A DNA stretch of 64,000 nucleotides from Elusimicrobiota bacterium (lineage in GTDB: Bacteria; Elusimicrobiota; Elusimicrobia; UBA1565; UBA9628). The position numbers and the translations under genes are program-made. The stretch is taken from positions 1,748-65,747 of the forward strand of contig DAIDHS010000014.1 in the NCBI GenBank assembly GCA_027451985.1, written 5' to 3'. The notes below the pieces were generated by a model. The model did not search any database. It was given only the letters and a program-made list of their open reading frames with translations, and was not told where the DNA came from. Below, piece by piece: positions 1 through 64,000 of the stretch. The stretch's first letter is position 1, and each line of letters starts with the position of its first letter.

Positions 1-37
1 TTTTTGGAGGCGCGGTTAAATTCAAAAGAACAAAGCA

Positions 38-1732
38 TCAATGGTAATTTTCAAGCCGTAAAGCGCCGGCCAAATTCTTGGCCGCATTCGGATAGTTCGG
101 CTCCAAACGCAATGCCTCGCGGAATTGCGCGATGGCGCCATTTAAGTCTCTCCGCTCAACCATCACTAGGCCCATGGTATTATGGGCAACCGCGTTGGCA
201 GATTCCCCCGCCAAAACTACTTGCAGATACTCGTCCGCATCTTCCGGATGATTATCTGCGACATCGCGCAAAGCGAGATTCAGGAACCCTTGGAAATATT
301 GAGGGTGGAGCCGAGCTGCTTCTAAGTAATACCGAACGGCATCGGATTTCCTCCCGTTTTTATCCATGACCGTTCCCAAGATGTAGCTTACCAAGGGTTG
401 ATTGGGATACGCCAAACGCGCATACTGCCAGAGAGTGATCTCGTCATGCCATATCTCGCTCTGCCTCCATGTAAGCAACCCCAAAACCGAAAGAATAACC
501 ACCGTTCCCGCAAGCCAGATGCTCTTTAGACTCGAGGCGTTTTTTAATAATTTCAAAAGGCCGGCCCCAAGCGCCAAGGCGATTCCCAAAGATGGAAGAT
601 AGGTGTAACGATTCGCTACAAGCTCCTGCCCGAATTTCACTAAACCAATGACCGGCAGCAGCGCAACGATGAAATACGCCCATGCGGCCACTAAGATGGG
701 ACGAGTTCTTACCTTCCCCAGCAAGAACGTCGTAACTCCAAGAGTAAAAAGCGCTCCTATGATAAATTTCAACTTCCACGGATTAAACGGCTCCGGCATT
801 TCATAGAGCGGCACCAGACCAATGGGAAGGAATGTTTTAGAAACGTAGAAAGCGATGCTGTAGAGCGCCAGCATCCCACGGTCCAAAAAGCCGAGATTGC
901 CGATAGTCTCTACTCCCCCGAATTTTAACTGCCCGATAAGGCCAATGAATCCGATAATGCCGGCCGGGATTAGGAAGAGCATCTTTTCAAACCAGATCCC
1001 GCAGTACTTTCTCTCAAACCATTCATTAGGTGAGGAAGGCAGACGCTTCAAGGGATACAAATCCAGAATTAATAAAACGGCGGGGAAAATAATCGCAATG
1101 CCTTTAGACAACAGGGCCATCAGATACACGGCCCAACAGGTTCCAAAGAGAAGGCGTTTTATCCCCTTGGATTGTGCACCACAATAATTAAGATAGAGTA
1201 AAATGGCGCCAAGATAGAATAAGCCGCATAACACATCGCGGCGCTCGGTAATCCAAGCGACGGATTGCACTCGGAGAGGATGGATAGAAAAGAAAAGCGC
1301 CGCGAATGCGGCGGCGAAAATCGCCGTTTTTTCCCGGCTCTCTCCTAAACGGAAGAGGCGCAAGCAGATTAAATAGAACAAAGAAGCGTTGATCGCATGA
1401 ATGGCGATATTGACGAAATGATATCCCGCCGGATTCAGACCCCAGAAACGATAATCGCATGCGTAACTAAGCCAAGTCAAAGGCTGATATGGGCCATCCT
1501 TGAGCGTGGTAAACATCCAGGAAAGATGCGCCCAACTGAACCCCCTAAATCCTTGCGTTTCAAGCAAGTTCGCCGTATCGTCCCAAACAAAACCGCCTCG
1601 AAGAGCCGGAATGAACACGATGAAAGTTACAATAGAAACGACCAGCGCGCTGGACGCCTCAAAGGAGCATGTCTGCGTCCATAGTTTTCGGTTAGCTTCC
1701 TCGCCACTAGACTTTTTACCGTTTCTACTCAT
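38..1732 (-). CDS. TMTC-like polytopic membrane protein with C-terminal TPR repeats (putative GT39-like glycosyltransferase)
   Basis: 564 aa. Many hydrophobic helices at the N-terminus, and a C-terminal TPR-like region (YYLEAARLHPQYFQGFLNLA..., FREALRLEPNYPNAAKNLAG). Antisense ORFs 4..369 and 402..602 are rejected. Confidence 0.55.
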   Translation of the reverse strand: MSRNGKKSSGEEANRKLWTQTCSFEASSALVVSIVTFIVFIPALRGGFVWDDTANLLETQGFRGFSWAHLSWMFTTLKDGPYQPLTWLSYACDYRFWGLNPAGYHFVNIAIHAINASLFYLICLRLFRLGESREKTAIFAAAFAALFFSIHPLRVQSVAWITERRDVLCGLFYLGAILLYLNYCGAQSKGIKRLLFGTCWAVYLMALLSKGIAIIFPAVLLILDLYPLKRLPSSPNEWFERKYCGIWFEKMLFLIPAGIIGFIGLIGQLKFGGVETIGNLGFLDRGMLALYSIAFYVSKTFLPIGLVPLYEMPEPFNPWKLKFIIGALFTLGVTTFLLGKVRTRPILVAAWAYFIVALLPVIGLVKFGQELVANRYTYLPSLGIALALGAGLLKLLKNASSLKSIWLAGTVVILSVLGLLTWRQSEIWHDEITLWQYARLAYPNQPLVSYILGTVMDKNGRKSDAVRYYLEAARLHPQYFQGFLNLALRDVADNHPEDADEYLQVVLAGESANAVAHNTMGLVMVERRDLNGAIAQFREALRLEPNYPNAAKNLAGALRLENYH

Positions 1733-1742
1733 ACCCTTTTGC

Positions 1743-2504
1743 TTATCCTTTCAGTCGCTCGTTCAAGAAGCCCGTGAGCGCGGACCAGACGCGCTCGCGG
1801 TCTTCGGGCGCCATGGACGCGAAGTCCATCGTGAGTACCGAGTGGCCGTGGCCTTCGACCTCCACGGGCTTGAAGCGCTCGCCGAAGCTCTCGCGCAGGG
1901 TCTCAAAGCGCTCCTTGCGGCAGAGCGGGTCGCCGATGAAGCGAAAGCCTAGCACCGGAATGTTTTCGGCCTTGGAGCGTGCGGCGGCATGGTTCCACTC
2001 CGCGCTGGGGATGCCCATGGCCGAATGGGAGTAGGACGACGCGGGTTGGCTTAGGACCGGCGCGATCATCTCGGGCTCCATCATCAAGCTTAACGCGAAG
2101 CGCCCGGTGAAACACATACCGATGGCGCCCACGCCGCGGCCGCCACGCTCAGCGTAGGCTTGGCGCGCCAGGGCGCGCAGCCAATCCGCGGCCGGGCTTT
2201 TCCCGCGCGTGCTGAGCACGCTGAATTCCCGCCATACGCAGGGCCACAAGAGCGGCGCCATGCCGTAGTTCTTGTCTGGCTCGCCGAACAAGAGCGGCAT
2301 GTAAATCGTGAAGCCCTCGTCAGCCAAGCGCCGCGCCAGTTCGATGCACTCGGGTGACATGCCCGGCAACTCGTGGATGAGCACCACGGCAGGACCACTG
2401 CCGCGCCGGTAGACCCGCGCCGCTCTGCCGCCGGCGCGGTCTTCACGTCCAGTGTCGAAGTCGAAGCTCTCGAATCCGTCTAGGTCCGAGGGCACGGCTG
2501 CCAT
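1743..2504 (-). CDS. dienelactone hydrolase family alpha/beta hydrolase
   Basis: 253 aa. Nucleophile elbow GMCFTGRF, the VVLIHELPGMSP start and a C-terminal His region are typical of the DLH family. Confidence 0.65.
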   Translation of the reverse strand: MAAVPSDLDGFESFDFDTGREDRAGGRAARVYRRGSGPAVVLIHELPGMSPECIELARRLADEGFTIYMPLLFGEPDKNYGMAPLLWPCVWREFSVLSTRGKSPAADWLRALARQAYAERGGRGVGAIGMCFTGRFALSLMMEPEMIAPVLSQPASSYSHSAMGIPSAEWNHAAARSKAENIPVLGFRFIGDPLCRKERFETLRESFGERFKPVEVEGHGHSVLTMDFASMAPEDRERVWSALTGFLNERLKG

Positions 2505-2509
2505 GAGGT

Positions 2510-2965
2510 TTACTTCAGTCTCTTCTCAAAGATGTAAGACGCCTTGACCTTCTCGTAGCCCTCACGCTCGTAGAACTTGTGAGCGCGCCGGCGGACGACG
2601 CGCGAACTAAAGCGCAGGCGCGTGTAGCCGCGCTTTAACGTCCACGCCTCGGCCGCGGCCAGCAAAAGTTTCCCCACCCCTTTCCCGCGCCAGACCTCGC
2701 CGACCACCAAGCCGCCCAAATACATGCCCGGCTCCGATTCCAGAAGCGGAAACGGAAAGACATGAATCCAGCCCACGACCGCGCCTCCCGAGACACGAGG
2801 CGCCTGCGCGGCGAAAACTGCGTGGCCGGAATGTCTTTCAATGAGCGCGAGGCGCCGGGCCAGCGCCTGGGGCTTCGTAGGATAACCCAGTTCTCCGGCG
2901 AGCTTGGCCGCTGCTTTGGCGTCAGAGAGGCGCAACCGGCGGATTTTGATCGGGTTTCCAGTCAA
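2510..2965 (-). CDS. GNAT family N-acetyltransferase (start uncertain, TTG assumed)
   Basis: The C-terminal 150 aa of ORF 2510..3214 carry the GNAT core (LVVGEVWRGKGVGKLLL, FYEREGY). The N-terminal extension overlaps gene 2977..4284 in another frame, so the start was trimmed to the TTG of LTGNPIKIRR. Confidence 0.5.
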   Translation of the reverse strand: MTGNPIKIRRLRLSDAKAAAKLAGELGYPTKPQALARRLALIERHSGHAVFAAQAPRVSGGAVVGWIHVFPFPLLESEPGMYLGGLVVGEVWRGKGVGKLLLAAAEAWTLKRGYTRLRFSSRVVRRRAHKFYEREGYEKVKASYIFEKRLK

Positions 2966-2976
2966 AGGAAGGCCGG

Positions 2977-4284
2977 TTATTCGATGGCCGGGCGCGCGGG
3001 GACGACTGCGTTGGCGCTCAAGACTTGCCCGAAGCCGTGGCGCCCCGCGATGGCCTCGTAAACGAAGTTGGAGATCTGGCGGATGACGTTGCCGCGGCGG
3101 TTCATCCATCTGAAATAGGGGTAGGCGCGTCGGGACTTCTGGATGATGCCGACCACGATGTAGGGGTACTCCTGCCCTTCGTGGCGGATGACCAGAATGC
3201 CCATGTCCCCGCACAGGCGGCTGGTGGTGCCGGTCTTGTCGAAGACCTCCGTGCTGGGCGGCAACTCGGCGGTGAAGAGCCGGTTGGGCTTGGGCAGGCT
3301 CATCAAGCGCAGAAGCTCGTCCGAGAACGGCAGCTGTTTGTTCCAGAGGGCATAGAGGAAGCGGCTGTAGTCATGGGCCGAGGCCTTGTTGCGGTAGGTC
3401 CGTCCGCTGTAGGGAATGTACTCAACCAAGTGCAGATTCTGCAGAAGACCGCCGTAGTTCTTCTTCAAAAGGCGCTGGACCGCCGCGGGGCCGCCCATCT
3501 TGCGCAGGAAATAATCGGCCGCCGCGTTGTCGGAGTCCTGAATCATCGCCGCCATGCGTCGACGAGCGTAGGGCGTGTAGCTCAGCCGTCCCTCACTGAC
3601 TTCCTTAAAGAAAGCCAGCGCGATGAAGGGCTTGATGAGGCTCGCGGTCTCCATCGGCTCGTCCTCGTTGATGCTGACCAAGGGCGTATTGGAGGTCAAA
3701 TCGTAGACGGACCAAGCCGTGCTCTCGTTGCCCTTGATGGCGCCGATGCGGCGCAGCCGCTCAATGTAGGAGTCGATCTCGGTCGAAAGGCTTGAGGGCT
3801 CCTGCAGGATTTTAACCGCGACGGGCTGGGCAGCGGCAGCGAGCTTGGCGCGGGAAGGCAAAACGCGCCGCCGACGGGCGATCCGACGGGCGCGCGTATG
3901 CCTGCGCGGAACCACCACGGGTTCCCACGGCCGAACCTCGATAATGGAGGCGGGGTAGAGCCCATAACGCGTCAGGAGGTTCGAATGCCGGTGCGCGGTC
4001 TTTGCCGCGGAGCGCATGTAGCCGCGGCGCCGATAAATGAGCCCGTAGTTTGGACCCCACTTGACCACCGCCAAGTGCCGCACGAAGCGCCGCCCAAACA
4101 CATGGCTCATTTGCCTCCGGTAAGCCATAATGCTGGGCAATTCCGCGGACCAGCGGTAGGAAATGTCGTAGAGCGGCCGAGGCTCTTGGGCTAAAGCCGG
4201 GCGCGGCAAAAGCGCCCAAGACAGAACAACCGCCACGGCCGCGCTTGCCGCGACGCCGCCCCATTTTCTCAACGCATGCGCCAT
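2977..4284 (-). CDS. class A beta-lactamase-related serine hydrolase with N-terminal signal peptide and extension
   Basis: 435 aa. Motifs S-x-x-K (ETASLIKP), SDN (QDSDNAA) and KTG (DKTGTT) are in class A order and spacing. N-terminal signal MAHALRKWGGVAASAAVAVVLSWALLPRPALA. Confidence 0.65.
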   Translation of the reverse strand: MAHALRKWGGVAASAAVAVVLSWALLPRPALAQEPRPLYDISYRWSAELPSIMAYRRQMSHVFGRRFVRHLAVVKWGPNYGLIYRRRGYMRSAAKTAHRHSNLLTRYGLYPASIIEVRPWEPVVVPRRHTRARRIARRRRVLPSRAKLAAAAQPVAVKILQEPSSLSTEIDSYIERLRRIGAIKGNESTAWSVYDLTSNTPLVSINEDEPMETASLIKPFIALAFFKEVSEGRLSYTPYARRRMAAMIQDSDNAAADYFLRKMGGPAAVQRLLKKNYGGLLQNLHLVEYIPYSGRTYRNKASAHDYSRFLYALWNKQLPFSDELLRLMSLPKPNRLFTAELPPSTEVFDKTGTTSRLCGDMGILVIRHEGQEYPYIVVGIIQKSRRAYPYFRWMNRRGNVIRQISNFVYEAIAGRHGFGQVLSANAVVPARPAIE

Positions 4285-4322
4285 AGACTCTATATTTTTA
4301 GACTAAATTTACGGATTTTTCA

Positions 4323-4350
4323 AGGGGGCGGAGGTTAAAACCCCCGCCCC
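4323..4350 (-). terminator. candidate rho-independent terminator after cysteine protease gene
   Basis: GC hairpin gggggcgg..ccgccccc, then an A/T-rich run on the minus strand (ttgaaaaatccgtaaattt). A second small hairpin aagcggcagagccgctt lies at 4362-4377. Confidence 0.35.
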
Positions 4351-4385
4351 CATTTAAAAGCAAGCGGCAGAGCCGCTTTCCCTAA

Positions 4386-5381
4386 TTATTTAAAGACAAA
4401 ATAAGCGGCTTCCTCAGCCACGTCGTTGCAACGCTGGCCCTGGGCGTCGGTCATCTTGGAGAGCATGTAGCCGTTCATGCCCCAGGACGTGCCCCAGCTG
4501 TTGCGCAGGATCCAGACGCCTTTACCCGGAGGCAGGTTGCCATTCTTGCCGAACTTAGCCCCCTGGTTATCCCAGCCCACGATGTTGATCATGTGATCGA
4601 TCTGCCCCATCTTGCAGCCGTTGTAGACACCGCTCTGGTAGTTTTCCCAGTCGCCCGTAGCGGCCGCCACGTCGACCGAAACCGGCTTGCCGCTCTTGGT
4701 CATATAGGCCTCGATATCCCGCTCGCTCGGACTGTGCCCCGGCTTGCCCAGCATGTGCCACGCTTTGATGCGCATGACCGGTCCCTGGGGCTTGGCCGGG
4801 CATTGGCCGGCGCCTTCCTGGTAGAAACAGCGGCCCTGCGGGTCTGAGCCGGCCAAGGGCTGGCCCGGGTGGATGAAGTCGTTAGCCGAGTCGAAGTCGC
4901 CGCCGTTGCAGCCGTCGGCCTCGGGAGAGTTGTCCACGAGCCACTCCTGGGAAAGATCCCCGGGGTCCTTGCCGTCGGCGATCGCGTGCCCGTCGCGGTT
5001 GGTCGCGGTCAGGCTGAAGGCCCAGCAGGATCCGCACTGGCCCTGGTCCTGGATGGGAGTGAGCTCGGGGCGGAGATCAAAGGTATTGGGAATGGGAAGA
5101 GACATGCGCTGGGCAGAAACGGAGGCGGATTCCCAGTCGGACTTGGGCAGGGATTTATGGATAAACCCCGTCTCATGGATGGACTCGTACGGAGCGATCG
5201 TGTAGGTCTTCACGACGCTTGAGGAGAACTTCTTGCTCTGCGCCTCCTTCCCGAACGATCTGACGACGGAATTTACGCCCGTTCCCTGATCGAAATTAAC
5301 CTGGGTCTTGTCCGAAGCGAAGCTTTGGGCGCCGGCGATGAAGACGCAAGCGAAAGCCAAGACGAGGCATCTTTTAATCAT
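4386..5381 (-). CDS. secreted papain-family (C1A) cysteine peptidase
   Basis: 331 aa with signal peptide MIKRCLVLAFACVFIAGAQS. Catalytic motifs QGQCGSCWAFS (Cys), DHMINIVGWD (His), NSWGTSWGMNGY (Asn/Trp). Confidence 0.8.
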   Translation of the reverse strand: MIKRCLVLAFACVFIAGAQSFASDKTQVNFDQGTGVNSVVRSFGKEAQSKKFSSSVVKTYTIAPYESIHETGFIHKSLPKSDWESASVSAQRMSLPIPNTFDLRPELTPIQDQGQCGSCWAFSLTATNRDGHAIADGKDPGDLSQEWLVDNSPEADGCNGGDFDSANDFIHPGQPLAGSDPQGRCFYQEGAGQCPAKPQGPVMRIKAWHMLGKPGHSPSERDIEAYMTKSGKPVSVDVAAATGDWENYQSGVYNGCKMGQIDHMINIVGWDNQGAKFGKNGNLPPGKGVWILRNSWGTSWGMNGYMLSKMTDAQGQRCNDVAEEAAYFVFK

Positions 5382-5499
5382 AACCCTCTCCTGTGCGCAA
5401 GTTCGGCCGCAAGGCGACCGCTACTTTACGGCTCGGAAAAGCCTAGCGATTATGGCGGCGGGAATGCAAGGTCCGGGCGCGGCCAGGACCGCGGAACCT

Positions 5500-7152
5500 C
5501 TACTTGACGTCCTTGAGGTCCGCCATGTACTTCTGCGCGATGGTGCCGACCGCCAAGCGATAGTTGATCTCGGCCTGGGCCAGCGCGAGCGCGACGCCGT
5601 TGAGGCTTTGCTGCGCCTGCAGGGCCAAGTCTTGAGACTGCAGCACGCGGAAGGAATCGCTCAGGCCCAGACGCAGCCGTGCTTGCTCCTGCTCGAACTG
5701 CAGCCAGGACAGCCGCGCCGCAGCCTGGGCCACTTGGTAGCGCAAAGACTCGGTCTCAACGCCGCGCACGGCCGAGCGCACATCGAAGCGTACGGTGTTC
5801 TCCGTCCCTTGCAGCGCAAGTTCAGCCTGCTCCCGCGCGGCCTTGGCGGCGCGGTACTTGTCGATGTAGATGCGGTCACCGATGGGAATACTGAAGGCCC
5901 CCCCCACCGACCAAGCGTGGTCGCGGCCGTGCAGGGCGCCGGTAATGGCGTCGTTGAGCGCGCCCGGATCGCCGCTTTGGTTGCTGCCGCCGCTGGCCAA
6001 GGTGCCGGTGAAGTCAAGCTGAGGCAGAAGCGCGTTCCTGGCTTGGGCCAGGAAGGCGTTCTGCTCCGCCAGCACGCTGCGGGCCTGAGCGACGTCGGGG
6101 CGGAGCTTGAGCGCCATGGCCACGGCCTGAGAAAGCGGCGGCAACGTCGGAGCGGCCGCGGGCGCGCCGGTGGCTGTACCGATGGTGTAGCGCTCGTTAT
6201 CGAGCAGTTCCTGCACCTGCGCGCCGTAACAAAGGAAAATCAGATTATCCGCGTCGTCCTCACGGGTGCGCACGGCCTCCAAATAGGAGGTGCGCAGGAT
6301 TTCCACCTGCTCCTCCGAGGTCAGCGCGTCGTGCGCGGAGAGCAGGTTCAACTTGTTGAGCTCCTGGTTCTGGCGCATGATTTTTTCCGCGATGCGCAGG
6401 GACTTGAGCGTCACGGCCTCATTGCTCTCGTCTTGCCGAAGCGTCCAATAGCCGCTCTCGACCGCGGCCACCGTTTGCTGCAAAATGCGTTTGGACGCGG
6501 CCAGAGCCGCGTCGCCGCCCTCCTGCGCGATTTTGGCCGCGGCGAAAGCGGCGCTGCGCCCGAAACCCCGCAAAAGCGGCTGGGTGACGTCCAAGATGAC
6601 GCTTGAGTTGAACAGCGGCTGCGTGGGGGCGATCGAGTTCTCCTGCGTGCGCTGATTCTGCGCCGAAATGGAGAGCAGCGTGCCGATGGTGGTGTTTTTG
6701 TCGATTTTGAAAGTGGTGGTCTGGGAGTTGCTGTAGCTTTCCGCCGGAATCACGCCCGGCGTGTAAACGACGTGCTGGCCGATGTGGCTCTGCGAATAAT
6801 CGGCGCTGAAAACCGGATCGAAGGCGGCGACGTTCGCCTTGGCCCCGTAGCGCGCGTTGGCCAGGGCCGCCTCCGAGGCCAGGAAGCTCAGGTTGCGCGC
6901 GACCGCGACCTGGACCAGCGTCTCAAGCGGCACGCGCACGATAGTTTCATCGACGGTAAAGCGCGTCACCACGTCCGCGGTCGAAACCACCATCGCCGCG
7001 GCCTCCGCGGACAAGGTCGAGACGCTCAAGGCCGCGGATGGCGGCGCAGGAACTTTGGCCGCCGACCTGGCTGCGCGGGCTTGTCCGGGCGCGGCGCAAA
7101 GCAGAAGAGCCGCCGCAGCAATCAGAGCCTGAAGCTTCCCCCTCATGCTCAA
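5500..7152 (-). CDS. TolC-family outer membrane efflux protein
   Basis: 550 aa with signal peptide. Two-repeat coiled-coil/beta architecture, Ala/Gln/Leu-rich helical repeats, and a C-terminus typical of OEP family. ATGA overlap with the upstream ABC gene. Confidence 0.75.
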   Translation of the reverse strand: MSMRGKLQALIAAAALLLCAAPGQARAARSAAKVPAPPSAALSVSTLSAEAAAMVVSTADVVTRFTVDETIVRVPLETLVQVAVARNLSFLASEAALANARYGAKANVAAFDPVFSADYSQSHIGQHVVYTPGVIPAESYSNSQTTTFKIDKNTTIGTLLSISAQNQRTQENSIAPTQPLFNSSVILDVTQPLLRGFGRSAAFAAAKIAQEGGDAALAASKRILQQTVAAVESGYWTLRQDESNEAVTLKSLRIAEKIMRQNQELNKLNLLSAHDALTSEEQVEILRTSYLEAVRTREDDADNLIFLCYGAQVQELLDNERYTIGTATGAPAAAPTLPPLSQAVAMALKLRPDVAQARSVLAEQNAFLAQARNALLPQLDFTGTLASGGSNQSGDPGALNDAITGALHGRDHAWSVGGAFSIPIGDRIYIDKYRAAKAAREQAELALQGTENTVRFDVRSAVRGVETESLRYQVAQAAARLSWLQFEQEQARLRLGLSDSFRVLQSQDLALQAQQSLNGVALALAQAEINYRLAVGTIAQKYMADLKDVK

Positions 7153-9902
7153 GCCATCTGCCTCGATATGAGATCTTTAAAAAGGCCGGGCGTGTCGGCC
7201 AACGCGTCGAAAGTCCCTTCCTGCGCGATGCGGCCCTTATCGAGGACGATGACTCGATCAGCGTTGCGAATCGTGCTCAAGCGGTGCGCGATGACCACGC
7301 GCGTGACGTGCAAGGCATCCAGGCTCTTGGTCACCACTTCCTGCGTGGTGTTGTCCAGCGCGCTGGTGGCCTCGTCGAAATAAATCTTCTTGGGGCGCCG
7401 AGCCAAGGCTCGGGCGATCAAGAGGCGCTGGCGCTGGCCGCCCGACAAGGTCGAGGCGCCTTCGCTGATCAAGGTGAACATGCCCATGGGCATGTCGCGG
7501 ATGTCCTGCGCCACGCCGGCCAGCTCCGCCGCGGCCCAGGCGTCCTCCACACTCAAGGGCAGGCTGCCCACGATGTTGCGGTAGATGTCCCCGGCTAAGA
7601 GCCGGCCGTTTTGCAGCACCACGCCGATTTGCCGGCGGACTGAGCCGGCGTCGACTTTGGAAAGGTCCTGCCCGTCGTAATAAATGGATCCGATTTCGGG
7701 CGTCTCAAATCCCAGCAGAAGCCGCAGGATGGTCGACTTGCCCGATCCGGAGGGCCCCACCAGCGCCACGAACTCTCCGGGCTCGACGCGGAAGGACACG
7801 TCGTCAAGGACCTTGGGGCCGTCCGGGCGGTAGCGGAAGCTGACGTGGTTGACTTCTAGGCGCCCGCTCAAGGCCTTCGAGGCGGGCTTGGCCGAGTCCG
7901 CCTCTGGCAGCGTCTCCATGATGGGCTTGGCGTTTTTCCAGATGGGGATGACGTTCAAAATCGAAAAGGCCGTGCCGCTCAGGGAGATGCCGGCGTTTAA
8001 GAAGACCGTGAAAGCCGCCATGAAGGCGACAAAATCGCCCACCGAGAGCTTCAGGGGCGTCCCGCCGGCGGCCGGATGCATCTTCATATGCACCAACCAA
8101 AAGATTGCCGCGCTGGTGAACACCGGAATCATTGCGTTGAAGACCTGAATGAGATTGTCGTAGGCGTTGGCGGCGAAGGTGAGCTTGGTCGACTCGGCGT
8201 AGGACTTGCTCCACACCGCGAAGCCCCGGCGCTCGGCCGCGGCCACGCGGAGCTTTGAGATGCCGCCCAAAAGCTGGAAGACCAGCCCGGAAATCTTGTT
8301 GTCGAGGGCGGTGAGCTTGTAGCGCAGGCGCAGGGACATCCACAGACAGGCGCTATAGACCGCGACCGCGGCGGCCAGCATGCCGCAGGCGTAGAGCGCC
8401 AGGCCGGAGTCGTAGTAGAAAAGCAGGAAGAGGTTCAAGGCCGCGTGCAGGCTGTTGAGTACCGTCGTCATGACACTGCCGCTTAAGATCTGCTGGATGG
8501 AATTGACCGCGTTGGCGCGCTCGGCCAGTTCTCCCACGCTGTAGTCGCGAAAAAAAGGCACTGGCAGGCGCAAGAGCCTGTCCCAAAGCGCGGCCTGAAC
8601 CTCACCGTTGTACCTGCCGTTAATGCGCATCATGGCCACGCTTTGCGTCAGGCCGAAGAAAGCCGTAGCCAGCGCCGCCGCAACCAGGGCCAGCGTGTAC
8701 TGCATTAGGGCGCCGTACTCGGTGTTGGGGATGACCGTGTCGAAGAGCTTGCCCGTGACCCACGGGGCGGCCAGCCCCAGGACGGCGCCTGCTCCGGCCA
8801 TGAGTGCCAGCATCAGGAGATCGCCGCGCACTTCCTTGGCCACGAAACCCGCCACGTCCCGAAAGCGCACGACGGAATCCGGGAAGGGGCGGTAGAAGAC
8901 ATAGCCGAACGGCGAAAGGGAGCGCGCGGCCGCGGCGTCCACCGGGCGCCGCGAACCGTCCTCAGGATTAAAAATCTCGTAGGAGCCGGGCTTGACCGGC
9001 AGCAGGGCCACGGGCGGCCCGCAGAAATCACCATCGGGAGACGGCGGAGCGCCTAGCGCGGGAGCCGCCTCATCCGCGGGTTTTTCCGGAGCGGGCCCGC
9101 CCAAAGAGGCCAGAATAGGCCCGCAGTCGCTCTTCCACCAAGCCCCGCGCAAGGCGATGCGGCGCGAGCGCACGCGTGAGGCTTGACAGACGGCATCCAA
9201 GTAAAATCGGGGCGCGGGGTAGTCCGCGCGCCCGCCGGGATGAGAAAATTCGACGCCCATGGCTTCGCCCACCGCCAGCATGGCGCCGAAGAAGTGGTCG
9301 TCTTCGGGCGCGGCCAAGGCCGCGCCGGCCTTGGGCTCGATGATGCGGGCGAGGCGATTTAAGGCTGCGCGGTAAGCGCGCTCATCCGAAGCCTTGCGCC
9401 GCTCCAGACGTTTGGCGTCCTCAGCTTCGCCTTTTTCGGCCAAGTCCGCCAGGCGTTCCATCAATCCGTCTTGCAGGCTTAAAACCTGATCCAGAGCGGC
9501 CTCCTCCTCCGCGACCTTCGCGTCAGCCGATCCTGTCGGAGAGAAAGCGTCCGCCATGATTTGAAGGTAGAGTCTAAAATCCGCCGCGGCGCCCGCCGTC
9601 CCGGCGAACTCGCGCGCGTCTTGGCGGCGCACGGAGGCGCCCTGCCGCCCGACCGCGAGCAGGCTAAAGCCGCGCCGCGGCGGGGCACCCGCAAAAATAC
9701 GCCCGGCCGGAGCGGTGAAAACGTGCCGCCGCGGCCCCACAGGAACGCCGTTTTGGGCGCGCACGGCAAAGACGTCGACCTGGCCCGATTCGACCTTGTA
9801 AATCCAGCGCGCGTCGTCCAAGATGAGCGGGTGGTTGCCGGACAAAGACATTGCGGCCTGGGCTTCGTAGCTCATCTTATTGGCCCCCGGCCAAGCGAGC
9901 AT
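7149..9902 (-). CDS. NHLM-type bacteriocin export ABC transporter (permease+ATPase) with N-terminal cNMP-binding-like domain
   Basis: 917 aa. N-terminal beta-roll domain (ILDDARWIYKVESGQVDVFAV), six-helix permease domain, Walker A GPSGSGKST, signature LSGGQRQR, Walker B IYFDEATSALD. Confidence 0.8.
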   Translation of the reverse strand: MLAWPGANKMSYEAQAAMSLSGNHPLILDDARWIYKVESGQVDVFAVRAQNGVPVGPRRHVFTAPAGRIFAGAPPRRGFSLLAVGRQGASVRRQDAREFAGTAGAAADFRLYLQIMADAFSPTGSADAKVAEEEAALDQVLSLQDGLMERLADLAEKGEAEDAKRLERRKASDERAYRAALNRLARIIEPKAGAALAAPEDDHFFGAMLAVGEAMGVEFSHPGGRADYPAPRFYLDAVCQASRVRSRRIALRGAWWKSDCGPILASLGGPAPEKPADEAAPALGAPPSPDGDFCGPPVALLPVKPGSYEIFNPEDGSRRPVDAAAARSLSPFGYVFYRPFPDSVVRFRDVAGFVAKEVRGDLLMLALMAGAGAVLGLAAPWVTGKLFDTVIPNTEYGALMQYTLALVAAALATAFFGLTQSVAMMRINGRYNGEVQAALWDRLLRLPVPFFRDYSVGELAERANAVNSIQQILSGSVMTTVLNSLHAALNLFLLFYYDSGLALYACGMLAAAVAVYSACLWMSLRLRYKLTALDNKISGLVFQLLGGISKLRVAAAERRGFAVWSKSYAESTKLTFAANAYDNLIQVFNAMIPVFTSAAIFWLVHMKMHPAAGGTPLKLSVGDFVAFMAAFTVFLNAGISLSGTAFSILNVIPIWKNAKPIMETLPEADSAKPASKALSGRLEVNHVSFRYRPDGPKVLDDVSFRVEPGEFVALVGPSGSGKSTILRLLLGFETPEIGSIYYDGQDLSKVDAGSVRRQIGVVLQNGRLLAGDIYRNIVGSLPLSVEDAWAAAELAGVAQDIRDMPMGMFTLISEGASTLSGGQRQRLLIARALARRPKKIYFDEATSALDNTTQEVVTKSLDALHVTRVVIAHRLSTIRNADRVIVLDKGRIAQEGTFDALADTPGLFKDLISRQMA

Positions 9903-12057
9903 ACGCTCCGCCTTGGACTTTCAACTCGTCGTGGGTGCCGCGCTCGACCGTGCGGCCTTCCTCGAGCACGATGATTTCGTCCGCATCGCGCACGGTGCTA
10001 AGTCGGTGCGCGATGATGATGCAGGTGCAGCCGCGGCGGCGCAGGTTCTCGTCGATAGTTTTCTCCGTCACTGTGTCTAAGGCGCTGGTGGCCTCGTCCA
10101 AGACCAGCACGCGCGGGTTCAAGACCAAGGCGCGCGCGATTTCCAGGCGCTGGCGCTGGCCGCCGCTCAAATTGGCGCCGCCCTCCTCCAAAATCGCGTC
10201 GTAGCCGCCGACGCGCGCCACGATGTCGTTGTGGATGCAGGCGTCCTTGGCCGCGGCGACCATCTGTTCCTCGGGCACGGTGTCGTCCCAGAGGGTCAAG
10301 TTGTCTCGCACCGTCCCGGCGAAGAGCGCGATGTCTTGATCCACCAAGGCCACGGAGTTGGCCAGGATCTCGCGCGGAATGCTCGCGCGCGGCGTCCCGT
10401 CGAAAAGAATTTCCCCGCTCCAGGGCGGGTAGAGGCCCGTGACGATTTTGGAGATGGTCGACTTGCCGCAGCCGCTGGGGCCCACCAGCGCCACGCGGCT
10501 TCCGGGCTTCAACGACAGGCTGAAGTCCTCGATAAGCGGTTCCGAGAGCCGAGAGTAGCCGAAGCTCACGCCGCGCAACTCGACCTGGCCGGAGAGCTTG
10601 GCCGCGGGCGCGGCGCCGGATTTCTGCGCCGCCTCGTCCGCCGCCACATCCGCGTCCACAGGATAGGCCATGACGTCGTCAAGGCGGTTCATGTCGCCCT
10701 CGAATTCCTGGAAGGTGCCCATGAGCGCCACGCAGCGGTTGACCGGCTCGATGAAGCTGGCCATGAGGCTTTGGAAAGCGACCAAGAGGCCCAGAGTCAT
10801 GTGCCCGCGCATCACGCTCAAGCCTCCGAAAGCCAGGACCGCGGCCGTGGCCAGGGCCTGCAAAAGCGGCGGAATCTGTAGAAAGGGCTGCGTGACTTCG
10901 TTCAACTGCATGGTGAAGCTCACCAGCTTGGCCTGGTAACCGGCCCAAGTGGAGAAGAAATCCGACTCTCCCCCGGTCGCCTTCAGGGTCTCGATTGCCT
11001 GGAGCCCTCCCATGGACACGCCCATGAGCTTGCCCTGCTCGCGCACAAGGCGGCGGTTGCCGTCCACGCGCTTTCGCTGGATGGCGCGCGCGGCCGCGTA
11101 GTTGGCGCCCAGGGCGCCGACGGCGACCAAGGTCAAGAGCGGATTGATGGCGAACATCAGGGCGGCGTAGAAGATCACCATGACCGCGTCGACCGCGGCG
11201 CCGGCCATGTCCGCGGCCATGATGTGGGCCAGGCGCTTGTTGATGGCCACGCGGTTGGCGATGTCGCCTCCGAAGCGCTGGGAGTAGAAGTCCACGGGCA
11301 GGCGCAACACGTGCCATAGGAACTTGCCCGAGCCCGAAACCGAGAGCTTGGTCTCCAGGCGGTTGAGATAGTGCTTCTGCAACCAGGTGAGCGCACCGCG
11401 CATGACGGCGGTGATGAGCATGCCTAGAAGAAGGGGCTTGATCCAGTCCGTCATCTGGAGCACGAGGTAGTCATCTACGAAAATGCGGATGAATGTCGGG
11501 ATGACCAAGCCCGGCACTACCAGGGCCAGGCCCGCGATGACGATGTAGGAAAGCGCCTTCTTAGAGGACTCCATGCGCTGGCGCAGGCCCGGCCACAAGG
11601 AGGGCTTCACGCCGCCTTTCTTGAACTCGGGCCCCGGCTTAAAGGCCAGCGTCACGCCTGTGAAACACTCGTCGAACTCCTCATCCGAAACCGTCCGCGG
11701 CCCGGCCGCCGGATCGGCGAGATAGACGACGCCTTTACCGAAGCCCTCGACCACCAGGAAATGGTTGAAATTCCAGAAGACGATGAGCGGCATATCCATT
11801 TGGCGAAGTTCGGCGGGCTCCTTGCGGTAGCCCGTGGCCTCTAATCCATAAGTCCGCGCCGCGCGCAGGATGTTGCGCGCGTTGCTGCCGTCGCGCGAAA
11901 CGCCGCAGGCCTTGCGCAGTTCCTCGAGCGGGACGTAGCGCCCGAAATAGCCCAACACCATGGCCAAGGACGCGGCGCCGCACTCGACCGCCTCCATCTG
12001 CAGGACCGTCGGGACGCGGGCCCGGCGGAAGCTTTCGGATAATTTCAGGAGAGACAC
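9877..12057 (-). CDS. C39 peptidase-domain bacteriocin/lanthipeptide ABC transporter (LanT-like, double-glycine leader protease + exporter)
   Basis: 726 aa. N-terminal C39 domain with catalytic Cys in MEAVECGAASLAMVLGYFG, a permease domain, Walker A GPSGCGKST, LSGGQRQR, LVLDEATSALD. Confidence 0.85.
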   Translation of the reverse strand: MSLLKLSESFRRARVPTVLQMEAVECGAASLAMVLGYFGRYVPLEELRKACGVSRDGSNARNILRAARTYGLEATGYRKEPAELRQMDMPLIVFWNFNHFLVVEGFGKGVVYLADPAAGPRTVSDEEFDECFTGVTLAFKPGPEFKKGGVKPSLWPGLRQRMESSKKALSYIVIAGLALVVPGLVIPTFIRIFVDDYLVLQMTDWIKPLLLGMLITAVMRGALTWLQKHYLNRLETKLSVSGSGKFLWHVLRLPVDFYSQRFGGDIANRVAINKRLAHIMAADMAGAAVDAVMVIFYAALMFAINPLLTLVAVGALGANYAAARAIQRKRVDGNRRLVREQGKLMGVSMGGLQAIETLKATGGESDFFSTWAGYQAKLVSFTMQLNEVTQPFLQIPPLLQALATAAVLAFGGLSVMRGHMTLGLLVAFQSLMASFIEPVNRCVALMGTFQEFEGDMNRLDDVMAYPVDADVAADEAAQKSGAAPAAKLSGQVELRGVSFGYSRLSEPLIEDFSLSLKPGSRVALVGPSGCGKSTISKIVTGLYPPWSGEILFDGTPRASIPREILANSVALVDQDIALFAGTVRDNLTLWDDTVPEEQMVAAAKDACIHNDIVARVGGYDAILEEGGANLSGGQRQRLEIARALVLNPRVLVLDEATSALDTVTEKTIDENLRRRGCTCIIIAHRLSTVRDADEIIVLEEGRTVERGTHDELKVQGGAYARLAGGQ

Positions 12058-12064
12058 GGGGCGA

Positions 12065-13123
12065 TTAGAGCCCCAGCAGGGACTTCATCGCCGGGATGAC
12101 CAAGGTGATGGGGCGGCGCTTTTTGACGATGACGCGCACGTCGCACATCATGCCCGCCTTGATTTTCTGCTGCGGGCCGTCCGATGAGGACCAGCGGTAG
12201 CCGCTAAAATTATTGGGGTCCGCCTCCAGGGAGATACGCAGGATGTAGGGCGCGCCGCCGGAGGTGAGTTCCTGATCGAGGATATTGTTGCGGGTCAACT
12301 CGAAAATCATCTGCTCACGCGCGGGGAACTCGGAGACATAATAGACTTGGCCCTTCAAGTAGCCGTACTCTTCCTTCTTGATCGTGCGCGGCGAGACCTC
12401 CGCGGCCATGCCGGGCTTGGCCTGGTTGCCCACGCTCGGGATAAAGGCGATGGCGTTCAAAGACTGCTTCTCGCTGAAATAGGTCATGAGGAAAGCGCCT
12501 TTTTGGATGAGCGTGCCAGGCGAGGTCATGACTTCCACGATGCGCCCGCTCTTGGGCGCGATCACGTCCGTGGCTTCCTTCAACTCCATGCCGTTCAAGG
12601 CCAGCTGATTCTGGAGGGACTTGAGCTGGCTTTTGGCCTGGGCAAGGTTCTGCTTGGCGTTCTCCAGCACGTCTGGCGCGATGAGCCCCCCCTGCAGGGC
12701 CACCCGCATGGAGTCGACCTGGCGCTGCAGGCTACGCATGTGTTCCTGCGTGGCCGCGATCTTCTGGCTGATTTCCGCGTTCGAGCGGGCGCCGCGCTGC
12801 GCCATGTTGCTCTGATCCAGCGTCGCGACGACTTGTCCCTTTGTTACTGCGTCGCCTTCGCTGACGAAAATCTGCTTGACGATTCCGGTCCCGGGCGAGT
12901 AGATATTGTCCACGCCGCGGGGCGGCATGATGATGGCGGGACCGGAAATCGTCGTGGGAATGCTGCCGAAGACGGACCAGATGAGCGCTAAAGCGATGAG
13001 TCCGCAGAGCGTCCACAGGGCATACCAGCCCTTGGGTGTGGTCACCTGCATCAGGTAGTCTAGTTGCTCGGGAGAGGAGAGGCGTTCCAGAGAGGTTTTT
13101 CTAAAGATTTCCTGCTCGGCCAT
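12065..13123 (-). CDS. HlyD-family membrane fusion / NHLM bacteriocin secretion protein
   Basis: 352 aa. An N-terminal TM helix (WYALWTLCGLIALALIWSVF), a long coiled-coil (LQRQVDSMRVALQ...LKSLQNQLALN) and a C-terminal beta-barrel domain. Confidence 0.8.
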   Translation of the reverse strand: MAEQEIFRKTSLERLSSPEQLDYLMQVTTPKGWYALWTLCGLIALALIWSVFGSIPTTISGPAIIMPPRGVDNIYSPGTGIVKQIFVSEGDAVTKGQVVATLDQSNMAQRGARSNAEISQKIAATQEHMRSLQRQVDSMRVALQGGLIAPDVLENAKQNLAQAKSQLKSLQNQLALNGMELKEATDVIAPKSGRIVEVMTSPGTLIQKGAFLMTYFSEKQSLNAIAFIPSVGNQAKPGMAAEVSPRTIKKEEYGYLKGQVYYVSEFPAREQMIFELTRNNILDQELTSGGAPYILRISLEADPNNFSGYRWSSSDGPQQKIKAGMMCDVRVIVKKRRPITLVIPAMKSLLGL

Positions 13124-13155
13124 GAATGGAAAATTTTAACACAAAAGCGGGCGGC

Positions 13156-16100
13156 TCAAGCGAAGATTTCGACCTCGGGGAGTCCCTTTTGCAAAAAACG
13201 CGCGGCCGCGTAGCCGACGCCCGATTGACCCTGAAAAAATCCAGGGGTGGGCAGGCCCGCATCGAAGCCCAGGCGCAGGGCGCCTCGCTCGGTGCGGGAC
13301 GCCACGAGCGCGATGTCTCGCCGCGCCCACCGCGCCAAATTATCGTCTTTAAGAGCCTCTGCGGCGCGCTTTAAAAAAAGAGCGACGCCCACCTTGCCGC
13401 AGCACAAGTGATCGACGGGAGGCTCATCCGCGTGGCGCCAAGCCGCCGTGGCGGCTTGGCGCACGCTCAGCGAAAAATCGACACCCAGAAGCCGGCCCGT
13501 TTCCAAAAGCCCAAGACCCACGCCCGCCGCTCCGCCGCACCAGCTGGAGACAAAGCGCGGTTTGTCTCCCTGCCCGAAATCGCGCCAGTCCGGCCAGCCG
13601 CCCGCCTCGGCGTCGTAGCGCGCGGCGCAAAGCTCGGCCAAGTCGCGGGCCGCGGCGGCCCACGGGCCACCGCGCTTGGCCATGCGCGCGCAGACGTAGG
13701 CCGCGCCCGCCGCGCCGTGCGCTAAGCCCAATTCCGGACGCGCGTTTCGGCGCGACGCGGCCGCGCTGAAGAGCTCCCGGCTCGCCGCCAGAAATTCTTT
13801 CGAGAGCTCCTCGCGGCGACGCTCGATTTCGCCCGCGAGCGCGGCGGGAAGCCCCTGCGGCAGGACCTCCAGCGCCAAAAGAGCGCCCGGGATTCCCCCC
13901 AGCAGGTCCGCTCGGCGCGCGTCCTCCAGAGACAGGTATTTGGGCGAAAGCGCCGCCGCCAGATGGGCCGCGTCCAGGACTAGAGATTCATCTTTCAGGA
14001 TGCGGCCGATAGCCGATAAGCCGTAGGGCAAGGAGGCCGCGCCCGTGCCCACGCCCAGGCCCATGATGCGCACCATCCGCTCCATGCCGTATCGCTGCGC
14101 GTCGCGGGCGGCGAGCTTGGCCGTGGCCAGGGCCGTGCGGCGGGCGCGCTCGTGCCCCCCGACGGCGTGGGCCGCGGCCAGGAAAAGGGAAATGCCCATC
14201 GCCCCGTCGAAAAGCCGGCCGCCCACGGGACCGTACTGCCAGTTGCGCGAACGTTCGTCGTAGCACAGGGACAGCCACCAAGCCTCGTCGTTTTCCGCCA
14301 TCAGGGCGCCGTCTAAGATGCCGTCGGCCAGGCGTAAAATCACGCTCTTAAGCGTCTCCGGCGAGGCGTCGGCCTCTTCGGCGCCCTCCGGAGCGGACTT
14401 CCCCTGCGCCGCTTTGGGCATAAAAAAGCTCGCGCGCAGGAACTGCCTTTGCCGGGATAAATCAGGCTCGCCCAGCGCGGACAAGCGCCCGCGGACCAGG
14501 TCCAGCGGCGCTTCGTTCATCGTCAGAATCCGCCGCCCGCCGCAAGACGCGTACGCCCGGCCCGGCGCCGTTTTAAAAACCGGAACGTCCCGGTAAGACA
14601 ACGTCGCGATTTCCTCAACGGCGCACAAGCCGAGGCCCCGCCGCTCTTCCTCGTCTTCCACGCCGGAGAGCGCCCGCCACAAGGGCTCGAACACCAAGCC
14701 ATGGGCCGCGCCGTCCTTGAGCGCCGCGGGCTCCAGAGACTTTTGCAGCAGGTGGGCGTAGACCTTGGTGTTGCGCAGGATAAAGCGGGTCGGGATATCC
14801 CGGAGAGGCTCGAGCGCGGCGGAAGCGGCTTCGCGGATCTCGGGATGCAGAGCCTGGCCATAGGCCTCGGTAAAGCCCGTTTCGATGTCGTCTAGATAAT
14901 CGGCCGCGGCGACGGGCCGGCCGTTTAAAAGCGGTTTGTTCGCGCTGGGCGGGGCGGCCGTCCGGACCTTGGCCACGCGCATGCGGTCGCGGTTGGGAAA
15001 TTGCCACGCCAGGACTTCTCCCGATTCGCCCGCGCTTCCCCCCGCCAATCCGCTCGACTCCAAAACCCGGTCGCCGCCCAAAAACTCGTAGCGGGGCAGA
15101 AGCGCCGTGCGCACGACCGATTCAAAGAAGAAGCGGTGCAGCGCCAAGTTGGACGCGCCAAAGGCGTCCGCTCCCATACGCGGCCTCGGGCAGCACACGG
15201 TCTCCAAATCGATGGGATAAGGCCCCGCGGCGGTCGCGACGATGTTCTCGTGATGCAGGTCCGAGGCGCCCAGCAGGTACATGTGGAAGAGCAGCTCTCC
15301 CGCCGCCTTGAAATATCTCCGGACTTCGACCTCGGTTTTAAAATCGGCGCGGCGGGCAAATTCGCAGTAGCCGTAGCCGTCGCGGCCCAGTACGCGCAGG
15401 CGACCTAAGCTTGAGGCAAAACCCGCGGCGCCGATGCCGTCCAAGTAGGCGCCAAACCACGCCTCGGCCGCCAATGATTTGGGCTTATAAAGGAAGCGTG
15501 CGCCGCCTTCCGATTCCAGCACGGCCACGGTCTTTCCGCCCTCGTGCGGATCCGAGACGCCGAATTGGACGTGCCGCGCGCGCGCGGGCGCGCCTCCCAC
15601 GACGAAGAGCCGGACGACTTCCGGCCAATCCTCGGTCAAACGGGAAACGAACAGGGTCATGTTCCTGCGCCAATTTTCCAGCAAAACGGCCATGACGCGC
15701 AGAAGGACCGGGTATTCCCCGAAGAAAGCCCGGAAGCCGTCTTCCTGAAATTTAAGGATGAAGGCGCGGAAAGCGGCGTCTGACTCCGCGTCGAAACCGG
15801 AGAGGCTTTCGCCCTCCAGGTTTTTAAAAACGGCGAACTCAGCCGCGAGGCAATAGGCCGAAACGCCGCACAAGTTGTTGAGTAGATCGTGCCGTAAATC
15901 GTCCCAGGCCTCCGCCGCCAGCGGAGCCTCGGGAACAGCCGCCGCGCAAGAGCTCTGAAGACGCGCAAGCTCGTGATGCGTCAGGGCCGACCAGACGGGG
16001 CCAAACGCCACGTCCGCGTCGGGCAAAACGGCTCCGCTTTGCGAATTTCTCAGCACGCCGGAGAAAAACTCGACGATGTCCACAGCTGCGGGGACCCAGC

Positions 16101-16299
16101 GTTCGTCATCAGGAGGCGATCCGCCGAAGGCTTTGCGCTGTTCCAAAAGTCCGGGAGTGAGCGGATCGATGGCCACGCGCCATGCCTCCACGTCCAGGCC
16201 CCGCGCGCCGTCGGCCGAAAGCCGCTCGGACAAAAGGCGCGCTTTGGGTAGAAGCGCCTGAACGAAGGCTTCCGGCGGGGCGAAGGACGCGGCGCTCAC
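13156..16299 (-). CDS. class II lanthipeptide synthetase LanM (ProcM-like, CCG zinc motif)
   Basis: The DUF4135 dehydratase domain carries the conserved DLHHENIV. The C-terminal LanC-like cyclase has GLAHGAAG, SWCGGAAG (WCxG) and HLCCGKVG (CCG instead of CHG). The start is set at the GTG overlapping the upstream TGA stop (GTGA at 16296-16299); the first 207 codons of ORF 13156..16917 overlap the JmjC gene in another frame and hold no Met. Confidence 0.85.
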   Translation of the reverse strand: MSAASFAPPEAFVQALLPKARLLSERLSADGARGLDVEAWRVAIDPLTPGLLEQRKAFGGSPPDDERWVPAAVDIVEFFSGVLRNSQSGAVLPDADVAFGPVWSALTHHELARLQSSCAAAVPEAPLAAEAWDDLRHDLLNNLCGVSAYCLAAEFAVFKNLEGESLSGFDAESDAAFRAFILKFQEDGFRAFFGEYPVLLRVMAVLLENWRRNMTLFVSRLTEDWPEVVRLFVVGGAPARARHVQFGVSDPHEGGKTVAVLESEGGARFLYKPKSLAAEAWFGAYLDGIGAAGFASSLGRLRVLGRDGYGYCEFARRADFKTEVEVRRYFKAAGELLFHMYLLGASDLHHENIVATAAGPYPIDLETVCCPRPRMGADAFGASNLALHRFFFESVVRTALLPRYEFLGGDRVLESSGLAGGSAGESGEVLAWQFPNRDRMRVAKVRTAAPPSANKPLLNGRPVAAADYLDDIETGFTEAYGQALHPEIREAASAALEPLRDIPTRFILRNTKVYAHLLQKSLEPAALKDGAAHGLVFEPLWRALSGVEDEEERRGLGLCAVEEIATLSYRDVPVFKTAPGRAYASCGGRRILTMNEAPLDLVRGRLSALGEPDLSRQRQFLRASFFMPKAAQGKSAPEGAEEADASPETLKSVILRLADGILDGALMAENDEAWWLSLCYDERSRNWQYGPVGGRLFDGAMGISLFLAAAHAVGGHERARRTALATAKLAARDAQRYGMERMVRIMGLGVGTGAASLPYGLSAIGRILKDESLVLDAAHLAAALSPKYLSLEDARRADLLGGIPGALLALEVLPQGLPAALAGEIERRREELSKEFLAASRELFSAAASRRNARPELGLAHGAAGAAYVCARMAKRGGPWAAAARDLAELCAARYDAEAGGWPDWRDFGQGDKPRFVSSWCGGAAGVGLGLLETGRLLGVDFSLSVRQAATAAWRHADEPPVDHLCCGKVGVALFLKRAAEALKDDNLARWARRDIALVASRTERGALRLGFDAGLPTPGFFQGQSGVGYAAARFLQKGLPEVEIFA

Positions 16300-17027
16300 G
16301 CCTCCTCCCGGCGCAGACGCCACGCCTGCGGGTCGTCCGCGATCGCATCCAGAAATGCGGAGAGGTTCGTGTGGTTGACGAAGTTGAAGCTCAAAGTCAC
16401 GGAAGGCTCGAGGCTGCGCGCGGAGTGCACCTGCCCGGCGGGCACGAGCAGCACGTCGCCGGGCTCCAGATCCGCTCTCTTGACCGCGGACCGCGCCTTT
16501 TCTCCGGCCGGGCCGTGCAGGCTTACGCACTTGCGGCCGATGATTTGCGCGAGCCAGGCGTGCGTGGAAAACAAATCCGTGTGCGGCAAAGTCTCGGTCC
16601 CTGCGGGGCCGATGAAAAGCCAGCCGAACTTCTTCAAATACCACTCCTTGTCCGCGGGGGAGCGGAAATCGAGCAGCGTGCGGCAGAACTCCGGAAAAGC
16701 GAAGTCCTCCAGCAGCTCGGGGTGCTTCGCGAAAGGAGAATATTGCAGGGTATACCAGCGCGGCTCGCTCTCGGGTCCGGCGCCGCCTAAAATCCAATCG
16801 ATGAAGCCGGCCAGAAGCACTTTCTTGCCGCGCTTGGTTCCGCCGATGTTGTCGCCCACGACCAACTCGTCTTGCCCCAGCGCCTCGCGCAAAAAATCCC
16901 AGGTCCAGCGCCCGCACGCCCGCCAGTGCTTGGCGTAGCCTTTAAAGAGCGCCGGCGCGCCCGGAGAAGCGAGCAGCGCGCGCTCGGCCTCCTCTGCGGA
17001 AATGCCCTCTTTGAAAACGCGGATCAT
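16296..17027 (-). CDS. JmjC/cupin-type Fe(II)/2-oxoglutarate-dependent oxygenase (putative peptide hydroxylase)
   Basis: 243 aa from the internal Met MIRVFKEG. An HxD...H triad is visible (LPHTDLFSTHAW ... AGQVHSA) in a beta-roll context. ATGA overlap with the upstream gene; its stop overlaps the LanM GTG. Confidence 0.6.
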   Translation of the reverse strand: MIRVFKEGISAEEAERALLASPGAPALFKGYAKHWRACGRWTWDFLREALGQDELVVGDNIGGTKRGKKVLLAGFIDWILGGAGPESEPRWYTLQYSPFAKHPELLEDFAFPEFCRTLLDFRSPADKEWYLKKFGWLFIGPAGTETLPHTDLFSTHAWLAQIIGRKCVSLHGPAGEKARSAVKRADLEPGDVLLVPAGQVHSARSLEPSVTLSFNFVNHTNLSAFLDAIADDPQAWRLRREEA

Positions 17028-17926
17028 GACGGCGCGGCGGCGGAAAGGGCGGAGCGGCGGCGGATCTCCGCCCCGAAGCGATCCGTCAAGACGCCCGAGA
17101 GCCTCTCCAGCAGCCGGTCGCACAGATCTCGCGGAGTGTAGCCCGAAATGCGCGAGAGGCTGATGCCGATGAACCGGCAGTCCATATCCGAGCTTTTAAG
17201 CCACGCGGCGAAGCGATCCAGGCGCGCGAAGGCTTCCTCGTCCGTGGCCGTGCGGCCCTCGCCGCGCCCCTCCGAACGACCGAAGACCAGCAGGTGCCGT
17301 CCGTCGGGCGAGATCGTGGGGCTGACCGGAGCGCCGGGGGAAATGCGCAGAAGATGATACGGGTTGCTCTTAAAGCTTTCAAACTCGCCCGCGGTGACCT
17401 CAAGAGCGACCGGAGCGCGGTCCGGAGTCAGGTTGCAGGAGAAATAGTCCAGGCAGACGTCGAGCGCGACCGGGCCTTGCGGGCGGATGTCGGAAAGAGC
17501 CTTGACCCGAGCGAAGCGCGCCTGGGCGGCGTCCGGCTTGCCTTCCAATTCGGGCGGCAGCGGCCCTTTGGCCCAGACCATGGCGCGGCGCGCCGGATCA
17601 GTCGTGAAAACGCAGACCGGGCCGTCGTAGGGGATCGTGGCCTCGTGCTCGCGGTGCCACCACACCTCGCCGAAGAGGCCGTGAAGCATGGCCGGCCAGA
17701 TGAAGTTGGCGATGTTGAGCTCCTTCAAGACGAAGGCGCGTGTCTCCGCGAGGCCCGCTTCCGGCTTGAGCATCGGGCCCTGCAGCGTGGGCAAGTCCAT
17801 GTCCGAGTGCTCGTCGATGTGGACCAAGGAACTGCCCCGCGCGGGAAGGACGCCCCTGACGGCGGCCTCCTTCCAGAAGTAGAACGCCTCGTGGTGCTCC
17901 TCGAAAACGACGCAGGAGACGGGCAT
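17024..17926 (-). CDS. UPF0489-like (C5orf22-like) domain protein, function unknown
   Basis: 300 aa from MPVSCVVFEEHHEAFYFW. The motif block VFEEHHE...LVHIDEHSDMD resembles UPF0489 as I recall it, with low certainty. TGATG overlap with the upstream GNAT. Confidence 0.4.
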   Translation of the reverse strand: MPVSCVVFEEHHEAFYFWKEAAVRGVLPARGSSLVHIDEHSDMDLPTLQGPMLKPEAGLAETRAFVLKELNIANFIWPAMLHGLFGEVWWHREHEATIPYDGPVCVFTTDPARRAMVWAKGPLPPELEGKPDAAQARFARVKALSDIRPQGPVALDVCLDYFSCNLTPDRAPVALEVTAGEFESFKSNPYHLLRISPGAPVSPTISPDGRHLLVFGRSEGRGEGRTATDEEAFARLDRFAAWLKSSDMDCRFIGISLSRISGYTPRDLCDRLLERLSGVLTDRFGAEIRRRSALSAAAPS

Positions 17927-18858
17927 CAGCTCCGCGCGGGGGCGAGCAGGACTTCGAGCCCGCGCAAAGTCCAGGTCCTGTCCAGGCAGGGCACCAAGTG
18001 CTTGTTCAAGGAGCGCAGCCACTCGGGATATTCCAGCGGCACGTCGAACTCGGCGCAGCTGGGCGAACCTTTTTTCAAAAACATCTGGTAATGCGCGTTC
18101 ATGGCCGCGCGCAGGAGAAGCACGGCCGCGGCGCGGTGGCGCGAGGCGAAGTCCGGCTCGACCCAGAACTTGGTGTAGTAGAGCGTGTCCGGCTTCTCCG
18201 CGAAGCGGTGGGTCGCGAACCAGCCCTTGGCCTCGTCGCCCGCAAACAGCATCTGGCTCGTCTCCCAGTCGAGCTCACTTTGCCTAAAGCGCACGCCCAG
18301 GTGGGCCGGACCCCCGGCGCGCGAACCCCGCTCGATGGGGTCAAGCCCCTCGACGCGGGCTTTGGCCCAGGAAATCACGCGCCAATCGGCGGTCGAGGAT
18401 TCCCCCGCCCCCTTGGCCCAGCGCGGGATGTTCGCGATGCGGCTCTGTCCGAAGAAGATGCGCGTAAAAGGCGTCCCGTAGCCCGCCTTGATGATGGTCT
18501 TTTCCGCGGCTTCCAAGCCCGTGATGCGGCTGCCGTAATTCAAGGAAAGCCGCTCAAGATCAGGGGCGCGGGAAAGCTCTTCCCTCAAGCGGCGCAGCAA
18601 CGCGGCGCCGAGGCCTTGCCGGCGATATTCCGGCGCGACGTAGACGGAAAGCAGTTCGGCCCTATGCTCCGCGGCAATGAGACCGGCCAGAGCCAAGCCC
18701 TGCGGCTCGCCGCCTAAAGTCCGCGCGGCCGCGGCCAGCCAGGGAAATTCCTTCTTCGCGGCGCCTTCGGCGTAGGACGGGTAAGTGAGACCGGCCCAAG
18801 GGGCGAAGTCGGCTTCGGCGTTAAGGATGGAAATTTCGGAATCTAAAGCGGCGTTCAC
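17926..18858 (-). CDS. GNAT family N-acetyltransferase with C-terminal extension
   Basis: 310 aa. GNAT motif A is LSVYVAPEYRRQGLGAALLRRL. A C-terminal ~170 aa domain is of unknown function. Confidence 0.55.
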   Translation of the reverse strand: MNAALDSEISILNAEADFAPWAGLTYPSYAEGAAKKEFPWLAAAARTLGGEPQGLALAGLIAAEHRAELLSVYVAPEYRRQGLGAALLRRLREELSRAPDLERLSLNYGSRITGLEAAEKTIIKAGYGTPFTRIFFGQSRIANIPRWAKGAGESSTADWRVISWAKARVEGLDPIERGSRAGGPAHLGVRFRQSELDWETSQMLFAGDEAKGWFATHRFAEKPDTLYYTKFWVEPDFASRHRAAAVLLLRAAMNAHYQMFLKKGSPSCAEFDVPLEYPEWLRSLNKHLVPCLDRTWTLRGLEVLLAPARS

Positions 18859-18950
18859 GGGAGAAATCTCGGATTGGGGCTTTGCGCTCCGGAGCGCGGC
18901 CGAACTGCTCCGCGCCCCGGAGCGATGCCGTTTTAATTTTTCGGCCGAAA

Positions 18951-19268
18951 CTACATGCTCATCATGACGCAGGCCGAGGAGCCGCCGCAGCTCGCGCCGC
19001 AGCGCCCGCCGCCCGCGACTTTCTCAAGCTCGCTGTCCGAGAGCTCGCCGCCCGCCTTAACCAGATCGGGCACCACGACCACCAAGTCCGCGCCGTTGCG
19101 CGCCACGGCCTTGATGTTGAAGCCTTGCGGAAGCTCCTTGCCGGAGACTTCTTTGACCGCCGCGCTGGGGTTTTTGAGCGCCAGCTCGCGGAACTTCGCG
19201 TCCGTCGAAGCCTTGCGCGAGAACGCTTCCAAGGCTTTTTTTTGCTCGTCTTGGGTCCAGGGTTTCAT
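18951..19268 (-). CDS. lanthipeptide precursor A1 with NHLP (nitrile hydratase leader peptide)-type leader
   Basis: 105 aa. The leader is MKPWTQDEQKKALEAF...DAKFRELALKNP...LVVVVPDLVKAGGELSDSELEKVAGG. The predicted core is G-RCGASCGGSSACVMMSM, with 3 Cys and 4 Ser. Confidence 0.8.
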   Translation of the reverse strand: MKPWTQDEQKKALEAFSRKASTDAKFRELALKNPSAAVKEVSGKELPQGFNIKAVARNGADLVVVVPDLVKAGGELSDSELEKVAGGGRCGASCGGSSACVMMSM

Positions 19269-19331
19269 CGTTTTCTCCTTAAGAATAATTTAAACGGCCC
19301 GCCTTTCCTTTATATCGATTTGCAAATGCGC

Positions 19332-19694
19332 TTAAACGCAGGCTCCACCCACTCCCGGCACGTACGTAGGCCCCGGAGGCACCGTGGACGAAACCAGGCA
19401 GACCTGGCTGATACCGCAGCTTCCCGCGCAGCGTCCTCCCGCGACCTTCTCGAGTTCGCTGTCCGAGAGCTCGCCGCCCGCCTTGACCAGGTCGGGAACC
19501 ACAAGCACCATGTCCGCGCCGTCCCTCGCCACCGCCGCGACCTTAAAGCCCGCCGGCAGATCCTTGCCGGAGACTTCCTTGACCGCCGCGGCCGGATTCT
19601 TGAGCGCCAACTCGCGGAATTTCGCGTCCGTCGAGGCCTTGCGTGCGAACGCCTCCAAAGCCTTTTTCTTTTCGTCCTGCGTCCAAGGTTTCAT
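19332..19694 (-). CDS. lanthipeptide precursor A2 with NHLP-type leader
   Basis: 120 aa. The leader is almost identical to A1 and ends ...SDSELEKVAGG. The predicted core is RCAGSCGISQVCLVSSTVPPGPTYVPGVGGACV, with 4 Cys and 6 Ser/Thr. The ATG overlaps the upstream gene's stop (ATGA). Confidence 0.8.
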   Translation of the reverse strand: MKPWTQDEKKKALEAFARKASTDAKFRELALKNPAAAVKEVSGKDLPAGFKVAAVARDGADMVLVVPDLVKAGGELSDSELEKVAGGRCAGSCGISQVCLVSSTVPPGPTYVPGVGGACV

Positions 19695-20449
19695 GCGATT
19701 TTCTCCTTTCCCTCGAAAGCCGCGCGCGTCTCGCCGACGGCGGCAAGTTCCACGCGCAGATTAAAATTATCCGGAAGATGCCGCCCCATTATCCGGGCGG
19801 CGGCGCCGCGCGGATCGGACAAGAAGCGCCCCTTAAAGTCCGGCCGGGCCGCGGCGCGTTTCAAGACGGTTCGGCGTAGGCATTGGATTTCGAATTCGTT
19901 CGGAGGCGGCGCGGGCGGAAACACCTCGCCCTCGCCCAGCACGGTGATGCGCGCCGCCAAGGCCTGCCGCCAGCACTCGCGCGCGGCGGCGAGAACGTCC
20001 GCGAAATCCCGGACCGGCGCCAGCGGCGCGGCTTTCGCACCCGAATCGGCCACCAGGGCGCCGTAGCAGGCGAGCGCTTCCCGGAGCTTTTGAAGTTCAG
20101 CGCCACTAACGTCCGCGCCCAACGCACGCGCATCGAACGCCACGCATCGGGTGCGCGGCGCCGGAATGAAAACGGGGACGCAGGTCGCGCCGACGAACTC
20201 GGTCTCCATCAAATCAAAAAGAAATTCCCCGGCCCGGACGTCGAAAAGTTTGTGCCGCCGGATGAAGACGCCGCTTTCGGGATGGCGCCGCGCCAGAAAC
20301 AGGCTGAGGCGGCCCTCCAAGACAAGCCACGCGCGGCCCGGGGAGCCACACTGAACGTAGGGAACCCCGCCGGGGAGTTCTTGTCCGACGGCCTCGATGC
20401 GTTGCTCCAAGGTCCCGGGCTCCACTGTCATCTTAGAGGATGCTATCAT
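19691..20449 (-). CDS. cyclic-nucleotide-binding-like (beta-roll) domain protein, standalone
   Basis: 252 aa from MIASSKMTVEPG (SD-like aaaaagagaaat upstream). The N-terminal domain LVLEGRLSLFLARRHPESGVFIRRHKLFDVRAGEFLFDL resembles a cNMP-binding fold. The stop overlaps the A2 start. Confidence 0.45.
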   Translation of the reverse strand: MIASSKMTVEPGTLEQRIEAVGQELPGGVPYVQCGSPGRAWLVLEGRLSLFLARRHPESGVFIRRHKLFDVRAGEFLFDLMETEFVGATCVPVFIPAPRTRCVAFDARALGADVSGAELQKLREALACYGALVADSGAKAAPLAPVRDFADVLAAARECWRQALAARITVLGEGEVFPPAPPPNEFEIQCLRRTVLKRAAARPDFKGRFLSDPRGAAARIMGRHLPDNFNLRVELAAVGETRAAFEGKEKIA

Positions 20450-20468
20450 ATTTCTCTTTTTCGTCGTT

Positions 20469-21497
20469 TTAGCGGCCAAAAAAAGCACGAGCCGCAATCG
20501 CATTACAGATCAGATACGCGACGGGATAGAGCGCGCGGGAAGCGGAGCGCACGCGCGCCGCAGTCCGGGACGAGCGCGCTTGGGCCGCGCGATGAACCAC
20601 GACGATTTCCACTATGGACAACGCGGAAAAGACGAAGCAAATGAGGAAGAACGCGTCGATGTAGGTCAGATACGGTAGGTGCGGCAGGCTGCCCGAGATG
20701 ACGAACAAGAAGGCCACCATCGTCAGCGTGGCGCTCAAGGCCACGGAGAACTGAGCCGCCACGTCAGTCTCATTGATCCACAAGGCGCAGTAGGACACGA
20801 TGACCATGATAAAGAGCGGCAGGAACACCTTCCATATATAGTAGCCGTAGCGGCGCTTGATGAGCATGTTAAAGTCGATTTCTGGGATGCTGCCGCCCTT
20901 GCCGCCCAGCACCGACTCCGCGGGCACGGCCTTCATGCCGAGCATCTTCCACTGCGCCAGAAGCGCCCAAGGCTGGCTATTGATGCCGGTCTGCCCCGGG
21001 TCGGGGATGGGATTGACCACGTCCCGCTCATCGAGGAACGGCTGGATGACCACGGGCAGGACCTGCTCGTCGAAGGGAAAACGGTGGAAGCTCATCTGCA
21101 TGGTGAGGTCGTCCTCGAAGTCCTCCCAGAAAACCACCGTGCCGTCGGGCTTGCGCCGGACGTTGGTGCCCAGCTTGAAGAGCCCGTTGACGGCGTTGGC
21201 CATGATGACGTTGGGCGTCCAGATTTTAGCCGGATCGCAGAGCCGATCTTTGTCCTTGGGGCCGCGCGGAACGTACTTGAGTCGAGGATCCTTCCACTGC
21301 TCATAGAGGTATCCCCGGATGCGGAAGGTCTGCGCGACCTCGTCGACGCCCACCAAGTCGGTCACGTAGACGCCTACTTTGACAGGCACGCGCCCGCCGC
21401 TGGACGGCGGAGGAGGAGGAATTTGACGGGCCGAAGCCCGAAGCCCCGTGGACAGAAGAGGAATCAGGAGCGTAACGGCAATTGCGGTGCGCTTCAT
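20469..21497 (-). CDS. prokaryotic pentameric (Cys-loop family) ligand-gated ion channel homologue
   Basis: 342 aa. Signal peptide, ~200 aa beta-rich extracellular domain, then pre-M1/M1 RRYGYYIWKVFLPLFIMVIVSYCALWI (GLIC/ELIC-like R-x-Y..LP..F....S..A.W), M2 SVALSATLTMVAFLFVISGSLP, M3 and a short M4. Confidence 0.7.
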   Translation of the reverse strand: MKRTAIAVTLLIPLLSTGLRASARQIPPPPPSSGGRVPVKVGVYVTDLVGVDEVAQTFRIRGYLYEQWKDPRLKYVPRGPKDKDRLCDPAKIWTPNVIMANAVNGLFKLGTNVRRKPDGTVVFWEDFEDDLTMQMSFHRFPFDEQVLPVVIQPFLDERDVVNPIPDPGQTGINSQPWALLAQWKMLGMKAVPAESVLGGKGGSIPEIDFNMLIKRRYGYYIWKVFLPLFIMVIVSYCALWINETDVAAQFSVALSATLTMVAFLFVISGSLPHLPYLTYIDAFFLICFVFSALSIVEIVVVHRAAQARSSRTAARVRSASRALYPVAYLICNAIAARAFFGR

Positions 21498-21547
21498 TTT
21501 TGAAGATTATATCCTAAAAGTTATGATCCTAATATAAGGAAAAAACG

Positions 21548-22027
21548 ATGAGCCGGGCATTCACCAAGGAAGATGCGGGCGACTTCGACGAACTGCCGGA
21601 GCGCCATCAAAGCTCCTCGCCCAACTACGTGACCCCCGAGGGCTTGGCCGCCCTGCGCCGCCGGATGGAGGAGTTGCAGAACCGGATCGCGTCTTTGCCG
21701 CGGGAGAGCCAGCAGGCGAAGGAAGCACGCCGAGATCTGCATTACTACACGGGCCGGGTTTCAAGCGCCCTTTTGGTCGAACCGCAGGCCGCCTCGGCCG
21801 CAGAGGCGCGCTTTGGCGCAACGGTCGCCCTGCGGCGCAAGAACGGAAGCCTACGCCGCGTCAAAATCGTGGGGCAGGACGAAGCCGAGAGCGCCGAAGA
21901 CAAAATCGCCTGGGACTCGGCCCTGGCTATGGCGCTCATGGGGGGCAAAGCCGGAGACCGCGTCGAGACCGAGGACGAGGGGCCGCTGACCATCGCGGAG
22001 ATCCTCTACGAAAAGGCGCCCAAATAA
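21548..22027 (+). CDS. GreA/GreB-family transcription elongation factor homologue (Rnk-like)
   Basis: 159 aa. An N-terminal coiled-coil-like region (LAALRRRMEELQNRIASL) and a C-terminal FKBP-like domain with the acidic tip typical of the Gre family. Confidence 0.6.
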   Translation: MSRAFTKEDAGDFDELPERHQSSSPNYVTPEGLAALRRRMEELQNRIASLPRESQQAKEARRDLHYYTGRVSSALLVEPQAASAAEARFGATVALRRKNGSLRRVKIVGQDEAESAEDKIAWDSALAMALMGGKAGDRVETEDEGPLTIAEILYEKAPK

Positions 22028-22070
22028 GCTAAAGTCAGAAAATAAATTCGGCGGCAAAAGGAGATTCGGC

Positions 22071-22235
22071 ATGGCGATCGTGGAGTTCGGAGAATTCAAG
22101 GGCAACAAGATGATCATCCTCAAACGCAATGAGGAGGATAAGTACCCCTTTCAGTTCGGCCTCAGCAAGGCATCTCTTATCCTCGAGCACATCGAGGACA
22201 TCCGCAAGTTCGTTGCGGACAACCAGAAAGCTTAG
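22071..22235 (+). CDS. small conserved-looking protein (54 aa), possibly PC4/YdbC-like ssDNA-binding fold
   Basis: Not in the supplied track (<60 aa). Strong SD aaaggag 7 nt upstream of the ATG. The sequence MAIVEFGEFKGNKMIILKRNEEDKYPFQFGLSKASLILEHIEDIRKFV resembles the PC4 core motif FKGK..IDIRE. Confidence 0.4.
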   Translation: MAIVEFGEFKGNKMIILKRNEEDKYPFQFGLSKASLILEHIEDIRKFVADNQKA

Positions 22236-22447
22236 GGCTAAGGAAGCGCTTCCCGAGCGTACGCGGAGCAGGACAACACCGGAAGCCTGGGATATTTCGG
22301 TAACCCCCGCTCCGCGGGCGCCGTGCACAAATAAATAATCGCGGTGCTTTTTGTTTTAAGCCTGCGCGCGTTGGCGCAGACGGCGCACAAACCCGCCCGC
22401 TCGGTCTCAGGAAGCATCACGAGGCCGGCGCGTCTCCGCGGCCTTTC

Positions 22448-23890
22448 TCAATAGGTCGGCACGCTCGGATCAATGCGTTCTGACCAAGCGGCGATGCCCC
22501 CGGCCACGTTGACCGCATTTTTAAATCCCGCGCCGCGCAGAAACTCAACCGCCTTGGCGGAGCGCCCGCCCATCTTGCAGTGCACCAGGATGTCGGCCGC
22601 AGAGTCGAGCTCATGCAGGCGCTCGGGCAGCTGGCCCAGGGGAATGAGCGTTGAGCCAGGCAGGCGGCAGATGTCGTACTCCTCCTGCTCGCGCACATCG
22701 AGGATGAATATGTCGTCCTTGCGGTCCATGCGAGCCTTCAGGTCCTCGACGCTGATTTCGGGAATCCCGGCCGCGGTAGCTTTTTTCTCCTCGCCGCGGA
22801 TGCTGCAGAACTCCTCGTAGTCGATGAGCGTTTTGATGCTGGGCTTGGCCCCGCACACGGGGCAGTCGGGATCTTTGCGCAGCGCCAGTTTTCGCCAGCC
22901 CATCTTCAAGGCGTCGAAAAGCACAAGTTGGCCGATCAATGGTTCGCCAATGCCCACGATAAGCTTGATGGTCTCGGCGGCCTGCAAGGCTCCAACCACG
23001 CCCGGCAAAACGCCCAGCACGCCTCCTTCGGCGCACGACGGCACCAAGCCCGGCGGAGGCGGCTCAGAGTAGACGCAGCGGTAGCACGGCCCGCGCTCGG
23101 CCCAGAACACCGAGACCTGGCCGTCGAAGCGGAAGATGCTGCCGTAAACGTTGGGCTTGCCCAGAAGGACGCAGGCGTCGTTGACCAGGTAGCGCGTGGG
23201 GAAGTTGTCCGTGCCGTCCACCACGATGTCGTAACCCTTAATGATGTCCAAGGCGTTGTGCGAGGATAGCCTGACTTCGTGGGTTTGAATCTTGATGGTC
23301 GGGTTGACGTCCAGAAGCCGGGCGCGCGCTGATTCCAGCTTGGGCTTTCCCACCGCATCGGTGGAGTGGATGATTTGCCGCTGCAAGTTGGAAAGCTCGA
23401 CCACGTCGAAATCCACGATACCGATCGTGCCCACCCCGGCCGCGGCCAAGTACAGGCTCAGGGGCGAGCCCAGTCCGCCCGCGCCAATCGTCAAGACCCT
23501 GGCTTCCTTGAGTTTTTTCTGTCCGGCCATACCCACCTCGGGCATGATGAGATGGCGGCTGTAGCGTTTGATTTCCTCGGCGCTAAACGTCGTCTCCTCT
23601 TTAGCCGGGGCCGCGTTGCCGCCCGCAATCGAAGGCACAATGAGCAGAACGTCACCGTCCTTGACCGGAGTTTGTGCGCCCTGCAGGTGCCGGATGTCCG
23701 CGTCGTTTAGGAACACATTGACGAAATGGCGCAGCTTGCCGTCGTCGCCGATCAAGTGTTTTTTAAGCGCGGCGTATCTGCTCGTCAAGGCGTCCAATAC
23801 GGCCCCCACGGTCGCCCCCTCCAGCTCCACCACCTCTTTTTTCTCGACGTACTGCCGCAAAGCCGTCGGCACGTGCACTCTAACCTTCAT
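22448..23890 (-). CDS. fused ThiS/MoaD-like sulfur-carrier domain - MoeB/ThiF (E1-like adenylyltransferase) - rhodanese (MoeZ-like)
   Basis: 480 aa from MKVRVHV. The N-terminal ubiquitin-like beta-grasp ends ...VLLIVPSIAGG. The E1 nucleotide-binding segment is VLTIGAGGLGSPLSLYLAAAGVG, with CxxC pairs. The C-terminal rhodanese has the active-site Cys in CKMGGRS. Confidence 0.8.
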   Translation of the reverse strand: MKVRVHVPTALRQYVEKKEVVELEGATVGAVLDALTSRYAALKKHLIGDDGKLRHFVNVFLNDADIRHLQGAQTPVKDGDVLLIVPSIAGGNAAPAKEETTFSAEEIKRYSRHLIMPEVGMAGQKKLKEARVLTIGAGGLGSPLSLYLAAAGVGTIGIVDFDVVELSNLQRQIIHSTDAVGKPKLESARARLLDVNPTIKIQTHEVRLSSHNALDIIKGYDIVVDGTDNFPTRYLVNDACVLLGKPNVYGSIFRFDGQVSVFWAERGPCYRCVYSEPPPPGLVPSCAEGGVLGVLPGVVGALQAAETIKLIVGIGEPLIGQLVLFDALKMGWRKLALRKDPDCPVCGAKPSIKTLIDYEEFCSIRGEEKKATAAGIPEISVEDLKARMDRKDDIFILDVREQEEYDICRLPGSTLIPLGQLPERLHELDSAADILVHCKMGGRSAKAVEFLRGAGFKNAVNVAGGIAAWSERIDPSVPTY

Positions 23891-24333
23891 CAAAGAACCT
23901 CCGTTCTCCCCTCGATAAAGCTGCGTCCGTCCTCGGATCGCCGCCACACCCGCAAGTCCCCTGCGCCTGCCGCCGTCATCGCGACGATCAAGTAGGCGTA
24001 GGCGGGCCAAGCGCGCTGCAAATCAAAAGGCGACGGCCACGCAGGGGCGTCGGGATGTGAGTGGTAAATGCCCACGATGCCGCGGGGTTGACCCGAAAAT
24101 TCCTTCTCGACCGCGGCCCAGGCCTGCGGGTCCATCTCGTAGCGATCGTTTTTTCTTTGCGGGTTGGCCATATTTTTGAGCGGCCGAGCGTCCAGGACGC
24201 GCACGTCCGATTCGGGATCGCCGAAGCCGGAGGAGATGTCGCCGATTAAAAGCCCGCAGCCTTCCTCGGGATAAGTTTCGCGCACGTGATCTTGAATGGC
24301 CTTCATGACCGCGTTCGGAATAAAGAGCGTCAC
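23890..24333 (-). CDS. JAMM/MPN+ metalloprotease (Mec+-like)
   Basis: JAMM motif EEGCGLL ... HSHPDAPAWPSPFD (E-x(n)-HxH-x7-S-x2-D). Start is either the GTG overlapping the cysM TGA (GTGA, 147 aa) or the ATG at 24306 (138 aa). Confidence 0.75.
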   Translation of the reverse strand: MTLFIPNAVMKAIQDHVRETYPEEGCGLLIGDISSGFGDPESDVRVLDARPLKNMANPQRKNDRYEMDPQAWAAVEKEFSGQPRGIVGIYHSHPDAPAWPSPFDLQRAWPAYAYLIVAMTAAGAGDLRVWRRSEDGRSFIEGRTEVL

Positions 24334-25268
24334 TTGGCCGTCTCCCAGAAACGCTCGCTCAAGTAGCGCTCGCCGCCGTCCGGCAGAACCGTAGCCAAGA
24401 CCGCGTCCCGACCGTCCCGAAAAAGTTCTTGCCCGACCGCAAAGCACGCGGCTAGATTCGCACCACCCGAAATGCCGATGAGCACGCCCTCGTCTTTCGC
24501 CGCGCGCAGGACCCACCCGTAGGCGTCCTCCGTTGCAATCTCCAGGTTCCGATCCGCCAAGCGCGGGTCGTAGATGCCGGGGACAATGGCGCTGTCCATG
24601 TGCTTCAAGCCCTCCAAACCGTGCAGGGGCGAGTCGGGCTGGACCGAAATCAGCTTCACGCCGGGGTTCAATTCTTTGAGCTTGGTCCCGATGCCGCGGA
24701 ACGTGCCGCTTGTGCCCAAACCCGCGACGAAGTGCGTGACGCGGCCCTGGGTCTGCTCCCAAATTTCCGGGCCCGTGGTTTCGTAGTGCGCCTTCCAATT
24801 CTCGGGGTTGTTGTACTGGTCGGGATAGAAATAAAGCTCTGGATTTTCCGCGTTGAGCTCGCGCGCCTTGCGGATGGCGCCGTCGGGGCCTTCAAGCGGA
24901 TCGGTCAGCACAAGCTCCGCCCCGTAAGCCAGCAGGATTTTCTTTCGCTCCGCGTTGATGTTGCCGGGCACGGCCAGACGAACCCTGTAGCCCAGCTTCG
25001 CGCCCATCCAGGCATACGCGATGCCCGTGTTGCCCGAGGTGGCGTCCATGATGATCTTGCCGGGCGTCAAGAGCCCCGCGCGCTCGGCGGCGCGCAACAT
25101 CCCAAGAGCCGCGCGGTCCTTGATCGAGCCGCCGGGGTTGCGCCACTCCGCCTTGGCGGCGATTTGAACACGTCCCCCAAATGCGCGCGCGAGCTTCGGG
25201 AAAGAAATGAGCGGGGTGTTCCCGACCCCCAAATCTTGCTTCGGAACCGGACTGGCCTGCGCGCGCAT
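24330..25268 (-). CDS. cysM: cysteine synthase B-like (CysM; PLP-dependent, sulfur-carrier-dependent type)
   Basis: 312 aa. The PLP-lysine region is NPGGSIKDRAALGML, followed by DATSGNTGIAYA and GTSGTFRGIG, as in CysK/CysM. Confidence 0.85.
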   Translation of the reverse strand: MRAQASPVPKQDLGVGNTPLISFPKLARAFGGRVQIAAKAEWRNPGGSIKDRAALGMLRAAERAGLLTPGKIIMDATSGNTGIAYAWMGAKLGYRVRLAVPGNINAERKKILLAYGAELVLTDPLEGPDGAIRKARELNAENPELYFYPDQYNNPENWKAHYETTGPEIWEQTQGRVTHFVAGLGTSGTFRGIGTKLKELNPGVKLISVQPDSPLHGLEGLKHMDSAIVPGIYDPRLADRNLEIATEDAYGWVLRAAKDEGVLIGISGGANLAACFAVGQELFRDGRDAVLATVLPDGGERYLSERFWETAK

Positions 25269-25319
25269 CTGATTATTATACGTGTTATGTCTTGCCTCAA
25301 ACTGTGTGGGAGAGCCGAA

Positions 25320-26774
25320 TCAGAAGGCTAATTGCGAGCGCATCCCGATGATGCGTTCAATGGGGCGATTGCCCGTGCCATTGCCGCCTGCGAACCAAGT
25401 TTGCTCGTAGTCCACAGCTAACCGCACGAAATTATTCAAATACCAATTCAGCGCGAGAGTATAGGCTGTCGCCCGCGATGCGGAAACAGAGGAATCGGCG
25501 AAAGTCGGGAAAGTTTTCGGATCGAGCTGCAGCTGGTGAAGCCGCGCGGCTACCTCCCAGGCCCCCCAAGTTCCCGCCCGGGGGTCGAACACCTTTTTTG
25601 GAATGACACCCTCGTAAGAGGCATCCTCGCCGGTGAGCACCCAAGATGCCGCGCTCTGCCAAGCGCGATTGGTCAGGCGAGCTCGTGCGTTGCCCGCCTG
25701 AGCCACCTGGCTGGTTTGCGCATACTCCGCATAGACAGCGACGGGGCCTAAATAATAGGAAGCCTGCGGGACCAGATGAATTTGCTCGCCGCTGAAGGCC
25801 ACGGTGTTCCTGTAACTCATAAACTGTTCTTGGCCTATCGCGGTTCTAAAAACCGGAACCCCCGGATTCGAGGCGGCATAGCTGCCCGCGAACCCGAAAC
25901 CCAAGTTCTCAAGCTTGCGGCGGCCGGAATTCTTGAGCGGCTGAAAAAAAGTCCGCGCGACCAATTCCTTGGCATTGCCGGAGGGGCTGTCGATCGCATG
26001 AGCGGCGTCGGCCGTTCCGTTGGTGAAGGAAGCTTGATATGTGAAAGCATCGCCAAGAAGTCCGCCGAAAAACTCCACTCCAGTATCACGCGACGGCATC
26101 AGATCCGCTGTCAAGCCCCGCTCCATGAACGTCAAGTCGCTGGCGGCGCGCAGCCGCTCCAGACCCAGAGGAGGCTTGAACTTCCCGATTCGCAGATTCG
26201 CGAACGACCATGGACGGACGTCCAGGAACGAATCGTCAATTCCGACGGTATTTAAGCCGAAATCCGGCTGAAAAAAGAAATCATAAAACCCGGACACATT
26301 GCCCGCCAAGACAGGGCGCGCGCGCCTCAAAAAAAAGCCGCTCGTTACAGGCGCCTGCCCAGAAGCATTGACTGCGGGGGCATAAGCCGCGGGATTGGAT
26401 CCGCTTCCCGTGTAGAAACGGCCGTCAGTCTGGATAATGCCTTGAAATTGGATTTTAAAATTCCCGTCCGGCGACCTCAAAGAGAAACCAGACAGTCCGG
26501 CAAAAGATTCGCCCGCAGGAGGATTCTCGGGCCCGATGGCCATGCGCGGCCGGCTAAATGCCCCCGCCGGCTCGTGCGCCCCCACAAGCTGCAGTTCCCT
26601 GCGCATGGACTCCACTTGGCTCTCCAGCAGATCCACGCGCTGCCCCAAGGTTCTCGTGGACACGGAAATCGCGGGCACAGAATATTCTTCGGCACGAAGA
26701 GGCCGGGCCTGCGCGCACAGAAGAGCGGCAGATATCCCCGCGAAGATTAGAATATTTATTTTTATCGCCTTCAT
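25320..26774 (-). CDS. outer-membrane porin, phosphate-selective porin O/P-like
   Basis: 484 aa with signal peptide. An N-terminal coiled-coil (LESQVESMRRELQL) is followed by alternating-hydrophobic beta-strands, and the C-terminus ends ...RSQLAF. Confidence 0.55.
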   Translation of the reverse strand: MKAIKINILIFAGISAALLCAQARPLRAEEYSVPAISVSTRTLGQRVDLLESQVESMRRELQLVGAHEPAGAFSRPRMAIGPENPPAGESFAGLSGFSLRSPDGNFKIQFQGIIQTDGRFYTGSGSNPAAYAPAVNASGQAPVTSGFFLRRARPVLAGNVSGFYDFFFQPDFGLNTVGIDDSFLDVRPWSFANLRIGKFKPPLGLERLRAASDLTFMERGLTADLMPSRDTGVEFFGGLLGDAFTYQASFTNGTADAAHAIDSPSGNAKELVARTFFQPLKNSGRRKLENLGFGFAGSYAASNPGVPVFRTAIGQEQFMSYRNTVAFSGEQIHLVPQASYYLGPVAVYAEYAQTSQVAQAGNARARLTNRAWQSAASWVLTGEDASYEGVIPKKVFDPRAGTWGAWEVAARLHQLQLDPKTFPTFADSSVSASRATAYTLALNWYLNNFVRLAVDYEQTWFAGGNGTGNRPIERIIGMRSQLAF

Positions 26775-26994
26775 CAGCGCTTCAAGAGAATTTTATATCC
26801 CACTATTATACGCGTTCCGCTTCGGACTTTCGTGCCATATTTAAGCGCCTGAGTTGTCCAGATCATTTATGGAAGAGGCATCGGATGCAACGCAAGGCAT
26901 TGGCCGTTTGGCAGGAAGACTTGTGAAGTCGGGCAAGGGTAGTCAGCCCGCAAACATCATCAGCGGCGCAACCCTACCTTCTGAAAATACGCCC

Positions 26995-27870
26995 TTAATG
27001 GGCGGCGAAAGCGGCCGGCACGGGATAGTAAATCTTCAGATTGCCGACCGCGTCGCGGCTCAAGGCCACCGTGGTCTGGTCCGGGCTGTCCTTGCTGTTT
27101 TGCCGGGCCTCGGACGGCGCGGAGACTAGGACGCCGGCCCCCGCTCGCGGGATGTCCGTATCAAGCACGTGGAATCCGCCGACTTTGTCGCCGTCTAGCG
27201 TCATGAAGACCAGCAAGTTGTCGCCGCTGTAGCGCGCGAAGCCCCCATTACCGTCTTCAATGAAGTTCCGGCTGTAAATAAGCCGGTAGTCCTTGCCTCC
27301 GAGACGCAGAGGAACGCCGGTTTCGTAAGCATCTCGGACCATGTCGGCGATGAGGAAAGTCGCGGATTCTCCCCGTCCGTCCATGGACTTGATCACCAAC
27401 CGGCTTTGCATCGTATCCGACACGCACAAATCAATGTAAACACGGTAGGGAATATGGTTGAACTTCATGGTCATCGCGTCGTTGAGCAGGCTCAGCCCGA
27501 GAACCTTGATGCGGGGGAGCTTGTTTCCCTTTACAAAGATCGGCCGAGCGGCGTTCTCAGGCCAGAACTCTATAAACCAAGATTTCCTGTTTTCGCTTTT
27601 TGTCCCGAACACGTGCACGGGAACCCCTGCGGCCATGAACACCGCCGAGGTCCGGCGATCGGCGTCCAAAATCGGAGGCAGAACCACGGTATAAATCGGC
27701 CGTCCGAGAGCGGGGTTCGCCATTTCGTATGCGGGAAAATGCAGCGGAGCGAAATGGATGAACCCGGCGCCGACGCCGGCTTGAAGCTCCAGGCTTCGCA
27801 AGGCCGACGGGCTTTGCGCCCGGGCCGGCAGGGCCAGAACCGCGCCGAGCAGGACGGCGGAGAGCATCAT
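26995..27870 (-). CDS. secreted hypothetical protein
   Basis: 291 aa with signal peptide MMLSAVLLGAVLALPARAQS. No motif recognised. Confidence 0.45.
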   Translation of the reverse strand: MMLSAVLLGAVLALPARAQSPSALRSLELQAGVGAGFIHFAPLHFPAYEMANPALGRPIYTVVLPPILDADRRTSAVFMAAGVPVHVFGTKSENRKSWFIEFWPENAARPIFVKGNKLPRIKVLGLSLLNDAMTMKFNHIPYRVYIDLCVSDTMQSRLVIKSMDGRGESATFLIADMVRDAYETGVPLRLGGKDYRLIYSRNFIEDGNGGFARYSGDNLLVFMTLDGDKVGGFHVLDTDIPRAGAGVLVSAPSEARQNSKDSPDQTTVALSRDAVGNLKIYYPVPAAFAAH

Positions 27871-27955
27871 TACGGATAAGCGTACGCGGGGAAAAACCGC
27901 GGCGCCGGGGCCTAAAGGTCAAAAAACGGCAGCCAAAGGACCTACCTCTTGCGGC

Positions 27956-28684
27956 CTAGAACGTCCGGACCAGCGCCGCGGCCGCGCCCAATCCGTAGTA
28001 GCCGACGCCGTCCCGGTCCCCCATGGAGCGCAAGCCGTCGAGGGCGGCGTTAATTCGCCAATTGGAGTCGGGAATCTGCCACTCGTAACCCAGGCCGACG
28101 TCCCAGGCGGCCGAGGTCCCCACGATGGGAGAGGAAAAATCCGACGCGGGCGCGCCGGAGACCTGCGACGCAGCCAAGCCCACGCGCAAAAGCACGTAGC
28201 GGGTCTGCGGCGTCGCCAAGGGAACCAAAGCGAGTTCGATTCCGGCGGGAACGGTCCAGCGCATTAAATCCGCGGAACTGCCGTTCATCCGAGCCTGGCT
28301 CAAGGACTCGGCCTCCAAGCCCGCGTAGGCCCGCAGCCAGGGAGTAAGATGCCGCTCGTAAAGAGCCCTGGCGCCGAATCCTCCCCGGGCCGGCGATCCT
28401 CCGCCATTTCCGGAAATCGGGAAAAGCGTCGTTGACGCGGGGCCCAGTTCTAGCGACCACGCCGCATGCGGCGCGGCCAAGCTGTTCTCGCTGAGCGAGA
28501 CCTCCCGCACCTGCCCGGAAATCATCGGCTTGTTGGAATTGAGGTAATGAAGAAAAGTCACTTTGTCCTGCTGCGTCCAGGCCCGCTGATCGCCCAAAGA
28601 CGGCATGGCTTTGGCGCGGCAGGGGGCCCAGAGCGACAAAGAAACCGCGCACGCGAGCAGCCCGCATCCGTTCTGTGGCTTCAT
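27956..28684 (-). CDS. outer-membrane beta-barrel protein (OmpA-like barrel / OmpW-like), hypothetical
   Basis: Start taken at the internal MKPQNGCGLLACAVSLSLWA. The protein has alternating-pattern strands and a C-terminal aromatic end ...ALVRTF. Confidence 0.4.
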   Translation of the reverse strand: MKPQNGCGLLACAVSLSLWAPCRAKAMPSLGDQRAWTQQDKVTFLHYLNSNKPMISGQVREVSLSENSLAAPHAAWSLELGPASTTLFPISGNGGGSPARGGFGARALYERHLTPWLRAYAGLEAESLSQARMNGSSADLMRWTVPAGIELALVPLATPQTRYVLLRVGLAASQVSGAPASDFSSPIVGTSAAWDVGLGYEWQIPDSNWRINAALDGLRSMGDRDGVGYYGLGAAAALVRTF

Positions 28685-28711
28685 TCGGAAATGTATTATA
28701 TACCTTTCGCG

Positions 28712-29197
28712 ATGAAACACCGGCTCTCTCCCCCTCGCGCCAAAACCGCGCTCTGCTTGGCCGTCCTCGCGCTCGTCCTGGCGGCGCCGCGGCTTCGCGC
28801 CAAAACCATCGCCCAAGCGCGGCAGGAGATTCTCACCCAGACCCTGCGCTACTTGAACGTTCCTTATTTATGGGGCGGCGTCCAGCCCGCCACGGGCCTG
28901 GACTGCTCGGCCTTCGTCCAGCTCGTCTACCGCCGCGCGCACCTCTTTCTGCCGCGTTTGTCGCGGGAGCAATTCGCCGCCACGCGCTACTTGAAGCCCG
29001 AGAACGTTCTGCCCGGTGACCTGATCTTTTTCGCCATGAACCGCTCCCATCCGGACGAGGTCGATCACGTCGGGATTTACCTGGGCAAGGGCCTCTTCAT
29101 CCACGCCTCGGTCTCCGAGGGAGTGCACATCGAATCCATCGTCAAGCCCTATTACATGGAGCGGCTGGTGTCCATCCGCCGCTACGCGGGCTTCTGA
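28712..29197 (+). CDS. NlpC/P60 (C40) cell-wall peptidase
   Basis: Signal peptide present. The catalytic Cys is in GLDCSAFVQLVY, and the His is in DHVGIYLGKGLFIHAS. Confidence 0.75.
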   Translation: MKHRLSPPRAKTALCLAVLALVLAAPRLRAKTIAQARQEILTQTLRYLNVPYLWGGVQPATGLDCSAFVQLVYRRAHLFLPRLSREQFAATRYLKPENVLPGDLIFFAMNRSHPDEVDHVGIYLGKGLFIHASVSEGVHIESIVKPYYMERLVSIRRYAGF

Positions 29198-29201
29198 CCC
29201 C

Positions 29202-29966
29202 ATGAGACTCGACCTCGCCCTCTTGGCGGTCATCGCGCTCTTCGGCGCCTTCGGCCTTTTCTCCGGCGCCGTCCGGCAGTTGGCCCAACTCGCGGGACTG
29301 GCCTTGGCTTATCTGGCGGCGCCGCGCGCGGCCCGGGCGCTGATGCCGCTGGCCCAAAAGCGCGTTCACTGGCCGCCGCAGATTCTGGGCCCCGCCGTCT
29401 CCGCTGCGGCGTTCCTGCTGATCATGGCCGTCGGCGGCGCCTTGGCCCGCTCGGCTTTGACCAGACTCTTCCGCGGGCGCTTAAACCGCGCGGCCGACCG
29501 CTCGATCGGTCTATTCCTAGGTGCGGGCAAGGGCGCGGCGCTGGTTTTCGCGGCGCTCTCCATCCTGCTCTTTGTCGGCAGTCCCGGCTCCCTGCCGCCG
29601 GGCCAACTCACTGACTTCATCGCGAACTCAAAGGCGATCGCGTTCGTGCGGAAGCACAACTTATTCTCCCTCGTGCACCTTCCAGAGCTCAACAAAATTT
29701 CGAAGCTGCTGACCGCCGCAAGAAATCCGGAGACCGCCAAAGCCTTGGCCAACAACCCCGATTTCAACGCCGCGCTGAGCGACCCCAAGTTCCAGGCGCT
29801 TTTGGGCCAACTCCACCCCGGGCAGGCTCCGAACCTGGGCGACGCGGAGAGCCTCATGCGCAGCCCGCAGATGCGCGCCCTGCTTCAAGATCCCGCGTTC
29901 ATCAAGCACCTGCTCAAGATGCAAGCCGCGCTTTCCAGCGGCGGTTCGACCCCCCCGGCACAATAG
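29202..29966 (+). CDS. cvpA: CvpA-family membrane protein (colicin V production protein-like)
   Basis: 254 aa. The N-terminus MRLDLALLAVIALFGAFGLFSGAVRQLAQLAGLALAYL is typical of CvpA. Confidence 0.65.
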   Translation: MRLDLALLAVIALFGAFGLFSGAVRQLAQLAGLALAYLAAPRAARALMPLAQKRVHWPPQILGPAVSAAAFLLIMAVGGALARSALTRLFRGRLNRAADRSIGLFLGAGKGAALVFAALSILLFVGSPGSLPPGQLTDFIANSKAIAFVRKHNLFSLVHLPELNKISKLLTAARNPETAKALANNPDFNAALSDPKFQALLGQLHPGQAPNLGDAESLMRSPQMRALLQDPAFIKHLLKMQAALSSGGSTPPAQ

Positions 29967-29984
29967 CCCGGCAGAGGACCGGCC

Positions 29985-31025
29985 CTAGCGGCCGTCGAAA
30001 TCGCCGGCGGCGGACTTAAAGCGCCTCAGCGCTTTTTGGGCTAAAGCGAGATTCACGCTCGGCCGCCGATTGGCGGGCCTGGCAGGCTCCGCCGCGGACA
30101 GGGCCTCCAAGACGGGCCCCACCTCGCTTACGTCCTCCCCTGAGCAACCCGAGTTCGGGGCGAAGCCCGAGTCCGGGCAGACCTTGGAGGTCCGGTGATA
30201 GAGCCCAAAGGGACGCAGAAGAAAAAATCCATGCTTGACGAAATCATCCTCGCCGCGCACCAGGATGCCCTCGACCAAATCCGTGCGCGTGTCGAAAACT
30301 GGGGAACCCGAACTGCCGCCCGCGTCATCCAAATCGGCCGAAAAATAGCCATGGGGCGAGATGGACACGATGCGCGCGTCCTCGGACACCTTGGCCGGCA
30401 GGCCGGAGGGATAACCGATCATGAACAGAGGCTCCCCCACCTCGGGGTGGAAGTCGCCATCGAGCGTCAGCGGCACATGATTAAGCACGGGGCGATTGAG
30501 CCGAACCAAGGACCAGTCCTGCCCGTCGTCCGAATATTTGCGGGCGACCAGGGCGCTGCAGCTGTAGACCTCGGTCGCGGGAACCGAAGTCGGGTTGGCG
30601 TTCGCCCGCGCGACGGAATATCCGAAGACGAACGCGGTGCCGCTGCAGTCCTTGGCCGAGGTGACGCAGTGCCCAGCCGTGGCGACCAGATCCGGCCCGA
30701 CTAAAAATCCGGAGCAAAACGCGCCGTCGGGCTCGTTGTAAAAACGCTCCCGCGTCTCGAGCTTGTAGTCTTTGCCGTAGCTCAGGGTCGGCAGGTACAC
30801 CCGTCCGCCCTTGATGTCGACGATGCTTCTCCAGGAAAAAAGCGAGAGCGTCGACCCGGCCAGTCTTTGGATCCGCCGCCGGACCTGGTAGACGTCGTAG
30901 CGGTTGTCCGCCCCGTAAATCGTCGGCTCGGGCGCGGGGCCCAAGCGCGGCGCGGCCCGCAGCCGGGGCGCGGCGGCCGGCAAAAGGAACGCCGCCAGGA
31001 AAATCGCCTTGCGCCTTGAATTCAT
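29985..31025 (-). CDS. secreted trypsin-like (S1 family) serine protease
   Basis: Start at MNSRRKAIFLAAFLL. Catalytic His in LVATAGHCV, and Ser in GGSSGSPVF (a GDSGGP variant). Confidence 0.75.
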   Translation of the reverse strand: MNSRRKAIFLAAFLLPAAAPRLRAAPRLGPAPEPTIYGADNRYDVYQVRRRIQRLAGSTLSLFSWRSIVDIKGGRVYLPTLSYGKDYKLETRERFYNEPDGAFCSGFLVGPDLVATAGHCVTSAKDCSGTAFVFGYSVARANANPTSVPATEVYSCSALVARKYSDDGQDWSLVRLNRPVLNHVPLTLDGDFHPEVGEPLFMIGYPSGLPAKVSEDARIVSISPHGYFSADLDDAGGSSGSPVFDTRTDLVEGILVRGEDDFVKHGFFLLRPFGLYHRTSKVCPDSGFAPNSGCSGEDVSEVGPVLEALSAAEPARPANRRPSVNLALAQKALRRFKSAAGDFDGR

Positions 31026-31065
31026 CCCGCTTAGGATAAGCGCCGGACCGCGCGGGCGCATGGGC

Positions 31066-32382
31066 CTATCGGGGAGCTTCGAGTTCCCCCAAAAGCCCAT
31101 GGGGCCCCGGCGCTTCCTGCGCGGCCAAGGGCAAGGACAGGGTGAAGCGGGCCCCGCCGCCCTCCAGATTCTCGGCCTTGAGGCCGCCGCCGTGCTTGAA
31201 GGCGGTCTCCCGGCAGAAATAGAGCCCGAGCCCGTTGCCGCCCTCCCGCCGCCGCGTGGTGTTCATGGGCTGGAACAGGTTCGCCATGGCCTCGGCCGGA
31301 ATCCCGGGGCCCGTGTCCTCGACGATGACCGCCGCTTCAAGGGCGTCCGCTCCGGAGCGGACCGCGCCGATGCTCAGGACGCCGCCGCGCCGCATCGCCT
31401 GCACCGCGTTGGCCGCCAGGTTCATCAAAAGGCGCTCGAGCTCCACCCGCGCGGCCAAGACGCAAAGCGGCTCGGGGTCCAGGCGCTTGCGGACCTCCAC
31501 CCCGGCGCCGATGAGGGTTCCCGCGCAGAGTTCCAGAGCCGAATCGACCACGTCACGGAGATCAAGAAGGCGCAAAGGCTCATCATCGTCGCGGACGGCG
31601 CTGAGGATGCCGGCGAGCATGCCCCGGCAGCGATCCGCCGCGCGGCGGATTTTTTGCACGTCCCTCCGCGCTTCCGAGTCGAGCGACTGGTTTTGCAGAC
31701 AGATTTCGGCGAAGCCCAGGATGACCGCCAGCGGCGTCCGCAAATCGTGGACGATGCCGGCCGACATCAGCCCCAAAGCGGCGAACCTCTCGGTCTGCGG
31801 ATCGCGCGCCGCGGCCGCCCGGCTCTCGTTCTCCAAACTCCTCATCTGCTCGCGCTGGCGCTCGATCCTGGCCCGGGAGCGCCGTTCCGCGCTGGCCAGA
31901 CGCCAGATCGCGGCCGCGGAGAACAGAAATAGGCCGTCCTTCAGGAAAAGCCCGAAGGCGGCGGACTCCCCTAGCCGGCGCAGGGTGACGGCGTAAAAAA
32001 CCGTGTTGAAGCAGACCGCGCCCGCCGTGATCCAAGCCACGTCCCTGCCGTCCAAGAGCAGCGCGGCCGTGTAAATCGGCAGGAGATAGAGGACCCAGAG
32101 GTTGGAATCAACCCCGCCGGAGTAAGACAGCAGGGCGGTAATCACGCCGCAATTGGCGAGAATGATGGCGGCGGAGAGCCCTTGCTTCGACGGCCACCGG
32201 CGCACCGCGAAAATCGCGAGAAAATTGAGGGTGAGCAGCGTCAGAAACAAATAAAGGACGGCGGGATAAACGAGGTTGGCGTTTTCGCGCCCAAGATAAG
32301 CGATGGCGGAGAGGAAAATGCAGAAGACCGCCTCGTACTTGTAGGCGAGAATGCGCCCGCCGTCTTCGTTGTGTCCTCCCAT
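31066..32382 (-). CDS. membrane sensor histidine kinase (orphan)
   Basis: 438 aa. ~6 TM helices, H-box HDLRTPLAVILGFAEI, N-box LMNLAANAVQA, and G-boxes VEDTGPGIP and GGNGLGLYF. No response regulator lies adjacent. Confidence 0.75.
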   Translation of the reverse strand: MGGHNEDGGRILAYKYEAVFCIFLSAIAYLGRENANLVYPAVLYLFLTLLTLNFLAIFAVRRWPSKQGLSAAIILANCGVITALLSYSGGVDSNLWVLYLLPIYTAALLLDGRDVAWITAGAVCFNTVFYAVTLRRLGESAAFGLFLKDGLFLFSAAAIWRLASAERRSRARIERQREQMRSLENESRAAAARDPQTERFAALGLMSAGIVHDLRTPLAVILGFAEICLQNQSLDSEARRDVQKIRRAADRCRGMLAGILSAVRDDDEPLRLLDLRDVVDSALELCAGTLIGAGVEVRKRLDPEPLCVLAARVELERLLMNLAANAVQAMRRGGVLSIGAVRSGADALEAAVIVEDTGPGIPAEAMANLFQPMNTTRRREGGNGLGLYFCRETAFKHGGGLKAENLEGGGARFTLSLPLAAQEAPGPHGLLGELEAPR

Positions 32383-32456
32383 GGCCGCCTCTCGCCTAAG
32401 GATGGCGCAGCCGGCTGTCGCGCGGCTGAGCGGCTCCTTAATTCCCGCTTAACTTG

Positions 32457-32726
32457 CTATATGGCGGCTTGCCGGCCCGGCCAAGCCTGACGCGGCCAGA
32501 GGCCGGCTTGCGTTTGCGTGGCGGCGACTTGCTGACGCAACTGGACGATCATGGCGACGGCGCGCCTCAAAAACGGCCGGAACGCGGAGGCGAAGCATCG
32601 CTCTACGGCGGCCAGGCTTTCTTGCTCGCCGGACAAGGAGAGGGCGTGCCCACGCGCCATCCAGCAGGCGGCGCCCAAAATCGCAAACCCGGAGGCGGTT
32701 AAGGCGAGGCGTTTTGCGCGCGTCAT
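32457..32726 (-). CDS. small hypothetical protein (doubtful)
   Basis: 89-aa ORF upstream of the kinase with a possible TM helix. GC-rich DNA can yield this by chance. Confidence 0.2.
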   Translation of the reverse strand: MTRAKRLALTASGFAILGAACWMARGHALSLSGEQESLAAVERCFASAFRPFLRRAVAMIVQLRQQVAATQTQAGLWPRQAWPGRQAAI

Positions 32727-32768
32727 AGGGTTTCCAGCTTTTATATTAACAAATGTGAATAGAGAATT

Positions 32769-34289
32769 CTATTCACTAACCCAATCAAATGATCGAGTCA
32801 CCGCCTTTTTCCAGTGGCGGTAGAGCTCGGAGCGCGCGCCCTCCGCCATGCGGGGCTCCCACGAGCGGCCCAAGCGCCGATTCGCGCGCAGCTCGTCCAA
32901 GTCCCGAAAAAACCCCGCGGCCAGTCCGGCGGCATAGGCCGCGCCCAAGGCGGTGGTCTCCAGAACGGCCGGGCGCACCACGGGCCGGTTCAGGATGTCC
33001 GCCTGGAACTGCATGAGCGTCTTATTGGCCGCCATGCCCCCGTCCGCGCGCAGGGAGCCCAGCCTGATGCCCGAATCCGCCTCCATCGCCTCGACCACTT
33101 CCCGGATCTGATAGGCCGTGGCCTCAAGCGCGGCCCGCGCCAAGTGGCCTTTGTTGGCGTAGCGCGTCAGGCCCGCGACCACGCCGCGCGCCGCCGCGTT
33201 CCAATACGGGGCATAGAGGCCGGAGAAGGCGGGCACGAAGTAGACGCCGCCGTTGTCCTCGACCGTGCGCGCCAGGGCCTCGATGTCCGCGCTGCGGCGG
33301 ATGAGGCCCAGGTTGTCGCGCAGCCACTGCACCAACGCTCCGCCCACGGCGACGCTGCCCTCCAGGGCGTAGAGCGCCGGGTTTTTCCCCAGCTTGCAGG
33401 CGACGGTGGTCACCAGGCCCGAGGACGAGGCGACGGGCGAGGTTCCCGTGTTCATCAGCAGAAAGCAGCCGGTGCCGTAGGTGCTTTTGGCCTCTCCCGG
33501 ATTGAAGCACGCCTGGCCGAAGAGCGCGGCCTGCTGATCGCCCAGGATTCCCGCGATGGGAACGCCCGCGATGGCGGGCAATTGGGCGCGGCCGTAGACC
33601 TCGGCGCTGGGGCGCGGCTCGGGCAGCATCTTTTCGGGAATCGCGAAGAGCTTCAAGATGTCCTTATCCCACGCGAGCGTCTTGAGGTTGAGCAGCTGCG
33701 TGCGGCTGGCGTTGGTCACGTCCGTGGCGTGCACGCCTCCTTTGGGTCCGCCGGTCAAATTCCAGAGGAGAAAAGAGTCGACGGTGCCAAAGAGCAGCTC
33801 GCCCGCCTCGGCCCGCGCCCGCGCGCCGGGGACGCGGTCCAAAATCCAGCGCAGCTTCAATCCGCTGAAATAGGTCGAAAGCGGCAGGCCCGTTTTCGCG
33901 CGCAGGCGGTCTAGCCCGCCGTCCTTGGCCAGCTCCGCGACGGAGTCCTGCACGCGCGTATCCTGCCAGACGATGGCGTTGCCGACCGCCCGGCCGGTCT
34001 TGCGGCTCCACACCACCGTGGTTTCCCGCTGGTTGGTGATGCCTACGGCGGCCAGGTCTTGGGGCCTCAAGCCTTTGCGGCGCATGGCCGCGGCCACGAC
34101 CTCTTGCGTGCGCCGCCAGATCTCGGCCGGCGAGTGCTCGACCCAGCCGGGCTTGGGATAAATCTGCCGGTGCTCCTTCTGCGCGCTGGAGACGACGCGC
34201 CCCGCGCGGTCGAAAACGATGAAGCGCGTGCTAGACGTGCCCTGGTCGATGGCGCCCAGGTAGCGCGGCCCGCGGTCTTTATGGCGCAT
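32769..34289 (-). CDS. glpK: glycerol kinase
   Basis: 506 aa. [28 protein letters not shown] and the [15 protein letters not shown] blocks are all characteristic of GlpK. Confidence 0.9.
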
Positions 34290-34356
34290 GTCTTGCCTCC
34301 GGATTCAATCTGGTATAGTCTAGCGGTGAAACGCCGCGCCCCACAAGGCGAGCCCA

Positions 34357-34902
34357 ATGTCTTCTAGCCCGGTCCGCGTCCCCACGATTGAGACCGCGCG
34401 GCTCTTGTTGCGCGGCCATAGCCCTGATGATTTCCCCGCGTGCGCGGCCATGTGGGCCGACGAGCGCGTCACGCGGCACATCACGGGCAAGCCCTCCACA
34501 AAACCGCAGACCTGGGCGCGCATGCTCGGCTACGCCGGGCATTGGGACTTCCTGGGCTACGGCTACTGGGCCGTCGAGGAGAAAAGCTCCAAGTCTTATG
34601 TCGGAGAGCTCGGTTTCGCCGATTTCAAGCGCGACTTCGAACCCTCCATCGCAGGGATTCCGGAAATGGGCTGGGCGCTCGCGCCCGCGGTGCACGGCCG
34701 GGGCTACGCCAAGGAGGCGATGGCGGCGGCGCTGCAATGGCGCGACGCGAACTTGAAGTCCGAGCAAACGGCCTGCCTCATCAACCCCGGCAACCTCGCG
34801 TCCCTCGCGCTGGCCGAAAAGTTCGGCTTCCGCTGGGCGCAGGATGCGCTCTATCAGGGCGTTCCCGTGAAGCTGTTCTTCAGGAACCGGGGCGGACGCT
34901 AG
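34357..34902 (+). CDS. GNAT family N-acetyltransferase (RimJ/RimL-like)
   Basis: 181 aa. YGYWAVEEKSS..YVGELGF and GWALAPAVHGRGYAKEA are typical of Acetyltransf_3. Confidence 0.7.
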   Translation: MSSSPVRVPTIETARLLLRGHSPDDFPACAAMWADERVTRHITGKPSTKPQTWARMLGYAGHWDFLGYGYWAVEEKSSKSYVGELGFADFKRDFEPSIAGIPEMGWALAPAVHGRGYAKEAMAAALQWRDANLKSEQTACLINPGNLASLALAEKFGFRWAQDALYQGVPVKLFFRNRGGR

Positions 34903-34914
34903 GCGCGGCCGCGG

Positions 34915-35835
34915 CTAGCGTTCTACTTTCCGCTTCCAATCCGCGAAGAGCGCATCGTAGGAGGTTCCGTAGATTTTTCGGTAGGCTTGCGGAGTTCCCC
35001 CGGAATCGATGAGCGTCCAGAGCTTGGCCATACCGCCTTTGCGGAGCAGGAATTCGACGAAGGACCAGGACGCCCAGTAGAAATCCACGCGGATGTGCTG
35101 GCTCGAAAAGTTGTAGTGGCCGGGCTCGCCCAGGCCTTCGAGGAGCCCGGGCGGGTCCTCCGCGATGATTCTCTTGGCTTCCTTGTCCGGATTCGCTCCG
35201 GCGACCATGAAGGGCGCGGAGGCTTGGCCGGGGCGCAGGCGCCCTTGAACGGCGCAGGCGATGCCCTCGGCCAGGGACTGCGACGCGCCGTAGCCGGCCA
35301 GAAGATGCGTCATCTCATGAAAAATCGGCGAGCGCCCTTCCTTGACCCAGGCCAGCATGATGCCGGTTTCCCCCGGCTGGGCCCCGGGCACGCCGGCTTC
35401 CGAGATGGGTCCGTCATCGTAGACGTAGACGGTGAAGCGCTTGCGCACCAGCGGCGGCCGCCCGGTCAGACGCGGAATGTCGTAAACGGCCTGCCGGAGG
35501 TCAGAGACTAGTTGCGCGATTTGCCGCGCATTAAGATAGTTTTTCTCGACGACTAAAAGGATTCCGCCCAAGTCCGTATCGACGAAGTACTCATCGCTGT
35601 TTCTGGCGTCTAGAAGTTTGCGGCGAAAGGCGTCGTTCTCATCGTAAGAATCGGGGTTCGCGGCTTCCTGCGCGATCCTATGATAGGGAAGGGCCGGCTG
35701 GCCGGGCGCGGCGAGAGGAATACCCGCCTGTTGCGGAGCCAAGCGCCGCAAGTCTTGAAGCGCCGGCCGCCGTTCTCCGGCCCGCGCGGCCGCGGCCGGA
35801 AGAAGAAGGGCAAAGACGCAGGGCCAAATCTTCAT
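34915..35835 (-). CDS. secreted putative zinc metallopeptidase (HExxH)
   Basis: Start at MKIWPCVFALLLPAAAARAG. It carries an HEMTH motif (FHEMTHLLAGY). Confidence 0.45.
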   Translation of the reverse strand: MKIWPCVFALLLPAAAARAGERRPALQDLRRLAPQQAGIPLAAPGQPALPYHRIAQEAANPDSYDENDAFRRKLLDARNSDEYFVDTDLGGILLVVEKNYLNARQIAQLVSDLRQAVYDIPRLTGRPPLVRKRFTVYVYDDGPISEAGVPGAQPGETGIMLAWVKEGRSPIFHEMTHLLAGYGASQSLAEGIACAVQGRLRPGQASAPFMVAGANPDKEAKRIIAEDPPGLLEGLGEPGHYNFSSQHIRVDFYWASWSFVEFLLRKGGMAKLWTLIDSGGTPQAYRKIYGTSYDALFADWKRKVER

Positions 35836-35923
35836 GCCGCCCGAGTTTACTGCGGGAGATTTTCCGGCGCCAGGGTCCTTTGGTCCCCGGGTCGGGGCAA
35901 GGCGTCCGTTCATGCGCCAAAAT

Positions 35924-35998
35924 TGGCTCCCGGAGTAGGACTCGAACCTACAACCTAGCGGTTAACAGCCGCTCGCTCCACCATTGAGCTATCCGGGA
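35924..35998 (-). tRNA. tRNA-Asn (anticodon GTT)
   Basis: Hand-folded: acceptor UCCCGGA/UCCGGGA, D arm GCUC/GAGC, anticodon arm AGCGG-CUGUUAA-CCGCU, T arm GUAGG-UUCGAGU-CCUAC, with an encoded CCA. Confidence 0.85.
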
Positions 35999-36107
35999 AT
36001 GGATAGCGGAACTCTCGTCCGCGCGACATGATTCTACTATTTTTTACCGTTTTTTTATCCCCGTCAACTTGATTTCCGCACCCCGGGGCGCTATGCTTGT
36101 TGTGCCT

Positions 36108-37220
36108 ATGGCAGAAAACAATTCGACTCTCGCCGACTTGCTCAGGGACGTGGCCGCCAAGGGCGGATCGGATCTGCACCTGGTGCCGGGCCTTCCCCCC
36201 TTGGCGCGCGTGGGCGGCAACCTGCGCCAGATGCCGCACCCCGCGCTCGACGCCTCCGCCATCGGCAAGCTCATCGAGCCCTACATGGACGAGCCGCGCC
36301 GGCAGTCCTACGCCAACGAGATGCGCGCCAACTTCTCCTGCAGCATCGAGGGCATCGGCCGCTTTCGCTTCAGCGTCTGCCAGACCCTGGGCATGCCCAG
36401 CGCCGCCATCCGCTTGACGCCGACCAAAATCCACCCCTTGGCCACGCTGGGACTGCCCCCCATCGTGCAGACTTTGGTCAACCGCCGCGCGGGCCTGATT
36501 TTCATCACCGGCGCCACCGGCAACGGAAAGAGCACCACCATGGCCGCCATGATCGAGCACATCAACCAGAGCGGCGAGCCCAGCAAGGTCATGACCGTGG
36601 AAGACCCCATCGAGTTTTTGTTCAAGCCCGCGCGCTCGATTTTCGTGCAGAGGGAAGTGGGCGTGGACACGCCCAGCTTCGACATGGGCATCGTCGACTC
36701 TCTGCGCCAGGACCCCGACATCCTCTGCGTGGGCGAGATGCGCGGCACCGCCTCCATCAACGCCGCGCTTTTGGCCGCGGAGACGGGCCACCTGGTGCTG
36801 ACCACCCTGCACACCCGCGACGCGTCCAAGACCGCGCAGCGCGTCGTGGCCGCGTTCTCCCAAGTGGATCAAGACGGCATCCGCGAGCAGCTGGCCTCGA
36901 CCTTGGAGGCCGTCATCTCCCAGCGCCTGCTGCCGCGCGCCGACGGCCGCGGCCTGGTGCTGGCCTGCGAGGTCCTGGTCGCCACCCCCGCGGTGCGCCA
37001 GCTCATCCGCGAGAACAAGTTCGAGGCCATCAACGACGCCATCCAGTCGGGGATGAAGGACGGCATGGTTTCGCTCGACGCCTCGATTAAGGCCCTCTAC
37101 CAGAAGCAGCTCATCAGCCGGGCCACGGCGGCGGAGAACATGCGCCACCCGGAGATGCTGCCGGCGGGACCGGCGGGAACGGCTCAGGCCTTCGCGGGCG
37201 GCAAGCCCGGCGGCGCCTGA
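36108..37220 (+). CDS. pilT: type IV pilus retraction ATPase PilT
   Basis: Start at MAENNSTLADLLRDVAAKGGSDLHL. Walker A GATGNGKSTT, Asp box, Walker B DPDILCVGEMRG, His box LVLTTLHT. Confidence 0.85.
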   Translation: MAENNSTLADLLRDVAAKGGSDLHLVPGLPPLARVGGNLRQMPHPALDASAIGKLIEPYMDEPRRQSYANEMRANFSCSIEGIGRFRFSVCQTLGMPSAAIRLTPTKIHPLATLGLPPIVQTLVNRRAGLIFITGATGNGKSTTMAAMIEHINQSGEPSKVMTVEDPIEFLFKPARSIFVQREVGVDTPSFDMGIVDSLRQDPDILCVGEMRGTASINAALLAAETGHLVLTTLHTRDASKTAQRVVAAFSQVDQDGIREQLASTLEAVISQRLLPRADGRGLVLACEVLVATPAVRQLIRENKFEAINDAIQSGMKDGMVSLDASIKALYQKQLISRATAAENMRHPEMLPAGPAGTAQAFAGGKPGGA

Positions 37221-39484
37221 CGGCGCGCCCACTCTTTCTTCCACTCCTCGAACTGGGCGCGCAGCTTTTCTTCGTTGCGGGAAATCTGCTCCAAATAGTG
37301 CCGGTGCTGCTCCTCCAAGGCCTTGAGCCGCGCTTCCACGGCCTCGGCCTCGCGCTTGGCCCAGATGTCGCGCAGGGACTTCTCCATCTCGAGGTATTTG
37401 CGCTCGCGCAGGGCTTCCCGCTGGCCGGAAGACTCCTCCAGCGCCAGGCGCTGGGCCTCCCACTCCTTCTCGCGGCGCTGCAGGGTGTCCCAGGTCTTGC
37501 GGCGCGCGGCGTCTGACTCGGCGAGCTTCTCCTCCAGGGCCTTGATGCGCAGGTTGCGCTCCAAAACGTTTTCCCGCATCTGGGCGTCCAAGCGCTGCAG
37601 GTCTTCCTTCAAGCGCGCGATCTGGGCCTGCGCGTCCTGGCGCAGGCGCTCTTTCTCGCTGCCCGCCTTTTCGGCCGCGTACTGCGACTCGCGGCGGCGG
37701 CTCTCCTCCAATTGCGCGACCAGCGCCTCGTGCTTGGAGATGAGGTCCTGCTCCTTGCGGGCGTAGGCTTCCGCCAGCTCGGCCTCCGCGGTCTTTCGCT
37801 GCGCCTCGAACTCCTCCTCCATCTTGCGCGCGGACAGGGCGAAGTCCCGGCGCAGGCGGTCCTGCGCGGCCTCGTGGCCCTGCACCAATTCCTGCTCGCG
37901 CACGGCCCAGCGGCGGTCCAAATTCTTCTCCTTTAAGGCGTACTCCGCGGCCATGGACGCCTTTTTCTCCTCGAAGGCGTGCTCCAAGGCGCGGCGGCCG
38001 CTTTCCAACTCCGCGAGCCTGGCCTCGTAGTCCGCCTCCAGACCGCGGGCTTTCTCCTCGAGCTTTTTCTCCAAGGCCGCCTTCTCGCCCTGCGCGAGGC
38101 GGGCCTGCTCCTGCAGAAGCTCCACGCGCCGGCGGTTGAAGTCTTCCTCGGCCGCGCGGGTCTTGGCGACGAACTCCTCCGCCCGGTCGCGCTCGCGCGC
38201 CTCGAAGGCGGCTTCCAACTCCGCCGTTTTTTTGGCGATGAAATCGTTCTGGGCGCGGACGCGCTGGGCCTCGACGCGCGCGGCGTCCTCCAATATCCGG
38301 GAGTTGCGGTGGCGGTAGTCGGCCTCAAGCTCGTCCTTGGCGCGGGAAAGCTCCTGGGCGTTGGCCGCGCGCTGGGCTTCCAGAGCCTTTATCTTGTCCC
38401 GGTAGCGCAGCTCGATTTCGGCCCGTTCCTTGGCCAACTCCTCGTCGTAGCGGCCCAGGAAGCGCTTTTCCTTCTCTTCCCAGGAGGCCTTGAGCTCGCG
38501 CTCCTTCTGCGCCCAGCGCGCCTCGGCCTCGGCGCATTTCTTGGCGTAGTCGTCCTGGAGCTCCTGTTGGCGCTGGACCAGGATCTGATCAATCTCCTTG
38601 CTCCGCTCGGCCAGGGCGCGGGATTTCTCCGCGAACTGCTGTTCCGCGATTTCGTCCAGCTTGTCGCGGCCGGCCTTGGCCTTCTGCCACAAATTGTTCT
38701 CAAGCTCGGCCCAAGAGGACTCGAGCTCCATCTCCCGCTTGCTGTAGCGCTCGTGCAGGGACTGCTCCTTCAAGCGCATGTCCCGCAGCAGCGTCTCCTC
38801 TCTCTCCTTCAAGCGCTTCTCCATCTCGAGCGCGGCGGCGGAAATCTGTTTTTTAAGCTCCTCGTTCTCGCGCCTGAGCGCCTCGTTTTGGCGCTGTTTG
38901 TCCTCGGACTCCAGCTCCAGGCGCCTTAAGCCCGCGGCCACCTCCCGCTCGCGCCGCTCGCGCAGCTCCGCCACGGTCTTGGAATCGTCGTGGTAGCGCC
39001 GGGAAAGCTCGACCTTCTCCCGCTCGGCGCGCAGCAGCTCCGCCTGATAGCGCTCCAGGCTCTTCTTCAACTCCTCCCACTGCGCCTCCTTGTCCTTCTG
39101 CTGACCCGCCAGGCGCAGGATTTCGCCGCGCAGGCGCGCCGTCTCCTCTTCGAGCGCGGCCTGGGCCTGCTGCAGGCGGGTCTTCTCCTCCGCGCGGATT
39201 TCCAGCTTGACCGAGTTGCGCCAACTTTCCTCCTGGGCCTGGCGCGCGCGGTCCTGCTCCTCCCAGACCTTGGCCTGGTCCTGCCAGCGCTGCACCTGCG
39301 CGGTCAGGTCCGAAAGGTGGCTTTCCAGAAGGCGCCGCGCGGCGTCGTGCGACTGCGCCTCGGCCTTGGCCCGGGCGTTTTGTTCCTGCAGGTTGCGGAT
39401 GGTGGCGAGAGCTCCCCGAATGGCCAGGCGGGCGGAGTCCAGGCTGTTGATTTCGCGCAGCGCTTCTTCGTCCCAGTCGCTCAT
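37184..39484 (-). CDS. very long coiled-coil protein (E/R/A/Q/K-rich), function unknown
   Basis: 766 aa of nearly continuous heptad-like charged sequence (RAEEKTRLQQAQAALEEETARLRGE...). It ends convergently and overlaps the pilT 3' end by 37 nt. Confidence 0.5.
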   Translation of the reverse strand: MSDWDEEALREINSLDSARLAIRGALATIRNLQEQNARAKAEAQSHDAARRLLESHLSDLTAQVQRWQDQAKVWEEQDRARQAQEESWRNSVKLEIRAEEKTRLQQAQAALEEETARLRGEILRLAGQQKDKEAQWEELKKSLERYQAELLRAEREKVELSRRYHDDSKTVAELRERREREVAAGLRRLELESEDKQRQNEALRRENEELKKQISAAALEMEKRLKEREETLLRDMRLKEQSLHERYSKREMELESSWAELENNLWQKAKAGRDKLDEIAEQQFAEKSRALAERSKEIDQILVQRQQELQDDYAKKCAEAEARWAQKERELKASWEEKEKRFLGRYDEELAKERAEIELRYRDKIKALEAQRAANAQELSRAKDELEADYRHRNSRILEDAARVEAQRVRAQNDFIAKKTAELEAAFEARERDRAEEFVAKTRAAEEDFNRRRVELLQEQARLAQGEKAALEKKLEEKARGLEADYEARLAELESGRRALEHAFEEKKASMAAEYALKEKNLDRRWAVREQELVQGHEAAQDRLRRDFALSARKMEEEFEAQRKTAEAELAEAYARKEQDLISKHEALVAQLEESRRRESQYAAEKAGSEKERLRQDAQAQIARLKEDLQRLDAQMRENVLERNLRIKALEEKLAESDAARRKTWDTLQRREKEWEAQRLALEESSGQREALRERKYLEMEKSLRDIWAKREAEAVEARLKALEEQHRHYLEQISRNEEKLRAQFEEWKKEWARRQAPPGLPPAKA

Positions 39485-39561
39485 AAGGGTGGCCGACTTA
39501 AAGATAGAAGATGCATATTGCGAATTTATTAGGAAAGATTTACAATGAGGGCAGGCAAACC

Positions 39562-40464
39562 ATGAAATCGGAAACCGCCGCCCACAAAGTCGAGTTGACG
39601 CCGCTTGCTCCCGGCTTGGTCAAGGCCAAGGTCGTGCAGGGCAAGGGGCTTTTCCGCGTCGGCTCCGAAAAGCGCCACGGCGAAGCCAGCTCCGTGTTCT
39701 TTGAGTTGAACGGCCGCCGCACCTTCGACATCGGCAACGACTGCGACACCTGCCACTTCTGGTTCCGCGCCGTGGACGATCCGTCCGCCGCGCTGCAAAA
39801 GAAAGCCGCCAATCTCCCTAAGGCCATCCAGATGCCTCGTCCGGTGGACGAGGCCATGGCCAAGGAACTCGTCCCCCTCCTGGAGCTCATGGAGCGCGGC
39901 GAGTACTTCGTCTTCGAGACATCCGTCAACCTGTCCGGGCCCTACCAGTCGGAGGACGAGGGCTCGTACTTCTTCAACAGCGAGTTCATGGAGATCTGGG
40001 ACATCGAGGACCCCAAGGAAGAGGGGCTCTTGTCCGGCTGGGAGCACTACGAAAGCCAGCGGCCCCAAATCTTCCGGCACGAGGACGCCGGCATCTTGGA
40101 GAAGCAGTACGATTTCGTCATCCCCCTGATCCCCCGCGCCGCGCTCAAGGAAGAGTACGTCAAGCTCTACCAGTCCATGATCGAGGGCGGCGACCGCCCC
40201 CGCGTCCTGGTCTACGGCTTCTACCAGCGCGCGATTCCCTCCACGGTCAAGCGCGGGCAGAACAAGAACCTGCACTCCTTCTTCGGCGGCTTCGTCTTGG
40301 ACGGCCACCACAAGCTGGCCGCCTACCGCCGTTCCGGCGTGCCAGTGCCCCTGCTCGTGGTCCTCTCCCAGAAGGCCAGCAAGTATTTCCTGCTCAAGGA
40401 AGAAGGCACGGGCGTGCGCGCCAAATTCGAAGAACGCCTGGCCGTCCTGGCCGCCGCGCACTGA
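39562..40464 (+). CDS. hypothetical protein (no recognisable family)
   Basis: 300 aa from MKSETAAHK, with a moderate SD upstream. It has acidic stretches and a CDTC pair. Confidence 0.45.
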   Translation: MKSETAAHKVELTPLAPGLVKAKVVQGKGLFRVGSEKRHGEASSVFFELNGRRTFDIGNDCDTCHFWFRAVDDPSAALQKKAANLPKAIQMPRPVDEAMAKELVPLLELMERGEYFVFETSVNLSGPYQSEDEGSYFFNSEFMEIWDIEDPKEEGLLSGWEHYESQRPQIFRHEDAGILEKQYDFVIPLIPRAALKEEYVKLYQSMIEGGDRPRVLVYGFYQRAIPSTVKRGQNKNLHSFFGGFVLDGHHKLAAYRRSGVPVPLLVVLSQKASKYFLLKEEGTGVRAKFEERLAVLAAAH

Positions 40465-40519
40465 CGGTTTTTACCCTCTTTTTACTTGATTTCCCGGGAG
40501 CTCGCGCTATACTACGGGC

Positions 40520-41107
40520 ATGAGCGAACTCTCCCCCGCCTCGCCGCGATGCCCCAAATGCTTCGCCCAAGTTTCCGAAGAAGCGGCGCAGTGCCCGGCG
40601 TGTTCCTTCGACTTCTCCATCTTGGAGCAGCCGCGGGCGGCGGCCAAGCCCGCGAAAGCGCCCGCGCCCGCAAAAAAGGCCGCACAAGCCCCAGCCCGGC
40701 TCGCGATTCCTGTGCTGGCCGCGGAACCCGTTCCGGTCCTGGCGCCCCAAGCCGCCGCGACGCGCGTCATCCCCAAGCCCGCTCCCGTAAAGACGCTCCC
40801 CTTGCGCCGGCTCGCGCCGGCCCCCAAAATCGCGGCGGCGCGCAGCTTCGCCTGGACGCGCGCCGTTCTGTTTCTGGGCTTGATGGCCGTGGCTTCCTTC
40901 ATGGGCGTCGCGGGATTCCGGCTCTGGGCCGCGCCCGGCGCCTCGACTGATCTGATCATGGACGCGCCTGCCGCGGCCGCTCCCTCGGCCGCAGCCGAAG
41001 CCAATCCCTTCCCACAGCGGACGCCGGACGCCGTCCAAACTCAGGCGGCCTTGGTTTTGGCGGGGCTCTTTTCGACCCAGCTGCAGGCCATGAACCGGAC
41101 GTTCTAG
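40520..41107 (+). CDS. zinc-ribbon (CxxC..CxxC) membrane-anchored Ala/Pro-rich protein
   Basis: N-terminal CPKC...CPAC, an Ala/Pro-rich linker, and one TM helix FLGLMAVASFMGVAGF. Confidence 0.45.
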   Translation: MSELSPASPRCPKCFAQVSEEAAQCPACSFDFSILEQPRAAAKPAKAPAPAKKAAQAPARLAIPVLAAEPVPVLAPQAAATRVIPKPAPVKTLPLRRLAPAPKIAAARSFAWTRAVLFLGLMAVASFMGVAGFRLWAAPGASTDLIMDAPAAAAPSAAAEANPFPQRTPDAVQTQAALVLAGLFSTQLQAMNRTF

Positions 41108-41111
41108 GCCT

Positions 41112-42254
41112 TTAGGGCGCGGAAATCGCGCGCCCGTCCCACCGCAACGCGCCGGGATTCTGGAGCTTGATGACCAGCGGCGGGCGCTTGATGACGATGG
41201 GCTTCTCCGGCGGCGGCGGCGCGGCGGCGAGCTTGCGGATGTCCGGCAGAAGATTGTAGACGTTGTCCCCGGGGCATTCCGTCCTCTCGTAGTCCCGGTG
41301 GCCCTTGACCTCGGCGATAGCGATGCCGTAGCGCGCGTGCAGGTAGCGGATGAGCGCCACGAGCGCGGCTTCCTGGGCCGCGGTCAGGTGGTCGTTGACC
41401 GGCGGGCTGAAGTAGCCCATCATGGCGATGCCGATGTTGCCGTCGTTGTTGCCCTTGACGTGCGAGCCCACGACGTTGACCGGGCGGCCCTCGATGATGT
41501 TCCCCGCGCCGTCGATGAGGAAGTGGTAGCCGATGTCGTCCCAGCCGCGGCCGTTTTGCTGGAAATCCTGGATGAAGCGCACCTCGCGCAGGGTGTCTTT
41601 CAAGTTCATGGTCTGCGGGCCCGCGGTGTGGTGGATGGTGATGCGCCAGGGCGACGGCATGGGCACGTAAGGATTGCGCGTGGGCTTGGCGCGCCACTCC
41701 TTGCGCGTGTGGATGAGCGGCGGCAAAATGGGCTCCGGCGGGCCCGGATGGGCCGGGAGAGACTCCGCGGCTGCGGACTGGGCCTGAGCGTCGTAGACCT
41801 CGATGTCAGAGAGGAACACCGGCGCCGCGCCCTTGATGCCGCCGTCCATGATCTGGAAGCGCAGGGCCCCATCTCCCTCGGGAAGTCGGGCGCGCCCCCA
41901 AAAGCGGCCATTCTTGAAGAGGTGGATTTCCGCGGACACCCAGGGCGACCAGCTCCCGTCCGGCAGGCGCTTGGAAAACTCGTAAACCAGGTTCGCGTCG
42001 CCCTCGGTGCCCTCAAAGATCACCGTGGTCCAAGACTGCGGGAAGGCCAGGCTTCGGCCGCTGCGGTAGAGCGTCTTGGTCGCGCGGGACTTGCGCAAGG
42101 ACAGCGCCAGCGGCAGCTTGGGCGCGCCGCCGAAGGCGGCCGAGAGGGAATCCGCGCCCGAGTCGGGCGAAGCGCCGCCTAGCCGCGGCGCCAAAAGGGC
42201 CGCCAGAAGCGCCAGGGCCAGCGCGGCGCTAACGACGGCAGGCTTCTTCCACAT
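41112..42254 (-). CDS. secreted N-acetylmuramoyl-L-alanine amidase (Amidase_2/PGRP domain)
   Basis: Signal peptide present. The C-terminal domain has WRITIHHTAG...GWDDIGYHFLIDGAGNIIEGR...GSHVKGNNDGNIGIAMMG...TECPG. Confidence 0.75.
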   Translation of the reverse strand: MWKKPAVVSAALALALLAALLAPRLGGASPDSGADSLSAAFGGAPKLPLALSLRKSRATKTLYRSGRSLAFPQSWTTVIFEGTEGDANLVYEFSKRLPDGSWSPWVSAEIHLFKNGRFWGRARLPEGDGALRFQIMDGGIKGAAPVFLSDIEVYDAQAQSAAAESLPAHPGPPEPILPPLIHTRKEWRAKPTRNPYVPMPSPWRITIHHTAGPQTMNLKDTLREVRFIQDFQQNGRGWDDIGYHFLIDGAGNIIEGRPVNVVGSHVKGNNDGNIGIAMMGYFSPPVNDHLTAAQEAALVALIRYLHARYGIAIAEVKGHRDYERTECPGDNVYNLLPDIRKLAAAPPPPEKPIVIKRPPLVIKLQNPGALRWDGRAISAP

Positions 42255-43548
42255 CCTTGATTTCCTTGGGGACGTCGGTCAGGTTCACCGGCGCGCCGCG
42301 CGTGACCAGAATGTCGTCCTCGATGCGCACGCCGCCGAAGTCCAAAAAGCTCTCCGCCTTGGCGAAATTGACGCTTCCCTTATATTTGCGGCGCACCGCG
42401 GGATCCTGCAGCAGGGCCTTGATGAAGTAGACGCCGGGCTCCATGGTGACCACGAAGCCGGGTTCGAGCTTGGCCACGAAGCGCACCGGCACCTTGTTGG
42501 GGTTCTTGGCGCGGCGCTTCTTGCCGCCGGTCACGTCGTGGACGTCTAAGCCCAACATGTGCGTGAGGCCGTGGGGATAGAAAATGCGCACCGCGCCGCC
42601 CTCGACCAGTCCCGAGGTCTCTCCCTTTAAAAGCCCCAGGGACTTCAAGCCCTCGGCGATGAACCACATGGAGCGCACGTGGAGGTCCGCGGAGTTGACT
42701 CCCGCGCGGGTCATCGTGATGCAGCGCTTCTGGGTCTCCAAAACGAGGGAATAGACGTCCCGCTGCCGGGGCGTGAAGCGTCCGCTCACGGGAAAGGTCC
42801 GCGTGATGTCCGCGGCGTAGCCCTTGTTCTCGGCGCCCGCGTCGATGAGCAGCAAATCGCCGGACTTCATCCGCGCGTTGTTCCGCGAGTAATGCAGCAC
42901 TGCGGCGTTGGCGCCGGCCGCGACGATGCTGGGGTAGGCCAAGCGGCCCAAGCCCTGCTTCAAGCACTCGGCCTCGAACACGGCCTGGATTTCGTACTCG
43001 TAGAGCCCGGGCCGGGCCGCGGCCATGACCGCGCGGTGGGCCTTGGCGCTGGCCGCGTTGGCCGCGCGCATCAAGCGGATTTCCGCGGCGGTCTTGACCG
43101 CGCGCAGCTCGTCCAAGGCGTCGCGCAGCGCGGGCGCGGCGTTGGGCAGGCGCAGGTCCGCCTTGTAGCGCCGCCAGGCCTCCGGATCGGCGTAGCAGCG
43201 GCGCGCGCTTTTGCGGGCGCGCTTGAGCGCCGGGCCCAGCTCGGAGGCGTAGGCGACGTTGGCCACGCCGAAAAGGTGCCTCGCCTCCGCGGGGCCGGGG
43301 ACGTGGCCGAGCCAGACGCGGTGGTGGTTGTCGATTTTGGGGATGAACAGCGTGGATTTCCGGCGGCCCGGCTCCAAAAGCAGGTAGCAGCCGGCCTCCT
43401 CGGCCCCGGTCAAATAGAGGAAGTCGGACTTTTGCCGGAAGGGATACTCCACGTCGTGGTTGCGCGCGACGGGCACGCCCCCGGAGAGAAGGATGAGGCC
43501 GTCGGGAAGCCGCGCCATCAATGAACGCCGGATGTCTTCGTAGTGCAT
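42229..43548 (-). CDS. pepP: Xaa-Pro aminopeptidase (M24B)
   Basis: 439 aa. LYLTGAEEAGCYLLL, GYAADITRTFPVSG and HGLTHMLGLDVHD are typical of PepP. Confidence 0.85.
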   Translation of the reverse strand: MHYEDIRRSLMARLPDGLILLSGGVPVARNHDVEYPFRQKSDFLYLTGAEEAGCYLLLEPGRRKSTLFIPKIDNHHRVWLGHVPGPAEARHLFGVANVAYASELGPALKRARKSARRCYADPEAWRRYKADLRLPNAAPALRDALDELRAVKTAAEIRLMRAANAASAKAHRAVMAAARPGLYEYEIQAVFEAECLKQGLGRLAYPSIVAAGANAAVLHYSRNNARMKSGDLLLIDAGAENKGYAADITRTFPVSGRFTPRQRDVYSLVLETQKRCITMTRAGVNSADLHVRSMWFIAEGLKSLGLLKGETSGLVEGGAVRIFYPHGLTHMLGLDVHDVTGGKKRRAKNPNKVPVRFVAKLEPGFVVTMEPGVYFIKALLQDPAVRRKYKGSVNFAKAESFLDFGGVRIEDDILVTRGAPVNLTDVPKEIKDVEEACRR

Positions 43549-43691
43549 GGCGGTTATTATATATATCTACGCCTTCGCGGCGCGGCGCATAAGGGCCTTT
43601 TCGCCCCGAATCCGCATCTGAAGGGCCCAGCCCAAATTGGGCCATAAGGCTCACGCTTCGGCGACGCGCGTCCGCTATAATAAAAAGCTCG

Positions 43692-45519
43692 ATGAAAAAA
43701 ATTCTATCCGCCGCCTTGGCCGCGCTCCTTGTCGCCGCGCAGGGCGGACTCGTCCAAGCCGCGGACTTTGAAGCCCAGGCCGAGCAGACGGGCGCCGCGC
43801 TGCCCATGGCCGCGGCGCTTGTTCCCTCGGCGGCGGACTTCGCCCTTCTTCCCGAGGCGCAAGAGTTCGGCGCCCAAGACGCGGGACTGCCCGCCGCGGC
43901 GCTCCTCGAATTTTCAAAAACGGCGCTGCCGGCGCGGGTCGCGAGCGCGGCGCCAGTAAAAGCCGCGGCCGCAGTTCCGGCCGTCGCCCAAACGGCGCAA
44001 GACTTTTCGCCCGCCGCAGCGCCCGTCATCGCGGCGCAAACGCTCGAAGCGGCGCCCCGCGCCGCCAAGCCCGAAGCCGCCGCGCCCAAGGCCTCGGCCC
44101 GCGCCCGGCTCGCGCAGTCGGCCGCGTTTTTTAAAGGAAGCGCCAAGAAGGATATAATGGGAGCCGCGGAACGCCAGGACGCGTTCTGGGCGGGAGCCGC
44201 GCTCTCCCCGCAAGACGGCGTCCCCGAGGCCGGCCCGGCGCCGGCGCCCGCACAATTTGAAAAAAATCTCTCGCGCCTCAAGGCGCCCTCCGGCTCGCGC
44301 TCCGGCGCCGCCCTCGCGGCGGCGGCCGTGCCCGTGTTCGTCCCGGTCGTGATTCCCGCCAAGCTCGCCTCGCTCGCCCTGCGCTTCGCGCCCTACCTCA
44401 AGATCGGCGGCATCTTCCTGGGCGCGCACCTCGCCAACAAGTTCGTCCGCCGGACCATCGACAAGGCCGGCGCGCGCCATTCCTGGCCCGCGGACAAGAT
44501 TTCCCTCTACAAATCCGTCTCCACCATCGGCGTCTGGGGCCTGGGCGTGCTGGTCGCCCTGCCCGTGATGGGCGTGGCCTTGAACCACATCGTCGCCGCC
44601 GCGGGCGTCACCGGCGTCCTGGTCTCCATCGCCGCCGGCGACGTCATCAACAACGTCTTCGAGGCCGCGCGCGTGCTTCTGGCGCGGCCCTTTATCCCCG
44701 GCGGCCGCGTCAGCGTCGGGGGCAAGGACTACACGGTTGAGTCCATGGGCTGGCACGACCTGCTGCTGCTTGACGCCAACGGCGGGCGAACGGTCATGCC
44801 CTACACCACGCTCTCGGGCTCGGTCCTCGCCGTCGCGCCGGAGTCGGCGCCGCCCGTGCACGCGGCCCCGGGCGGCCGGGCGCCGCTCAAGATCCTCGCA
44901 GGCATCGTCGACTCCATCCGCGAGGATCTCCCCAAGGCCGGGAAAGAATCGATTCTCCGAGACTCCGCCGTTTATCTCGCCGCCGGCGCCGCGGCCTATC
45001 TGCGCTTCGCCCATCCTCTGCATTGGCTCGCCCCCGTCCTGCCCGGCTTGATGGCCATCTCCGTCGTGGCCGCGGCCGTGGTCACCGCCAAGCTCCTGCG
45101 CCCGGTCCTAGACCGCATCGGCTCGCGCTTTTCCTGGTCGGCCGAGAGGCTTATGGTCGTCCAGGGCGCGTTCCAGGCCCTGCTCTGGGGCCTGACCGGG
45201 GGCCTTGCCTTGAAGTCGCTGGGCACCTCCTGGGCGGCGCTGGGCGCCAGCGTGGGCTTCATCTCCTTGGGCGTGGGCCTGGTGACGCAGAACATCATCT
45301 CCGGATTTTGGAAATGGGTCCTGGTCCGCTTCGGCTGGGCCTTCGGCTTCAACTGCTCGCTGCGCATCGGCGAGACGATTTCGAGCAACGGCGTGCAGGG
45401 CGTGGTGAGCGACATCAACTTCTACTACATCGTGCTCACACTCCCCGACGGCAGGAAAGCCTACGTCCACTACTCCATCGCCTTTCCCTTTACCAAACTA
45501 AACCAGGAGCAAGCCCCCC

Positions 45520-45533
<14 letters not shown>
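43692..45533 (+). CDS. mechanosensitive channel, MscS family, with two tandem MscS-like core domains
   Basis: 613 aa. An Ala-rich signal/N-terminus is followed by two copies of the pore-lining helix plus beta domain ([29 protein letters not shown]... and [30 protein letters not shown]...). Confidence 0.65.
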
Positions 45534-47358
<1,825 letters not shown>

Positions 47359-47405
47359 AAAGTGGTAGCATGGGACTGCAGTCCAAATCAGCCAAGGAGG
47401 CTCCC

Positions 47406-47723
47406 ATGAACAAAACCAAGAAGCCGCTCTACGCCGCGCTCGCGGCCTGCGCCGTCGCCGCCGTTTTGGCCGGCTGCGTTTCCATCGGCCACACCTTCGA
47501 CACCTCCAAGGTCTCGGCCATCGCCTTGAACAAGACCACCCAGGCGCAAATCCAGCAGACCTTCGGCACCCCGACGCGCACCGGCACGGACGACGGCAGC
47601 CCGACCTGGACCTACCTCGACTACAAGATCAGCGTGATGGGACTGCAGCGCGCCAACGACCTCTACGTGAAATTCAATCCCGACGGCACCGTCAAGTCCT
47701 ACTCCTTCAACACCAACCAGTAG
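47406..47723 (+). CDS. lipoprotein, BamE/SmpA_OmlA-like
   Basis: Start at MNKTKKPLYAALAACAVAAVLAGC (lipobox LAGC). IALNKTTQAQIQQTFGTPT resembles the BamE motif. Confidence 0.45.
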   Translation: MNKTKKPLYAALAACAVAAVLAGCVSIGHTFDTSKVSAIALNKTTQAQIQQTFGTPTRTGTDDGSPTWTYLDYKISVMGLQRANDLYVKFNPDGTVKSYSFNTNQ

Positions 47724-47741
47724 GCGCTTGAAAGCCGCCCG

Positions 47742-48929
47742 CTAGTAGACCCAGCCGGGCACGCCGCTGGTGTCTAGCACGCCGCCCTGCGGCGGCTTGG
47801 CGCTGCCCTGGGGCGAGACCGGGATTCTCTGCTCCAGGTTGAGCTTGGGAGTCTTCGTGTTGCCGGTGGGAAGCTCGAAATTCTCCTGCCGGATGGGAGC
47901 CTTGCGCGAGGTGATGACGCTGCCGAAGCGCACCCCCAGCGTGGCGTACTGCAGGTCTTGCAGCGGCCCGGCCATGGCCCAGGCGTAGTCCAACGAGAAG
48001 TCGTGCCACTTGACGCCGAAGCCCAGGGTCAAGCCCAGCGTGTCGCGGTGGAGCTGGTAGCCCACGCGGGCCGCGAAGCCCATCGGCAGCTTGCACTCCA
48101 GGCCCGTGTTGGCGTACCAGGTGCGCTCGTGCGTCATCCACTCGCCGTCCGCGGCCAGGAGCAAGGACGCCCAGTGCCCGGCCGCAAAATGGTAGGCCGC
48201 GCCGGCCCGCAGCGTGGTGGGCAAGGGGTCCGCGACCGCGATGTACTTCAAGCTCCCCCCGATGTTCAAGGCCGAGGCGCCGAAGCTGAGTCCCCAGTCC
48301 GGAATGACCCCCAAATAGCCCGCGTCCCCGGTGAAAGTCTGCGCGTGGTACTGCTGGACCAAGGTCGAGCGGATGTATTTGCCGGTCAGGCCGATGAAGT
48401 TGTTCATCTCGTGCTCGGTGGTGTCGTCGGGGCCCGAGAGAAAGCTCACCTGCCCGATGCTTTCGGCGTAGGAGAGGCCCGCGATGAGGTCCGAGCCCGC
48501 GCTCATGGAGTTGCTGCTTAAAAAGGACCCGTCGGGGTTGGTCTTGTTGACCTGGATGCTGCCGTCCTGCGAGTAGACGAGGTTGGCACCCACGCTCGCG
48601 TAGCCCGCGCCCGAGACCCCCGAGAACGAGATGGGCGCGGCGTAGGCCACGTTCTGAAGCGTGTTGCCGGCCAGGCCCGAGTAAAAGCTGCCCTGCACCT
48701 CCTGCGACTGCAGGAGGCTGATGCCCGCGGGGTTGTAGTAGAGCCCCTCCGGGTCGTCCGCCACGGCCGTAAAGGCGCCGCCCATGCCCAGGGCGCGCGC
48801 GCCCAGCGGAATCTGCAGGACCGATTCCGCGGTCACGCCGGGGTTGGCCTGGCCGAACGCCAAGCCCCCCAGCATGGGCAGGGCCAGCGCCGTCAATACA
48901 AGTCGCCGTGTTCTCATGATGTCATGCAA
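47742..48929 (-). CDS. outer-membrane beta-barrel, PorV/FadL-like (possible T9SS-type cargo shuttle)
   Basis: 395 aa with signal peptide. An N-terminal ALGMGGAFTAVADDPEGLYYNPAGISLL block is recalled from PorV/UPF0164-like barrels. It is co-directional with and immediately downstream of the CTD-bearing protease. Confidence 0.45.
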   Translation of the reverse strand: MHDIMRTRRLVLTALALPMLGGLAFGQANPGVTAESVLQIPLGARALGMGGAFTAVADDPEGLYYNPAGISLLQSQEVQGSFYSGLAGNTLQNVAYAAPISFSGVSGAGYASVGANLVYSQDGSIQVNKTNPDGSFLSSNSMSAGSDLIAGLSYAESIGQVSFLSGPDDTTEHEMNNFIGLTGKYIRSTLVQQYHAQTFTGDAGYLGVIPDWGLSFGASALNIGGSLKYIAVADPLPTTLRAGAAYHFAAGHWASLLLAADGEWMTHERTWYANTGLECKLPMGFAARVGYQLHRDTLGLTLGFGVKWHDFSLDYAWAMAGPLQDLQYATLGVRFGSVITSRKAPIRQENFELPTGNTKTPKLNLEQRIPVSPQGSAKPPQGGVLDTSGVPGWVY

Positions 48930-48953
48930 ACGCCAAACGCCGCTGTAGTCCGG

Positions 48954-51900
48954 CTACTTTACGACCACGATCTTCTGCGTCTTGGAAATCCCCGGGCCGT
49001 CGATGTGAATAAGGTAGACCCCGCTGGCCACCGTCGAGCCTCTCAGGTTCTTGCCGTACCAGTCCACCGAGCCCTGCCCCGCGGGCTCGTCCGCGTCCAA
49101 CAAAGTCTCCACCAGCGCGCCGTTCAGGGTGTAGAGCTTGAGCGAGACGTGCCCCGAGCTCTGCAGCTGGTACTTGATGGTGGTCTTCTGCCCGTCCATC
49201 GGATCGAAAACGTTGTTCCACGCCTGCATGTCCGTGGTGTTGGCGCCCAGGTTCAAGGCGTTGGAGAGCCCGAAGGACACCGTGTCGCTCGAGCTGTCCG
49301 TGCCGAACACCTCCACGTAGACCGAGCCCACGGCCGGGAAGCGCGCCGCAAAACCCGGCAGGATCTTGATTTGCCCGCTCATGGAGCCGGCCGCGTCCGT
49401 CGTGGAGAGCACCGTAAGGTAGGGCGAGCCCGCGTTGGTCTGGGTCTGGGCCAGCACGTTTTGCCCCTGGTCCCGCAGCTGGGCGTAGGCGAAGACGTAG
49501 GTCGGCGTCGAGCCGATGACGGGCGTGGCCGCGTCGAAGCTGATGACGTCGTTGTCGTAGGAGGCGTTGACGATTTGGCCGTTCAAGGCCCCGGCCGCGC
49601 TGTAGGAGACCGACAAGGTATAAGGAAGGGAGTTGCTCACCCCGCTGTTGGAGTCGTTGCCCGTGGGCGAGGCGGCCACGCGGAGGTAGAAGTGCCCGGA
49701 GCCCGCGTTATTATAGGAAAGAGTGACTTGCTGCTGGGTGGTGGTGCAGTCCTGCGCGCTGCAGACCTGCACGCCGCCGGCGTAACCCGTGCCCACGCCG
49801 TTTAAGGCCGGCTGCGCGTCCTCGACCACGTTATGGTTGGCGTCGAAGAGCGTCAGGCCGTAGGCCGAGTAGTAGCCCTGGCCGTCGGCCGAGCCCGGCA
49901 AAGTGAGCGTGACGGTGACGGGGCCCGGCCCCGCGCCGAAGGTGTAGTAGTTCTCCTGGCCCGCGGTGGCGATGTAGCCCTGCACGGTGGGCGTGGTGGA
50001 GACGTCGACCGCGCTGGCAAAGCCCCCGCCCGCGGACGCGGTCAAGCCGTGCGCGGAAAAGGCGTTGTCCACGTAGCCCTGGATGGTGCCGGCGGTCAAG
50101 CCGCCGATGGCGCTGCAGCCGGACAAAGCGGAATAGTTCTGCGCCGCGGCGTCCAGGGCGTCCTGAAACTCGCCGAAGCTTTCGGGGTAGGACAAGAGCG
50201 CCGTGAACTCGAGCTCGTTGGCGCAGGCAACACCATTGGCCGCGCTCTGGGAGAGCAGGTGCCGGCGCACGTCCCACAGAGCCTGGCTCAAGAACAGGCT
50301 GTCGGTGTGGATTTCCCCGCTCCAGTTGTTGCTGGCGCCCGAGGTGAGCACGGCGCAGTGCGGGCCCTCGGAGCAGGACGTGCAGGAGGCCGCGCCCGGG
50401 CAGTTGGTGAACTGGGCCGAGTTGTCGTCCAACTCCCGCAGGGGCGTGTAGCCGTAGCCCAGCTCCTGGAGCACGTAGGCCGCGATGTTGGGGTCGCCCA
50501 AGGAGCTGGCCGACCAGTAGTCGGCGTTGGCCTCCGAGATGGCGCCCGCCTGGCCGAAGTTCTGGATGTTCCAGATTTTCTGCACCACGAAGTGCGTGTA
50601 CTCGTGGCGCACGACCGTGGCGTCGTCCGCGAACATGTCCGAGGGCAGGGAGTCCGACTGGTCGCCGAAGAACAAGTCGTCGTGCTTGGGGTCGTAGAAG
50701 GCGTTGGTGAGGTCGCTGGCCAGGGCCACGGCCGCGACGGGCTTCAAGGTGATGGCCGAGGCCCCGGCCGCGGACATCGCGCCGGCGAAGTAGTCGTGCA
50801 TCATGTTCAGCTGGTAGTAGAGGCTCTGTTCGCTGTGCAGGCCGCTGTAGGTGTAGGAGGACGGCCACCAGTCCACGTCGTCCGAGGGCCCGGAGACGCC
50901 GGGGTTGCTCAGCACCAGGCAGCTTGACGTCGCCACGTCGAAGCCGTAGGCGCCGGAGCCCCCGCCGGCGGCGTTTAATTCCAAGACCATCTTCTGGCCG
51001 ATGCCCGCGGTGCCGTGGAACGAGCCGCCGTAGGTGCCCACGTAGTCCGCGATGGGGTTGCCGAAGGAGTCGAAGGCCGTCAGCTGGTCGTCCTGCTCGA
51101 TGCCGCTGGCTTCTCCGCCCGAGCCCGTGCCGTTGAAGCTCGCGTTGTTATAGATGCCCACGGTCAGCTGCGAGAACACCGGCAAAAACTCGACGGCGTT
51201 GGGCACCAGGCTCGCGACGCTCAAAGTGGAATACGTGATCGAATACGGGGCGTAGGGGTGCGCGGAGGACAAGGGCGTCGAGACCACCTGCCAGGACGCG
51301 CCGTTGTTCTCGTAGTGCGCGTTGGGGCCCTGGTAGTTGGAGACGCTCACGTAGGAGCCCTGCAAGGTGGTGAAGACCTCGCCGGTGGTGGCAATCGAGT
51401 AGGTGCCGTTGGAGGCGGTGGTGGTGCAGTCGGCCGAGGACCCGGCGCAGACGCGCTCATAAGGAAAGGGCTGCAGGGACGCGGGCGTGGAGCTGGGGTC
51501 GACGCCGTAGACCACGCCTCTGACGGTGCCCGCCTCGGCCGACTGGTAGCCGTCGTAGCGGAACAAAATCGCGCCCGTCTCGGCGTCCACGTAGTAGCGC
51601 CAGGCGGCGCCGGGCGCCTGCACGCCCACGCGCCAGGCGAGCTTGTCGCCGCCGCTTTGCCGGTCGGGCCAGACCACCAGCGTCCCCGTGCCCGCCTGCG
51701 CGCCCGAGCCCGCGTCCGCGTCCGCGACCTGCGCGGCCTGGGATTCCGGAATGCCGGGCGTCACGCTCAAATTCAAGGACGGCTCGAAGCTGGAATGGTA
51801 GTTGAAGACCGAGCCGTTTTGGTCCACGTCCATCTTCACCTGCGCGAACTCGACCGGCAGGCCCTGGTAGACCTGCGAGAACAAAAAGTGCGTCACGCCG

Positions 51901-52280
51901 GCGGCGGAAATCTCGTGGGTGAGCGTCAAGGCGTTGGGGTCGATGCCCAGCATGGCGGCGTTCCTCGACATGAACTCGTAGGCCGCCACGCGCGGCCCGC
52001 CCTGAACCGCCTGCGAGCGCCCGCCGGTCAAGGCCGAGAGGCTGCCGTTGCGGGAGCTAAAGCGCGCGCGCCACTGCCACTTGCGCGCCCTGTTGTAGTT
52101 GTTGAAGGCGCTTAAAGGACCGTAGGCCGCGGGCTTGTTGGACGGAAAAAGCGTCTGCAGGCCGAAGCGTTGGATGTCGCGGCTGTCCCTGCGGCCGAGG
52201 GTGACGGCCCAAGCGGGACCAACGGCCGCCGCGCCCAAAGCCGCGGCGGCCAGCAAAGCGGCCCAGCGCCGGGGCCTCAC
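48954..52280 (-). CDS. large secreted M4/M36-like zinc metalloprotease with beta-rich domains and a T9SS-type / FlgD-Ig-like C-terminal domain
   Basis: 1108 aa with signal peptide MRPRRWAALLAAAALGAAAVGPAWA. Zincin motif HEYTHFVV ... GAISEANADYW (HExxH + GAxxEAxxD). The last ~80 aa are KTTIKYQLQSSGHVSLKLYTLNGALVETLLDADEPAGQGSVDWYGKNLRGSTVASGVYLIHIDGPGISKTQKIVVVK. Confidence 0.7.
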   Translation of the reverse strand: MRPRRWAALLAAAALGAAAVGPAWAVTLGRRDSRDIQRFGLQTLFPSNKPAAYGPLSAFNNYNRARKWQWRARFSSRNGSLSALTGGRSQAVQGGPRVAAYEFMSRNAAMLGIDPNALTLTHEISAAGVTHFLFSQVYQGLPVEFAQVKMDVDQNGSVFNYHSSFEPSLNLSVTPGIPESQAAQVADADAGSGAQAGTGTLVVWPDRQSGGDKLAWRVGVQAPGAAWRYYVDAETGAILFRYDGYQSAEAGTVRGVVYGVDPSSTPASLQPFPYERVCAGSSADCTTTASNGTYSIATTGEVFTTLQGSYVSVSNYQGPNAHYENNGASWQVVSTPLSSAHPYAPYSITYSTLSVASLVPNAVEFLPVFSQLTVGIYNNASFNGTGSGGEASGIEQDDQLTAFDSFGNPIADYVGTYGGSFHGTAGIGQKMVLELNAAGGGSGAYGFDVATSSCLVLSNPGVSGPSDDVDWWPSSYTYSGLHSEQSLYYQLNMMHDYFAGAMSAAGASAITLKPVAAVALASDLTNAFYDPKHDDLFFGDQSDSLPSDMFADDATVVRHEYTHFVVQKIWNIQNFGQAGAISEANADYWSASSLGDPNIAAYVLQELGYGYTPLRELDDNSAQFTNCPGAASCTSCSEGPHCAVLTSGASNNWSGEIHTDSLFLSQALWDVRRHLLSQSAANGVACANELEFTALLSYPESFGEFQDALDAAAQNYSALSGCSAIGGLTAGTIQGYVDNAFSAHGLTASAGGGFASAVDVSTTPTVQGYIATAGQENYYTFGAGPGPVTVTLTLPGSADGQGYYSAYGLTLFDANHNVVEDAQPALNGVGTGYAGGVQVCSAQDCTTTQQQVTLSYNNAGSGHFYLRVAASPTGNDSNSGVSNSLPYTLSVSYSAAGALNGQIVNASYDNDVISFDAATPVIGSTPTYVFAYAQLRDQGQNVLAQTQTNAGSPYLTVLSTTDAAGSMSGQIKILPGFAARFPAVGSVYVEVFGTDSSSDTVSFGLSNALNLGANTTDMQAWNNVFDPMDGQKTTIKYQLQSSGHVSLKLYTLNGALVETLLDADEPAGQGSVDWYGKNLRGSTVASGVYLIHIDGPGISKTQKIVVVK

Positions 52281-53479
52281 TTCTTCCCCCGGCGCGGCTC
52301 AAGCCGCTTTAAGATGATCCGCGCGGCGTCCACGCGCAGCAGCTTGGAGTCGTCCTTCTCCATCTCGGATTTAAGCAAGTCCAAGGACTCGGCGCCGGGC
52401 GTGAGCGCCAGGAGGTCCAGGCCCAGCTTGCGGATGTCCTCGTCGGAGTTGGAGAGAGCGGGCTTGACCGTGGACAAATCGACCGCGTCGCCGCGGCGCA
52501 AGAGGCCCTGGGCCGCGATGAGCTCGGTCGACAAATCGGGCGCGTTGGCAAAGGCCTGCGCGACGGCCGCGGAGCTGGCCTGGTCGCTGAAATCCGCCAA
52601 AGTCTGCAGGGCCTGGGAGCGCACGTCCGCGTCCGAGTCCGCCAAGCCATTGGTCAAGAGCGGCACGGCGTCCGCCGCGGAGAAATGCGCGGCGGCGGAC
52701 ATGACCTCGGAGCGCACCGAGGCGTCCGAGTCGTCCGCGGCGGCCGCGACCGCGGCCACGGCCTTGGGCGTGGCGATGTGGCCCAGCGCCTGCACGGCCG
52801 CGACGCGCACGCCGGGGTTGGAGCTTTTGACCGCGGTCAAAAAGCGCGCGGTAAATTCGTCCAAGCCCAGGCCCGCCAGCGCCTCGGCGGTGGCGTCGCG
52901 GACCGGGCCGTAGGGGTCGTCCAAGGTCGTCTCAAAAACCTTGACCGCCTTTTCGCCAAGCGCCGTGTCCCCTTTGCCGATGACGCGCAGCTCTCTGATG
53001 GCGTCGATGCGCAGGCGCTCCTTGACCATGAGCTTCAACTCGTCGATGGGGCTGGGGTTGTCGGGCGCCTTGGGCTCGGTCTTGGCAATATCGAGAATGA
53101 TCGCAAAGGCGGCCTTGTCGCCCAAAGCGTAGAGGCTTTTGGCCGCGGCCAGGCGCACGGAGCCGTCCTTGTCCTTGAGCATTTTGACCAGCAGCGGCTT
53201 GGCCGCGGGGTTGCCCAGCTCCCCCCACGCCGCCGCGGCGGAGGAACGCACTTCCGGATCGGAGTTTTTCCCCGCCTGGACCAGCACCGCCAGCGCCGCG
53301 CGCCCCAGCAGCGCCTCGGGGCTCGGCGGCGGCTGGGCCCGCTCGCGCCGGCGCGCGAACGCGCGGGGATGATGCGCGCGCGGGGCCGCCAGGGCAGGAG
53401 ACGCGCACGCCAGCGCCAAGGCGCAGGCCATCAATGGAGGAAGCCGCATCAGAATCCTATGGTATTTCCGCGGGTTTAC
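52277..53479 (-). CDS. secreted HEAT/PBS-lyase-repeat protein
   Basis: Start at MRLPPLMACALALACASPALA. Repeated DxxVRxxAxxAL units are present (DSDADVRSQALQTL, DPYGPVRDATAEAL, NPGVRVAAVQAL). Confidence 0.55.
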   Translation of the reverse strand, partial: VNPRKYHRILMRLPPLMACALALACASPALAAPRAHHPRAFARRRERAQPPPSPEALLGRAALAVLVQAGKNSDPEVRSSAAAAWGELGNPAAKPLLVKMLKDKDGSVRLAAAKSLYALGDKAAFAIILDIAKTEPKAPDNPSPIDELKLMVKERLRIDAIRELRVIGKGDTALGEKAVKVFETTLDDPYGPVRDATAEALAGLGLDEFTARFLTAVKSSNPGVRVAAVQALGHIATPKAVAAVAAAADDSDASVRSEVMSAAAHFSAADAVPLLTNGLADSDADVRSQALQTLADFSDQASSAAVAQAFANAPDLSTELIAAQGLLRRGDAVDLSTVKPALSNSDEDIRKLGLDLLALTPGAESLDLLKSEMEKDDSKLLRVDAARIILKRLEPRRGKK

Positions 53480-53530
53480 GGAAATATTTCGCCCAAATAA
53501 CGTTTCAGTTAAACCGTATAAGGAAAGCCG

Positions 53531-53602
53531 TGGGCCCGCCAGGAATCGAACCCGGATCCTGTGGTTCGAAGCCACATACTCTATCCATTGAGCTACGGGC
53601 CC
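53531..53602 (-). tRNA. tRNA-Arg (anticodon TCG)
   Basis: Hand-folded: acceptor GGGCCCG/CGGGCCC, anticodon arm UGUGG-CUUCGAA-CCACA, T arm CCGGG-UUCGAUU-CCUGG, discriminator A, no encoded CCA. Confidence 0.85.
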
Positions 53603-53807
53603 AAGGTGTGTATTTTACCATGGCGCTAAAGCAATTCCTATAGACGCGCCAGGTGCGCAGGTGCGGGCGCGAGAGGTGGGCATATCGAAGGGTCATCGCA
53701 GGCGTGGAGTGCCCTAAAATCTCCTGCACGGCGCGCAAATCGGCGGTCTTCATCACGAAATGAGAGGCAAAGGTATGCCGGAGGTCGTGAAAGCAGAAAT
53801 GGGGCAC
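53603..53807 (-). pseudogene. tyrosine recombinase (phage integrase family) C-terminal remnant abutting tRNA-Arg
   Basis: Only the last ~50 aa of an integrase catalytic domain are present (HFCFHDLRHTFASHFV...ILGHSTPAMTLRYAHLS, with the R-H-R-Y elements). There is no upstream continuation, and the reading frame runs on through the tRNA only by chance. Confidence 0.55.
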
Positions 53808-53846
53808 GCCAGAGGCCTTCCTGGCCTTATTAAACAGCCGTTCAAA

Positions 53847-54554
53847 TTAAAGAAATTGAGCGACGAGTTTTTGGAATGCCTTGTCTAAAGGCATCAATCT
53901 CTCTTTAATCTTTTTGCTGGTATAGCCAGTCTTGCGGTAGGCTGGGATGAAGCTTTCCTTAAAATCCCCATCGTCAGTAGCAAGGTCAATCAGAAATCCA
54001 TTTTGGCTAATGGGGGCAATGCCAAAAAGGAGTGCTTTCTCCGACTGCAAGCGCAAAAATTTATTGTCGCGCAAATCTGCATGATTTTTATGCAACCAAG
54101 TGTCTTTCCAATCACAAAAAACTTCTACCTGTCTTTCACCCTTACTTCCCTTAATGACAATGTCTGGCTGGGTCGATATTTTTCTAGGAGTCAAGAATTC
54201 TCTGAATCGGTCATGTCCATGCAATATGGCTACTCCACCTTTATTTTCTATGGCCCATATCACCGCATCTTCAATGAGCCAACCAAGAACCAGGTCGACT
54301 GCATACTCGTGAGGCTTTCGCGAATCCTTAAGCCATCCAAGGTTACACTTTTGTTCGAAATACTCAAAAACGGCATCGGACAAGCTTTTCCCAAGAACTT
54401 CCTGAAAAGCAATTTTTTTGGAAATTTCGGTTTCCGGGAAACGATCGTTTTTATATTTATTCAAGACCTGTTTAAAGTCCAAACCCAGTGCGCTTATTGA
54501 AATCAGGCATGAATCCACTTTCCCTTGGTAAGTTTCACTTAACGAATGGCTCAT
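53847..54554 (-). CDS. putative type II restriction endonuclease (PD-(D/E)xK-like)
   Basis: 235 aa, low GC, directly downstream of the C-protein gene. Candidate motif QPDIVIKGSKGERQVEVFCDWK (PD...E...DxK). No family recognised. Confidence 0.4.
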   Translation of the reverse strand: MSHSLSETYQGKVDSCLISISALGLDFKQVLNKYKNDRFPETEISKKIAFQEVLGKSLSDAVFEYFEQKCNLGWLKDSRKPHEYAVDLVLGWLIEDAVIWAIENKGGVAILHGHDRFREFLTPRKISTQPDIVIKGSKGERQVEVFCDWKDTWLHKNHADLRDNKFLRLQSEKALLFGIAPISQNGFLIDLATDDGDFKESFIPAYRKTGYTSKKIKERLMPLDKAFQKLVAQFL

Positions 54555-54577
54555 GAATGCCTCGCAGTTTAAGAGTC

Positions 54578-54784
54578 TTAGAAAAATGTTCGAACCGTAG
54601 TTTTCAGCGCCTTTGCCAACCGAAGCATGGTTTTAAGCGAAATGTTGCGCCGACCACGCTCCACCAAGCTTATGTAGGTCCGATGAAGGCCGGCTAATTC
54701 GGCAAGACGCTCCTGAGAAACGCCCCGCCCCCTACGAAGGGCACGAAGTTTTTTCCCGAACCGAGCAAGATCCGTGTTTGACAT
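54578..54784 (-). CDS. R-M controller (C) protein, XRE-type helix-turn-helix
   Basis: 68 aa from MSNTDLARFGKKLRALRRGRGVSQERLAELAGLHRTYISLVERGRRNISLKTMLRLAKAL. The HTH is canonical and the gene lies upstream of the REase. Confidence 0.6.
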   Translation of the reverse strand: MSNTDLARFGKKLRALRRGRGVSQERLAELAGLHRTYISLVERGRRNISLKTMLRLAKALKTTVRTFF

Positions 54785-54807
54785 TATTGTTGATGGAACC
54801 AAATGGC

Positions 54808-54833
54808 AGACTAACAGTCTACAGACTATGAGC
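54808..54833 (-). promoter_or_regulatory. C-box operator (GACT-N3-AGTC type) upstream of C gene
   Basis: AGACTaacAGTCT followed 2 bp later by AGACTatgAGC. This matches the tandem GACT-N3-AGTC C-box architecture of C.PvuII-like systems. Confidence 0.5.
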
Positions 54834-54884
54834 AACGTTACGGTGGTGAAAAAGCATCGTTCAAGTTGCTATACTAGGCTAAAC

Positions 54885-56018
54885 ATGAAGCCCCTCAGGT
54901 GCGTCGATCTATTCTCAGGCGCGGGTGGTTTTTCTGCCGGCCTGCAGAAAGAAGGATTTAGCACGCTTTTCGCCGTTGAGATCGATTTAGACGCGTGCGC
55001 TACCTTCAAAGCCAATCACCCCAATGCAGATTTATTCAGAGACAACATTGCCAAACTGACTACGACGAATCTGCTGAAGCGACTTAAAGTTAAACCCGGA
55101 GATCTAGAACTTTTGGTTGGTGGTCCCCCATGTCAAGGTTTTAGCACGGTGGGCAACAAAAACATGGACGATCCACGCAACCAGTTATTCCGCCATTACT
55201 TCAGAATTGTCGAAAAGCTTCGGCCGCAATTCGTCATTTTTGAAAACGTGACGGGGTTTAAACGCCTCTATGATGGCCGGGCTTTCGAATCGGTGTGCTC
55301 GGAGTTCCAAAGGCTCGATTATGCCGTAGAAGCAAGGATCCTCAACGCCGCCCACTACGGAGTTCCCCAACTAAGAGAACGGACCATCGTCGTTGGCCAT
55401 GAAAAGGGCACCCGATTTTCCTGGCCTTCACACACCCACTCCGTGGAAGAAGACGAACTGTTGTTGGCGACGGGACACCTAAAAAAAGCCGTCACGCTTG
55501 GTGAAGCTCTTGGAGATTTACCTCAGATTGCCGCCGGGGAAACGTCTCAGCATTACGCCTGCGCCCCTCAAAACGATTATCAGCGAGCACGTCGCAAAAA
55601 GTTGTCAAAACTAACCGAGCACGAAGCCCCAAAACACGGCCCCAAGCTTCTCGAAGTCATCAAGCACGTTCCCGTTGGAGGGTGCGTCCTTGACGTCCCG
55701 AAACATTTAAGGCCCCGCGGATATTTCAACAACACCTACGCACGCCTCTGGTGGGACAAGCCCTCCACGACAATCACTCGCAATTTTGGCACGCCATCGT
55801 CTAGCCGATGCATTCACCCCCTGCTAGATCGTGGATTAACGACGCGGGAAGGTGCGCGCCTACAAAGCTTTGACGACGATTTCCAATTTACCGGCTCGAA
55901 CTCGTCCAAGAATCTTCAAATTGGGAATGCCGTTCCTCCTCTGTTGGCCGCAGCTCTCGGAAGAGCCGTAAAAGAATCACTGTCTTTGCCTAGCGCCCTC
56001 GCCGCAATTCCGAGGTAA
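54885..56018 (+). CDS. DNA (cytosine-5)-methyltransferase
   Basis: Start at MKPLRCVDLFSGAGGFSAGL (motif I). Motif IV is GGPPCQGFS and motif VI is ENV (FVIFENVTGF). The C-terminus has the target-recognition region and motif X. Confidence 0.9.
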   Translation: MKPLRCVDLFSGAGGFSAGLQKEGFSTLFAVEIDLDACATFKANHPNADLFRDNIAKLTTTNLLKRLKVKPGDLELLVGGPPCQGFSTVGNKNMDDPRNQLFRHYFRIVEKLRPQFVIFENVTGFKRLYDGRAFESVCSEFQRLDYAVEARILNAAHYGVPQLRERTIVVGHEKGTRFSWPSHTHSVEEDELLLATGHLKKAVTLGEALGDLPQIAAGETSQHYACAPQNDYQRARRKKLSKLTEHEAPKHGPKLLEVIKHVPVGGCVLDVPKHLRPRGYFNNTYARLWWDKPSTTITRNFGTPSSSRCIHPLLDRGLTTREGARLQSFDDDFQFTGSNSSKNLQIGNAVPPLLAAALGRAVKESLSLPSALAAIPR

Positions 56019-56029
56019 GCGCCTCCACC

Positions 56030-56467
56030 ATGCTTAGGCGCCGCCACGGCTCTGAGCACTGGTACAGCACGAAACGGACGACGTCCCGAATGCGCAAAGT
56101 ACGCAGCCATGGCACCGGCTTGGAATCCGCAATGAGGTTCATCTTGCGCAAGCTGGACTTAAGATTTTCCGAACAACCCAAACTTTTTGGAAAACCCGAT
56201 TTCAGAATAAAGGGGACGCCTTTCCTGGTATTTTGCGACAGCTCTTTTTGGCATGGGCGCGGAATTCCCACAACGAGCAAACATCGCTTCGGAAAGAACA
56301 AAGACCTTTGGCTAAAGAAACTTCACCGCAACGCCATGCGGGATCGCGCAGTAAACAAAACTCTAAGAAAAAATGGCTGGAAAGTACTTCGATTCTGGGA
56401 CACCGACATTTTAAGGTCTCCACAAGAAGTCGCGAACACGCTCGTTGGCCGTCTATCGAATAGATAG
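56030..56467 (+). CDS. vsr: very-short-patch repair endonuclease Vsr
   Basis: 145 aa. GKPDFRIKGTPFLVFCDSSFWHGRG matches the Vsr core (GKPDIV...FVHGCFWHGH). Confidence 0.8.
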   Translation: MLRRRHGSEHWYSTKRTTSRMRKVRSHGTGLESAMRFILRKLDLRFSEQPKLFGKPDFRIKGTPFLVFCDSSFWHGRGIPTTSKHRFGKNKDLWLKKLHRNAMRDRAVNKTLRKNGWKVLRFWDTDILRSPQEVANTLVGRLSNR

Positions 56468-56512
56468 GACCTCCCCTAGGGAACTTTTTCGCAAACCACT
56501 CGTAGTATAGCC

Positions 56513-56800
56513 ATGATCTTCCAAATGCATTCGACTTGCAACCACTGTGGCGGACAATCCGCACTCGAAACGGATGATTCGAATTTTGAGCTTTTCGAAA
56601 ACTGTCTCGAATGTGGATGGTATTTCCATCGAGAACTTCTTGGAGACTCTCCCAAGGTACGGAAAGGCTTCGCTTCATTGTCCGAAGTTAACTCTTTGAG
56701 AGAAACGGAAGGCCTCGGTCCATTGTCTAGTTTGCGAAATCCCATCAACACGAAAAAGCCCGTTATCGAGTACCAGGAGGCGCCACCAGAAAGTTCGTGA
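56513..56800 (+). CDS. small zinc-ribbon hypothetical protein at island edge (doubtful)
   Basis: 95 aa with CNHC...CLEC pairs, in low-GC DNA. Confidence 0.3.
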   Translation: MIFQMHSTCNHCGGQSALETDDSNFELFENCLECGWYFHRELLGDSPKVRKGFASLSEVNSLRETEGLGPLSSLRNPINTKKPVIEYQEAPPESS

Positions 56801-56860
56801 CGTTGACGTCCCCCCAAAAAACTTAGGCATTACAAATTAGCTCCCAACTAAACATCCCCC

Positions 56861-57823
56861 CTACCTCCCAATCATCCCAATCGTTTGAAGCCACGTCCGC
56901 GCCAGGCGGGGCCAGCGCGTGATGGGCCGCGCCGTGCGCCGCAGGCCGAAGGCGTGCCCGCCGCGGGCGTAGAGATGCATCTCCACCGGCACGCCCGCGT
57001 CCTTGAGCGCGACGTAGTACGCCAGCGCCTGGCTGACGCCGTCGACGCGGTCGTCCTCCGCCTGCACGATGAACGTGGGCGGCGTGCGGCGCGTGACGCG
57101 CAGCGCGGGGTTGAGCGTCAGCGCGCCTTGGCCCCCGCGCGGCCGCCACAGGTGGCCGGGGTAGACGAGCATGGAAAAATCCGGCCGGCAGCTCTCTTGG
57201 TCCGCGGCGTCTTGGGCCGGGTAGGCGCGCGGGCTAAAATCCGCCGCGGTCTTGGCGGCCAGGTATCCGCCCGCGGAAAAGCCGATGACGCCGATTTTAT
57301 CCGGCGCAACGCCCCAGCGTGCGGCCCGAAAGCGCAGCAGGCTAATCGCGCGCTGCGCGTCCTCGAAGGCCGTGGGGGCCTTGGGCTCGCGGCGGCGGCG
57401 CAGGGCCTCATCCCAATAGTCCTCCGACCTCGGCACGCGGTATTTGAGCAGCGCGCACGTGACCCCCAGGGGCGTCAGCCAGCGGCAGACTTCCGTGCCT
57501 TCCAGATCCATCGCCAGCCCCATGAAGCCCCCGCCGGGAAAGACGACCACGGCCGCCCCCGTGTTCCTGCTTTGCGCGGGAAAGACCGTGAGCGTGGGCG
57601 AGGAGACGTCGGTCACCCAGGTCCAGGGCTTGCCCGCGACGAACTCGGCGCTGCTGACCGAGACCGAGGACTCGGGCCCCGGCGCGGGGACGGCGTCCGG
57701 AGCGGCCCCGGGCCAGAGCGGAATTTGCACTAGGCCCGCGGGCGGCTGCCAGGCCTTGGCCCAGGAAGGCGCCGGCGCGGCCAAGCCCAGCCCGGCGGCC
57801 AGCGCGCATAAAATCGCTTTCAT
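56861..57823 (-). CDS. secreted alpha/beta-hydrolase (esterase/lipase-type)
   Basis: 320 aa with signal peptide MKAILCALAAGLGLAAPAPSWA. Nucleophile elbow IGFSAGGYLAA, an oxyanion HGGG-like VVFPGGGF, and a C-terminal Asp/His. Confidence 0.7.
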   Translation of the reverse strand: MKAILCALAAGLGLAAPAPSWAKAWQPPAGLVQIPLWPGAAPDAVPAPGPESSVSVSSAEFVAGKPWTWVTDVSSPTLTVFPAQSRNTGAAVVVFPGGGFMGLAMDLEGTEVCRWLTPLGVTCALLKYRVPRSEDYWDEALRRRREPKAPTAFEDAQRAISLLRFRAARWGVAPDKIGVIGFSAGGYLAAKTAADFSPRAYPAQDAADQESCRPDFSMLVYPGHLWRPRGGQGALTLNPALRVTRRTPPTFIVQAEDDRVDGVSQALAYYVALKDAGVPVEMHLYARGGHAFGLRRTARPITRWPRLARTWLQTIGMIGR

Positions 57824-57931
57824 GTTTTATCCCCTTTTCGCCGCCGGACCGGCCAACGACTAGCCGCCTGCCGGCCGGGGCTATTCTACATATAAAGGAA
57901 GGCGGCCTCGCCGGGGGCCAAGTTGGCCCCT

Positions 57932-58134
57932 GGCCATGGCCGGGGGCCGGCCGGCTGGCCCCCGTATACCCCCCGTATACCTAGGGGAGTAGTGGGGTAT
58001 ACCCCAGGATCCCCGGATCGATCCCCCTAGGATCTGCCAGACAGACCCGATTTGGCTATTATAGCCGGGCTCTAGCGCTATCGATAGCGCTAGATAGCGC
58101 TAGGCCCTATGCCCGCGCGGGCCTGGCACCATGG
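57932..58134. repeat. dense array of perfect short palindromes in a divergent intergenic region
   Basis: The stretch contains GGCCATGGCC, GGCCGGCC, CGTATACC x2, GGGGTATACCCC, CCTAGG x2, GGATCC, GGATCGATCC, ggctat-t-atagcc, TAGCGCTA x3 (including the 20-bp TAGCGCTATCGATAGCGCTA), GCCCGCGCGGGC and CCATGG. Confidence 0.7.
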
Positions 58135-58195
58135 TCTCATGCGGCCCCCCCCGCCAAGTGTTCTTGAATAGCCCATCTTAACGTAGGAGGAACGC

Positions 58196-58795
58196 ATGAA
58201 AAAGTATCTTTTGAGCTTTGCGGCGCTGATGCTCTGCGCCACGGCCTACGCCGCCCTGCCGGCGTTTTCGCCCGCAATCAATATCGGCGCGATTCGGGCC
58301 GCCGCCCCCAAGCTCGCGGCGCCCGCCCCCCATCCCGTGGCCGCGCGAGCGCAGCCCGTTTCGACCTATCGCGGCTGGGACTATTCCTCGCCGGCCGTGA
58401 CGCTCGATGAGTGGAACGTGGGCGAGAGGCAGTATCTGCCCTATTGCCGCGGCTACGTGCGCTTGGAGCTCAAGAACGGCCGCGCCTACGTCATTTTCAA
58501 CCACGTCGAGCGCTGCTCGGAGTACGAAGTGCGCTCCAACGACGGCTACCGCGCCATCGACCGCGAGAAGTTCCTAAACGGCACCTGGACCTACGGCGGC
58601 AGCTACACCATCCCCAACGGCCTCACGCTGCTGGGCGAGAACAGCATCAGCCTGGTCCTGCACGCCGCGGGCGATATGCCCGCCCGCGGTGCTGCGGCAA
58701 GGACGCGTTTTGAAAAAACGTTTTCCGCTTCCGCAAGCGCCGCGGGCCGGCGCGCTCCCTACGACGTCGTCCGCGTGAACTTCTGGGCTTGGTAG
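58196..58795 (+). CDS. secreted hypothetical protein
   Basis: 199 aa. Strong SD aggagg, signal peptide MKKYLLSFAALMLCATAYA, GC lower than the flanks. Confidence 0.55.
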   Translation: MKKYLLSFAALMLCATAYAALPAFSPAINIGAIRAAAPKLAAPAPHPVAARAQPVSTYRGWDYSSPAVTLDEWNVGERQYLPYCRGYVRLELKNGRAYVIFNHVERCSEYEVRSNDGYRAIDREKFLNGTWTYGGSYTIPNGLTLLGENSISLVLHAAGDMPARGAAARTRFEKTFSASASAAGRRAPYDVVRVNFWAW

Positions 58796-58888
58796 GGGCG
58801 GGGCTAGACCGGGAAAGCGCGCCGCCGGATGACGTCTGCCGAAGGACGCGCCATTGCGCCCTGTGGCTTCTCCTGCTAAACTAAAGAT

Positions 58889-59089
58889 ATGAAACTTAAG
58901 GTCGTCTTCGAGAAAGACGAAACCGGCTACTACGTCGCTGAAGTTCCCGCATTGCCGGGGTGCCTCAGCCAAGGAAAGACTCTAGCCGAAGCCAAGGCGA
59001 ACATCCGCGAAGCCATCGTCGGCTGGGTGGCCGTCATGAACGCAAAAGCCGGGAAGCGCCACGGCCAGAGTACGTTAATCGCCGTCTGA
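58889..59089 (+). CDS. hicB: HicB-family antitoxin (short, UPF0150-like)
   Basis: MKLKVVFEKDETGYYVAEVPALPGCLSQGKTLAEAKANIREAI is the typical HicB N-terminal RNase-H-like fold. Confidence 0.65.
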   Translation: MKLKVVFEKDETGYYVAEVPALPGCLSQGKTLAEAKANIREAIVGWVAVMNAKAGKRHGQSTLIAV

Positions 59090-59101
59090 CCGAGTTCAGA
59101 C

Positions 59102-59323
59102 ATGGGGCACGGGCTTCGGCTGTGTTCCGGAGCCGAGGCCGTCAAGAAGTTTAAGCGAGCCGGATGGAGCGTTGATCGCCAAGTCGGCTCCCACGCCATG
59201 ATGACCAAGCCCGATTATCTTTACACCCTCTCCATTCCTCAACATAAAGAGCTAGGTTTAGGGCTTCTTAAGAAACTCCTGCGTCAGGCCGGGTTGAGCG
59301 CTGAAGAGTTCAACGATCTTTAA
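59102..59323 (+). CDS. hicA: HicA-family mRNA interferase toxin
   Basis: VKKFKRAGWSVDRQVGSHAMMTKPD....IPQHKELGLGLLKKLLRQAGLSAEEF matches the HicA dsRBD-like motif (GW..vrq.GSH, kkilkqAGl). The start could be an internal Met. Confidence 0.65.
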   Translation: MGHGLRLCSGAEAVKKFKRAGWSVDRQVGSHAMMTKPDYLYTLSIPQHKELGLGLLKKLLRQAGLSAEEFNDL

Positions 59324-59336
59324 AAATTCAGCGGCC

Positions 59337-59996
59337 ATGACAGGGGCTCCCTCGCTGGCCCAAGCCCGCCGCCTTTTAGTCCTCTCGCGGCGCGTCGGCT
59401 GGAAGTTCCCCACCTCGTCCGGGACCCCGGTCCCGCTGGGCGCCAGCGCCGGCCGGCTCGTGCAAAACCGCGCGGCGCTTTTAAAGGCCGCGCGGCAGTT
59501 CGCGCAAAGCGGCCAACCGGGCGAGGCCGCGGAATTGGCCGCGCGCCTCTGGCGGATCTGGATGCTGCCGCCGCGGGACTTAAAAGCGGGCCAAGCCTTT
59601 CTCAAAGCGGCCCTGGCCAAGGGCGGCGGCGCTCCCCGCTGGCGCGGCTTGAAGCCCGCGTTCGGGCAGGCGCCGCTGCACATGGGCGCGCAGGCCAACC
59701 GTCTGGCGGGAAACTACGGCCGGGCGGCCGCGCTTTTTCGCAAGAGCCTGGCGCTCAACCTCAAAGTGGGCGACAAACGGATGGCCCACATCGAGATGCA
59801 CAACCTGGGCCACGTGGAGTGCCGCAGGGGCCAAGCCGCCCTCGCCTTCGCGCGCGGCAACCGCAGCGATGCCGCCAAACTCTGCGGCCGCGCCCGCGCG
59901 ATTCTCAAAAAGTCCCGCGTCACGCTGGCGACGGACGACGCCTCCGAGCTCGCCTGGCTGCGCCGGCGCCTCAGGCGTTATACTGCGCGTCGCTGA
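59337..59996 (+). CDS. hypothetical helical (TPR-like?) protein; 3' end lies in left direct repeat
   Basis: 219 aa, Ala/Arg/Leu-rich helical. The C-terminal ...LRRYTARR* is encoded within the repeat. Confidence 0.4.
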
Positions 59997-60038
59997 CTTT
60001 TTCCATCCACTCCACGGCCTGGCCGTCCTTGACGCCCT
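59966..60038. repeat. direct repeat, left copy (73 bp, identical to 62995-63067)
   Basis: gcgcctcaggcgttatactgcgcgtcgctgactttttccatccactccacggcctggccgtccttgacgccct. The similarity continues imperfectly for ~8 bp more. Confidence 0.85.
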
Positions 60039-60173
60039 GAATCGCGATGTGGGTCATGGGCGAGTCGGGCGCGGCGCCGGACGGAGTTGCCGCTTGACCT
60101 GAAATTATTGCTTTCAAGATGCGGCAGAGGGTAAAATGGAGAGGTCTTCGTCGTCAATCGAGCGAAAACAATC

Positions 60174-60767
60174 ATGCCCCCATCGCAGAAGGCCGCCGCG
60201 CCGGAGCTCTACGTCATCGCCGGCCCCAACGGGGCTGGAAAAACGACATTCGCGACTGAATTCCTGCCTCATTTCGCGAATTGCCGCGAATTTGTAAACG
60301 CAGATCTCATCGCGGGCGGCCTTTCCCCGTTCTCGCCCAGCGCGGCGGCAATCGAGGCAGGCCGGTTAATGCTTGCCAAAATCGAAGGGCTGGCCGCCCA
60401 ACGGCACACCTTTGCTTTCGAAACAACCTTGTCCGGCCGCAGCTATCTGGCCTTTTTCCGACGCCTCAAAGCGCGCGGGTATCGAATCCATATTATTTTT
60501 CTCTGGTTGCCCGGAGTCGATATCGCCATCCGCCGCGTAAAAGAGCGCGTCCAGCGCGGCGGCCATTCGGTTCCGGAGCCCGACATTCGGCGGCGGTTCG
60601 ACCGGGGAATCCGCAATCTGCTTGGCGATTACCAAGAGCTTGTCGACACGTGGACGCTCTTCGACAATTCGGGCGACCGGCCGCGCCTCGTCGCCTTGTT
60701 CAACGGCGCGGCAATCGCCGATATCGACAGCGCCCTATTTGATAAAATCAAAAGCAGGCTAAAATGA
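60174..60767 (+). CDS. zeta-toxin-family P-loop kinase-like protein
   Basis: 197 aa. Walker A IAGPNGAGKTTF, and ...FAFETTLSGRSY...IHIIFLWLPGVDIAIRRVKERVQRGGHSVPE..IRRRF are characteristic of the Zeta_toxin family. Confidence 0.7.
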   Translation: MPPSQKAAAPELYVIAGPNGAGKTTFATEFLPHFANCREFVNADLIAGGLSPFSPSAAAIEAGRLMLAKIEGLAAQRHTFAFETTLSGRSYLAFFRRLKARGYRIHIIFLWLPGVDIAIRRVKERVQRGGHSVPEPDIRRRFDRGIRNLLGDYQELVDTWTLFDNSGDRPRLVALFNGAAIADIDSALFDKIKSRLK

Positions 60768-60964
60768 ACGGAAAACGTAAACGTCCTCGCATCCCCCCCA
60801 TCGCCCGCAAAGCGGAGAAAGCCCTGCGCATCGCCGTCGCCAAGACGCTCGAGGATCACCGCCGAACCGGAGACCCTATCGTGGTCTGGAAAAACGGACG
60901 CGTCGTCACCATCCCCGCCAGCCGGATTCCGCGCTTGAAGCCCGCGCGGCGGCTTAAGAGTTAA
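60764..60964 (+). CDS. small basic protein translationally coupled (ATGA) to zeta-like gene; possible partner/antitoxin
   Basis: 66 aa, Arg/Lys-rich, with the start overlapping the preceding stop. Confidence 0.3.
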   Translation: MNGKRKRPRIPPIARKAEKALRIAVAKTLEDHRRTGDPIVVWKNGRVVTIPASRIPRLKPARRLKS

Positions 60965-61043
60965 GTCGGCCCAGCGCTATTGACTCAAGCGCGTGTGCGC
61001 CCTATCCTATGGGGCCTTCGAGTTTGCACGCCGCGCACGCGCG

Positions 61044-61922
61044 ATGCTGAAAATCAAAAGGGCCGCGACCAACAGCCTCCTCGCCTTGGGCGTGCTCCTG
61101 TCTTCCTGCGCGAAACAAAACCCGCGAATCGCTTTTAGGGACGCCGTGATTAAGGGCGACATCGCCGGCATGCAGGAGGCTTTAAAAGAGGGCGCCGATG
61201 TTAACGCCGAGGACAGGTACGGCGGAACGGCCATGGCCTACGCGGCACAGCATCATCACTGGGACATCGTTGAATTTCTGGCCGCCCACGGCGCAAATCC
61301 CAATACTCTTGGCCGAGGGAGATCAACCGCTTTAATGCAGATGAACGTGGGGATGACGCCTTTGATGTGGGCGGTTTATTCCAAGCGCGCCGATATGGTC
61401 AACTTTCTCATTGCGCATCATGCCGGCGCAGATGTTTTAAACAAGATGGGCTGGAGCGCTCTTAACTTCGCGATCCAGAATGACATGAGAGGTACCGCCA
61501 ATCTTCTCATCGCGCACGGCGCCGGCCTCAAAAGCCTGCGGGCCAGCGGAATGACGCCGCTCATCCAGAGCGTCTGGTTCAAGCATGAGAAAGAAGCCCG
61601 CAACCTTGTCGACCATGGCGCCGACGTCAACGCCCGGGATCAATGGAATATGACGCCGCTTTTGTACGCGGCAAAAGAAGATATGCAGGACACCGCCATT
61701 TTTTTAATTCGGCACGGCGCGAACACGAAGACTTTTGACAACGAAGGCCAAACGGCTTTGATTTGGGCCAGCAAAAACGACGAGCCGCGGCTTGCTCGGC
61801 TTTTAATCAAGAATGGCGCGAATCTTGGAATGAAGAACCTCAAGGGAGAGACGGCCCTCGAGATCGCCAAGCGCTTGCACCACGCGGACATCGCCAAGAT
61901 GATCCGGGACGCCGGCGGCTAA
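61044..61922 (+). CDS. ankyrin-repeat lipoprotein
   Basis: Start at MLKIKRAATNSLLALGVLLSSC (lipobox). At least 6 ANK repeats follow (G.TALM.A...GH..iV.fLi.hGAdvN). Confidence 0.7.
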   Translation: MLKIKRAATNSLLALGVLLSSCAKQNPRIAFRDAVIKGDIAGMQEALKEGADVNAEDRYGGTAMAYAAQHHHWDIVEFLAAHGANPNTLGRGRSTALMQMNVGMTPLMWAVYSKRADMVNFLIAHHAGADVLNKMGWSALNFAIQNDMRGTANLLIAHGAGLKSLRASGMTPLIQSVWFKHEKEARNLVDHGADVNARDQWNMTPLLYAAKEDMQDTAIFLIRHGANTKTFDNEGQTALIWASKNDEPRLARLLIKNGANLGMKNLKGETALEIAKRLHHADIAKMIRDAGG

Positions 61923-61957
61923 GCGGGCTATTTCCGAAATGCTATGCTCCCTCTACC

Positions 61958-62839
61958 ATGGAGAACAAACTGCGCTTAGGCGCGGCGCTGGCGGCGGGCC
62001 TGTTCCTCTTCGCTCCCCGGGCCCGGGCGGACGCGGGCTTTCGCCGGCACCATTACGCCGCCGGAGAAACCCTGCATTACCGCTACGAGGACACGGACAC
62101 CACTTTTGCGGCCGGCCGCAAAGACGGGATGATTGTGCCCGGCGCGCCGTTGCGCGTGCAGGAAATCCGCATCCCCGTGGCCATCAAGGTCCTGCGCGGG
62201 GCGCACGGGCTTGAGCGCGAACTGACCATCAGCCCCGCGGCCTGCTACCGCGCCGGCGCGCCGGGCGAATTCTCCAAGGCCCCCTGCCAAGCGCTCCATG
62301 CCGCGGACAAGAACATCCCCGAGGCCTTCTCCTACCGCTACCAAGACGACACGGCCGCCCTCGACTCCATGCAGGACATCTTCGCCAAAATCCGCAAGAG
62401 CCCCGTGGGCAGCTTCCTGTTCTACAAGATGGAGGACGTCCACCAGATGCAGGAGTCGGTCGAGAAAATTCCGGCCGGCATGCGGCCCGGGCAGATGAAG
62501 AGCTCCCCGGGCCACGAGCGGGGAGGCCTGGGCGGAAAATTCGTCTCGGGCTCCTCGCAGATCCTCTATGAGAGCACCGAGACCTTCGACGGGGTCAAGG
62601 CCGGCTATTTCAAGGCGACCAACCTGGGGAACCGGTTCTCGCTGCCTTCGGCCAAGGGGCTCAAGATCTACACGAATTTTTCCTTCACCGCGCACGTCGC
62701 TCTGGCCGGGCCGCGGCGGGGGCTTTTGCTCTTCGGGGAAGGCCAGGAGACGGCCTACGTCCTAAGAAAAGACGGGACGGGAATTTACCAGCCCGAAGTG
62801 ATTCTGCAGCGGCAGTTCTCCATCGGGCAAGGCTCGTAA
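61958..62839 (+). CDS. secreted hypothetical protein
   Basis: Start at MENKLRLGAALAAGLFLFAPRARA with a signal peptide. No motif recognised. Confidence 0.45.
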   Translation: MENKLRLGAALAAGLFLFAPRARADAGFRRHHYAAGETLHYRYEDTDTTFAAGRKDGMIVPGAPLRVQEIRIPVAIKVLRGAHGLERELTISPAACYRAGAPGEFSKAPCQALHAADKNIPEAFSYRYQDDTAALDSMQDIFAKIRKSPVGSFLFYKMEDVHQMQESVEKIPAGMRPGQMKSSPGHERGGLGGKFVSGSSQILYESTETFDGVKAGYFKATNLGNRFSLPSAKGLKIYTNFSFTAHVALAGPRRGLLLFGEGQETAYVLRKDGTGIYQPEVILQRQFSIGQGS

Positions 62840-62994
62840 GCGCCCGGGACGCACTGTGCGCGTGTCCGCCCAAGCCCCAGGGCGGAGAAAACTCTAAGTA
62901 TTTTTCGAAAGAGATCTTCCATTGCGTTTGCGCCGCTTACACTACAATAAGTCCGCAGGCCCGGTTTGTCGTGTAACCATTCAAGCGCCGAAGC

Positions 62995-63067
62995 GCGCCT
63001 CAGGCGTTATACTGCGCGTCGCTGACTTTTTCCATCCACTCCACGGCCTGGCCGTCCTTGACGCCCT
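62995..63067. repeat. direct repeat, right copy (73 bp)
   Basis: Identical to 59966-60038. It lies immediately 3' of the MNT-like gene's stop. Confidence 0.85.
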
Positions 63068-63642
63068 CAATCGAACTTCAGCGGCTTGCGGCCGAAGTGC
63101 TCTTCCAGGACGATGTTGAAGGTCTGATCCAGCGCGGGCAGGCGGCCGACGTAATAACCCCGCGCGACTTTGTAGTAGGCGATGAGCTTTTTGACGTCCG
63201 CCCGGCGTTCCTCGGCCAGGAAGCGGATGTCCTCGCGGTCCCGGTCGTTGTAGCGGCTAAGCTTGCTCAGGATGAGATCTTCCTTGCCCATGGCCAGAAT
63301 GCGCAAATGCTTGAGCCGCCCCTTTAGAATCTCGACGCTGCGTTCCTGCCACTCCGGCTCCGCGATGAGCATGAGGGTCGTATTCGCAGGCTGGAAGTAG
63401 ATTTGGTGCTTCTTCGCCAGCGGCGTGCCCTCGCCGGCAAGTTTTTCGAGTTTGCTCCGAATCCGCCCGTCCGCGACCCAGGCGTCGATGTCGGTCGTTC
63501 CGCGCTTCATGCCGTACGCGATGACCGCCGCCGCGCCGCCCAGCACGTAAAGCGCGATTTTGGCGGGGAGATTCTCCCCCGCGAAGCTCGCGTCGATCTC
63601 TTTTAGGAATTCGAAGAGCTCTTCTTCGCCCGCCTGCTTCAT
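63067..63642 (-). CDS. minimal nucleotidyltransferase (MNT)-fold protein, putative toxin-antitoxin component
   Basis: Start at MKQAGEEELFEFL (ATGA overlap with the upstream gene). GGAAAVIAYGMKRGTTDIDAWV fits the G[SG]...DxD nucleotidyltransferase signature. Confidence 0.45.
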   Translation of the reverse strand: MKQAGEEELFEFLKEIDASFAGENLPAKIALYVLGGAAAVIAYGMKRGTTDIDAWVADGRIRSKLEKLAGEGTPLAKKHQIYFQPANTTLMLIAEPEWQERSVEILKGRLKHLRILAMGKEDLILSKLSRYNDRDREDIRFLAEERRADVKKLIAYYKVARGYYVGRLPALDQTFNIVLEEHFGRKPLKFD

Positions 63643-63995
63643 CGCGGGAGATAACGTCTGAACGAGTCCAAATCGGCCGACGCCAGGCCGTGCCAAAACC
63701 GCAGCCATTGCGGAGTCCTCTCCCGCAGAAAATCGAGCGCCGCGCCGGTCTTGGGCCTGGTCCCCACGACTTCTTCCCGGTCGAGCTTCTTTTCCGCCAG
63801 GCCGTCATGCAGGCTTTGGAGGGTTTCCCACACCTTCGCGTCGACGCCCTTGGCCGCGCTCTTGAGCTTCAAGGCCGCGGCCAGGACCATGCCGAGCCGG
63901 TTCTGCAGGCCCAAAGCGTAGGCGCACGAGGCCAGCTTCGTCCAATCGACCTCGTCCGCGCGCGTCAAAAGCAGCGCGGGCAGCGCTTCGAACAC
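63639..63995 (-). CDS. helical hypothetical protein upstream of MNT-like gene (may be truncated at window edge)
   Basis: 118-aa ORF starting 5 nt from the window end. No motif recognised. Confidence 0.3.
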   Translation of the reverse strand: MFEALPALLLTRADEVDWTKLASCAYALGLQNRLGMVLAAALKLKSAAKGVDAKVWETLQSLHDGLAEKKLDREEVVGTRPKTGAALDFLRERTPQWLRFWHGLASADLDSFRRYLPR

Positions 63996-64000
63996 GCGCG

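Follow-up and report, generated by a model that had tools for sequence, protein, structure and literature searches.

The locus at positions 4386 to 21497 of the DNA analysed here (a stretch of 64,000 nucleotides, hereafter the window, from the MAG of an uncultured Elusimicrobiota bacterium) raises the question of which peptides its genes would produce, and of how many of these genes take part. A sequence-only reading had seen in it a prochlorosin-type lanthipeptide cluster, to which three tailoring enzymes, an ion channel and a cNMP-like protein outside the described systems had been added. The region is a real 17-kb gene cluster, and we are fairly confident that it belongs to the selidamide type, as a phaeornamide-like lipolanthipeptide gene cluster of an Elusimicrobiota genome. 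Selidamides include phaeornamide, encoded by the pha cluster of Pseudophaeobacter arcticus DSM 23566 (Hubrich et al., PNAS 2022, PMC8784127); since this chemistry was described in 2022, the core of the cluster is not new. Its products are most likely two ring-containing peptides, each expected by analogy to carry a fatty-acylated ornithine.

Gene organization and cluster boundaries

Thirteen genes follow one another on the minus strand from 21497 down to 4386, and their coordinates, order and domains as previously named were borne out with Pfam and NCBIfam. The tight couplings also held at most junctions, giving the locus an operon-like organization: the gene for a 246-aa protein and precursor gene A2 overlap by ATGA, the GNAT and arginase genes have one base in common, the arginase/cupin and cupin/LanM overlaps read ATGA and GTGA (LanM starts with a GTG overlapping the stop codon of the cupin gene), and the HlyD/ABC1, ABC1/ABC2 and ABC2/TolC junctions are overlaps or gaps of at most 7 nt. 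Wider gaps lie between the pLGIC and 246-aa genes (37 nt), A2 and A1 (63 nt), A1 and GNAT (92 nt), and TolC and a C1 protease gene (118 nt). The third of these holds a conserved GC-rich stem-loop with a 15-bp stem (18878..18929, minus strand; z -2.2, with 3 of 200 shuffles folding equally well), which is retained with compensatory changes in two related metagenomic lineages (R1 and R2) and is probably a transcript stabilizer or attenuator. A promoter-like element, TTTTAGGATATAAT (21506..21519, minus strand), precedes the start codon of the pLGIC gene by 9-10 nt and is identical in the window, R1 and R2, the sequence farther upstream being unrelated; we infer that it acts as a promoter. A terminator-like hairpin followed by a T-run, a consensus match only, was found at 4362..4378 (minus strand), directly past the C1 protease stop codon, and no terminator was found within the cluster ahead of it.

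The block from the pLGIC gene to ABC2 recurs whole in R1 and R2, far above chance expectation. Its first gene (20469..21497) encodes a GLIC-like pLGIC with a signal peptide (PF02931 and PF02932), homologous over its full length to GLIC structures (E 3e-44), with both the extracellular ligand-binding and the four-helix membrane domain; the NCBIfam model LGIC_1 scores 137, below its cut-off of 500. The copies in R1 and R2 are syntenic and 82-83% identical. At the other end, a secreted papain-family (C1) cysteine protease with a signal peptide (4386..5381; Peptidase_C1, PF00112, E 7.5e-41) is of doubtful membership.

It is almost an even question whether the boundaries should be drawn more narrowly, the pLGIC gene, the C1 protease gene or both being mere neighbours that three close lineages inherited from a recent common ancestor and that play no role in production or export of the peptides, in sensing or in immunity; we lean slightly against it. 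Neither gene, nor that for the 246-aa protein, occurs in five homologous clusters from other phyla or classes, and we found no link between pLGICs and RiPP clusters in the literature. In R2, an unrelated dehydrogenase (GSDH) gene parts TolC from the C1 protease gene, which still adjoins the same beta-lactamase-like flank gene, and the protease is 70% identical to its R2 copy versus 78-91% for core genes. On the upstream side, however, the flank has changed (GreA-like and ThiF genes in the window, Kdp and lipid A acyltransferase genes in R1 and R2), yet the pLGIC gene, the promoter-like element and the 246-aa gene have remained with the cluster; the gap between these two genes is merely 34-37 nt, and the sole terminator found is the one past the protease gene. 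The pLGIC and 246-aa genes accompany the cluster in the three related Elusimicrobiota lineages only, and are lineage-specific candidate accessories.

The 246-aa protein (19691..20431, minus strand) combines an N-terminal CRP/cNMP-binding-like beta-barrel with a C-terminal half NHLP leader that lacks a core. It has no Pfam match, PF00027 being absent even at E 10. In a structure model it takes the form of a CRP/FNR-type beta-barrel, the cyclic-nucleotide-binding fold, and hhalign finds it homologous to the N-terminus of ABC2, of which its CRP/cNMP-like domain is, on this alignment, a paralogue. The label cNMP-like thus stands for the fold but not for the sequence family. The canonical phosphate-binding cassette (GE...R[ST]A) was not found, the distance from G-E to the Arg being about 22 residues, and the Arg-Ser/Thr is not conserved in four homologues. 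Because there is no PF00027 match and the cassette is not canonical, nucleotide binding by this protein is not supported.

Precursor peptides and export machinery

Two precursors are encoded on the minus strand, A2 (120 aa, 19332..19694; core RCAGSCGISQVCLVSSTVPPGPTYVPGVGGACV) and A1 (105 aa, 18951..19268; core GRCGASCGGSSACVMMSM), whose leaders are 81% identical and both end in ...EKVAGG, the Gly-Gly site expected of a selidamide precursor with an NHLP or Nif11-type leader. Against the NHLP model TIGR03793 the leaders score 47.3 bits (A2, E 1.4e-12) and 48.2 bits (A1, E 7e-13), 2-3 bits short of the cut-off of 50.9. The Nif11 model TIGR03798 fits far less well (17 bits, E 0.003-0.005, cut-off 32.3), and the leaders are, by these scores, of NHLP and not Nif11 type. 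Each core holds a single Arg, at position 1 in A2 and position 2 in A1, followed by C-x-x-S-C; this N-terminal acceptor residue is kept in most homologues, and the A2 core is identical in R1. With 3-4 Cys each, the cores probably form several rings.

The leaders would be served by a three-gene NHLM/NHLP exporter, also encoded on the minus strand, whose neighbouring components all score above curated cut-offs: an HlyD-type membrane fusion protein (12065..13123; TIGR03794, 280 bits, cut-off 156), ABC exporter 1 with an N-terminal C39 peptidase (9877..12057; TIGR03796, 1100 bits, cut-off 853; PF03412, E 1e-36; catalytic Cys within QMEAVECG), and ABC exporter 2 with an N-terminal CRP/cNMP-like domain (7149..9902; TIGR03797, 883 bits, cut-off 709). 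Judging from its relatives, the true start of ABC2 is probably the ATG at 9875. To this exporter, already recognized in the sequence-only reading, is coupled a TolC-family outer-membrane duct with a signal peptide (OEP, PF02321; 5500..7152, minus strand), whose ATG at 7146 lies 2 nt past the ABC2 stop codon, and the two genes are translationally coupled. The coupling is found again in R2, and in R1 an ORF with a signal peptide begins at the equivalent place; OEP genes are also present in clusters L009, L033 and L093.

Tailoring enzymes

The class II lanthionine synthetase LanM (1047 aa, 13156..16299, minus strand) matches TIGR03897 with 556 bits as well as PF13575 and PF05147. Its LanC-like domain contains SWCGG and HLCCGKVG, and thereby the Cys-Cys-Gly zinc-ligand motif that we take to be the mark of ProcM-like enzymes. 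The locus is a complete class II lanthipeptide cluster with a ProcM-like LanM and two NHLP-leader precursors, as had been proposed; of the families named for it, the LanM and exporter models match, while the leader model (TIGR03793, E about 1e-12) stays just under its cut-off.

The protein of 17024..17926 (300 aa, minus strand), previously called UPF0489-like (UPF0489/PF12640, 57 bits), is by homology a peptide arginase related to OspR, predicted to turn the core Arg into ornithine. It matches the OspR structure 8BRP with E 1.6e-30 and keeps the H-x-D-E-H-S-D metal-site motif, OspR being 28% identical to the first sequence of a four-sequence alignment. The model of the FlmR/OhkR arginases, NF052474, gives 170 bits against a cut-off of 350, which places the protein within the wider PF12640 arginase family and outside this narrow one, as far as profile scores tell. 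Next to it lies an Fe(II)/2-oxoglutarate JmjC/cupin hydroxylase (243 aa, 16296..17027, minus strand; Cupin_8 and JmjC_2). Among solved structures it comes closest to JMJD5 and JMJD6, hydroxylases of Arg and Lys, and it is predicted to act on ornithine. Both PF13621 (53.2 bits) and PF08007 (25.2 bits, cut-off 22) exceed their cut-offs, the latter being the family assigned to PhaI (PMC8784127).

The fourth enzyme, a GNAT acyltransferase (310 aa, 17926..18858, minus strand; PF00583), is predicted by analogy with KspN and PhaN (PMC8784127) to acylate the N-delta of (hydroxy)ornithine. That the cluster would instead yield a non-lipidated ornithine lanthipeptide, the GNAT acetylating (hydroxy)ornithine or the new N-terminus or using some other acyl donor, strikes us as unlikely. 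Most GNATs use acetyl-CoA, the only matches of this one in the PDB and NCBIfam are weak ones to RimI-type acetyltransferases, and its acyl pocket could not be modelled, the C-terminal half of the AF2 model being unreliable (pLDDT 54). It nevertheless belongs to a full-length family of ~300 aa, about twice as long as a plain acetyltransferase, which aligns end to end, is restricted to ANR(I)M loci, and adjoins the arginase and LanM genes at every one of them. The three characterized RiPP GNATs in such a genomic setting, moreover, all transfer C10-C16 fatty acyl groups (PMC8784127), which argues for the lipidated product.

Homologous loci in other bacteria

Read as precursor(s)-GNAT-arginase-JmjC/cupin hydroxylase-LanM, the genes of the window stand in the A-N-R-I-M order of phaANRIM. 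The arrangement A,A,N,R,I,M recurs at loci L018 (Nisaea), L025 (Pseudohaliea rubra), L029 (Alteromonadaceae) and L033 (Opitutales), and at L009 and L010 of Vicinamibacteria, where the LanM match is partial and spans about 290 residues. Gene set and both core types are observed to be kept across phyla: Vicinamibacteria, Opitutales, Halieaceae and Alteromonadaceae have the same genes with short and long precursors, the long, A2-type homologues occurring in Vicinamibacteria, Opitutales and gammaproteobacteria and the short, A1-type ones across phyla. R-C-x-x-S-C short and long cores recur at these loci with the exception of Nisaea, where the gene set is common but the cores differ. The recurrent pair of a short and a long precursor is at most suggestive of two-component synergy; a two-component lantibiotic in which each peptide has its own LanM does not apply, a single LanM being present.

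A metagenomic cluster (L093/L094/L095), of which L093 is the A-N-R-M version, has in common with the window R-C-x-x-S/T-C short and long precursors, GNAT, arginase, LanM, TolC, HlyD, ABC1 and ABC2, but lacks the hydroxylase and the pLGIC. There the two halves of the 246-aa protein occur apart: the CRP-like domain is joined to the N-terminus of ABC2, and a separate 75-aa ORF directly ahead of the precursors encodes the half-leader.

Because the phaANRIM order matches and the gene set recurs in other bacteria, the tailoring trio is integral to the cluster and already described, and the undescribed parts are only the two extra genes, for the GLIC-like channel and the 246-aa leader-mimic protein. 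Its proposal that a prochlorosin-type cluster recruited an undescribed trio (GNAT, UPF0489 protein, JmjC oxygenase) to make a new kind of modified lanthipeptide is most improbable: the CCG motif of the LanM, an NHLM exporter common to prochlorosin and Nif11 systems, and R-C-x-x-S-C cores that are themselves uncharacterized would agree with it, but the published pha cluster already combines the trio with a LanM and an NHLP precursor in identical order (PMC8784127), UPF0489 is the peptide arginase family, and the leaders are NHLP instead of the Nif11 type found in prochlorosins (PMC10783134).

Proposed biosynthetic pathway

In the phaANRIM pathway, a core Arg is converted into ornithine, gamma-hydroxylated and fatty-acylated on N-delta, and the LanM makes thioether rings (PMC8784127). 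Every chemical step proposed here is modelled on PhaR, PhaI, PhaN and PhaM, and so are the identity of the acyl group and the arrangement of the rings. After synthesis of the NHLP-leader precursors A2 and A1, the peptide arginase would convert the single core Arg (position 1 in A2, position 2 in A1) into ornithine, which the JmjC/cupin Fe(II)/2OG enzyme would hydroxylate. The GNAT would then place an acyl group, probably a medium-chain fatty acid from primary metabolism, on the ornithine delta-amine. The ProcM-like LanM would dehydrate Ser/Thr and close up to 3 thioether rings in A1 and up to 4 in A2, of which the C-x-x-S ring beside the ornithine is probably the first. Finally, the C39-ABC protein would cleave after GG and, with ABC2, HlyD and TolC, export the peptides past both membranes.

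Comparison with known systems

The closest known counterpart is the pha cluster, which likewise has an NHLP precursor with a GG site and genes for GNAT, PF12640 arginase, PF08007-type Fe/2OG hydroxylase and LanM in identical order, followed by export machinery with a peptidase, the acceptor Arg being at core position 1-2 beside a Cys-x-x-Ser/Thr ring motif. Phaeornamide, made from an NHLP precursor, has a Cys4-Thr7 ring and, at the second core position, a hydroxy-Orn that PhaN acylates; in kamptornamide acylation is on Orn1 (PMC8784127). The window differs in having a short and a long precursor where pha has a single one; in cores with 3-4 Cys and probably several rings, whereas phaeornamide and kamptornamide are single-ring peptides; in its host, an Elusimicrobiota bacterium and not an alphaproteobacterium; and in the added coupled TolC, pLGIC and CRP-like/half-leader protein.

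The ksp (kamptornamide, Kamptonema sp. PCC 6506) and osp (landornamide) clusters also combine an NHLP precursor with a LanM and a peptide arginase, with a GNAT in ksp too. Unlike the window, ksp has neither hydroxylase nor transporter genes, and osp lacks a GNAT and encodes a radical SAM epimerase; the core peptides of both are unrelated to those of A1 and A2. With the prochlorosins (ProcA/ProcM) the cluster has in common a class II synthetase whose zinc site has three Cys (CCG), a long, protein-like leader with a GG end and an exporter of the NHLM-type C39 ABC family, but prochlorosins have Nif11-type leaders, many dispersed precursors per one ProcM, and no tailoring by arginase, hydroxylase or GNAT. 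The channel, lastly, resembles GLIC, the proton-gated pentameric channel of Gloeobacter, over its full length, including the ligand-binding and four-helix membrane domains, and differs from it in that its gene opens a RiPP cluster.

Gene content and organization of the cluster

ORF listing and translation delineate 13 genes in a row on the minus strand, between 21497 and 4386, and every gene label proposed in the sequence-only reading is backed by Pfam and NCBIfam. At the head lies an ion channel (pLGIC; PF02931/PF02932), followed by a 246-aa protein without Pfam match (start 20431, as NCBI calls it) and by two precursors, A2 (120 aa) and A1 (105 aa), whose NHLP leaders match TIGR03793 with an E-value of ~1e-12, 2-3 bits below the cut-off. 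Then come a GNAT-domain protein, a 300-aa putative arginase (UPF0489/PF12640, start 17926), a 243-aa cupin (Cupin_8/JmjC_2, start 17027) and a 1047-aa LanM with a GTG start at 16299 (TIGR03897, 556 bits). The export genes comprise HlyD (TIGR03794, 280 bits, cut-off 156), the C39 domain-containing ABC1 (TIGR03796, 1100 bits, cut-off 853), ABC2 (TIGR03797, 883 bits, cut-off 709) and an OEP/TolC-domain protein (5500-7152; read from the ATG at 7146, it begins with a clear signal peptide), and a papain-family C1 protease closes the series. Starts of the arginase, cupin, LanM, 246-aa protein and TolC were refined from relatives and from reading of the DNA. The three exporter families all exceed their curated cut-offs, as expected for the three-component exporter first recognized from the sequence. 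The tight coupling noted there also holds: seven junctions (246-aa protein/A2, GNAT/arginase, arginase/cupin, cupin/LanM, HlyD/ABC1, ABC1/ABC2 and ABC2/TolC) are operon-like, with ATGA/GTGA overlaps or gaps of at most 7 nt, and wider gaps separate pLGIC and 246-aa protein (37 nt), A2 and A1 (63 nt), A1 and GNAT (92 nt), and TolC and protease (118 nt). The cluster is real and complete.

A terminator-like hairpin lies directly 3' of the C1 protease gene, and a terminator search inside the cluster block returned nothing better than chance. Between A1 and the GNAT gene (18878-18929), we found a GC-rich stem-loop with a 15-bp stem that recurs with compensatory changes in the two related lineages described below. 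GC-rich hairpins are common 3' of lanthipeptide structural genes.

The flanks are housekeeping-like: they contain a divergent GreA-like gene, a fusion of ThiS, ThiF and rhodanese, and genes for a beta-lactamase-like protein, a second GNAT and a dienelactone hydrolase. At identities of at least 90%, TypA and GlpK of the window group with Elusimicrobiota MAG proteins, and the TolC, a phosphate porin and the lipid A acyltransferase of the relatives fit a diderm. In the region 22448-25268, the fusion is a single 520-aa ORF joining a ThiS-like sulfur carrier (ending in SIAGG), ThiF/MoeB and rhodanese; together with an adjoining PLP-dependent, cysteine-synthase-like gene, it resembles a thiocarboxylate pathway of the CysO/CysM/MoeZ type in which the carrier and the enzyme that activates it form one protein. 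The second GNAT (2510-3214), of ordinary length, lies three genes downstream of the cluster beside the beta-lactamase-like and dienelactone hydrolase genes, and nothing in the annotation of the flanking genes connects it to the peptide pathway. Farther away, a 1108-aa ORF with a fungalysin/thermolysin propeptide motif and a C-terminal FlgD-Ig-like domain (48954-52280) is probably a large secreted protease. A low-GC stretch (53530-56018, GC ~0.49 versus ~0.64 elsewhere) adjoins tRNA-Arg(tcg) (53530-53602) and has the look of a restriction-modification or mobile island that was acquired; its minus strand carries an orphan 235-aa ORF (53847-54554) and its plus strand a gene for a C-5 cytosine DNA methylase (54774-56018).

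Conservation in close relatives and boundaries of the cluster

Two related lineages, R1 (loci L001 and L003-L007) and R2 (L002, L087-L090 and L092), both hold the block from the pLGIC through the 246-aa protein, A2, A1, GNAT, arginase, cupin, LanM, HlyD and ABC1 to ABC2. Most of these genes are 78-94% identical to those of the window, the 246-aa protein 56-59%. Of the named relatives, the MAG "Elusimicrobiota bacterium SMAG_U13921" (GCA_035534315.1) is nearest to the cluster; its public record lists the precursors merely as "hypothetical protein". A metagenome scan for the LanM with exact 8-mers unique to the window gave a single match, an unrelated LanM of 24% identity.

Upstream of the cluster, R1 and R2 have a Kdp operon and a lipid A acyltransferase where the window has the GreA-like and ThiF genes. 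The element TTTTAGGATATAAT (21506-21519), 9-10 nt before the ATG of the pLGIC, is identical in the window, R1 and R2, and the sequence farther upstream differs; the conserved block therefore starts at the pLGIC and this promoter-like element. If the latter acts as a -10 box, the mRNA would have almost no leader.

At the other end, the TolC of R2 starts 1-2 nt past ABC2. In R1, where 24 codons downstream of ABC2 are covered, an ORF at the same spot encodes a signal peptide, and the protein database lacks a close R1 orthologue of TolC. The public gene calls for TolC (P0025 and P0026; 497 and 504 aa) start past the signal peptide, and these deposited starts are probably wrong, because in the window as in R2 the longer ORF beginning 1-2 nt after ABC2 opens with a typical signal peptide. 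Since OEP genes also occur within clusters of other loci (L009, L033 and L093), TolC is a credible fourth part of the exporter. Membership of the C1 protease is doubtful: its conservation (70%) is below that of the core genes, a glucose/sorbosone dehydrogenase gene separates it from TolC in R2, and its beta-lactamase-like neighbour is the same in R2 and the window. The idea that it trims leaders in a second step found no support, as the gene is absent from all clusters of other phyla that we compared.

Distribution across phyla and types of precursors

We scanned one genome per species with an alignment of the arginase and searched the returned loci with the window proteins by tblastn and blastp. 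Two precursors followed by GNAT, arginase, cupin and LanM were found in Vicinamibacteria MAGs (L009 and L010, where the LanM match is partial, ~290 residues), Nisaea (L018), an Alteromonadaceae MAG (L029), an Opitutales MAG (L033), Pseudohaliea rubra DSM 19751 (L025) and Chromatocurvus (L024, a short contig with GNAT, arginase and cupin only). Exact look-up in a contig index gave no match for A1 and the GNAT (P0001), whose relatives were found via homologues, and tblastn against plasmids gave none for the arginase and the pLGIC. Three metagenomic loci (L093-L095) carry a version reduced to precursor, GNAT, arginase and LanM. In L093 (8431-17916), as in L094 and L095, the genes are TolC, HlyD, ABC1, ABC2, a 75-aa ORF, three precursors with R-C-x-x-S/T-C, GNAT, arginase and LanM.

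Two types of core recur, a short one, (x0-5)-R-C-G-x-S/T-C-..., and a long one, R-C-x-x-S-C-A-A-S-C-A-V-T-S-T-V-S...P-G-V-G..C-[VIL], and both are kept across at least four phyla (L009, L010, L025, L029 and L033). The long peptides of the two gammaproteobacterial loci have no Arg, so that only the short peptide could be ornithinylated and acylated there. Nisaea has the gene set of the window with different cores. As the gene set and both core types recur across phyla, the window cluster is a member of a widespread arginase/GNAT lanthipeptide subfamily that is uncharacterized as far as the searchable literature shows.

Several short peptides have 4-5 additional residues between GG and RC, a spacing that hints at a second trimming step. 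A second, divergent GNAT paralogue of ~300 aa is present in L009 (1243-2136), L010 (1204-2103) and L033 (3048-3965), suggesting that acylation there is of two kinds or has two peptides as acceptors.

The two genes at the head of the cluster

A profile search over 1.84 billion representatives found only about four clusters of true homologues of the 246-aa protein, of which the AF2 model is confident (pLDDT 83, pTM 0.81). Its N-terminal half matches the N-terminus of the exporter P0012 (E 6e-15), which itself scores 769 bits to TIGR03797, and its N-domain matches the family of ABC2 N-terminal domains in hhalign (probability 94%, E 1e-7). BLASTP found no significant match to ABC2 or to A2, and a small HMM also missed the ABC2 of the window; the link to ABC2 is thus significant by profile-profile comparison only. 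The label "cNMP-ABC" stands at the level of fold, as seen with hhalign, but nucleotide binding finds no support: PF00027 does not match the 246-aa protein, and the phosphate-binding cassette is neither canonical nor conserved. A literature search on TIGR03797 together with cNMP returned nothing relevant.

The last ~70 residues of the 246-aa protein match NHLP leaders. This part stops short of ELSDxELExVAGG, the stretch for recognition and cleavage, and carries no core. In L093-L095 the two modules are apart: ABC2 contains the CRP-like domain as a fusion, and the half-leader is the 75-aa ORF, which overlaps the ABC2 stop codon directly upstream of the three precursors. The N-domain of the 246-aa protein has its closest relative in the N-terminus of the L093 ABC2. 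Because the modules are fused in one cluster and split in another ("Rosetta stone"), this arrangement suggests that the exporter N-domain and the N-terminal half of the leader interact, and that the N-terminal domain of TIGR03797 exporters may be a leader-peptide receptor. If so, the 246-aa protein would act as a leader mimic and gate export or maturation.

The pLGIC carries a signal peptide and is homologous to GLIC over its full length (E 3e-44). It is tied to the cluster only by synteny in three related lineages and by the conserved promoter-like element; clusters of other phyla contain no homologue, and the literature yielded nothing relevant on pLGICs linked to RiPP clusters or lanthipeptides. 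It may be that the secreted lipolanthipeptide gates or blocks the channel, for autosensing or self-protection; if true, a bacterial pLGIC would have a peptide as its native ligand, and a role in physiology. We nevertheless regard it as unlikely that these two lineage-specific genes are functional parts of the system, as leader mimic and peptide-responsive channel. Should they be, the role of the N-domain of NHLP ABC2 exporters and the natural stimuli of bacterial pentameric channels become testable.

Tailoring enzymes and relationship to known pathways

By its sequence, the protein earlier labelled "UPF0489-like" is a peptide arginase: it matches NF052474 (peptide arginase, FlmR/OhkR family; E 6e-50, NCBIfam), its sole sequence match in the PDB is OspR (8BRP, "peptide arginase"; E 1.6e-30), and the H-x-D-E-H-S-D motif is kept. 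The cupin is nearest to JMJD5 and JMJD6, hydroxylases that act on the side chains of Arg and Lys. For the GNAT, the AF2 model is poor in its C-terminal half; the GNATs of the homologous loci are alignable over their full ~300 aa. Each core has one Arg, at position 1 in A2 (RCAGSCGISQVC...) and at position 2 in A1 (GRCGASCGG...), with C-x-x-S directly after it.

JmjC enzymes hydroxylate carbon, and PhaI, the hydroxylase of the phaeornamide (pha) pathway, makes 4-hydroxyornithine; we have therefore dropped a hydroxamate-siderophore reading with N-hydroxy-N-acetyl-ornithine. The pha cluster of Pseudophaeobacter arcticus has the order phaA-N-R-I-M, in which A is the precursor with an NHLP leader, N the GNAT, R the arginase (PF12640), I the hydroxylase (PF08007) and M the LanM; export machinery with a peptidase follows (Hubrich et al., 2022; PMC8784127). 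PhaR converts core Arg2 to ornithine, PhaI hydroxylates that ornithine at C-gamma, PhaN puts (S)-3-hydroxydecanoyl on N-delta and PhaM forms a Cys4-Thr7 ring; in kamptornamide the acyl group is on Orn1 (PMC8784127).

Patterned on the steps of this published pathway, we infer the chemistry, acyl chain and ring topology for the window as follows. The core Arg would be converted to ornithine, which would be hydroxylated and then acylated at N-delta; LanM would form the rings, the C39 domain would cut after GG, and ABC1, ABC2, HlyD and TolC would carry the peptides over both membranes. By calculation, ornithine formation (-42.02 Da), hydroxylation (+15.99 Da), three dehydrations and a 3-OH-C10 acyl group would take the A1 core from 1693.62 Da to 1783.69 Da; the A2 core, with four dehydrations, would go from 3120.49 Da to 3192.55 Da. 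The domain identities, gene order and conservation that frame this scheme were observed directly.

These results add Elusimicrobiota, a phylum for which most knowledge comes from MAGs, to the hosts of ribosomal lipopeptide (selidamide) pathways, and expose a widely distributed uncharacterized subfamily whose conserved pair of short and long R-C-x-x-S-C cores spans at least four phyla. Acylating enzymes of this kind are attractive for engineering gene-encoded lipopeptides.

P. arcticus was not among the loci returned by the arginase-alignment scan (one genome per species), and the pha side of the comparison is known from the published description. The initial description of the cluster as prochlorosin-type is imprecise, because prochlorosin leaders are Nif11-type (PMC10783134) and TIGR03798 scores poorly on the leaders found here. 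Likeness to ProcM was correctly seen in the LanM, which has the C-C-G motif. The tailoring trio had been placed outside any described system, which is incorrect: the gene order of the window is exactly A-N-R-I-M, with the same enzyme families in the same order as in pha (PMC8784127), and the core Arg directly precedes C-x-x-S. The ion channel and the 246-aa protein, set apart in the same way, do remain the sole undescribed elements. The core logic of the cluster is already described, and the cluster belongs to the selidamide (phaeornamide-type) family, in a new phylum and with uncharacterized two-peptide cores.

Follow-up and report, generated by a model that had tools for sequence, protein, structure and literature searches.

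A three-cysteine class II lanthipeptide synthetase probably serves two conserved NHLP precursors in a phaeornamide-like operon

Introduction

Does a third cysteine at the zinc site of a class II lanthipeptide synthetase (LanM) tell us that the enzyme is a promiscuous generalist? The question is raised by a 64,000-nucleotide stretch of Elusimicrobiota DNA, hereafter the window, that encodes a LanM with CCG in its cyclase domain where canonical enzymes have CHG. LanMs of the CCG type exist in very large numbers and were already recognised in 2012, so that the motif by itself adds little. More is learned from the genes around it. We propose, with a probability of roughly 80%, that the window holds a three-Cys LanM serving two conserved NHLP precursors in a phaeornamide-like lipolanthipeptide operon.

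Results

An intact synthetase of the CCG lineage

The gene in question and the codons that matter for its cyclase site are the following.

13156..16299, minus strand: LanM, class II lanthipeptide synthetase, 1047 aa, with an N-terminal DUF4135 dehydratase and a C-terminal LanC-like cyclase domain
13717..13719, minus strand: codon of H861 in GLAHG, the acid residue conserved in the active site of LanC-type cyclases (role per PMC9934072)
13534..13539, minus strand: codons TGC GGC of C921 and G922, C921 corresponding to the first zinc Cys
13399..13404, minus strand: codons TGC TGC of C966 and C967 (the CCG motif), C967 standing in place of the canonical His zinc ligand

Translation begins at a GTG at 16299 that overlaps the TGA of the upstream gene and is directly preceded on its 5' side by a Shine-Dalgarno sequence, GGAGGAGG. 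The product includes the motifs LGLAHG (H861), SWCGG (C921, G922) and DHLCCGKVG (C966, C967). Residues 196-577 match Pfam DUF4135 (PF13575, 1.7e-88), residues 692-1038 match LANC_like (PF05147, 4e-35), and the whole protein scores 557 bits against NCBIfam TIGR03897 (cutoff 304). In the LanM alignment the dehydratase residues D250, H252, K272, D347, N352, D364 and E366 do not vary and H349 hardly does, and they align with D252, H254, D347, H349, N352 and D364 of CylM; H861, W920, C921 and C966 are conserved in the cyclase domain. The full-length AF2 model is confident (pLDDT 89.1, pTM 0.90), and Foldseek pairs it with LicM2 (6st5, 2e-35) and CylM (5dzt, 5e-31), LanCL1/2 and NisC also being matched. 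We conclude that the open reading frame is intact and codes for a class II lanthipeptide synthetase belonging to the CCG (ProcM-like) lineage. A second LanM within the 64-kb window was considered and rejected.

Could the CCG motif be an artefact, produced by a sequencing or assembly error or by a decaying gene? The 1047-aa frame is full length, every catalytic residue is kept and the model is confident. At codon 967 a change from His to Cys (TGC) would take two bases, and HLCCG is identical in all five orthologues, which come from independent assemblies (L001-L005). Conservation and codon distance together exclude sequencing error, and we reject an artefact or pseudogene as virtually inconceivable.

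The third cysteine falls on a zinc-ligand column

In phmmer comparisons with PDB chains, SWC921GG pairs with NSWC875KG of CylM and YWCHG of LicM2, and LC966C967G pairs with LC911H912G of CylM and LCHG of LicM2. In CylM, according to the crystal-structure paper, zinc is bound by Cys875, Cys911 and His912 (PMC4550811). The references used for comparison were CylM and LicM2, both solved and of the CHG type, together with CCG homologues from Nostoc and Synechococcus. In a 52-sequence LanM alignment, column 966 is Cys throughout, and column 967 holds Cys in 35 sequences, His in 17 and nothing else; this restriction to two residues argues for a homologous column rather than a chance match. We looked for the three Cys residues outside the zinc-ligand columns and found C921, C966 and C967 all inside. 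The earlier note had read the motif as Cys instead of His in the LanM zinc site, and this is borne out, C966-C967 lying on the Cys-His pair of CylM and LicM2. From the same alignment we infer that C967 coordinates zinc.

A different view is that C967 is no metal ligand at all, the metal being held by two Cys plus water or another residue such as His964, and CCG being a neutral, lineage-specific substitution. A His two residues before the motif (HxCCG) occurs in 118 of 192 CCG LanMs sampled and in 0 of 17 CHG LanMs, and its confinement to CCG enzymes in this sample is a hint of a compensating residue; in addition, no solved CCG-type LanM is found among the PDB matches to the LanM protein or its model. 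Nevertheless, this His is missing from 39% of the CCG enzymes, column 967 varies as narrowly as a ligand position should, and the literature describes zinc coordination by three Cys in ProcM-clade enzymes (PMC13060382, citing Yu et al. 2015), the ligand set of ProcM being taken here from secondary statements (PMC8524650, PMC10027976, PMC13060382). We consider a non-ligand C967 very improbable.

The residue that follows the first zinc Cys is less ordinary. G922 occupies the position of the enolate-stabilising residue, His277 in LanCL1, Tyr285 in NisC and Lys876 in CylM, and Gly at this position (WC-G-G) is uncommon: of the 149 scorable nearest representatives, 4 have it. In LanCL1 the side chain at the equivalent position is worth about tenfold in kcat/Km; since G922 drops it, the efficiency of the window cyclase is uncertain.

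CCG marks a very large clade

How far does CCG reach? Of the 150 closest representatives at 50% identity, 149 could be scored and all of these carry it, and in a related-locus search, whose query was an alignment of 10 closer LanM sequences, it is present in 58 of the 72 scorable loci of named genomes. These loci span cyanobacteria, Acidobacteriota, Verrucomicrobiota, Planctomycetota, Alphaproteobacteria, Actinomycetota, Myxococcota and haloarchaea. In a neighbour-joining (NJ) tree drawn without named ProcM, a single split has all 95 CCG sequences on one side and all 23 CHG sequences on the other (bootstrap 25/100), and the window LanM stands on the CCG side. The motif is a distinguishing mark of ProcM-clade LanMs (PMC8524650, PMC10027976, PMC13060382), and one to three conserved precursors are common at CCG LanM loci. 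CCG is thus an inherited marker of a very large clade rather than something that evolved locally to handle many substrates.

The literature ties CCG to promiscuity (PMC8524650, PMC10027976), and the Cys3 site, which is present here, might be taken to mark a ProcM-style generalist that matures a diverse NHLP library in the source organism. Against this stand the universality of CCG among the nearest relatives and the frequency of low-substrate CCG loci, the characterised three-Cys enzyme NpuM having one substrate (PMC13060382); together with the two conserved-core precursors described below, they show that the motif is no evidence of promiscuity at the window locus. MalM, a ProcM homologue, is described in the literature as leaving ProcM's precursors unmodified. 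What the earlier note called a ProcM-type hallmark therefore stands as a published mark of the clade, but not as a sign of promiscuity at this locus.

Two precursors with conserved cores

A six-frame HMM scan of the 64-kb window finds two NHLP precursors only.

18951..19268, minus strand: NHLP precursor A, 105 aa, 'short' type; core after VAGG: GRCGASCGGSSACVMMSM
19332..19694, minus strand: NHLP precursor B, 120 aa, 'long' type; core after VAGG: RCAGSCGISQVCLVSSTVPPGPTYVPGVGGACV

Both lie marginally under the TIGR03793 cutoff of 50.9 bits (A 48.2, B 47.3), and both leaders end in ELEKVAGG. The leaders are 87% identical and the cores 24%, so that, as the view of a generalist has it, two different cores must be accepted by one enzyme. 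Each core has three to four Cys, one Arg and no Lys, the Arg being at position 1 in B and position 2 in A, and in every related precursor RC follows Gly-Gly directly or a few residues later, the conserved cores opening with (G/A)RC or RC. The short/long pair recurs in complete orthologous operons, which have two or three precursor genes. Across orthologous operons of several phyla the cores are 45-100% identical and their LanMs 29-73%; the cores are kept as well as the leaders or better, and far better than the LanM, which indicates selection on defined products.

These patterns are hard to reconcile with a generalist. Prochlorosin precursors are often scattered genome-wide (PMC8524650) and our view is one of 64 kb, a point in favour of a larger library elsewhere. 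Yet within the window we find two conserved-core precursors and not a prochlorosin-like set of many hypervariable cores, and the same pair returns in the complete orthologous operons. A library enzyme is therefore an unlikely reading, if less remote than that of a C967 without metal. The multi-substrate NHLP context that had been proposed holds for the leaders, which are of the NHLP type, and not for the rest, since the 64 kb contain two precursors, both with conserved cores.

The operon

The remaining genes of the locus, in the order in which they are read, are listed below.

19691..20503, minus strand: 270-aa protein with a weak likeness to an NHLP leader, lacking a core, towards its C-terminus
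17926..18858, minus strand: acyltransferase of the GNAT superfamily, about 300-310 aa, counterpart of PhaN/KspN/NpuN and candidate for the transfer of a fatty-acyl group to a side chain
17024..17926, minus strand: counterpart of PhaR/KspR/OspR, a peptide arginase that turns Arg into ornithine; start ATG at 17926, length 300 aa
16296..17027, minus strand: counterpart of PhaI and homologue of Cupin_8/JmjC-like Fe(II)/2-oxoglutarate hydroxylases; start ATG at 17027, length 243 aa
12065..13123, minus strand: HlyD-type secretion adaptor of an NHLP bacteriocin system (TIGR03794, 280 bits, cutoff 156)
9877..12057, minus strand: NHLP exporter ABC subunit with N-terminal C39 peptidase (TIGR03796 1100 bits, cutoff 853; Peptidase_C39 1.1e-36)
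7149..9902, minus strand: second NHLP exporter ABC permease/ATPase subunit (TIGR03797, 883 bits, cutoff 709)
5500..7152, minus strand: outer-membrane efflux protein (TolC-like), the last export gene (Pfam OEP 2.4e-31)

GNAT, arginase, hydroxylase and LanM genes follow one another with overlapping stop and start codons (TGATG at the arginase gene, ATGA at the hydroxylase gene) as a translationally coupled operon, and the NHLP exporter comes next. The same operon is found in related loci L001-L005, L085-L088, L008/L043, L020/L026 and L024. The arginase matches Pfam PF12640 (3.8e-15) and the PDB entry 8brp, 'Peptide arginase' (1.9e-30), and reaches 170 bits against NCBIfam NF052474, under the equivalog cutoff of 350. 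For the hydroxylase homologue the matches are to Cupin_8 (5.2e-14, 53.2 bits), to JmjC_2 (PF08007; 1.3e-5, 25.2 bits, cutoff 22) and, in the PDB, to JMJD5/JMJD6 (about 1e-12). The GNAT is matched at superfamily level only (Pfam Acetyltransf_1, 9.6e-12); a homologue search returned four close relatives and no named reference, and the position of the gene is kept in L001, L003, L004, L085 and L087. The outer-membrane efflux gene has the same place in L001/L003. The 270-aa protein is likewise conserved in L001/L003, with a standalone 75-aa version in L085; its residues 209-251 resemble TIGR03793 (E=0.001), and BLASTP gives no significant similarity to the N-terminus of the second ABC subunit or to precursor B.

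Discussion

Based on these observations, we propose a model for the working of the locus. The LanM would act on one short and one long NHLP-led precursor. Judging from its family and catalytic residues, the N-terminal domain would phosphorylate Ser and Thr of the cores and eliminate the phosphate to give Dha and Dhb. In the C-terminal alpha/alpha-toroid a zinc ion would be held by the thiolates of C921, C966 and C967, whose positions align with known ligands, and would bind and activate a core Cys for Michael addition, with H861 as the probable donor in protonation of the enolate. An all-thiolate ligand set should raise the nucleophilicity of the zinc-bound substrate thiolate, as expected from established zinc-thiolate chemistry and from the published proposal for ProcM. 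The repeated C-x-x-S of the cores suggests, from the sequence, small rings with Cys N-terminal to Dha, a direction that is plausible because ProcM-clade enzymes are known to form rings both ways (PMC13060382). We predict thioether-bridged peptides as products. Their N-terminal Arg would become ornithine and then, probably after hydroxylation, receive a fatty-acyl group, and the C39 ABC exporter would cleave the leader at Gly-Gly.

What are the implications of such a locus? A third Cys at the LanM zinc site is what one expects throughout a very large lineage, and the literature has described it before. The locus as a whole is a clean natural counter-example to the equation of CCG with a promiscuous library enzyme, pairing a three-Cys LanM with two strongly conserved cores, and its Gly at the enolate-stabilising position provides a natural test of the weight of that residue beside a three-thiolate zinc site. 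It may also represent, in phyla that have received little study, a two-peptide form of the selidamide lipolanthipeptides. We tentatively entertain the further idea, for which the odds are somewhat against us, that the window and its relatives constitute an undescribed family of two-peptide (short plus long), ornithine-lipidated lanthipeptides, with a conserved R-C-x-x-S-C motif at the N-terminus, repeated CxxS rings and, innermost among its CCG-type LanMs, a WC-G-G sub-lineage without the enolate-stabilising side chain. In place of that side chain, the sub-lineage may depend on the greater nucleophilicity of a Cys3-zinc thiolate and on the reactivity of Dha as electrophile. Such a family may range over Elusimicrobiota, Acidobacteriota (Vicinamibacteria), Verrucomicrobiota (Opitutales), Caulobacteraceae and several unassigned metagenome contigs. 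The LanM, arginase, hydroxylase and GNAT are of practical interest for the production of genetically encoded lipopeptides.

Comparison with known systems

CylM (5DZT) and LicM2 (6ST5) align with the window LanM in overall fold and in dehydratase and cyclase active sites, but have the canonical Cys-Cys-His zinc site in place of three Cys, and the residue after the first zinc Cys is Lys in CylM, His in LicM2 and Gly in the window enzyme. ProcM of Prochlorococcus MIT9313 and SyncM share with it the class II architecture, the CCG motif and long leaders ending in Gly-Gly. They serve about 30 and about 79 hypervariable Nif11-type substrates, respectively, whereas the window LanM has two of the NHLP type with conserved cores; ProcM, by its published description, has His after the first zinc Cys where the window LanM has Gly, and the window enzyme shares no more than 28% identity with cyanobacterial CCG LanMs. 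NpuM, the nostolysamide synthetase of Nostoc punctiforme, is alike in being a ProcM-clade enzyme with three Cys ligands and a small, defined substrate set, and its partner GNAT acylates core residue 1, a GNAT being present in the window operon as well. It differs in its Nif11 leader, in Lys rather than Arg/Orn, in having no arginase or hydroxylase and in its single precursor.

A close likeness is to the selidamide pathways pha (phaeornamide, Pseudophaeobacter arcticus) and ksp (kamptornamide), whose composition, step order and target Arg1/Arg2 are published (PMC8784127); PhaM and KspM are compared here through published pathway descriptions, and the window through its genes alone. All three have an NHLP precursor, LanM, PF12640 arginase, GNAT and C39 exporter, and a PF08007-type hydroxylase is present in pha, where PhaI is PF08007, and in the window, but not in ksp. 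The source lineage of the window is unlike those of pha and ksp, its nearest named relative being an Elusimicrobiota MAG, and pha and ksp have one precursor and one ring each, whereas the window has two precursors with three to four Cys each. The ring of phaeornamide joins Cys(i) to Thr(i+3) with Cys N-terminal, and the CxxS motifs of the window have the same spacing; Arg at core position 1 or 2, the target in pha and ksp, is likewise found in the window cores. In gene set and in the Arg-Cys start of the core, the window operon matches the phaeornamide (selidamide) lipolanthipeptide pathway.

An intact synthetase with three cysteines at the zinc-ligand positions

The class II lanthipeptide synthetase (LanM) studied here belongs to a minus-strand operon at 5500-20503, whose parts are as follows.

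19332-19694, minus strand: NHLP precursor B, long core
18951-19268, minus strand: NHLP precursor A, short core
17926-18858, minus strand: GNAT, upstream of LanM
17024-17926, minus strand: peptide arginase (PF12640; PDB 8BRP 'peptide arginase', 1.9e-30)
16296-17027, minus strand: JmjC/cupin hydroxylase homologue (PF08007 and Cupin_8; JMJD5/6 at ~1e-12)
13156-16299, minus strand: LanM, a single ORF with a 1047-aa product
3' of LanM, minus strand: three NHLP export proteins (HlyD, two ABC subunits) and an outer-membrane factor (OEP)

For LanM the best start codon is the GTG at 16299, which has GGAGGAGG ahead of it and shares bases with the upstream gene's TGA. The product scores 557 bits against NCBIfam TIGR03897 'type 2 lanthipeptide synthetase LanM' (cutoff 304), with the Pfam domains DUF4135 (residues 196-577, 1.7e-88) and LANC_like (residues 692-1038, 4e-35). 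Dehydratase residues mutated in CylM have conserved counterparts in D250, H252, D347, H349, N352 and D364, and H861, W920 and C921 are conserved in the cyclase domain. Structure prediction with AlphaFold2 from a 52-sequence alignment gave a confident model (mean pLDDT 89.1, pTM 0.90); Foldseek matches it to LicM2 (2e-35) and CylM (5e-31), and its C-terminal domain to LanCL1/2 and NisC.

An earlier note had proposed a CCG zinc site in place of the usual CHG, and the three motifs on which it relied are present in the product: LGLAHG (H861), SWCGG (C921, G922) and DHLCCGKVG (C966, C967). Phmmer against PDB chains retrieved LicM2 (6ST5, 1.3e-52) and CylM (5DZT); no CCG-type LanM was among the PDB matches. 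SWC921GG aligns over CylM NSWC875KG and LicM2 YWCHG, and LC966C967G over CylM LC911H912G and LicM2 LCHG, so that none of the cysteines falls outside the ligand positions. As the zinc ligands of CylM are Cys875, Cys911 and His912 (PMC4550811), C967 replaces the ligand histidine. C966 is invariant in the 52-sequence alignment, where position 967 is occupied solely by Cys (35 sequences) or His (17), and HLCCG is kept in every orthologue. The two cysteines are encoded by TGC TGC (13404-13399); changing such a codon to one for His would take two substitutions. In the model, the inner helices 863-874, 924-938 and 969-983 start just after H861, C921 and C966/C967, respectively, a placement that would fit a toroid metal site as expected. 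A histidine two residues before CCG (H964, 13408-13410) recurs as H-x-C-C-G in 118 of 192 CCG LanMs versus 0 of 17 CHG LanMs, in a sample of homologues (P0002-P0232) biased towards relatives of the window LanM; it may be a second-sphere residue.

CCG as a lineage feature and an unusual neighbouring glycine

A HMMER scan of 1.84 billion representatives yielded 9143 LanM relatives, and among the best 150 of these all 149 scorable proteins carry CCG. When each species is represented by a single genome, CCG is found at 58 of the 72 LanM loci that could be scored; these 58 span cyanobacteria, Acidobacteriota, Verrucomicrobiota, Planctomycetota, Alphaproteobacteria, Actinomycetota, Myxococcota, Bdellovibrionota and haloarchaea. 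A neighbour-joining tree built from 122 LanMs parts all 95 CCG from all 23 CHG proteins by a single split, which has weak bootstrap support (25/100). CCG has already been treated as a distinguishing feature of ProcM-like enzymes (PMC8524650; PMC10027976; PMC13060382). Judged by these sequences, CCG is not special within the lineage of the window LanM.

Directly after the first zinc Cys stands a glycine (G922 in WC-G-G; codon 13534-13536); this position, that of the enolate-stabilising residue, is His277 in LanCL1, Tyr285 in NisC, Lys876 in CylM and His in ProcM and HalM2. The residue at the LanCL1 His277 position makes a hydrogen bond to the Dhb carbonyl, and kcat/Km falls about tenfold in H277A (PMC9934072). 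Among the same 149 proteins (scorable ones of the best 150 of 9143), 114 have His at this position, 20 have Asn and only 4 have Gly; those with Gly are the closest relatives of the window LanM and confined to its subclade, and the tree groups the window LanM, the L005 locus and homologues P0002-P0004 and P0088 with 100/100 support. We speculate that an electron-rich Cys3 zinc and Ser-derived (Dha) electrophiles might make up for the missing side chain.

A conserved pair of precursors

What does the zinc site imply for the number of substrates? A six-frame HMM scan found exactly two NHLP precursors in the 64-kb window, which contains no RiPP enzymes beyond those of the operon. Their cores are GRCGASCGGSSACVMMSM and RCAGSCGISQVCLVSSTVPPGPTYVPGVGGACV; those of related loci L085 and L024 are RCGGTCGASAACLAMTM and RCPGSCAASGACAVSSTVSLFLPGVGGACV, and RCAGSCGGSCVMMSS and RCAGSCLASCAISSTVGLGLPGVGGLACA, respectively. 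Every complete operon encodes one short and one long core (L004, on a cut contig, shows the short core only), starting with RC or G/A-RC after Gly-Gly or, in some short cores, a few residues later. Related cores are 45-100% identical to those of the window, a level comparable to that of the leaders, versus only 29-73% for LanM, and such conservation of cores beside diverged enzymes indicates purifying selection on defined products. The prochlorosin pattern, a conserved leader with a hypervariable core, is the opposite. Many other CCG LanM loci have 1-3 conserved precursors in a crude scan, for example the Nostoc family MMADTGHxHMSCCTDCPxGNGQC, and NpuM, the characterised three-Cys nostolysamide synthetase, has a single substrate (PMC13060382). 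CCG therefore identifies a clade and does not predict how many substrates an enzyme has, and the suggestion that it matches a multi-substrate context is not supported at this locus; what is visible within 64 kb is a dedicated two-peptide system.

The CCG LanM of Nostoc linckia NIES-25 (L051, 8296-12835) and those of other Nostoc loci (L006-L023) adjoin 2-3 Nif11-type precursors whose cores are the same or almost the same (MMADTGHSHMSCCTDCPKGNGQC), and form another conserved, low-diversity CCG system. Short and long cores share an N-terminal R-C-x-x-S-C motif and repeated CxxS spacings (window, L008, L020, L024, L043, L085, L087), and the pair recurs across Elusimicrobiota, Vicinamibacteria, Opitutales and Caulobacteraceae MAGs and several metagenome contigs; the two peptides may form a two-component product. 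Just upstream of the precursors, a 270-aa protein (19691-20503, minus strand) has a C-terminal stretch weakly like an NHLP leader, without a core, and a standalone 75-aa version occurs at L085 6655-6882. Such a protein could mimic a leader or act as a regulator.

Operon organization and likeness to selidamide pathways

Overlapping stop and start codons at GNAT/arginase (TGATG, 17924-17928), arginase/cupin (ATGA, 17024-17027) and cupin/LanM (GTGA, 16296-16299) suggest that the four maturase genes are translationally coupled. The operon is kept gene for gene in L001/L002/L005 (Elusimicrobiota MAG; LanM 73% identical), L003 and L004, and is rearranged in L085-L088, Vicinamibacteria (L008, L043), Opitutales (L020, L026) and a Caulobacteraceae MAG (L024). 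A prokaryotic pentameric ligand-gated ion-channel homologue (20469-21497; Neur_chan ligand-binding and membrane domains) adjoins the cluster, a position shared in L001 and L003. Elsewhere, a single 520-aa ORF (22448-24010) joins ThiS-like, ThiF/MoeB-like and rhodanese domains, and GC content dips at 1-2000 (0.51) and 54001-56000 (0.49) from ~0.58-0.68 in the rest of the window.

The operon shares its enzyme set with the phaeornamide (pha) pathway, which makes a lipolanthipeptide of the selidamide group, the window GNAT being the candidate acyltransferase. In pha, the arginase turns core Arg2 into ornithine (Arg1 in the kamptornamide cluster, ksp), the hydroxylase PhaI hydroxylates the ornithine, GNAT adds a fatty acyl group and, irrespective of the other steps, LanM makes a Cys4-Thr7 ring (PMC8784127). 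Each window core lacks Lys and has a single Arg as its first or second residue; given the pha-type enzyme set, this Arg is predicted to become ornithine and then to be hydroxylated and acylated. Several thioether rings per core are also predicted. The C-x-x-S spacings of core B (C2/S5, C6/S9, C12/S15) suggest rings with Cys N-terminal to Dha, a direction formed by ProcM-clade enzymes (PMC13060382). The ProcM-type assignment of the earlier note stands for motif and lineage, the references aligned being CylM and LicM2, but the motif does not indicate promiscuity here. The window LanM is of an already-known CCG kind, sited in a phaeornamide-like operon of an Elusimicrobiota-related genome.

Follow-up and report, generated by a model that had tools for sequence, protein, structure and literature searches.

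A probable phaeornamide-type selidamide gene cluster, distantly related to pha, in DNA of an Elusimicrobiota bacterium

Introduction

Selidamides are RiPPs defined by a fatty acyl group on the side chain of a Lys or Orn residue. To our knowledge, only three selidamide pathways (ksp, pha and npu) have been characterised, and pha alone includes a hydroxylase. Peptide arginases (OspR, PhaR, KspR, FlmR and OhkR) share the motifs EEH(N/H)EAF, DxHxD and LDIDLDYFSC, which supply six His/Asp ligands to a binuclear Mn centre.

The pha cluster comes from the roseobacter Pseudophaeobacter arcticus DSM 23566 (Hubrich et al. 2022, PMC8784127), and its enzymology has been described (PMC8784127, PMC13647313, PMC11621775). 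The kamptornamide cluster ksp of Kamptonema sp. PCC 6506 encodes an NHLP precursor, a GNAT, a PF12640 arginase and a LanM (KspA, KspN, KspR and KspM), and the most N-terminal Orn of its product is acylated. The PF12640 (UPF0489) protein OspR of the landornamide pathway (PDB 8BRP) converts Arg to Orn, and the metal ligands of the peptide arginases have been listed (PMC10028609).

Gene organisation of the locus

The window is the whole 64,000-nt stretch of DNA analysed here (GCA_027451985.1, contig DAIDHS010000014.1), and the closest named genome to it was an Elusimicrobiota MAG. Its features are listed in Table 1. Four genes encoding a GNAT, a UPF0489/PF12640 protein, a JmjC cupin and a LanM formed a minus-strand run joined by TGATG, ATGA and GTGA overlaps. 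The GNAT stop codon TGA (17928-17926) had one base in common with the ATG of the PF12640 gene (17926-17924); the PF12640 and cupin genes met in ATGA (17027-17024), and the cupin gene met the inferred GTG start of lanM in GTGA (16299-16296). A cupin/LanM overlap of 4 nt was likewise called in a related locus (L001) and in the pha locus (L088). These overlaps, reported in the sequence-only reading, were read in the DNA, and its view of the three products as LanM-coupled tailoring enzymes holds. Since the GC3 of the cassette genes was about 0.8 and homologues were present in databases, the cassette consists of genes and not of chance ORFs.

Table 1. Features of the locus, with coordinates in the window
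Feature	Position	Strand	Matches and remarks
TolC-like outer-membrane factor	5500..7152	-	PF02321 2.4e-31
Second NHLP-system ABC permease/ATPase	7149..9902	-	TIGR03797 883 bits (cutoff 709)
ABC exporter with N-terminal C39 peptidase	9877..12057	-	TIGR03796 1100 bits (cutoff 853); PF03412 1.1e-36
HlyD-type membrane fusion protein, NHLP-bacteriocin system	12065..13123	-	TIGR03794 2.8e-83, above cutoff
LanM, class II lanthipeptide synthetase	13156..16299	-	1047 aa, inferred GTG start; TIGR03897, DUF4135, LANC_like
JmjC/cupin Fe(II)/2-oxoglutarate hydroxylase	16296..17027	-	243 aa; PhaI homologue; Cupin_8, JmjC_2
Peptide arginase	17024..17926	-	300 aa; Cys158 variant, activity predicted; PhaR/OspR homologue; PF12640, NF052474
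GNAT	17926..18858	-	310 aa, GTG start; PhaN/KspN homologue; PF00583
GC-rich hairpin	18887..18925	-	15 bp; between last precursor gene and GNAT gene
Precursor A1	18951..19268	-	105 aa; NHLP leader; "short" core after VAGG, GRCGASCGGSSACVMMSM
Precursor A2	19332..19694	-	120 aa; 87-aa NHLP leader ending VAGG; "long" core, RCAGSCGISQVCLVSSTVPPGPTYVPGVGGACV

The order A-N-R-I-M was identical to that of pha, and in the retrieved pha locus the N-R and R-I junctions overlapped in the DNA as they did here. All five window products were homologous to pha proteins: A1 to PhaA (51% identity over 89 aa, E=5e-31), the GNAT to PhaN (24%, 4e-14, BLASTP), the arginase to PhaR (29% over 308 aa, E=5e-31), the hydroxylase to PhaI (33% over 252 aa, E=2e-44) and LanM to PhaM (29% over 1057 aa, E=1e-82). 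The two clusters also had in common an NHLP leader ending in VAGG, a core starting with G-R (GRSCTVTIM in PhaA) with the Arg at core position 2 in both PhaA and A1, the C-x-x-S/T spacing after this Arg, and an NHLP-type C39-ABC/ABC/HlyD export set. However, the identities of the enzymes were only 24-33%. The window had two precursors and pha one; the window cores were 18 and 33 aa long with 3-4 Cys, whereas the pha core was 9 aa long with one ring; the first ring position was Ser in the window and Thr in pha; and the export genes lay downstream in the window and upstream in pha.

The hairpin between the precursor and GNAT genes was predicted at dG -41.8 kcal/mol (z = -2.76), and none of 200 shuffles was as stable. 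A hairpin was found at the same place in two related loci (L001 and L008) and in the pha locus, with differing stem sequences. It is likely an attenuator or mRNA stabiliser that would set the precursor-to-enzyme ratio. A promoter and terminator scan of the operon gave nothing above background.

LanM matched TIGR03897 (6.6e-167, 557 bits against a cutoff of 304), had the DUF4135 dehydratase and LanC-like cyclase domains expected of a class II synthetase, and contained the motifs GLAHG, WCGG and LCCG, with a ProcM-like CCG zinc motif. The C39-ABC exporter is predicted to cut off the leader behind Gly-Gly as the peptide is exported, and the TolC-like factor, with an OEP gene at the equivalent position in two related loci (L001 and L002), probably completes the export system.

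Precursor peptides

The leaders of A1 and A2 were identical at 76 of 87 residues, and A2 shared 48% identity with PhaA. Both precursors matched TIGR03793 (7.4e-13 for A1 and 1.4e-12 for A2) at 48 and 47 bits, slightly under the model cutoff of 50.9. The features expected of a selidamide-type precursor, namely an NHLP leader, a Gly-Gly junction and an Arg acceptor near the core N-terminus, were all present in A1 and A2. As had been stated in the sequence-only reading, the cores contained no Asp, Asn, Lys or His, each contained Arg, and Pro occurred in A2 only. There was a single Arg per core, at core position 2 in A1 and core position 1 in A2.

Short and long cores shared a conserved R-C-x-x-S/T-C motif. 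Across the cassette loci, C-x-x-S/T-C was directly preceded by the conserved Arg, which lay within the first seven core positions past Gly-Gly. A long core of the A2 type was found in nine loci, and short and long cores occurred together in all nine RC-type loci examined; pha differs in this.

Putative peptide arginase

The UPF0489-like protein had been read as having no assigned biochemical function, but its family is that of the peptide arginases. It matched PF12640 (2.8e-15) above the cutoff of that model and the NCBIfam model "peptide arginase" NF052474 (4.4e-50); the latter score, 171 bits against a cutoff of 350, came from a model built for the FlmR/OhkR subgroup. It also matched OspR (PDB 8BRP, E=1.6e-30), which belongs to the same fold family, acts on NHLP substrates and has the motifs EEH(H/N)EAF and DxHxD.

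The motifs of the window enzyme were EEHHEAF, HIDEHSD and LDVCLDYFSC. Five of the six metal ligands (H11, D38, H40, D42 and D160), plus Glu, were kept. The sixth, Asp165, which bridges both Mn ions in the LDIDIDYFSC motif of OspR, was replaced by Cys158; the verified enzyme PhaR keeps Asp at this bridging position. Arginases with Cys for Asp were seen only among those linked to a hydroxylase. A decayed, inactive arginase was considered and rejected because five ligands were retained and Cys158 was conserved over lineages with just 30-36% identity. An additional Asp44, two residues past DxHxD, accompanied Cys158 in three branches of Cys-type arginases but not in Nisaea or in P0016, P0021, P0079 and P0080; as a universal compensation for Cys158 it thus holds only in part. 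The window enzyme, a Cys158 variant, is predicted by homology to convert the core Arg to Orn and urea.

A tblastn search of plasmids with the arginase gave no matches. A contig scan based on the arginase alignment missed P. arcticus; the PhaR motifs EEHNEAL and HVDQHQD fit neither of its two patterns.

Predicted JmjC/cupin hydroxylase

The third tailoring enzyme matched Cupin_8 (PF13621, 2.9e-14) and JmjC_2 (PF08007, 1e-5). Its HxD...H triad (H149, D151, H201) and 2OG lysine (K166) were invariant in nine homologues, and the PhaI cluster matched the family profile at 6.7e-65. The AF2 model (pLDDT 87) had JMJD5, JMJD6 and JMJD7 as top PDB folds, with JMJD5 at E=1.9e-17 and TM 0.71 in Foldseek. 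With these three human proteins it had in common the double-stranded beta-helix (TM about 0.7) and the triad, and its 2OG-binding Lys aligned with JMJD5 K336. The JMJD proteins act on basic side chains in peptides as protein Arg/Lys hydroxylases; however, they are eukaryotic, act on other substrates and shared only about 20% identity with the window enzyme; they belong to the same superfamily and are not orthologues. Triad, domain matches and folds uphold the earlier assignment to the JmjC-type Fe/2OG oxygenases.

The gene lay between those of the arginase and LanM, as in pha. The analogy with CinX that had been drawn holds for this position only: a CinX-like Asp beta-hydroxylase was rejected because neither core offers an Asp and because PhaI and JMJD5/6 are the homologues of the enzyme. 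By homology to PhaI, its substrate is most likely the ornithine made from Arg; direct hydroxylation of Arg or Pro is less likely. Of the earlier proposal of Arg or Pro as the target, the relevance of the single Arg in each core stands, and direct hydroxylation has become the weaker part.

GNAT acyltransferase

The GNAT matched PF00583 (9.6e-12) over residues 18-107 only, with the motif RRQGLG at residues 79-84, and its C-terminal 200 residues matched no Pfam model. It aligned with PhaN over 226 columns in hhalign (96.8% probability). It scored best (phmmer 6e-22; hhalign 98.9% over 226 columns) against the GNAT encoded at L015, a ksp-like locus in a Kamptonema MAG, and the full-length alignment took in 16 cluster-linked GNATs. 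The AF2 model, built from a 5-sequence alignment, was unreliable (pLDDT 54, below 50 in the C-terminal half). A word-indexed protein search with the GNAT gave five close relatives only and did not reach PhaN, which was reached through the hydroxylase by an exhaustive profile search, its cluster members and a contig look-up. The gene adjoined a precursor gene, the same operon position as in pha.

From this homology, the reaction predicted for the GNAT is acylation of the (hydroxy)ornithine delta-amine on a peptide that still bears its leader. Because the cores are Lys-free and the leader blocks the N-terminus, the Arg-derived Orn would be the sole amine open to this conserved enzyme. [quoted passage not shown]

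Distribution of the cassette

At least ten more genomes or MAGs, with labels from five phyla, carried the cassette. The N-R-I(-M) arrangement was found under the labels Elusimicrobiota, Caulobacteraceae, Nisaea, Chromatocurvus, Pseudohaliea, Alteromonadaceae, Opitutales and Acidobacteriota/Vicinamibacteria. The trio was conserved in orthologous as well as distant clusters, so its reading as part of the pathway was not refuted by comparison across clusters.

Discussion

The sequences themselves show the gene structure, the homology of every component to pha proteins, the conserved catalytic residues, and a cassette and an Arg-Cys motif that are kept across loci. This evidence indicates with good confidence that the window, which comes from a MAG, holds the tailoring core of a selidamide cluster of the phaeornamide type, whose product would be a side-chain-lipidated lanthipeptide. 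The cluster is distantly related to a known system, is itself uncharacterised and does not represent new chemistry. It differs from ksp, which has no hydroxylase, another gene order, a canonical Asp-type arginase, and cores that begin with RRR and in which several Arg are converted.

Because of the gene-for-gene match to pha, conversion of Arg to Orn, hydroxylation of Orn, N-delta acylation and formation of lanthionine rings are likely; homology is the basis for each chemical step and its place in the sequence, for the nature of the acyl chain and for the ring pattern. Two NHLP-leader precursors would be produced. In the cytoplasm, with the leader on, the PF12640 arginase would hydrolyse the single core Arg (Arg2 in A1, Arg1 in A2) to ornithine, the JmjC Fe(II)/2OG enzyme would hydroxylate the same side chain, and the GNAT would acylate the ornithine delta-amine, most likely with a medium-chain fatty acyl group supplied by primary metabolism. 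LanM would then dehydrate Ser/Thr and close the thioether rings, one of them probably a small ring that links Cys(i) to Ser(i+3) just past the modified residue, comparable to Cys4-Thr7 of phaeornamide. The C39-ABC/ABC/HlyD/TolC system would cleave after Gly-Gly and export the product.

It is very improbable that the JmjC enzyme instead hydroxylates Arg (as JMJD5 does) or Pro directly, that the GNAT N-acetylates the mature N-terminus and that the UPF0489 protein has some other role. JMJD5, the best structural match, is indeed an arginyl C3-hydroxylase, GNATs are most often acetyltransferases and the metal site of the arginase is non-canonical. Yet the arginase motifs persist in the PF12640 protein, whose homologues include the verified arginases OspR and PhaR. 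A1 and the other short cores examined are free of Pro. In pha, only Orn-containing species were found to be hydroxylated, and acylation depended on the arginase (PMC8784127). The free N-terminus would be created only at C39 export, a point against its modification by an intracellular GNAT; the published absence of export signals refers to KspN and PhaN. Acetylation of a free N-terminus, as had been suggested, is not expected from the homology of the GNAT to PhaN and to the KspN-like protein.

A somewhat better case, though still an unlikely one, can be made for the same pathway with transfer of acetyl, which would give an N-delta-acetyl-hydroxyornithine lanthipeptide and not a lipopeptide. Only the generic acetyl/acyl-CoA binding motif is recognisable in the GNAT, the related NpuN also transferred acetyl (C2:0) in vitro (PMC13647313), and no fatty-acid activation gene was evident adjoining the cluster, whereas an AMP-binding gene lies beside phaM in pha. 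On the other hand, each of the three members of the GNAT clade that have been characterised is selective in vivo for C10-C16 acyl groups (PMC8784127), and all of the window GNAT, about 300 aa, could be aligned with these two-lobed enzymes, so that its match is not confined to acetyltransferases of about 150 aa.

More tentatively, the loci might represent a distinct and widespread two-peptide selidamide subfamily, in which one ProcM-like LanM would serve a short and a long lanthipeptide, in most loci both with an N-terminal acyl-(hydroxy)ornithine beside a small C-x-x-S ring. Part of it would have a remodelled arginase metal site (Cys for the bridging Asp, often with a new Asp two residues after DxHxD), possibly with another metal or another substrate order such as hydroxy-Arg.

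Across genomes and MAGs that carry the labels of five phyla, the cassette of GNAT, arginase, hydroxylase and LanM recurs as a conserved, mobile module. Among its enzymes are natural variants of two that are under development as tools for peptide engineering, namely acyltransferases whose chain-length preferences may be new and an arginase whose metal site has an unusual Cys. The module is attached to larger, multi-ring, paired cores, and its products may include new lipopeptide antibiotics or surfactants.

Operon organization and precursors

The GNAT-PF12640-cupin trio lies downstream of two precursor genes, A1 and A2, and leads into lanM (table). Third-position GC in the trio ORFs (minus strand, 16296-18858) was ~0.8. 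Reading of the DNA gave the junctions TGATG, ATGA and GTGA, the last being the entry into LanM; a 4-nt overlap into LanM, as with the inferred GTG start, was likewise called in related loci. The overlapping trio joined to lanM, as observed from the sequence alone, was confirmed in every detail. The export set downstream (HlyD, C39-peptidase ABC and second ABC) matched three NHLP-bacteriocin equivalogs, all above cutoff, and was followed by a TolC-like protein gene.

Features in the window
Feature	Position	Strand	Details
Precursor A2	19332-19694	-	NHLP leader; core RCAGSCGISQVCLVSSTVPPGPTYVPGVGGACV
Precursor A1	18951-19268	-	NHLP leader; core GRCGASCGGSSACVMMSM
GC hairpin	~18887-18925	-	15 bp; dG -41.8 kcal/mol, z = -2.76
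GNAT	17926-18858	-	310 aa; GTG start
PF12640/UPF0489 protein	17024-17926	-	300 aa
Cupin/JmjC protein	16296-17027	-	243 aa
LanM	13156-16299	-	1047 aa; GTG start inferred
C1 cysteine protease	4386-5381	-	papain family
Beta-lactamase-like protein	2977-4284	-	class A
Conserved ORF	19691-20503	-	270 aa
Pentameric ligand-gated ion-channel homologue	20469-21497	-	prokaryotic; Neur_chan_LBD, Neur_chan_memb
ThiS-ThiF-rhodanese fusion and PALP genes	22448-25268	-	adjoining; PALP enzyme PLP-dependent
Low-GC island	53847-56678		GC 0.49 (~0.65 elsewhere)
C5 cytosine DNA methylase	54774-56018	+	inside low-GC island

The A1 and A2 leaders were identical at 76 of 87 positions. As had been read from the sequence, the cores lack Asp, Asn, Lys and His and hold one Arg apiece, with Pro in A2 only. 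In the cores of related loci, a conserved Arg directly precedes C-x-x-S/T-C, a few residues past Gly-Gly; this conserved position supports the Arg as the predicted modification site, and the earlier singling out of Arg was correct. The hairpin that separates the precursor genes from the GNAT gene kept its structure in L001 (a near-orthologous metagenome contig) and L008 (an Elusimicrobiota MAG), with different stem sequences; phaA of the phaeornamide (pha) cluster is also followed by a hairpin.

Tailoring enzyme families

Pfam and NCBIfam scans showed Cupin_8 and JmjC_2 matches in the third gene of the trio and a LanM family match above cutoff; the PF00583 match of the GNAT was confined to its N-terminal third (Pfam scan). 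By sequence and by AlphaFold model (pLDDT 87, confident), the nearest solved relatives of the cupin protein were JMJD5, JMJD6 and JMJD7, JmjC hydroxylases that act on protein Arg and Lys side chains. Its residues H149, D151, H201 and K166 did not vary among homologues, and K166 aligned to JMJD5 Lys336, the 2OG ligand. The LanM has a ProcM-like CCG zinc-ligand motif (HLCCGK, residues ~860-972); this motif is associated with LanMs of broad substrate range.

The second gene had been read as UPF0489-like and without assigned function; the family, PF12640, has since been given one. Its product matched PF12640 and the NCBIfam model 'peptide arginase, FlmR/OhkR family' (4.4e-50, below the cutoff of that narrow model). 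The Mn-dependent peptide arginase OspR, of the landornamide pathway, belongs to PF12640 and has been crystallized (8BRP; PMC10028609); the window protein matched it at 1.6e-30. By homology, the UPF0489 gene encodes a predicted peptide arginase.

Comparison with the pha cluster

Selidamides were described by Hubrich et al. 2022 (PMC8784127). Phaeornamide formation by the pha cluster of Pseudophaeobacter arcticus takes four steps: the arginase PhaR turns one Arg of the NHLP precursor PhaA into Orn, the Fe/2OG enzyme PhaI hydroxylates Orn, the GNAT PhaN puts 3-hydroxydecanoate on the Orn delta-amine, and PhaM makes the methyllanthionine ring; hydroxylation was seen on Orn species only, and the arginase was required for acylation (PMC8784127). 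The cluster was recovered as L088 by an exhaustive hydroxylase profile search, which gave a representative, followed by the P. arcticus proteins in its 90% cluster and contig look-up. Its order was PhaA-N-R-I-M; the N-R and R-I junctions overlap in the DNA, and gene calls give a 4-nt overlap of I with M.

Alignment of window products with pha proteins (scores are E-values, with the hhalign probability added for the GNAT)
Pair	Identity	Length	Score
A1 vs PhaA	51%	89 aa	5e-31
GNAT vs PhaN	24%	237 aa	4e-14; hhalign 96.8%
Arginase vs PhaR	29%	308 aa	5e-31
Hydroxylase vs PhaI	33%	252 aa	2e-44
LanM vs PhaM	29%	1057 aa	1e-82

Judged from these alignments, each of the five window products is a homologue of the matching pha protein. 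The PhaA core, GRSCTVTIM, shares its Gly-Arg start with A1, and the phaeornamide ring, Cys4-Thr7 (PMC11621775), has the C-x-x-S/T spacing of R-C-x-x-S in the A1 and A2 cores. Rings predicted for the window peptides are Cys3-Ser6 (A1) and Cys2-Ser5 (A2). On this homology, the trio is the known PhaN/PhaR/PhaI set, and the window cluster is a distant relative of pha.

We infer every chemical step of the window pathway by analogy. Core Arg would be converted to Orn, which would then be hydroxylated and finally acylated at its N-delta amine; this order is proposed because of the Orn-only hydroxylation and arginase-dependent acylation in pha. Lanthionine formation would be largely independent of these steps, and the leader would be cleaved last, by the C39 transporter during export. 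With Lys absent from the cores and the leader covering the N-terminus, the conserved GNAT would find its sole usable amine in Orn, an internal argument that supports arginase activity.

Conservation of the cassette

Orthologous clusters were checked for loss of the trio, which would have refuted the sequence-only reading; the trio was present, and the reading was not refuted on this count. Near-orthologous metagenome contigs (~80% identity) had precursors, GNAT, arginase, hydroxylase, LanM and export genes in unchanged order. The order was also kept in L008, the closest named genome (arginase 83% identity), a MAG to which the host of the window cluster seems related.

In species-representative genomes, 11 of 80 arginase loci had the hydroxylase gene immediately after the arginase gene. 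Seven of these 11 (L008, Caulobacteraceae, Acidobacteriota L016, Nisaea, Chromatocurvus, Pseudohaliea rubra and Alteromonadaceae) had the GNAT directly upstream of the pair and LanM directly downstream. LanM was elsewhere in the Opitutales locus, as were both LanM and GNAT in two Vicinamibacteria loci; a second Acidobacteriota locus, L011, gave no LanM match. In a NJ tree, the hydroxylase-linked arginases and PhaR formed a single clade.

A separate locus, L015 (Kamptonema sp. MAG, 11050-19387), resembles the kamptornamide (ksp) cluster in expanded form, with five NHLP precursors, whose cores all begin RRR, and a GNAT, arginase and LanM.

Neighbouring genes

The conserved ORF immediately upstream of the precursors had no Pfam match; its C-terminal residues 209-251 were weakly NHLP-leader-like (TIGR03793, E=0.001). 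At the same place, L008 has an ORF of weak similarity and the related locus L003 an unannotated 228-aa gene. The window ORF may encode an accessory protein or a leader mimic. The ion-channel homologue gene directly adjoins the cluster, with synteny conserved in L001 and L003. The protease and beta-lactamase-like genes come after the TolC-like gene; they may be part of the cluster, with roles such as trimming or immunity. The ThiS-ThiF-rhodanese and PALP genes look like a sulfur-carrier-dependent biosynthetic pair. The two ORFs flanking the methylase had no family matches, and the island is probably an acquired restriction-modification module.

Arginase metal site and paired cores

In OspR, Asp165 bridges both Mn ions, whereas the window arginase has Cys158 at that position (LDVCLDYFSC) and keeps the other five ligands; PhaR, the verified pha arginase, retains Asp. 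Of 83 aligned locus arginases, 8 were of the Cys type, as were 11 of 74 sequences aligned from the database search (window protein and an identical copy counted). Besides the window, L001, L008, L009, L026, L033, L036 and L042 have Cys-type arginases, and a JmjC hydroxylase gene directly follows in every case with known context. A decayed site would be an alternative to a remodelled one; because the Cys is paired in three branches with a new Asp two residues past DxHxD (position 44), the aligned residues suggest remodelling rather than decay.

'Short' (15-21 aa) and 'long' (29-33 aa) core types co-occur in 9/9 RC-type loci examined (L001, L008, L009, L012, L013, L016, L036, L042 and L052), each with one LanM serving both. 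Both types are built on R-C-x-x-S/T-C, except for a long core without Arg in the two gammaproteobacterial loci, and the long-core tail is conserved (...STV..G.PGVGG..C). The window cluster differs from pha in its paired core types, Cys-type arginase and host. The short and long cores may form a two-peptide system; it is this pairing of cores and the Cys-type arginase that merit follow-up.
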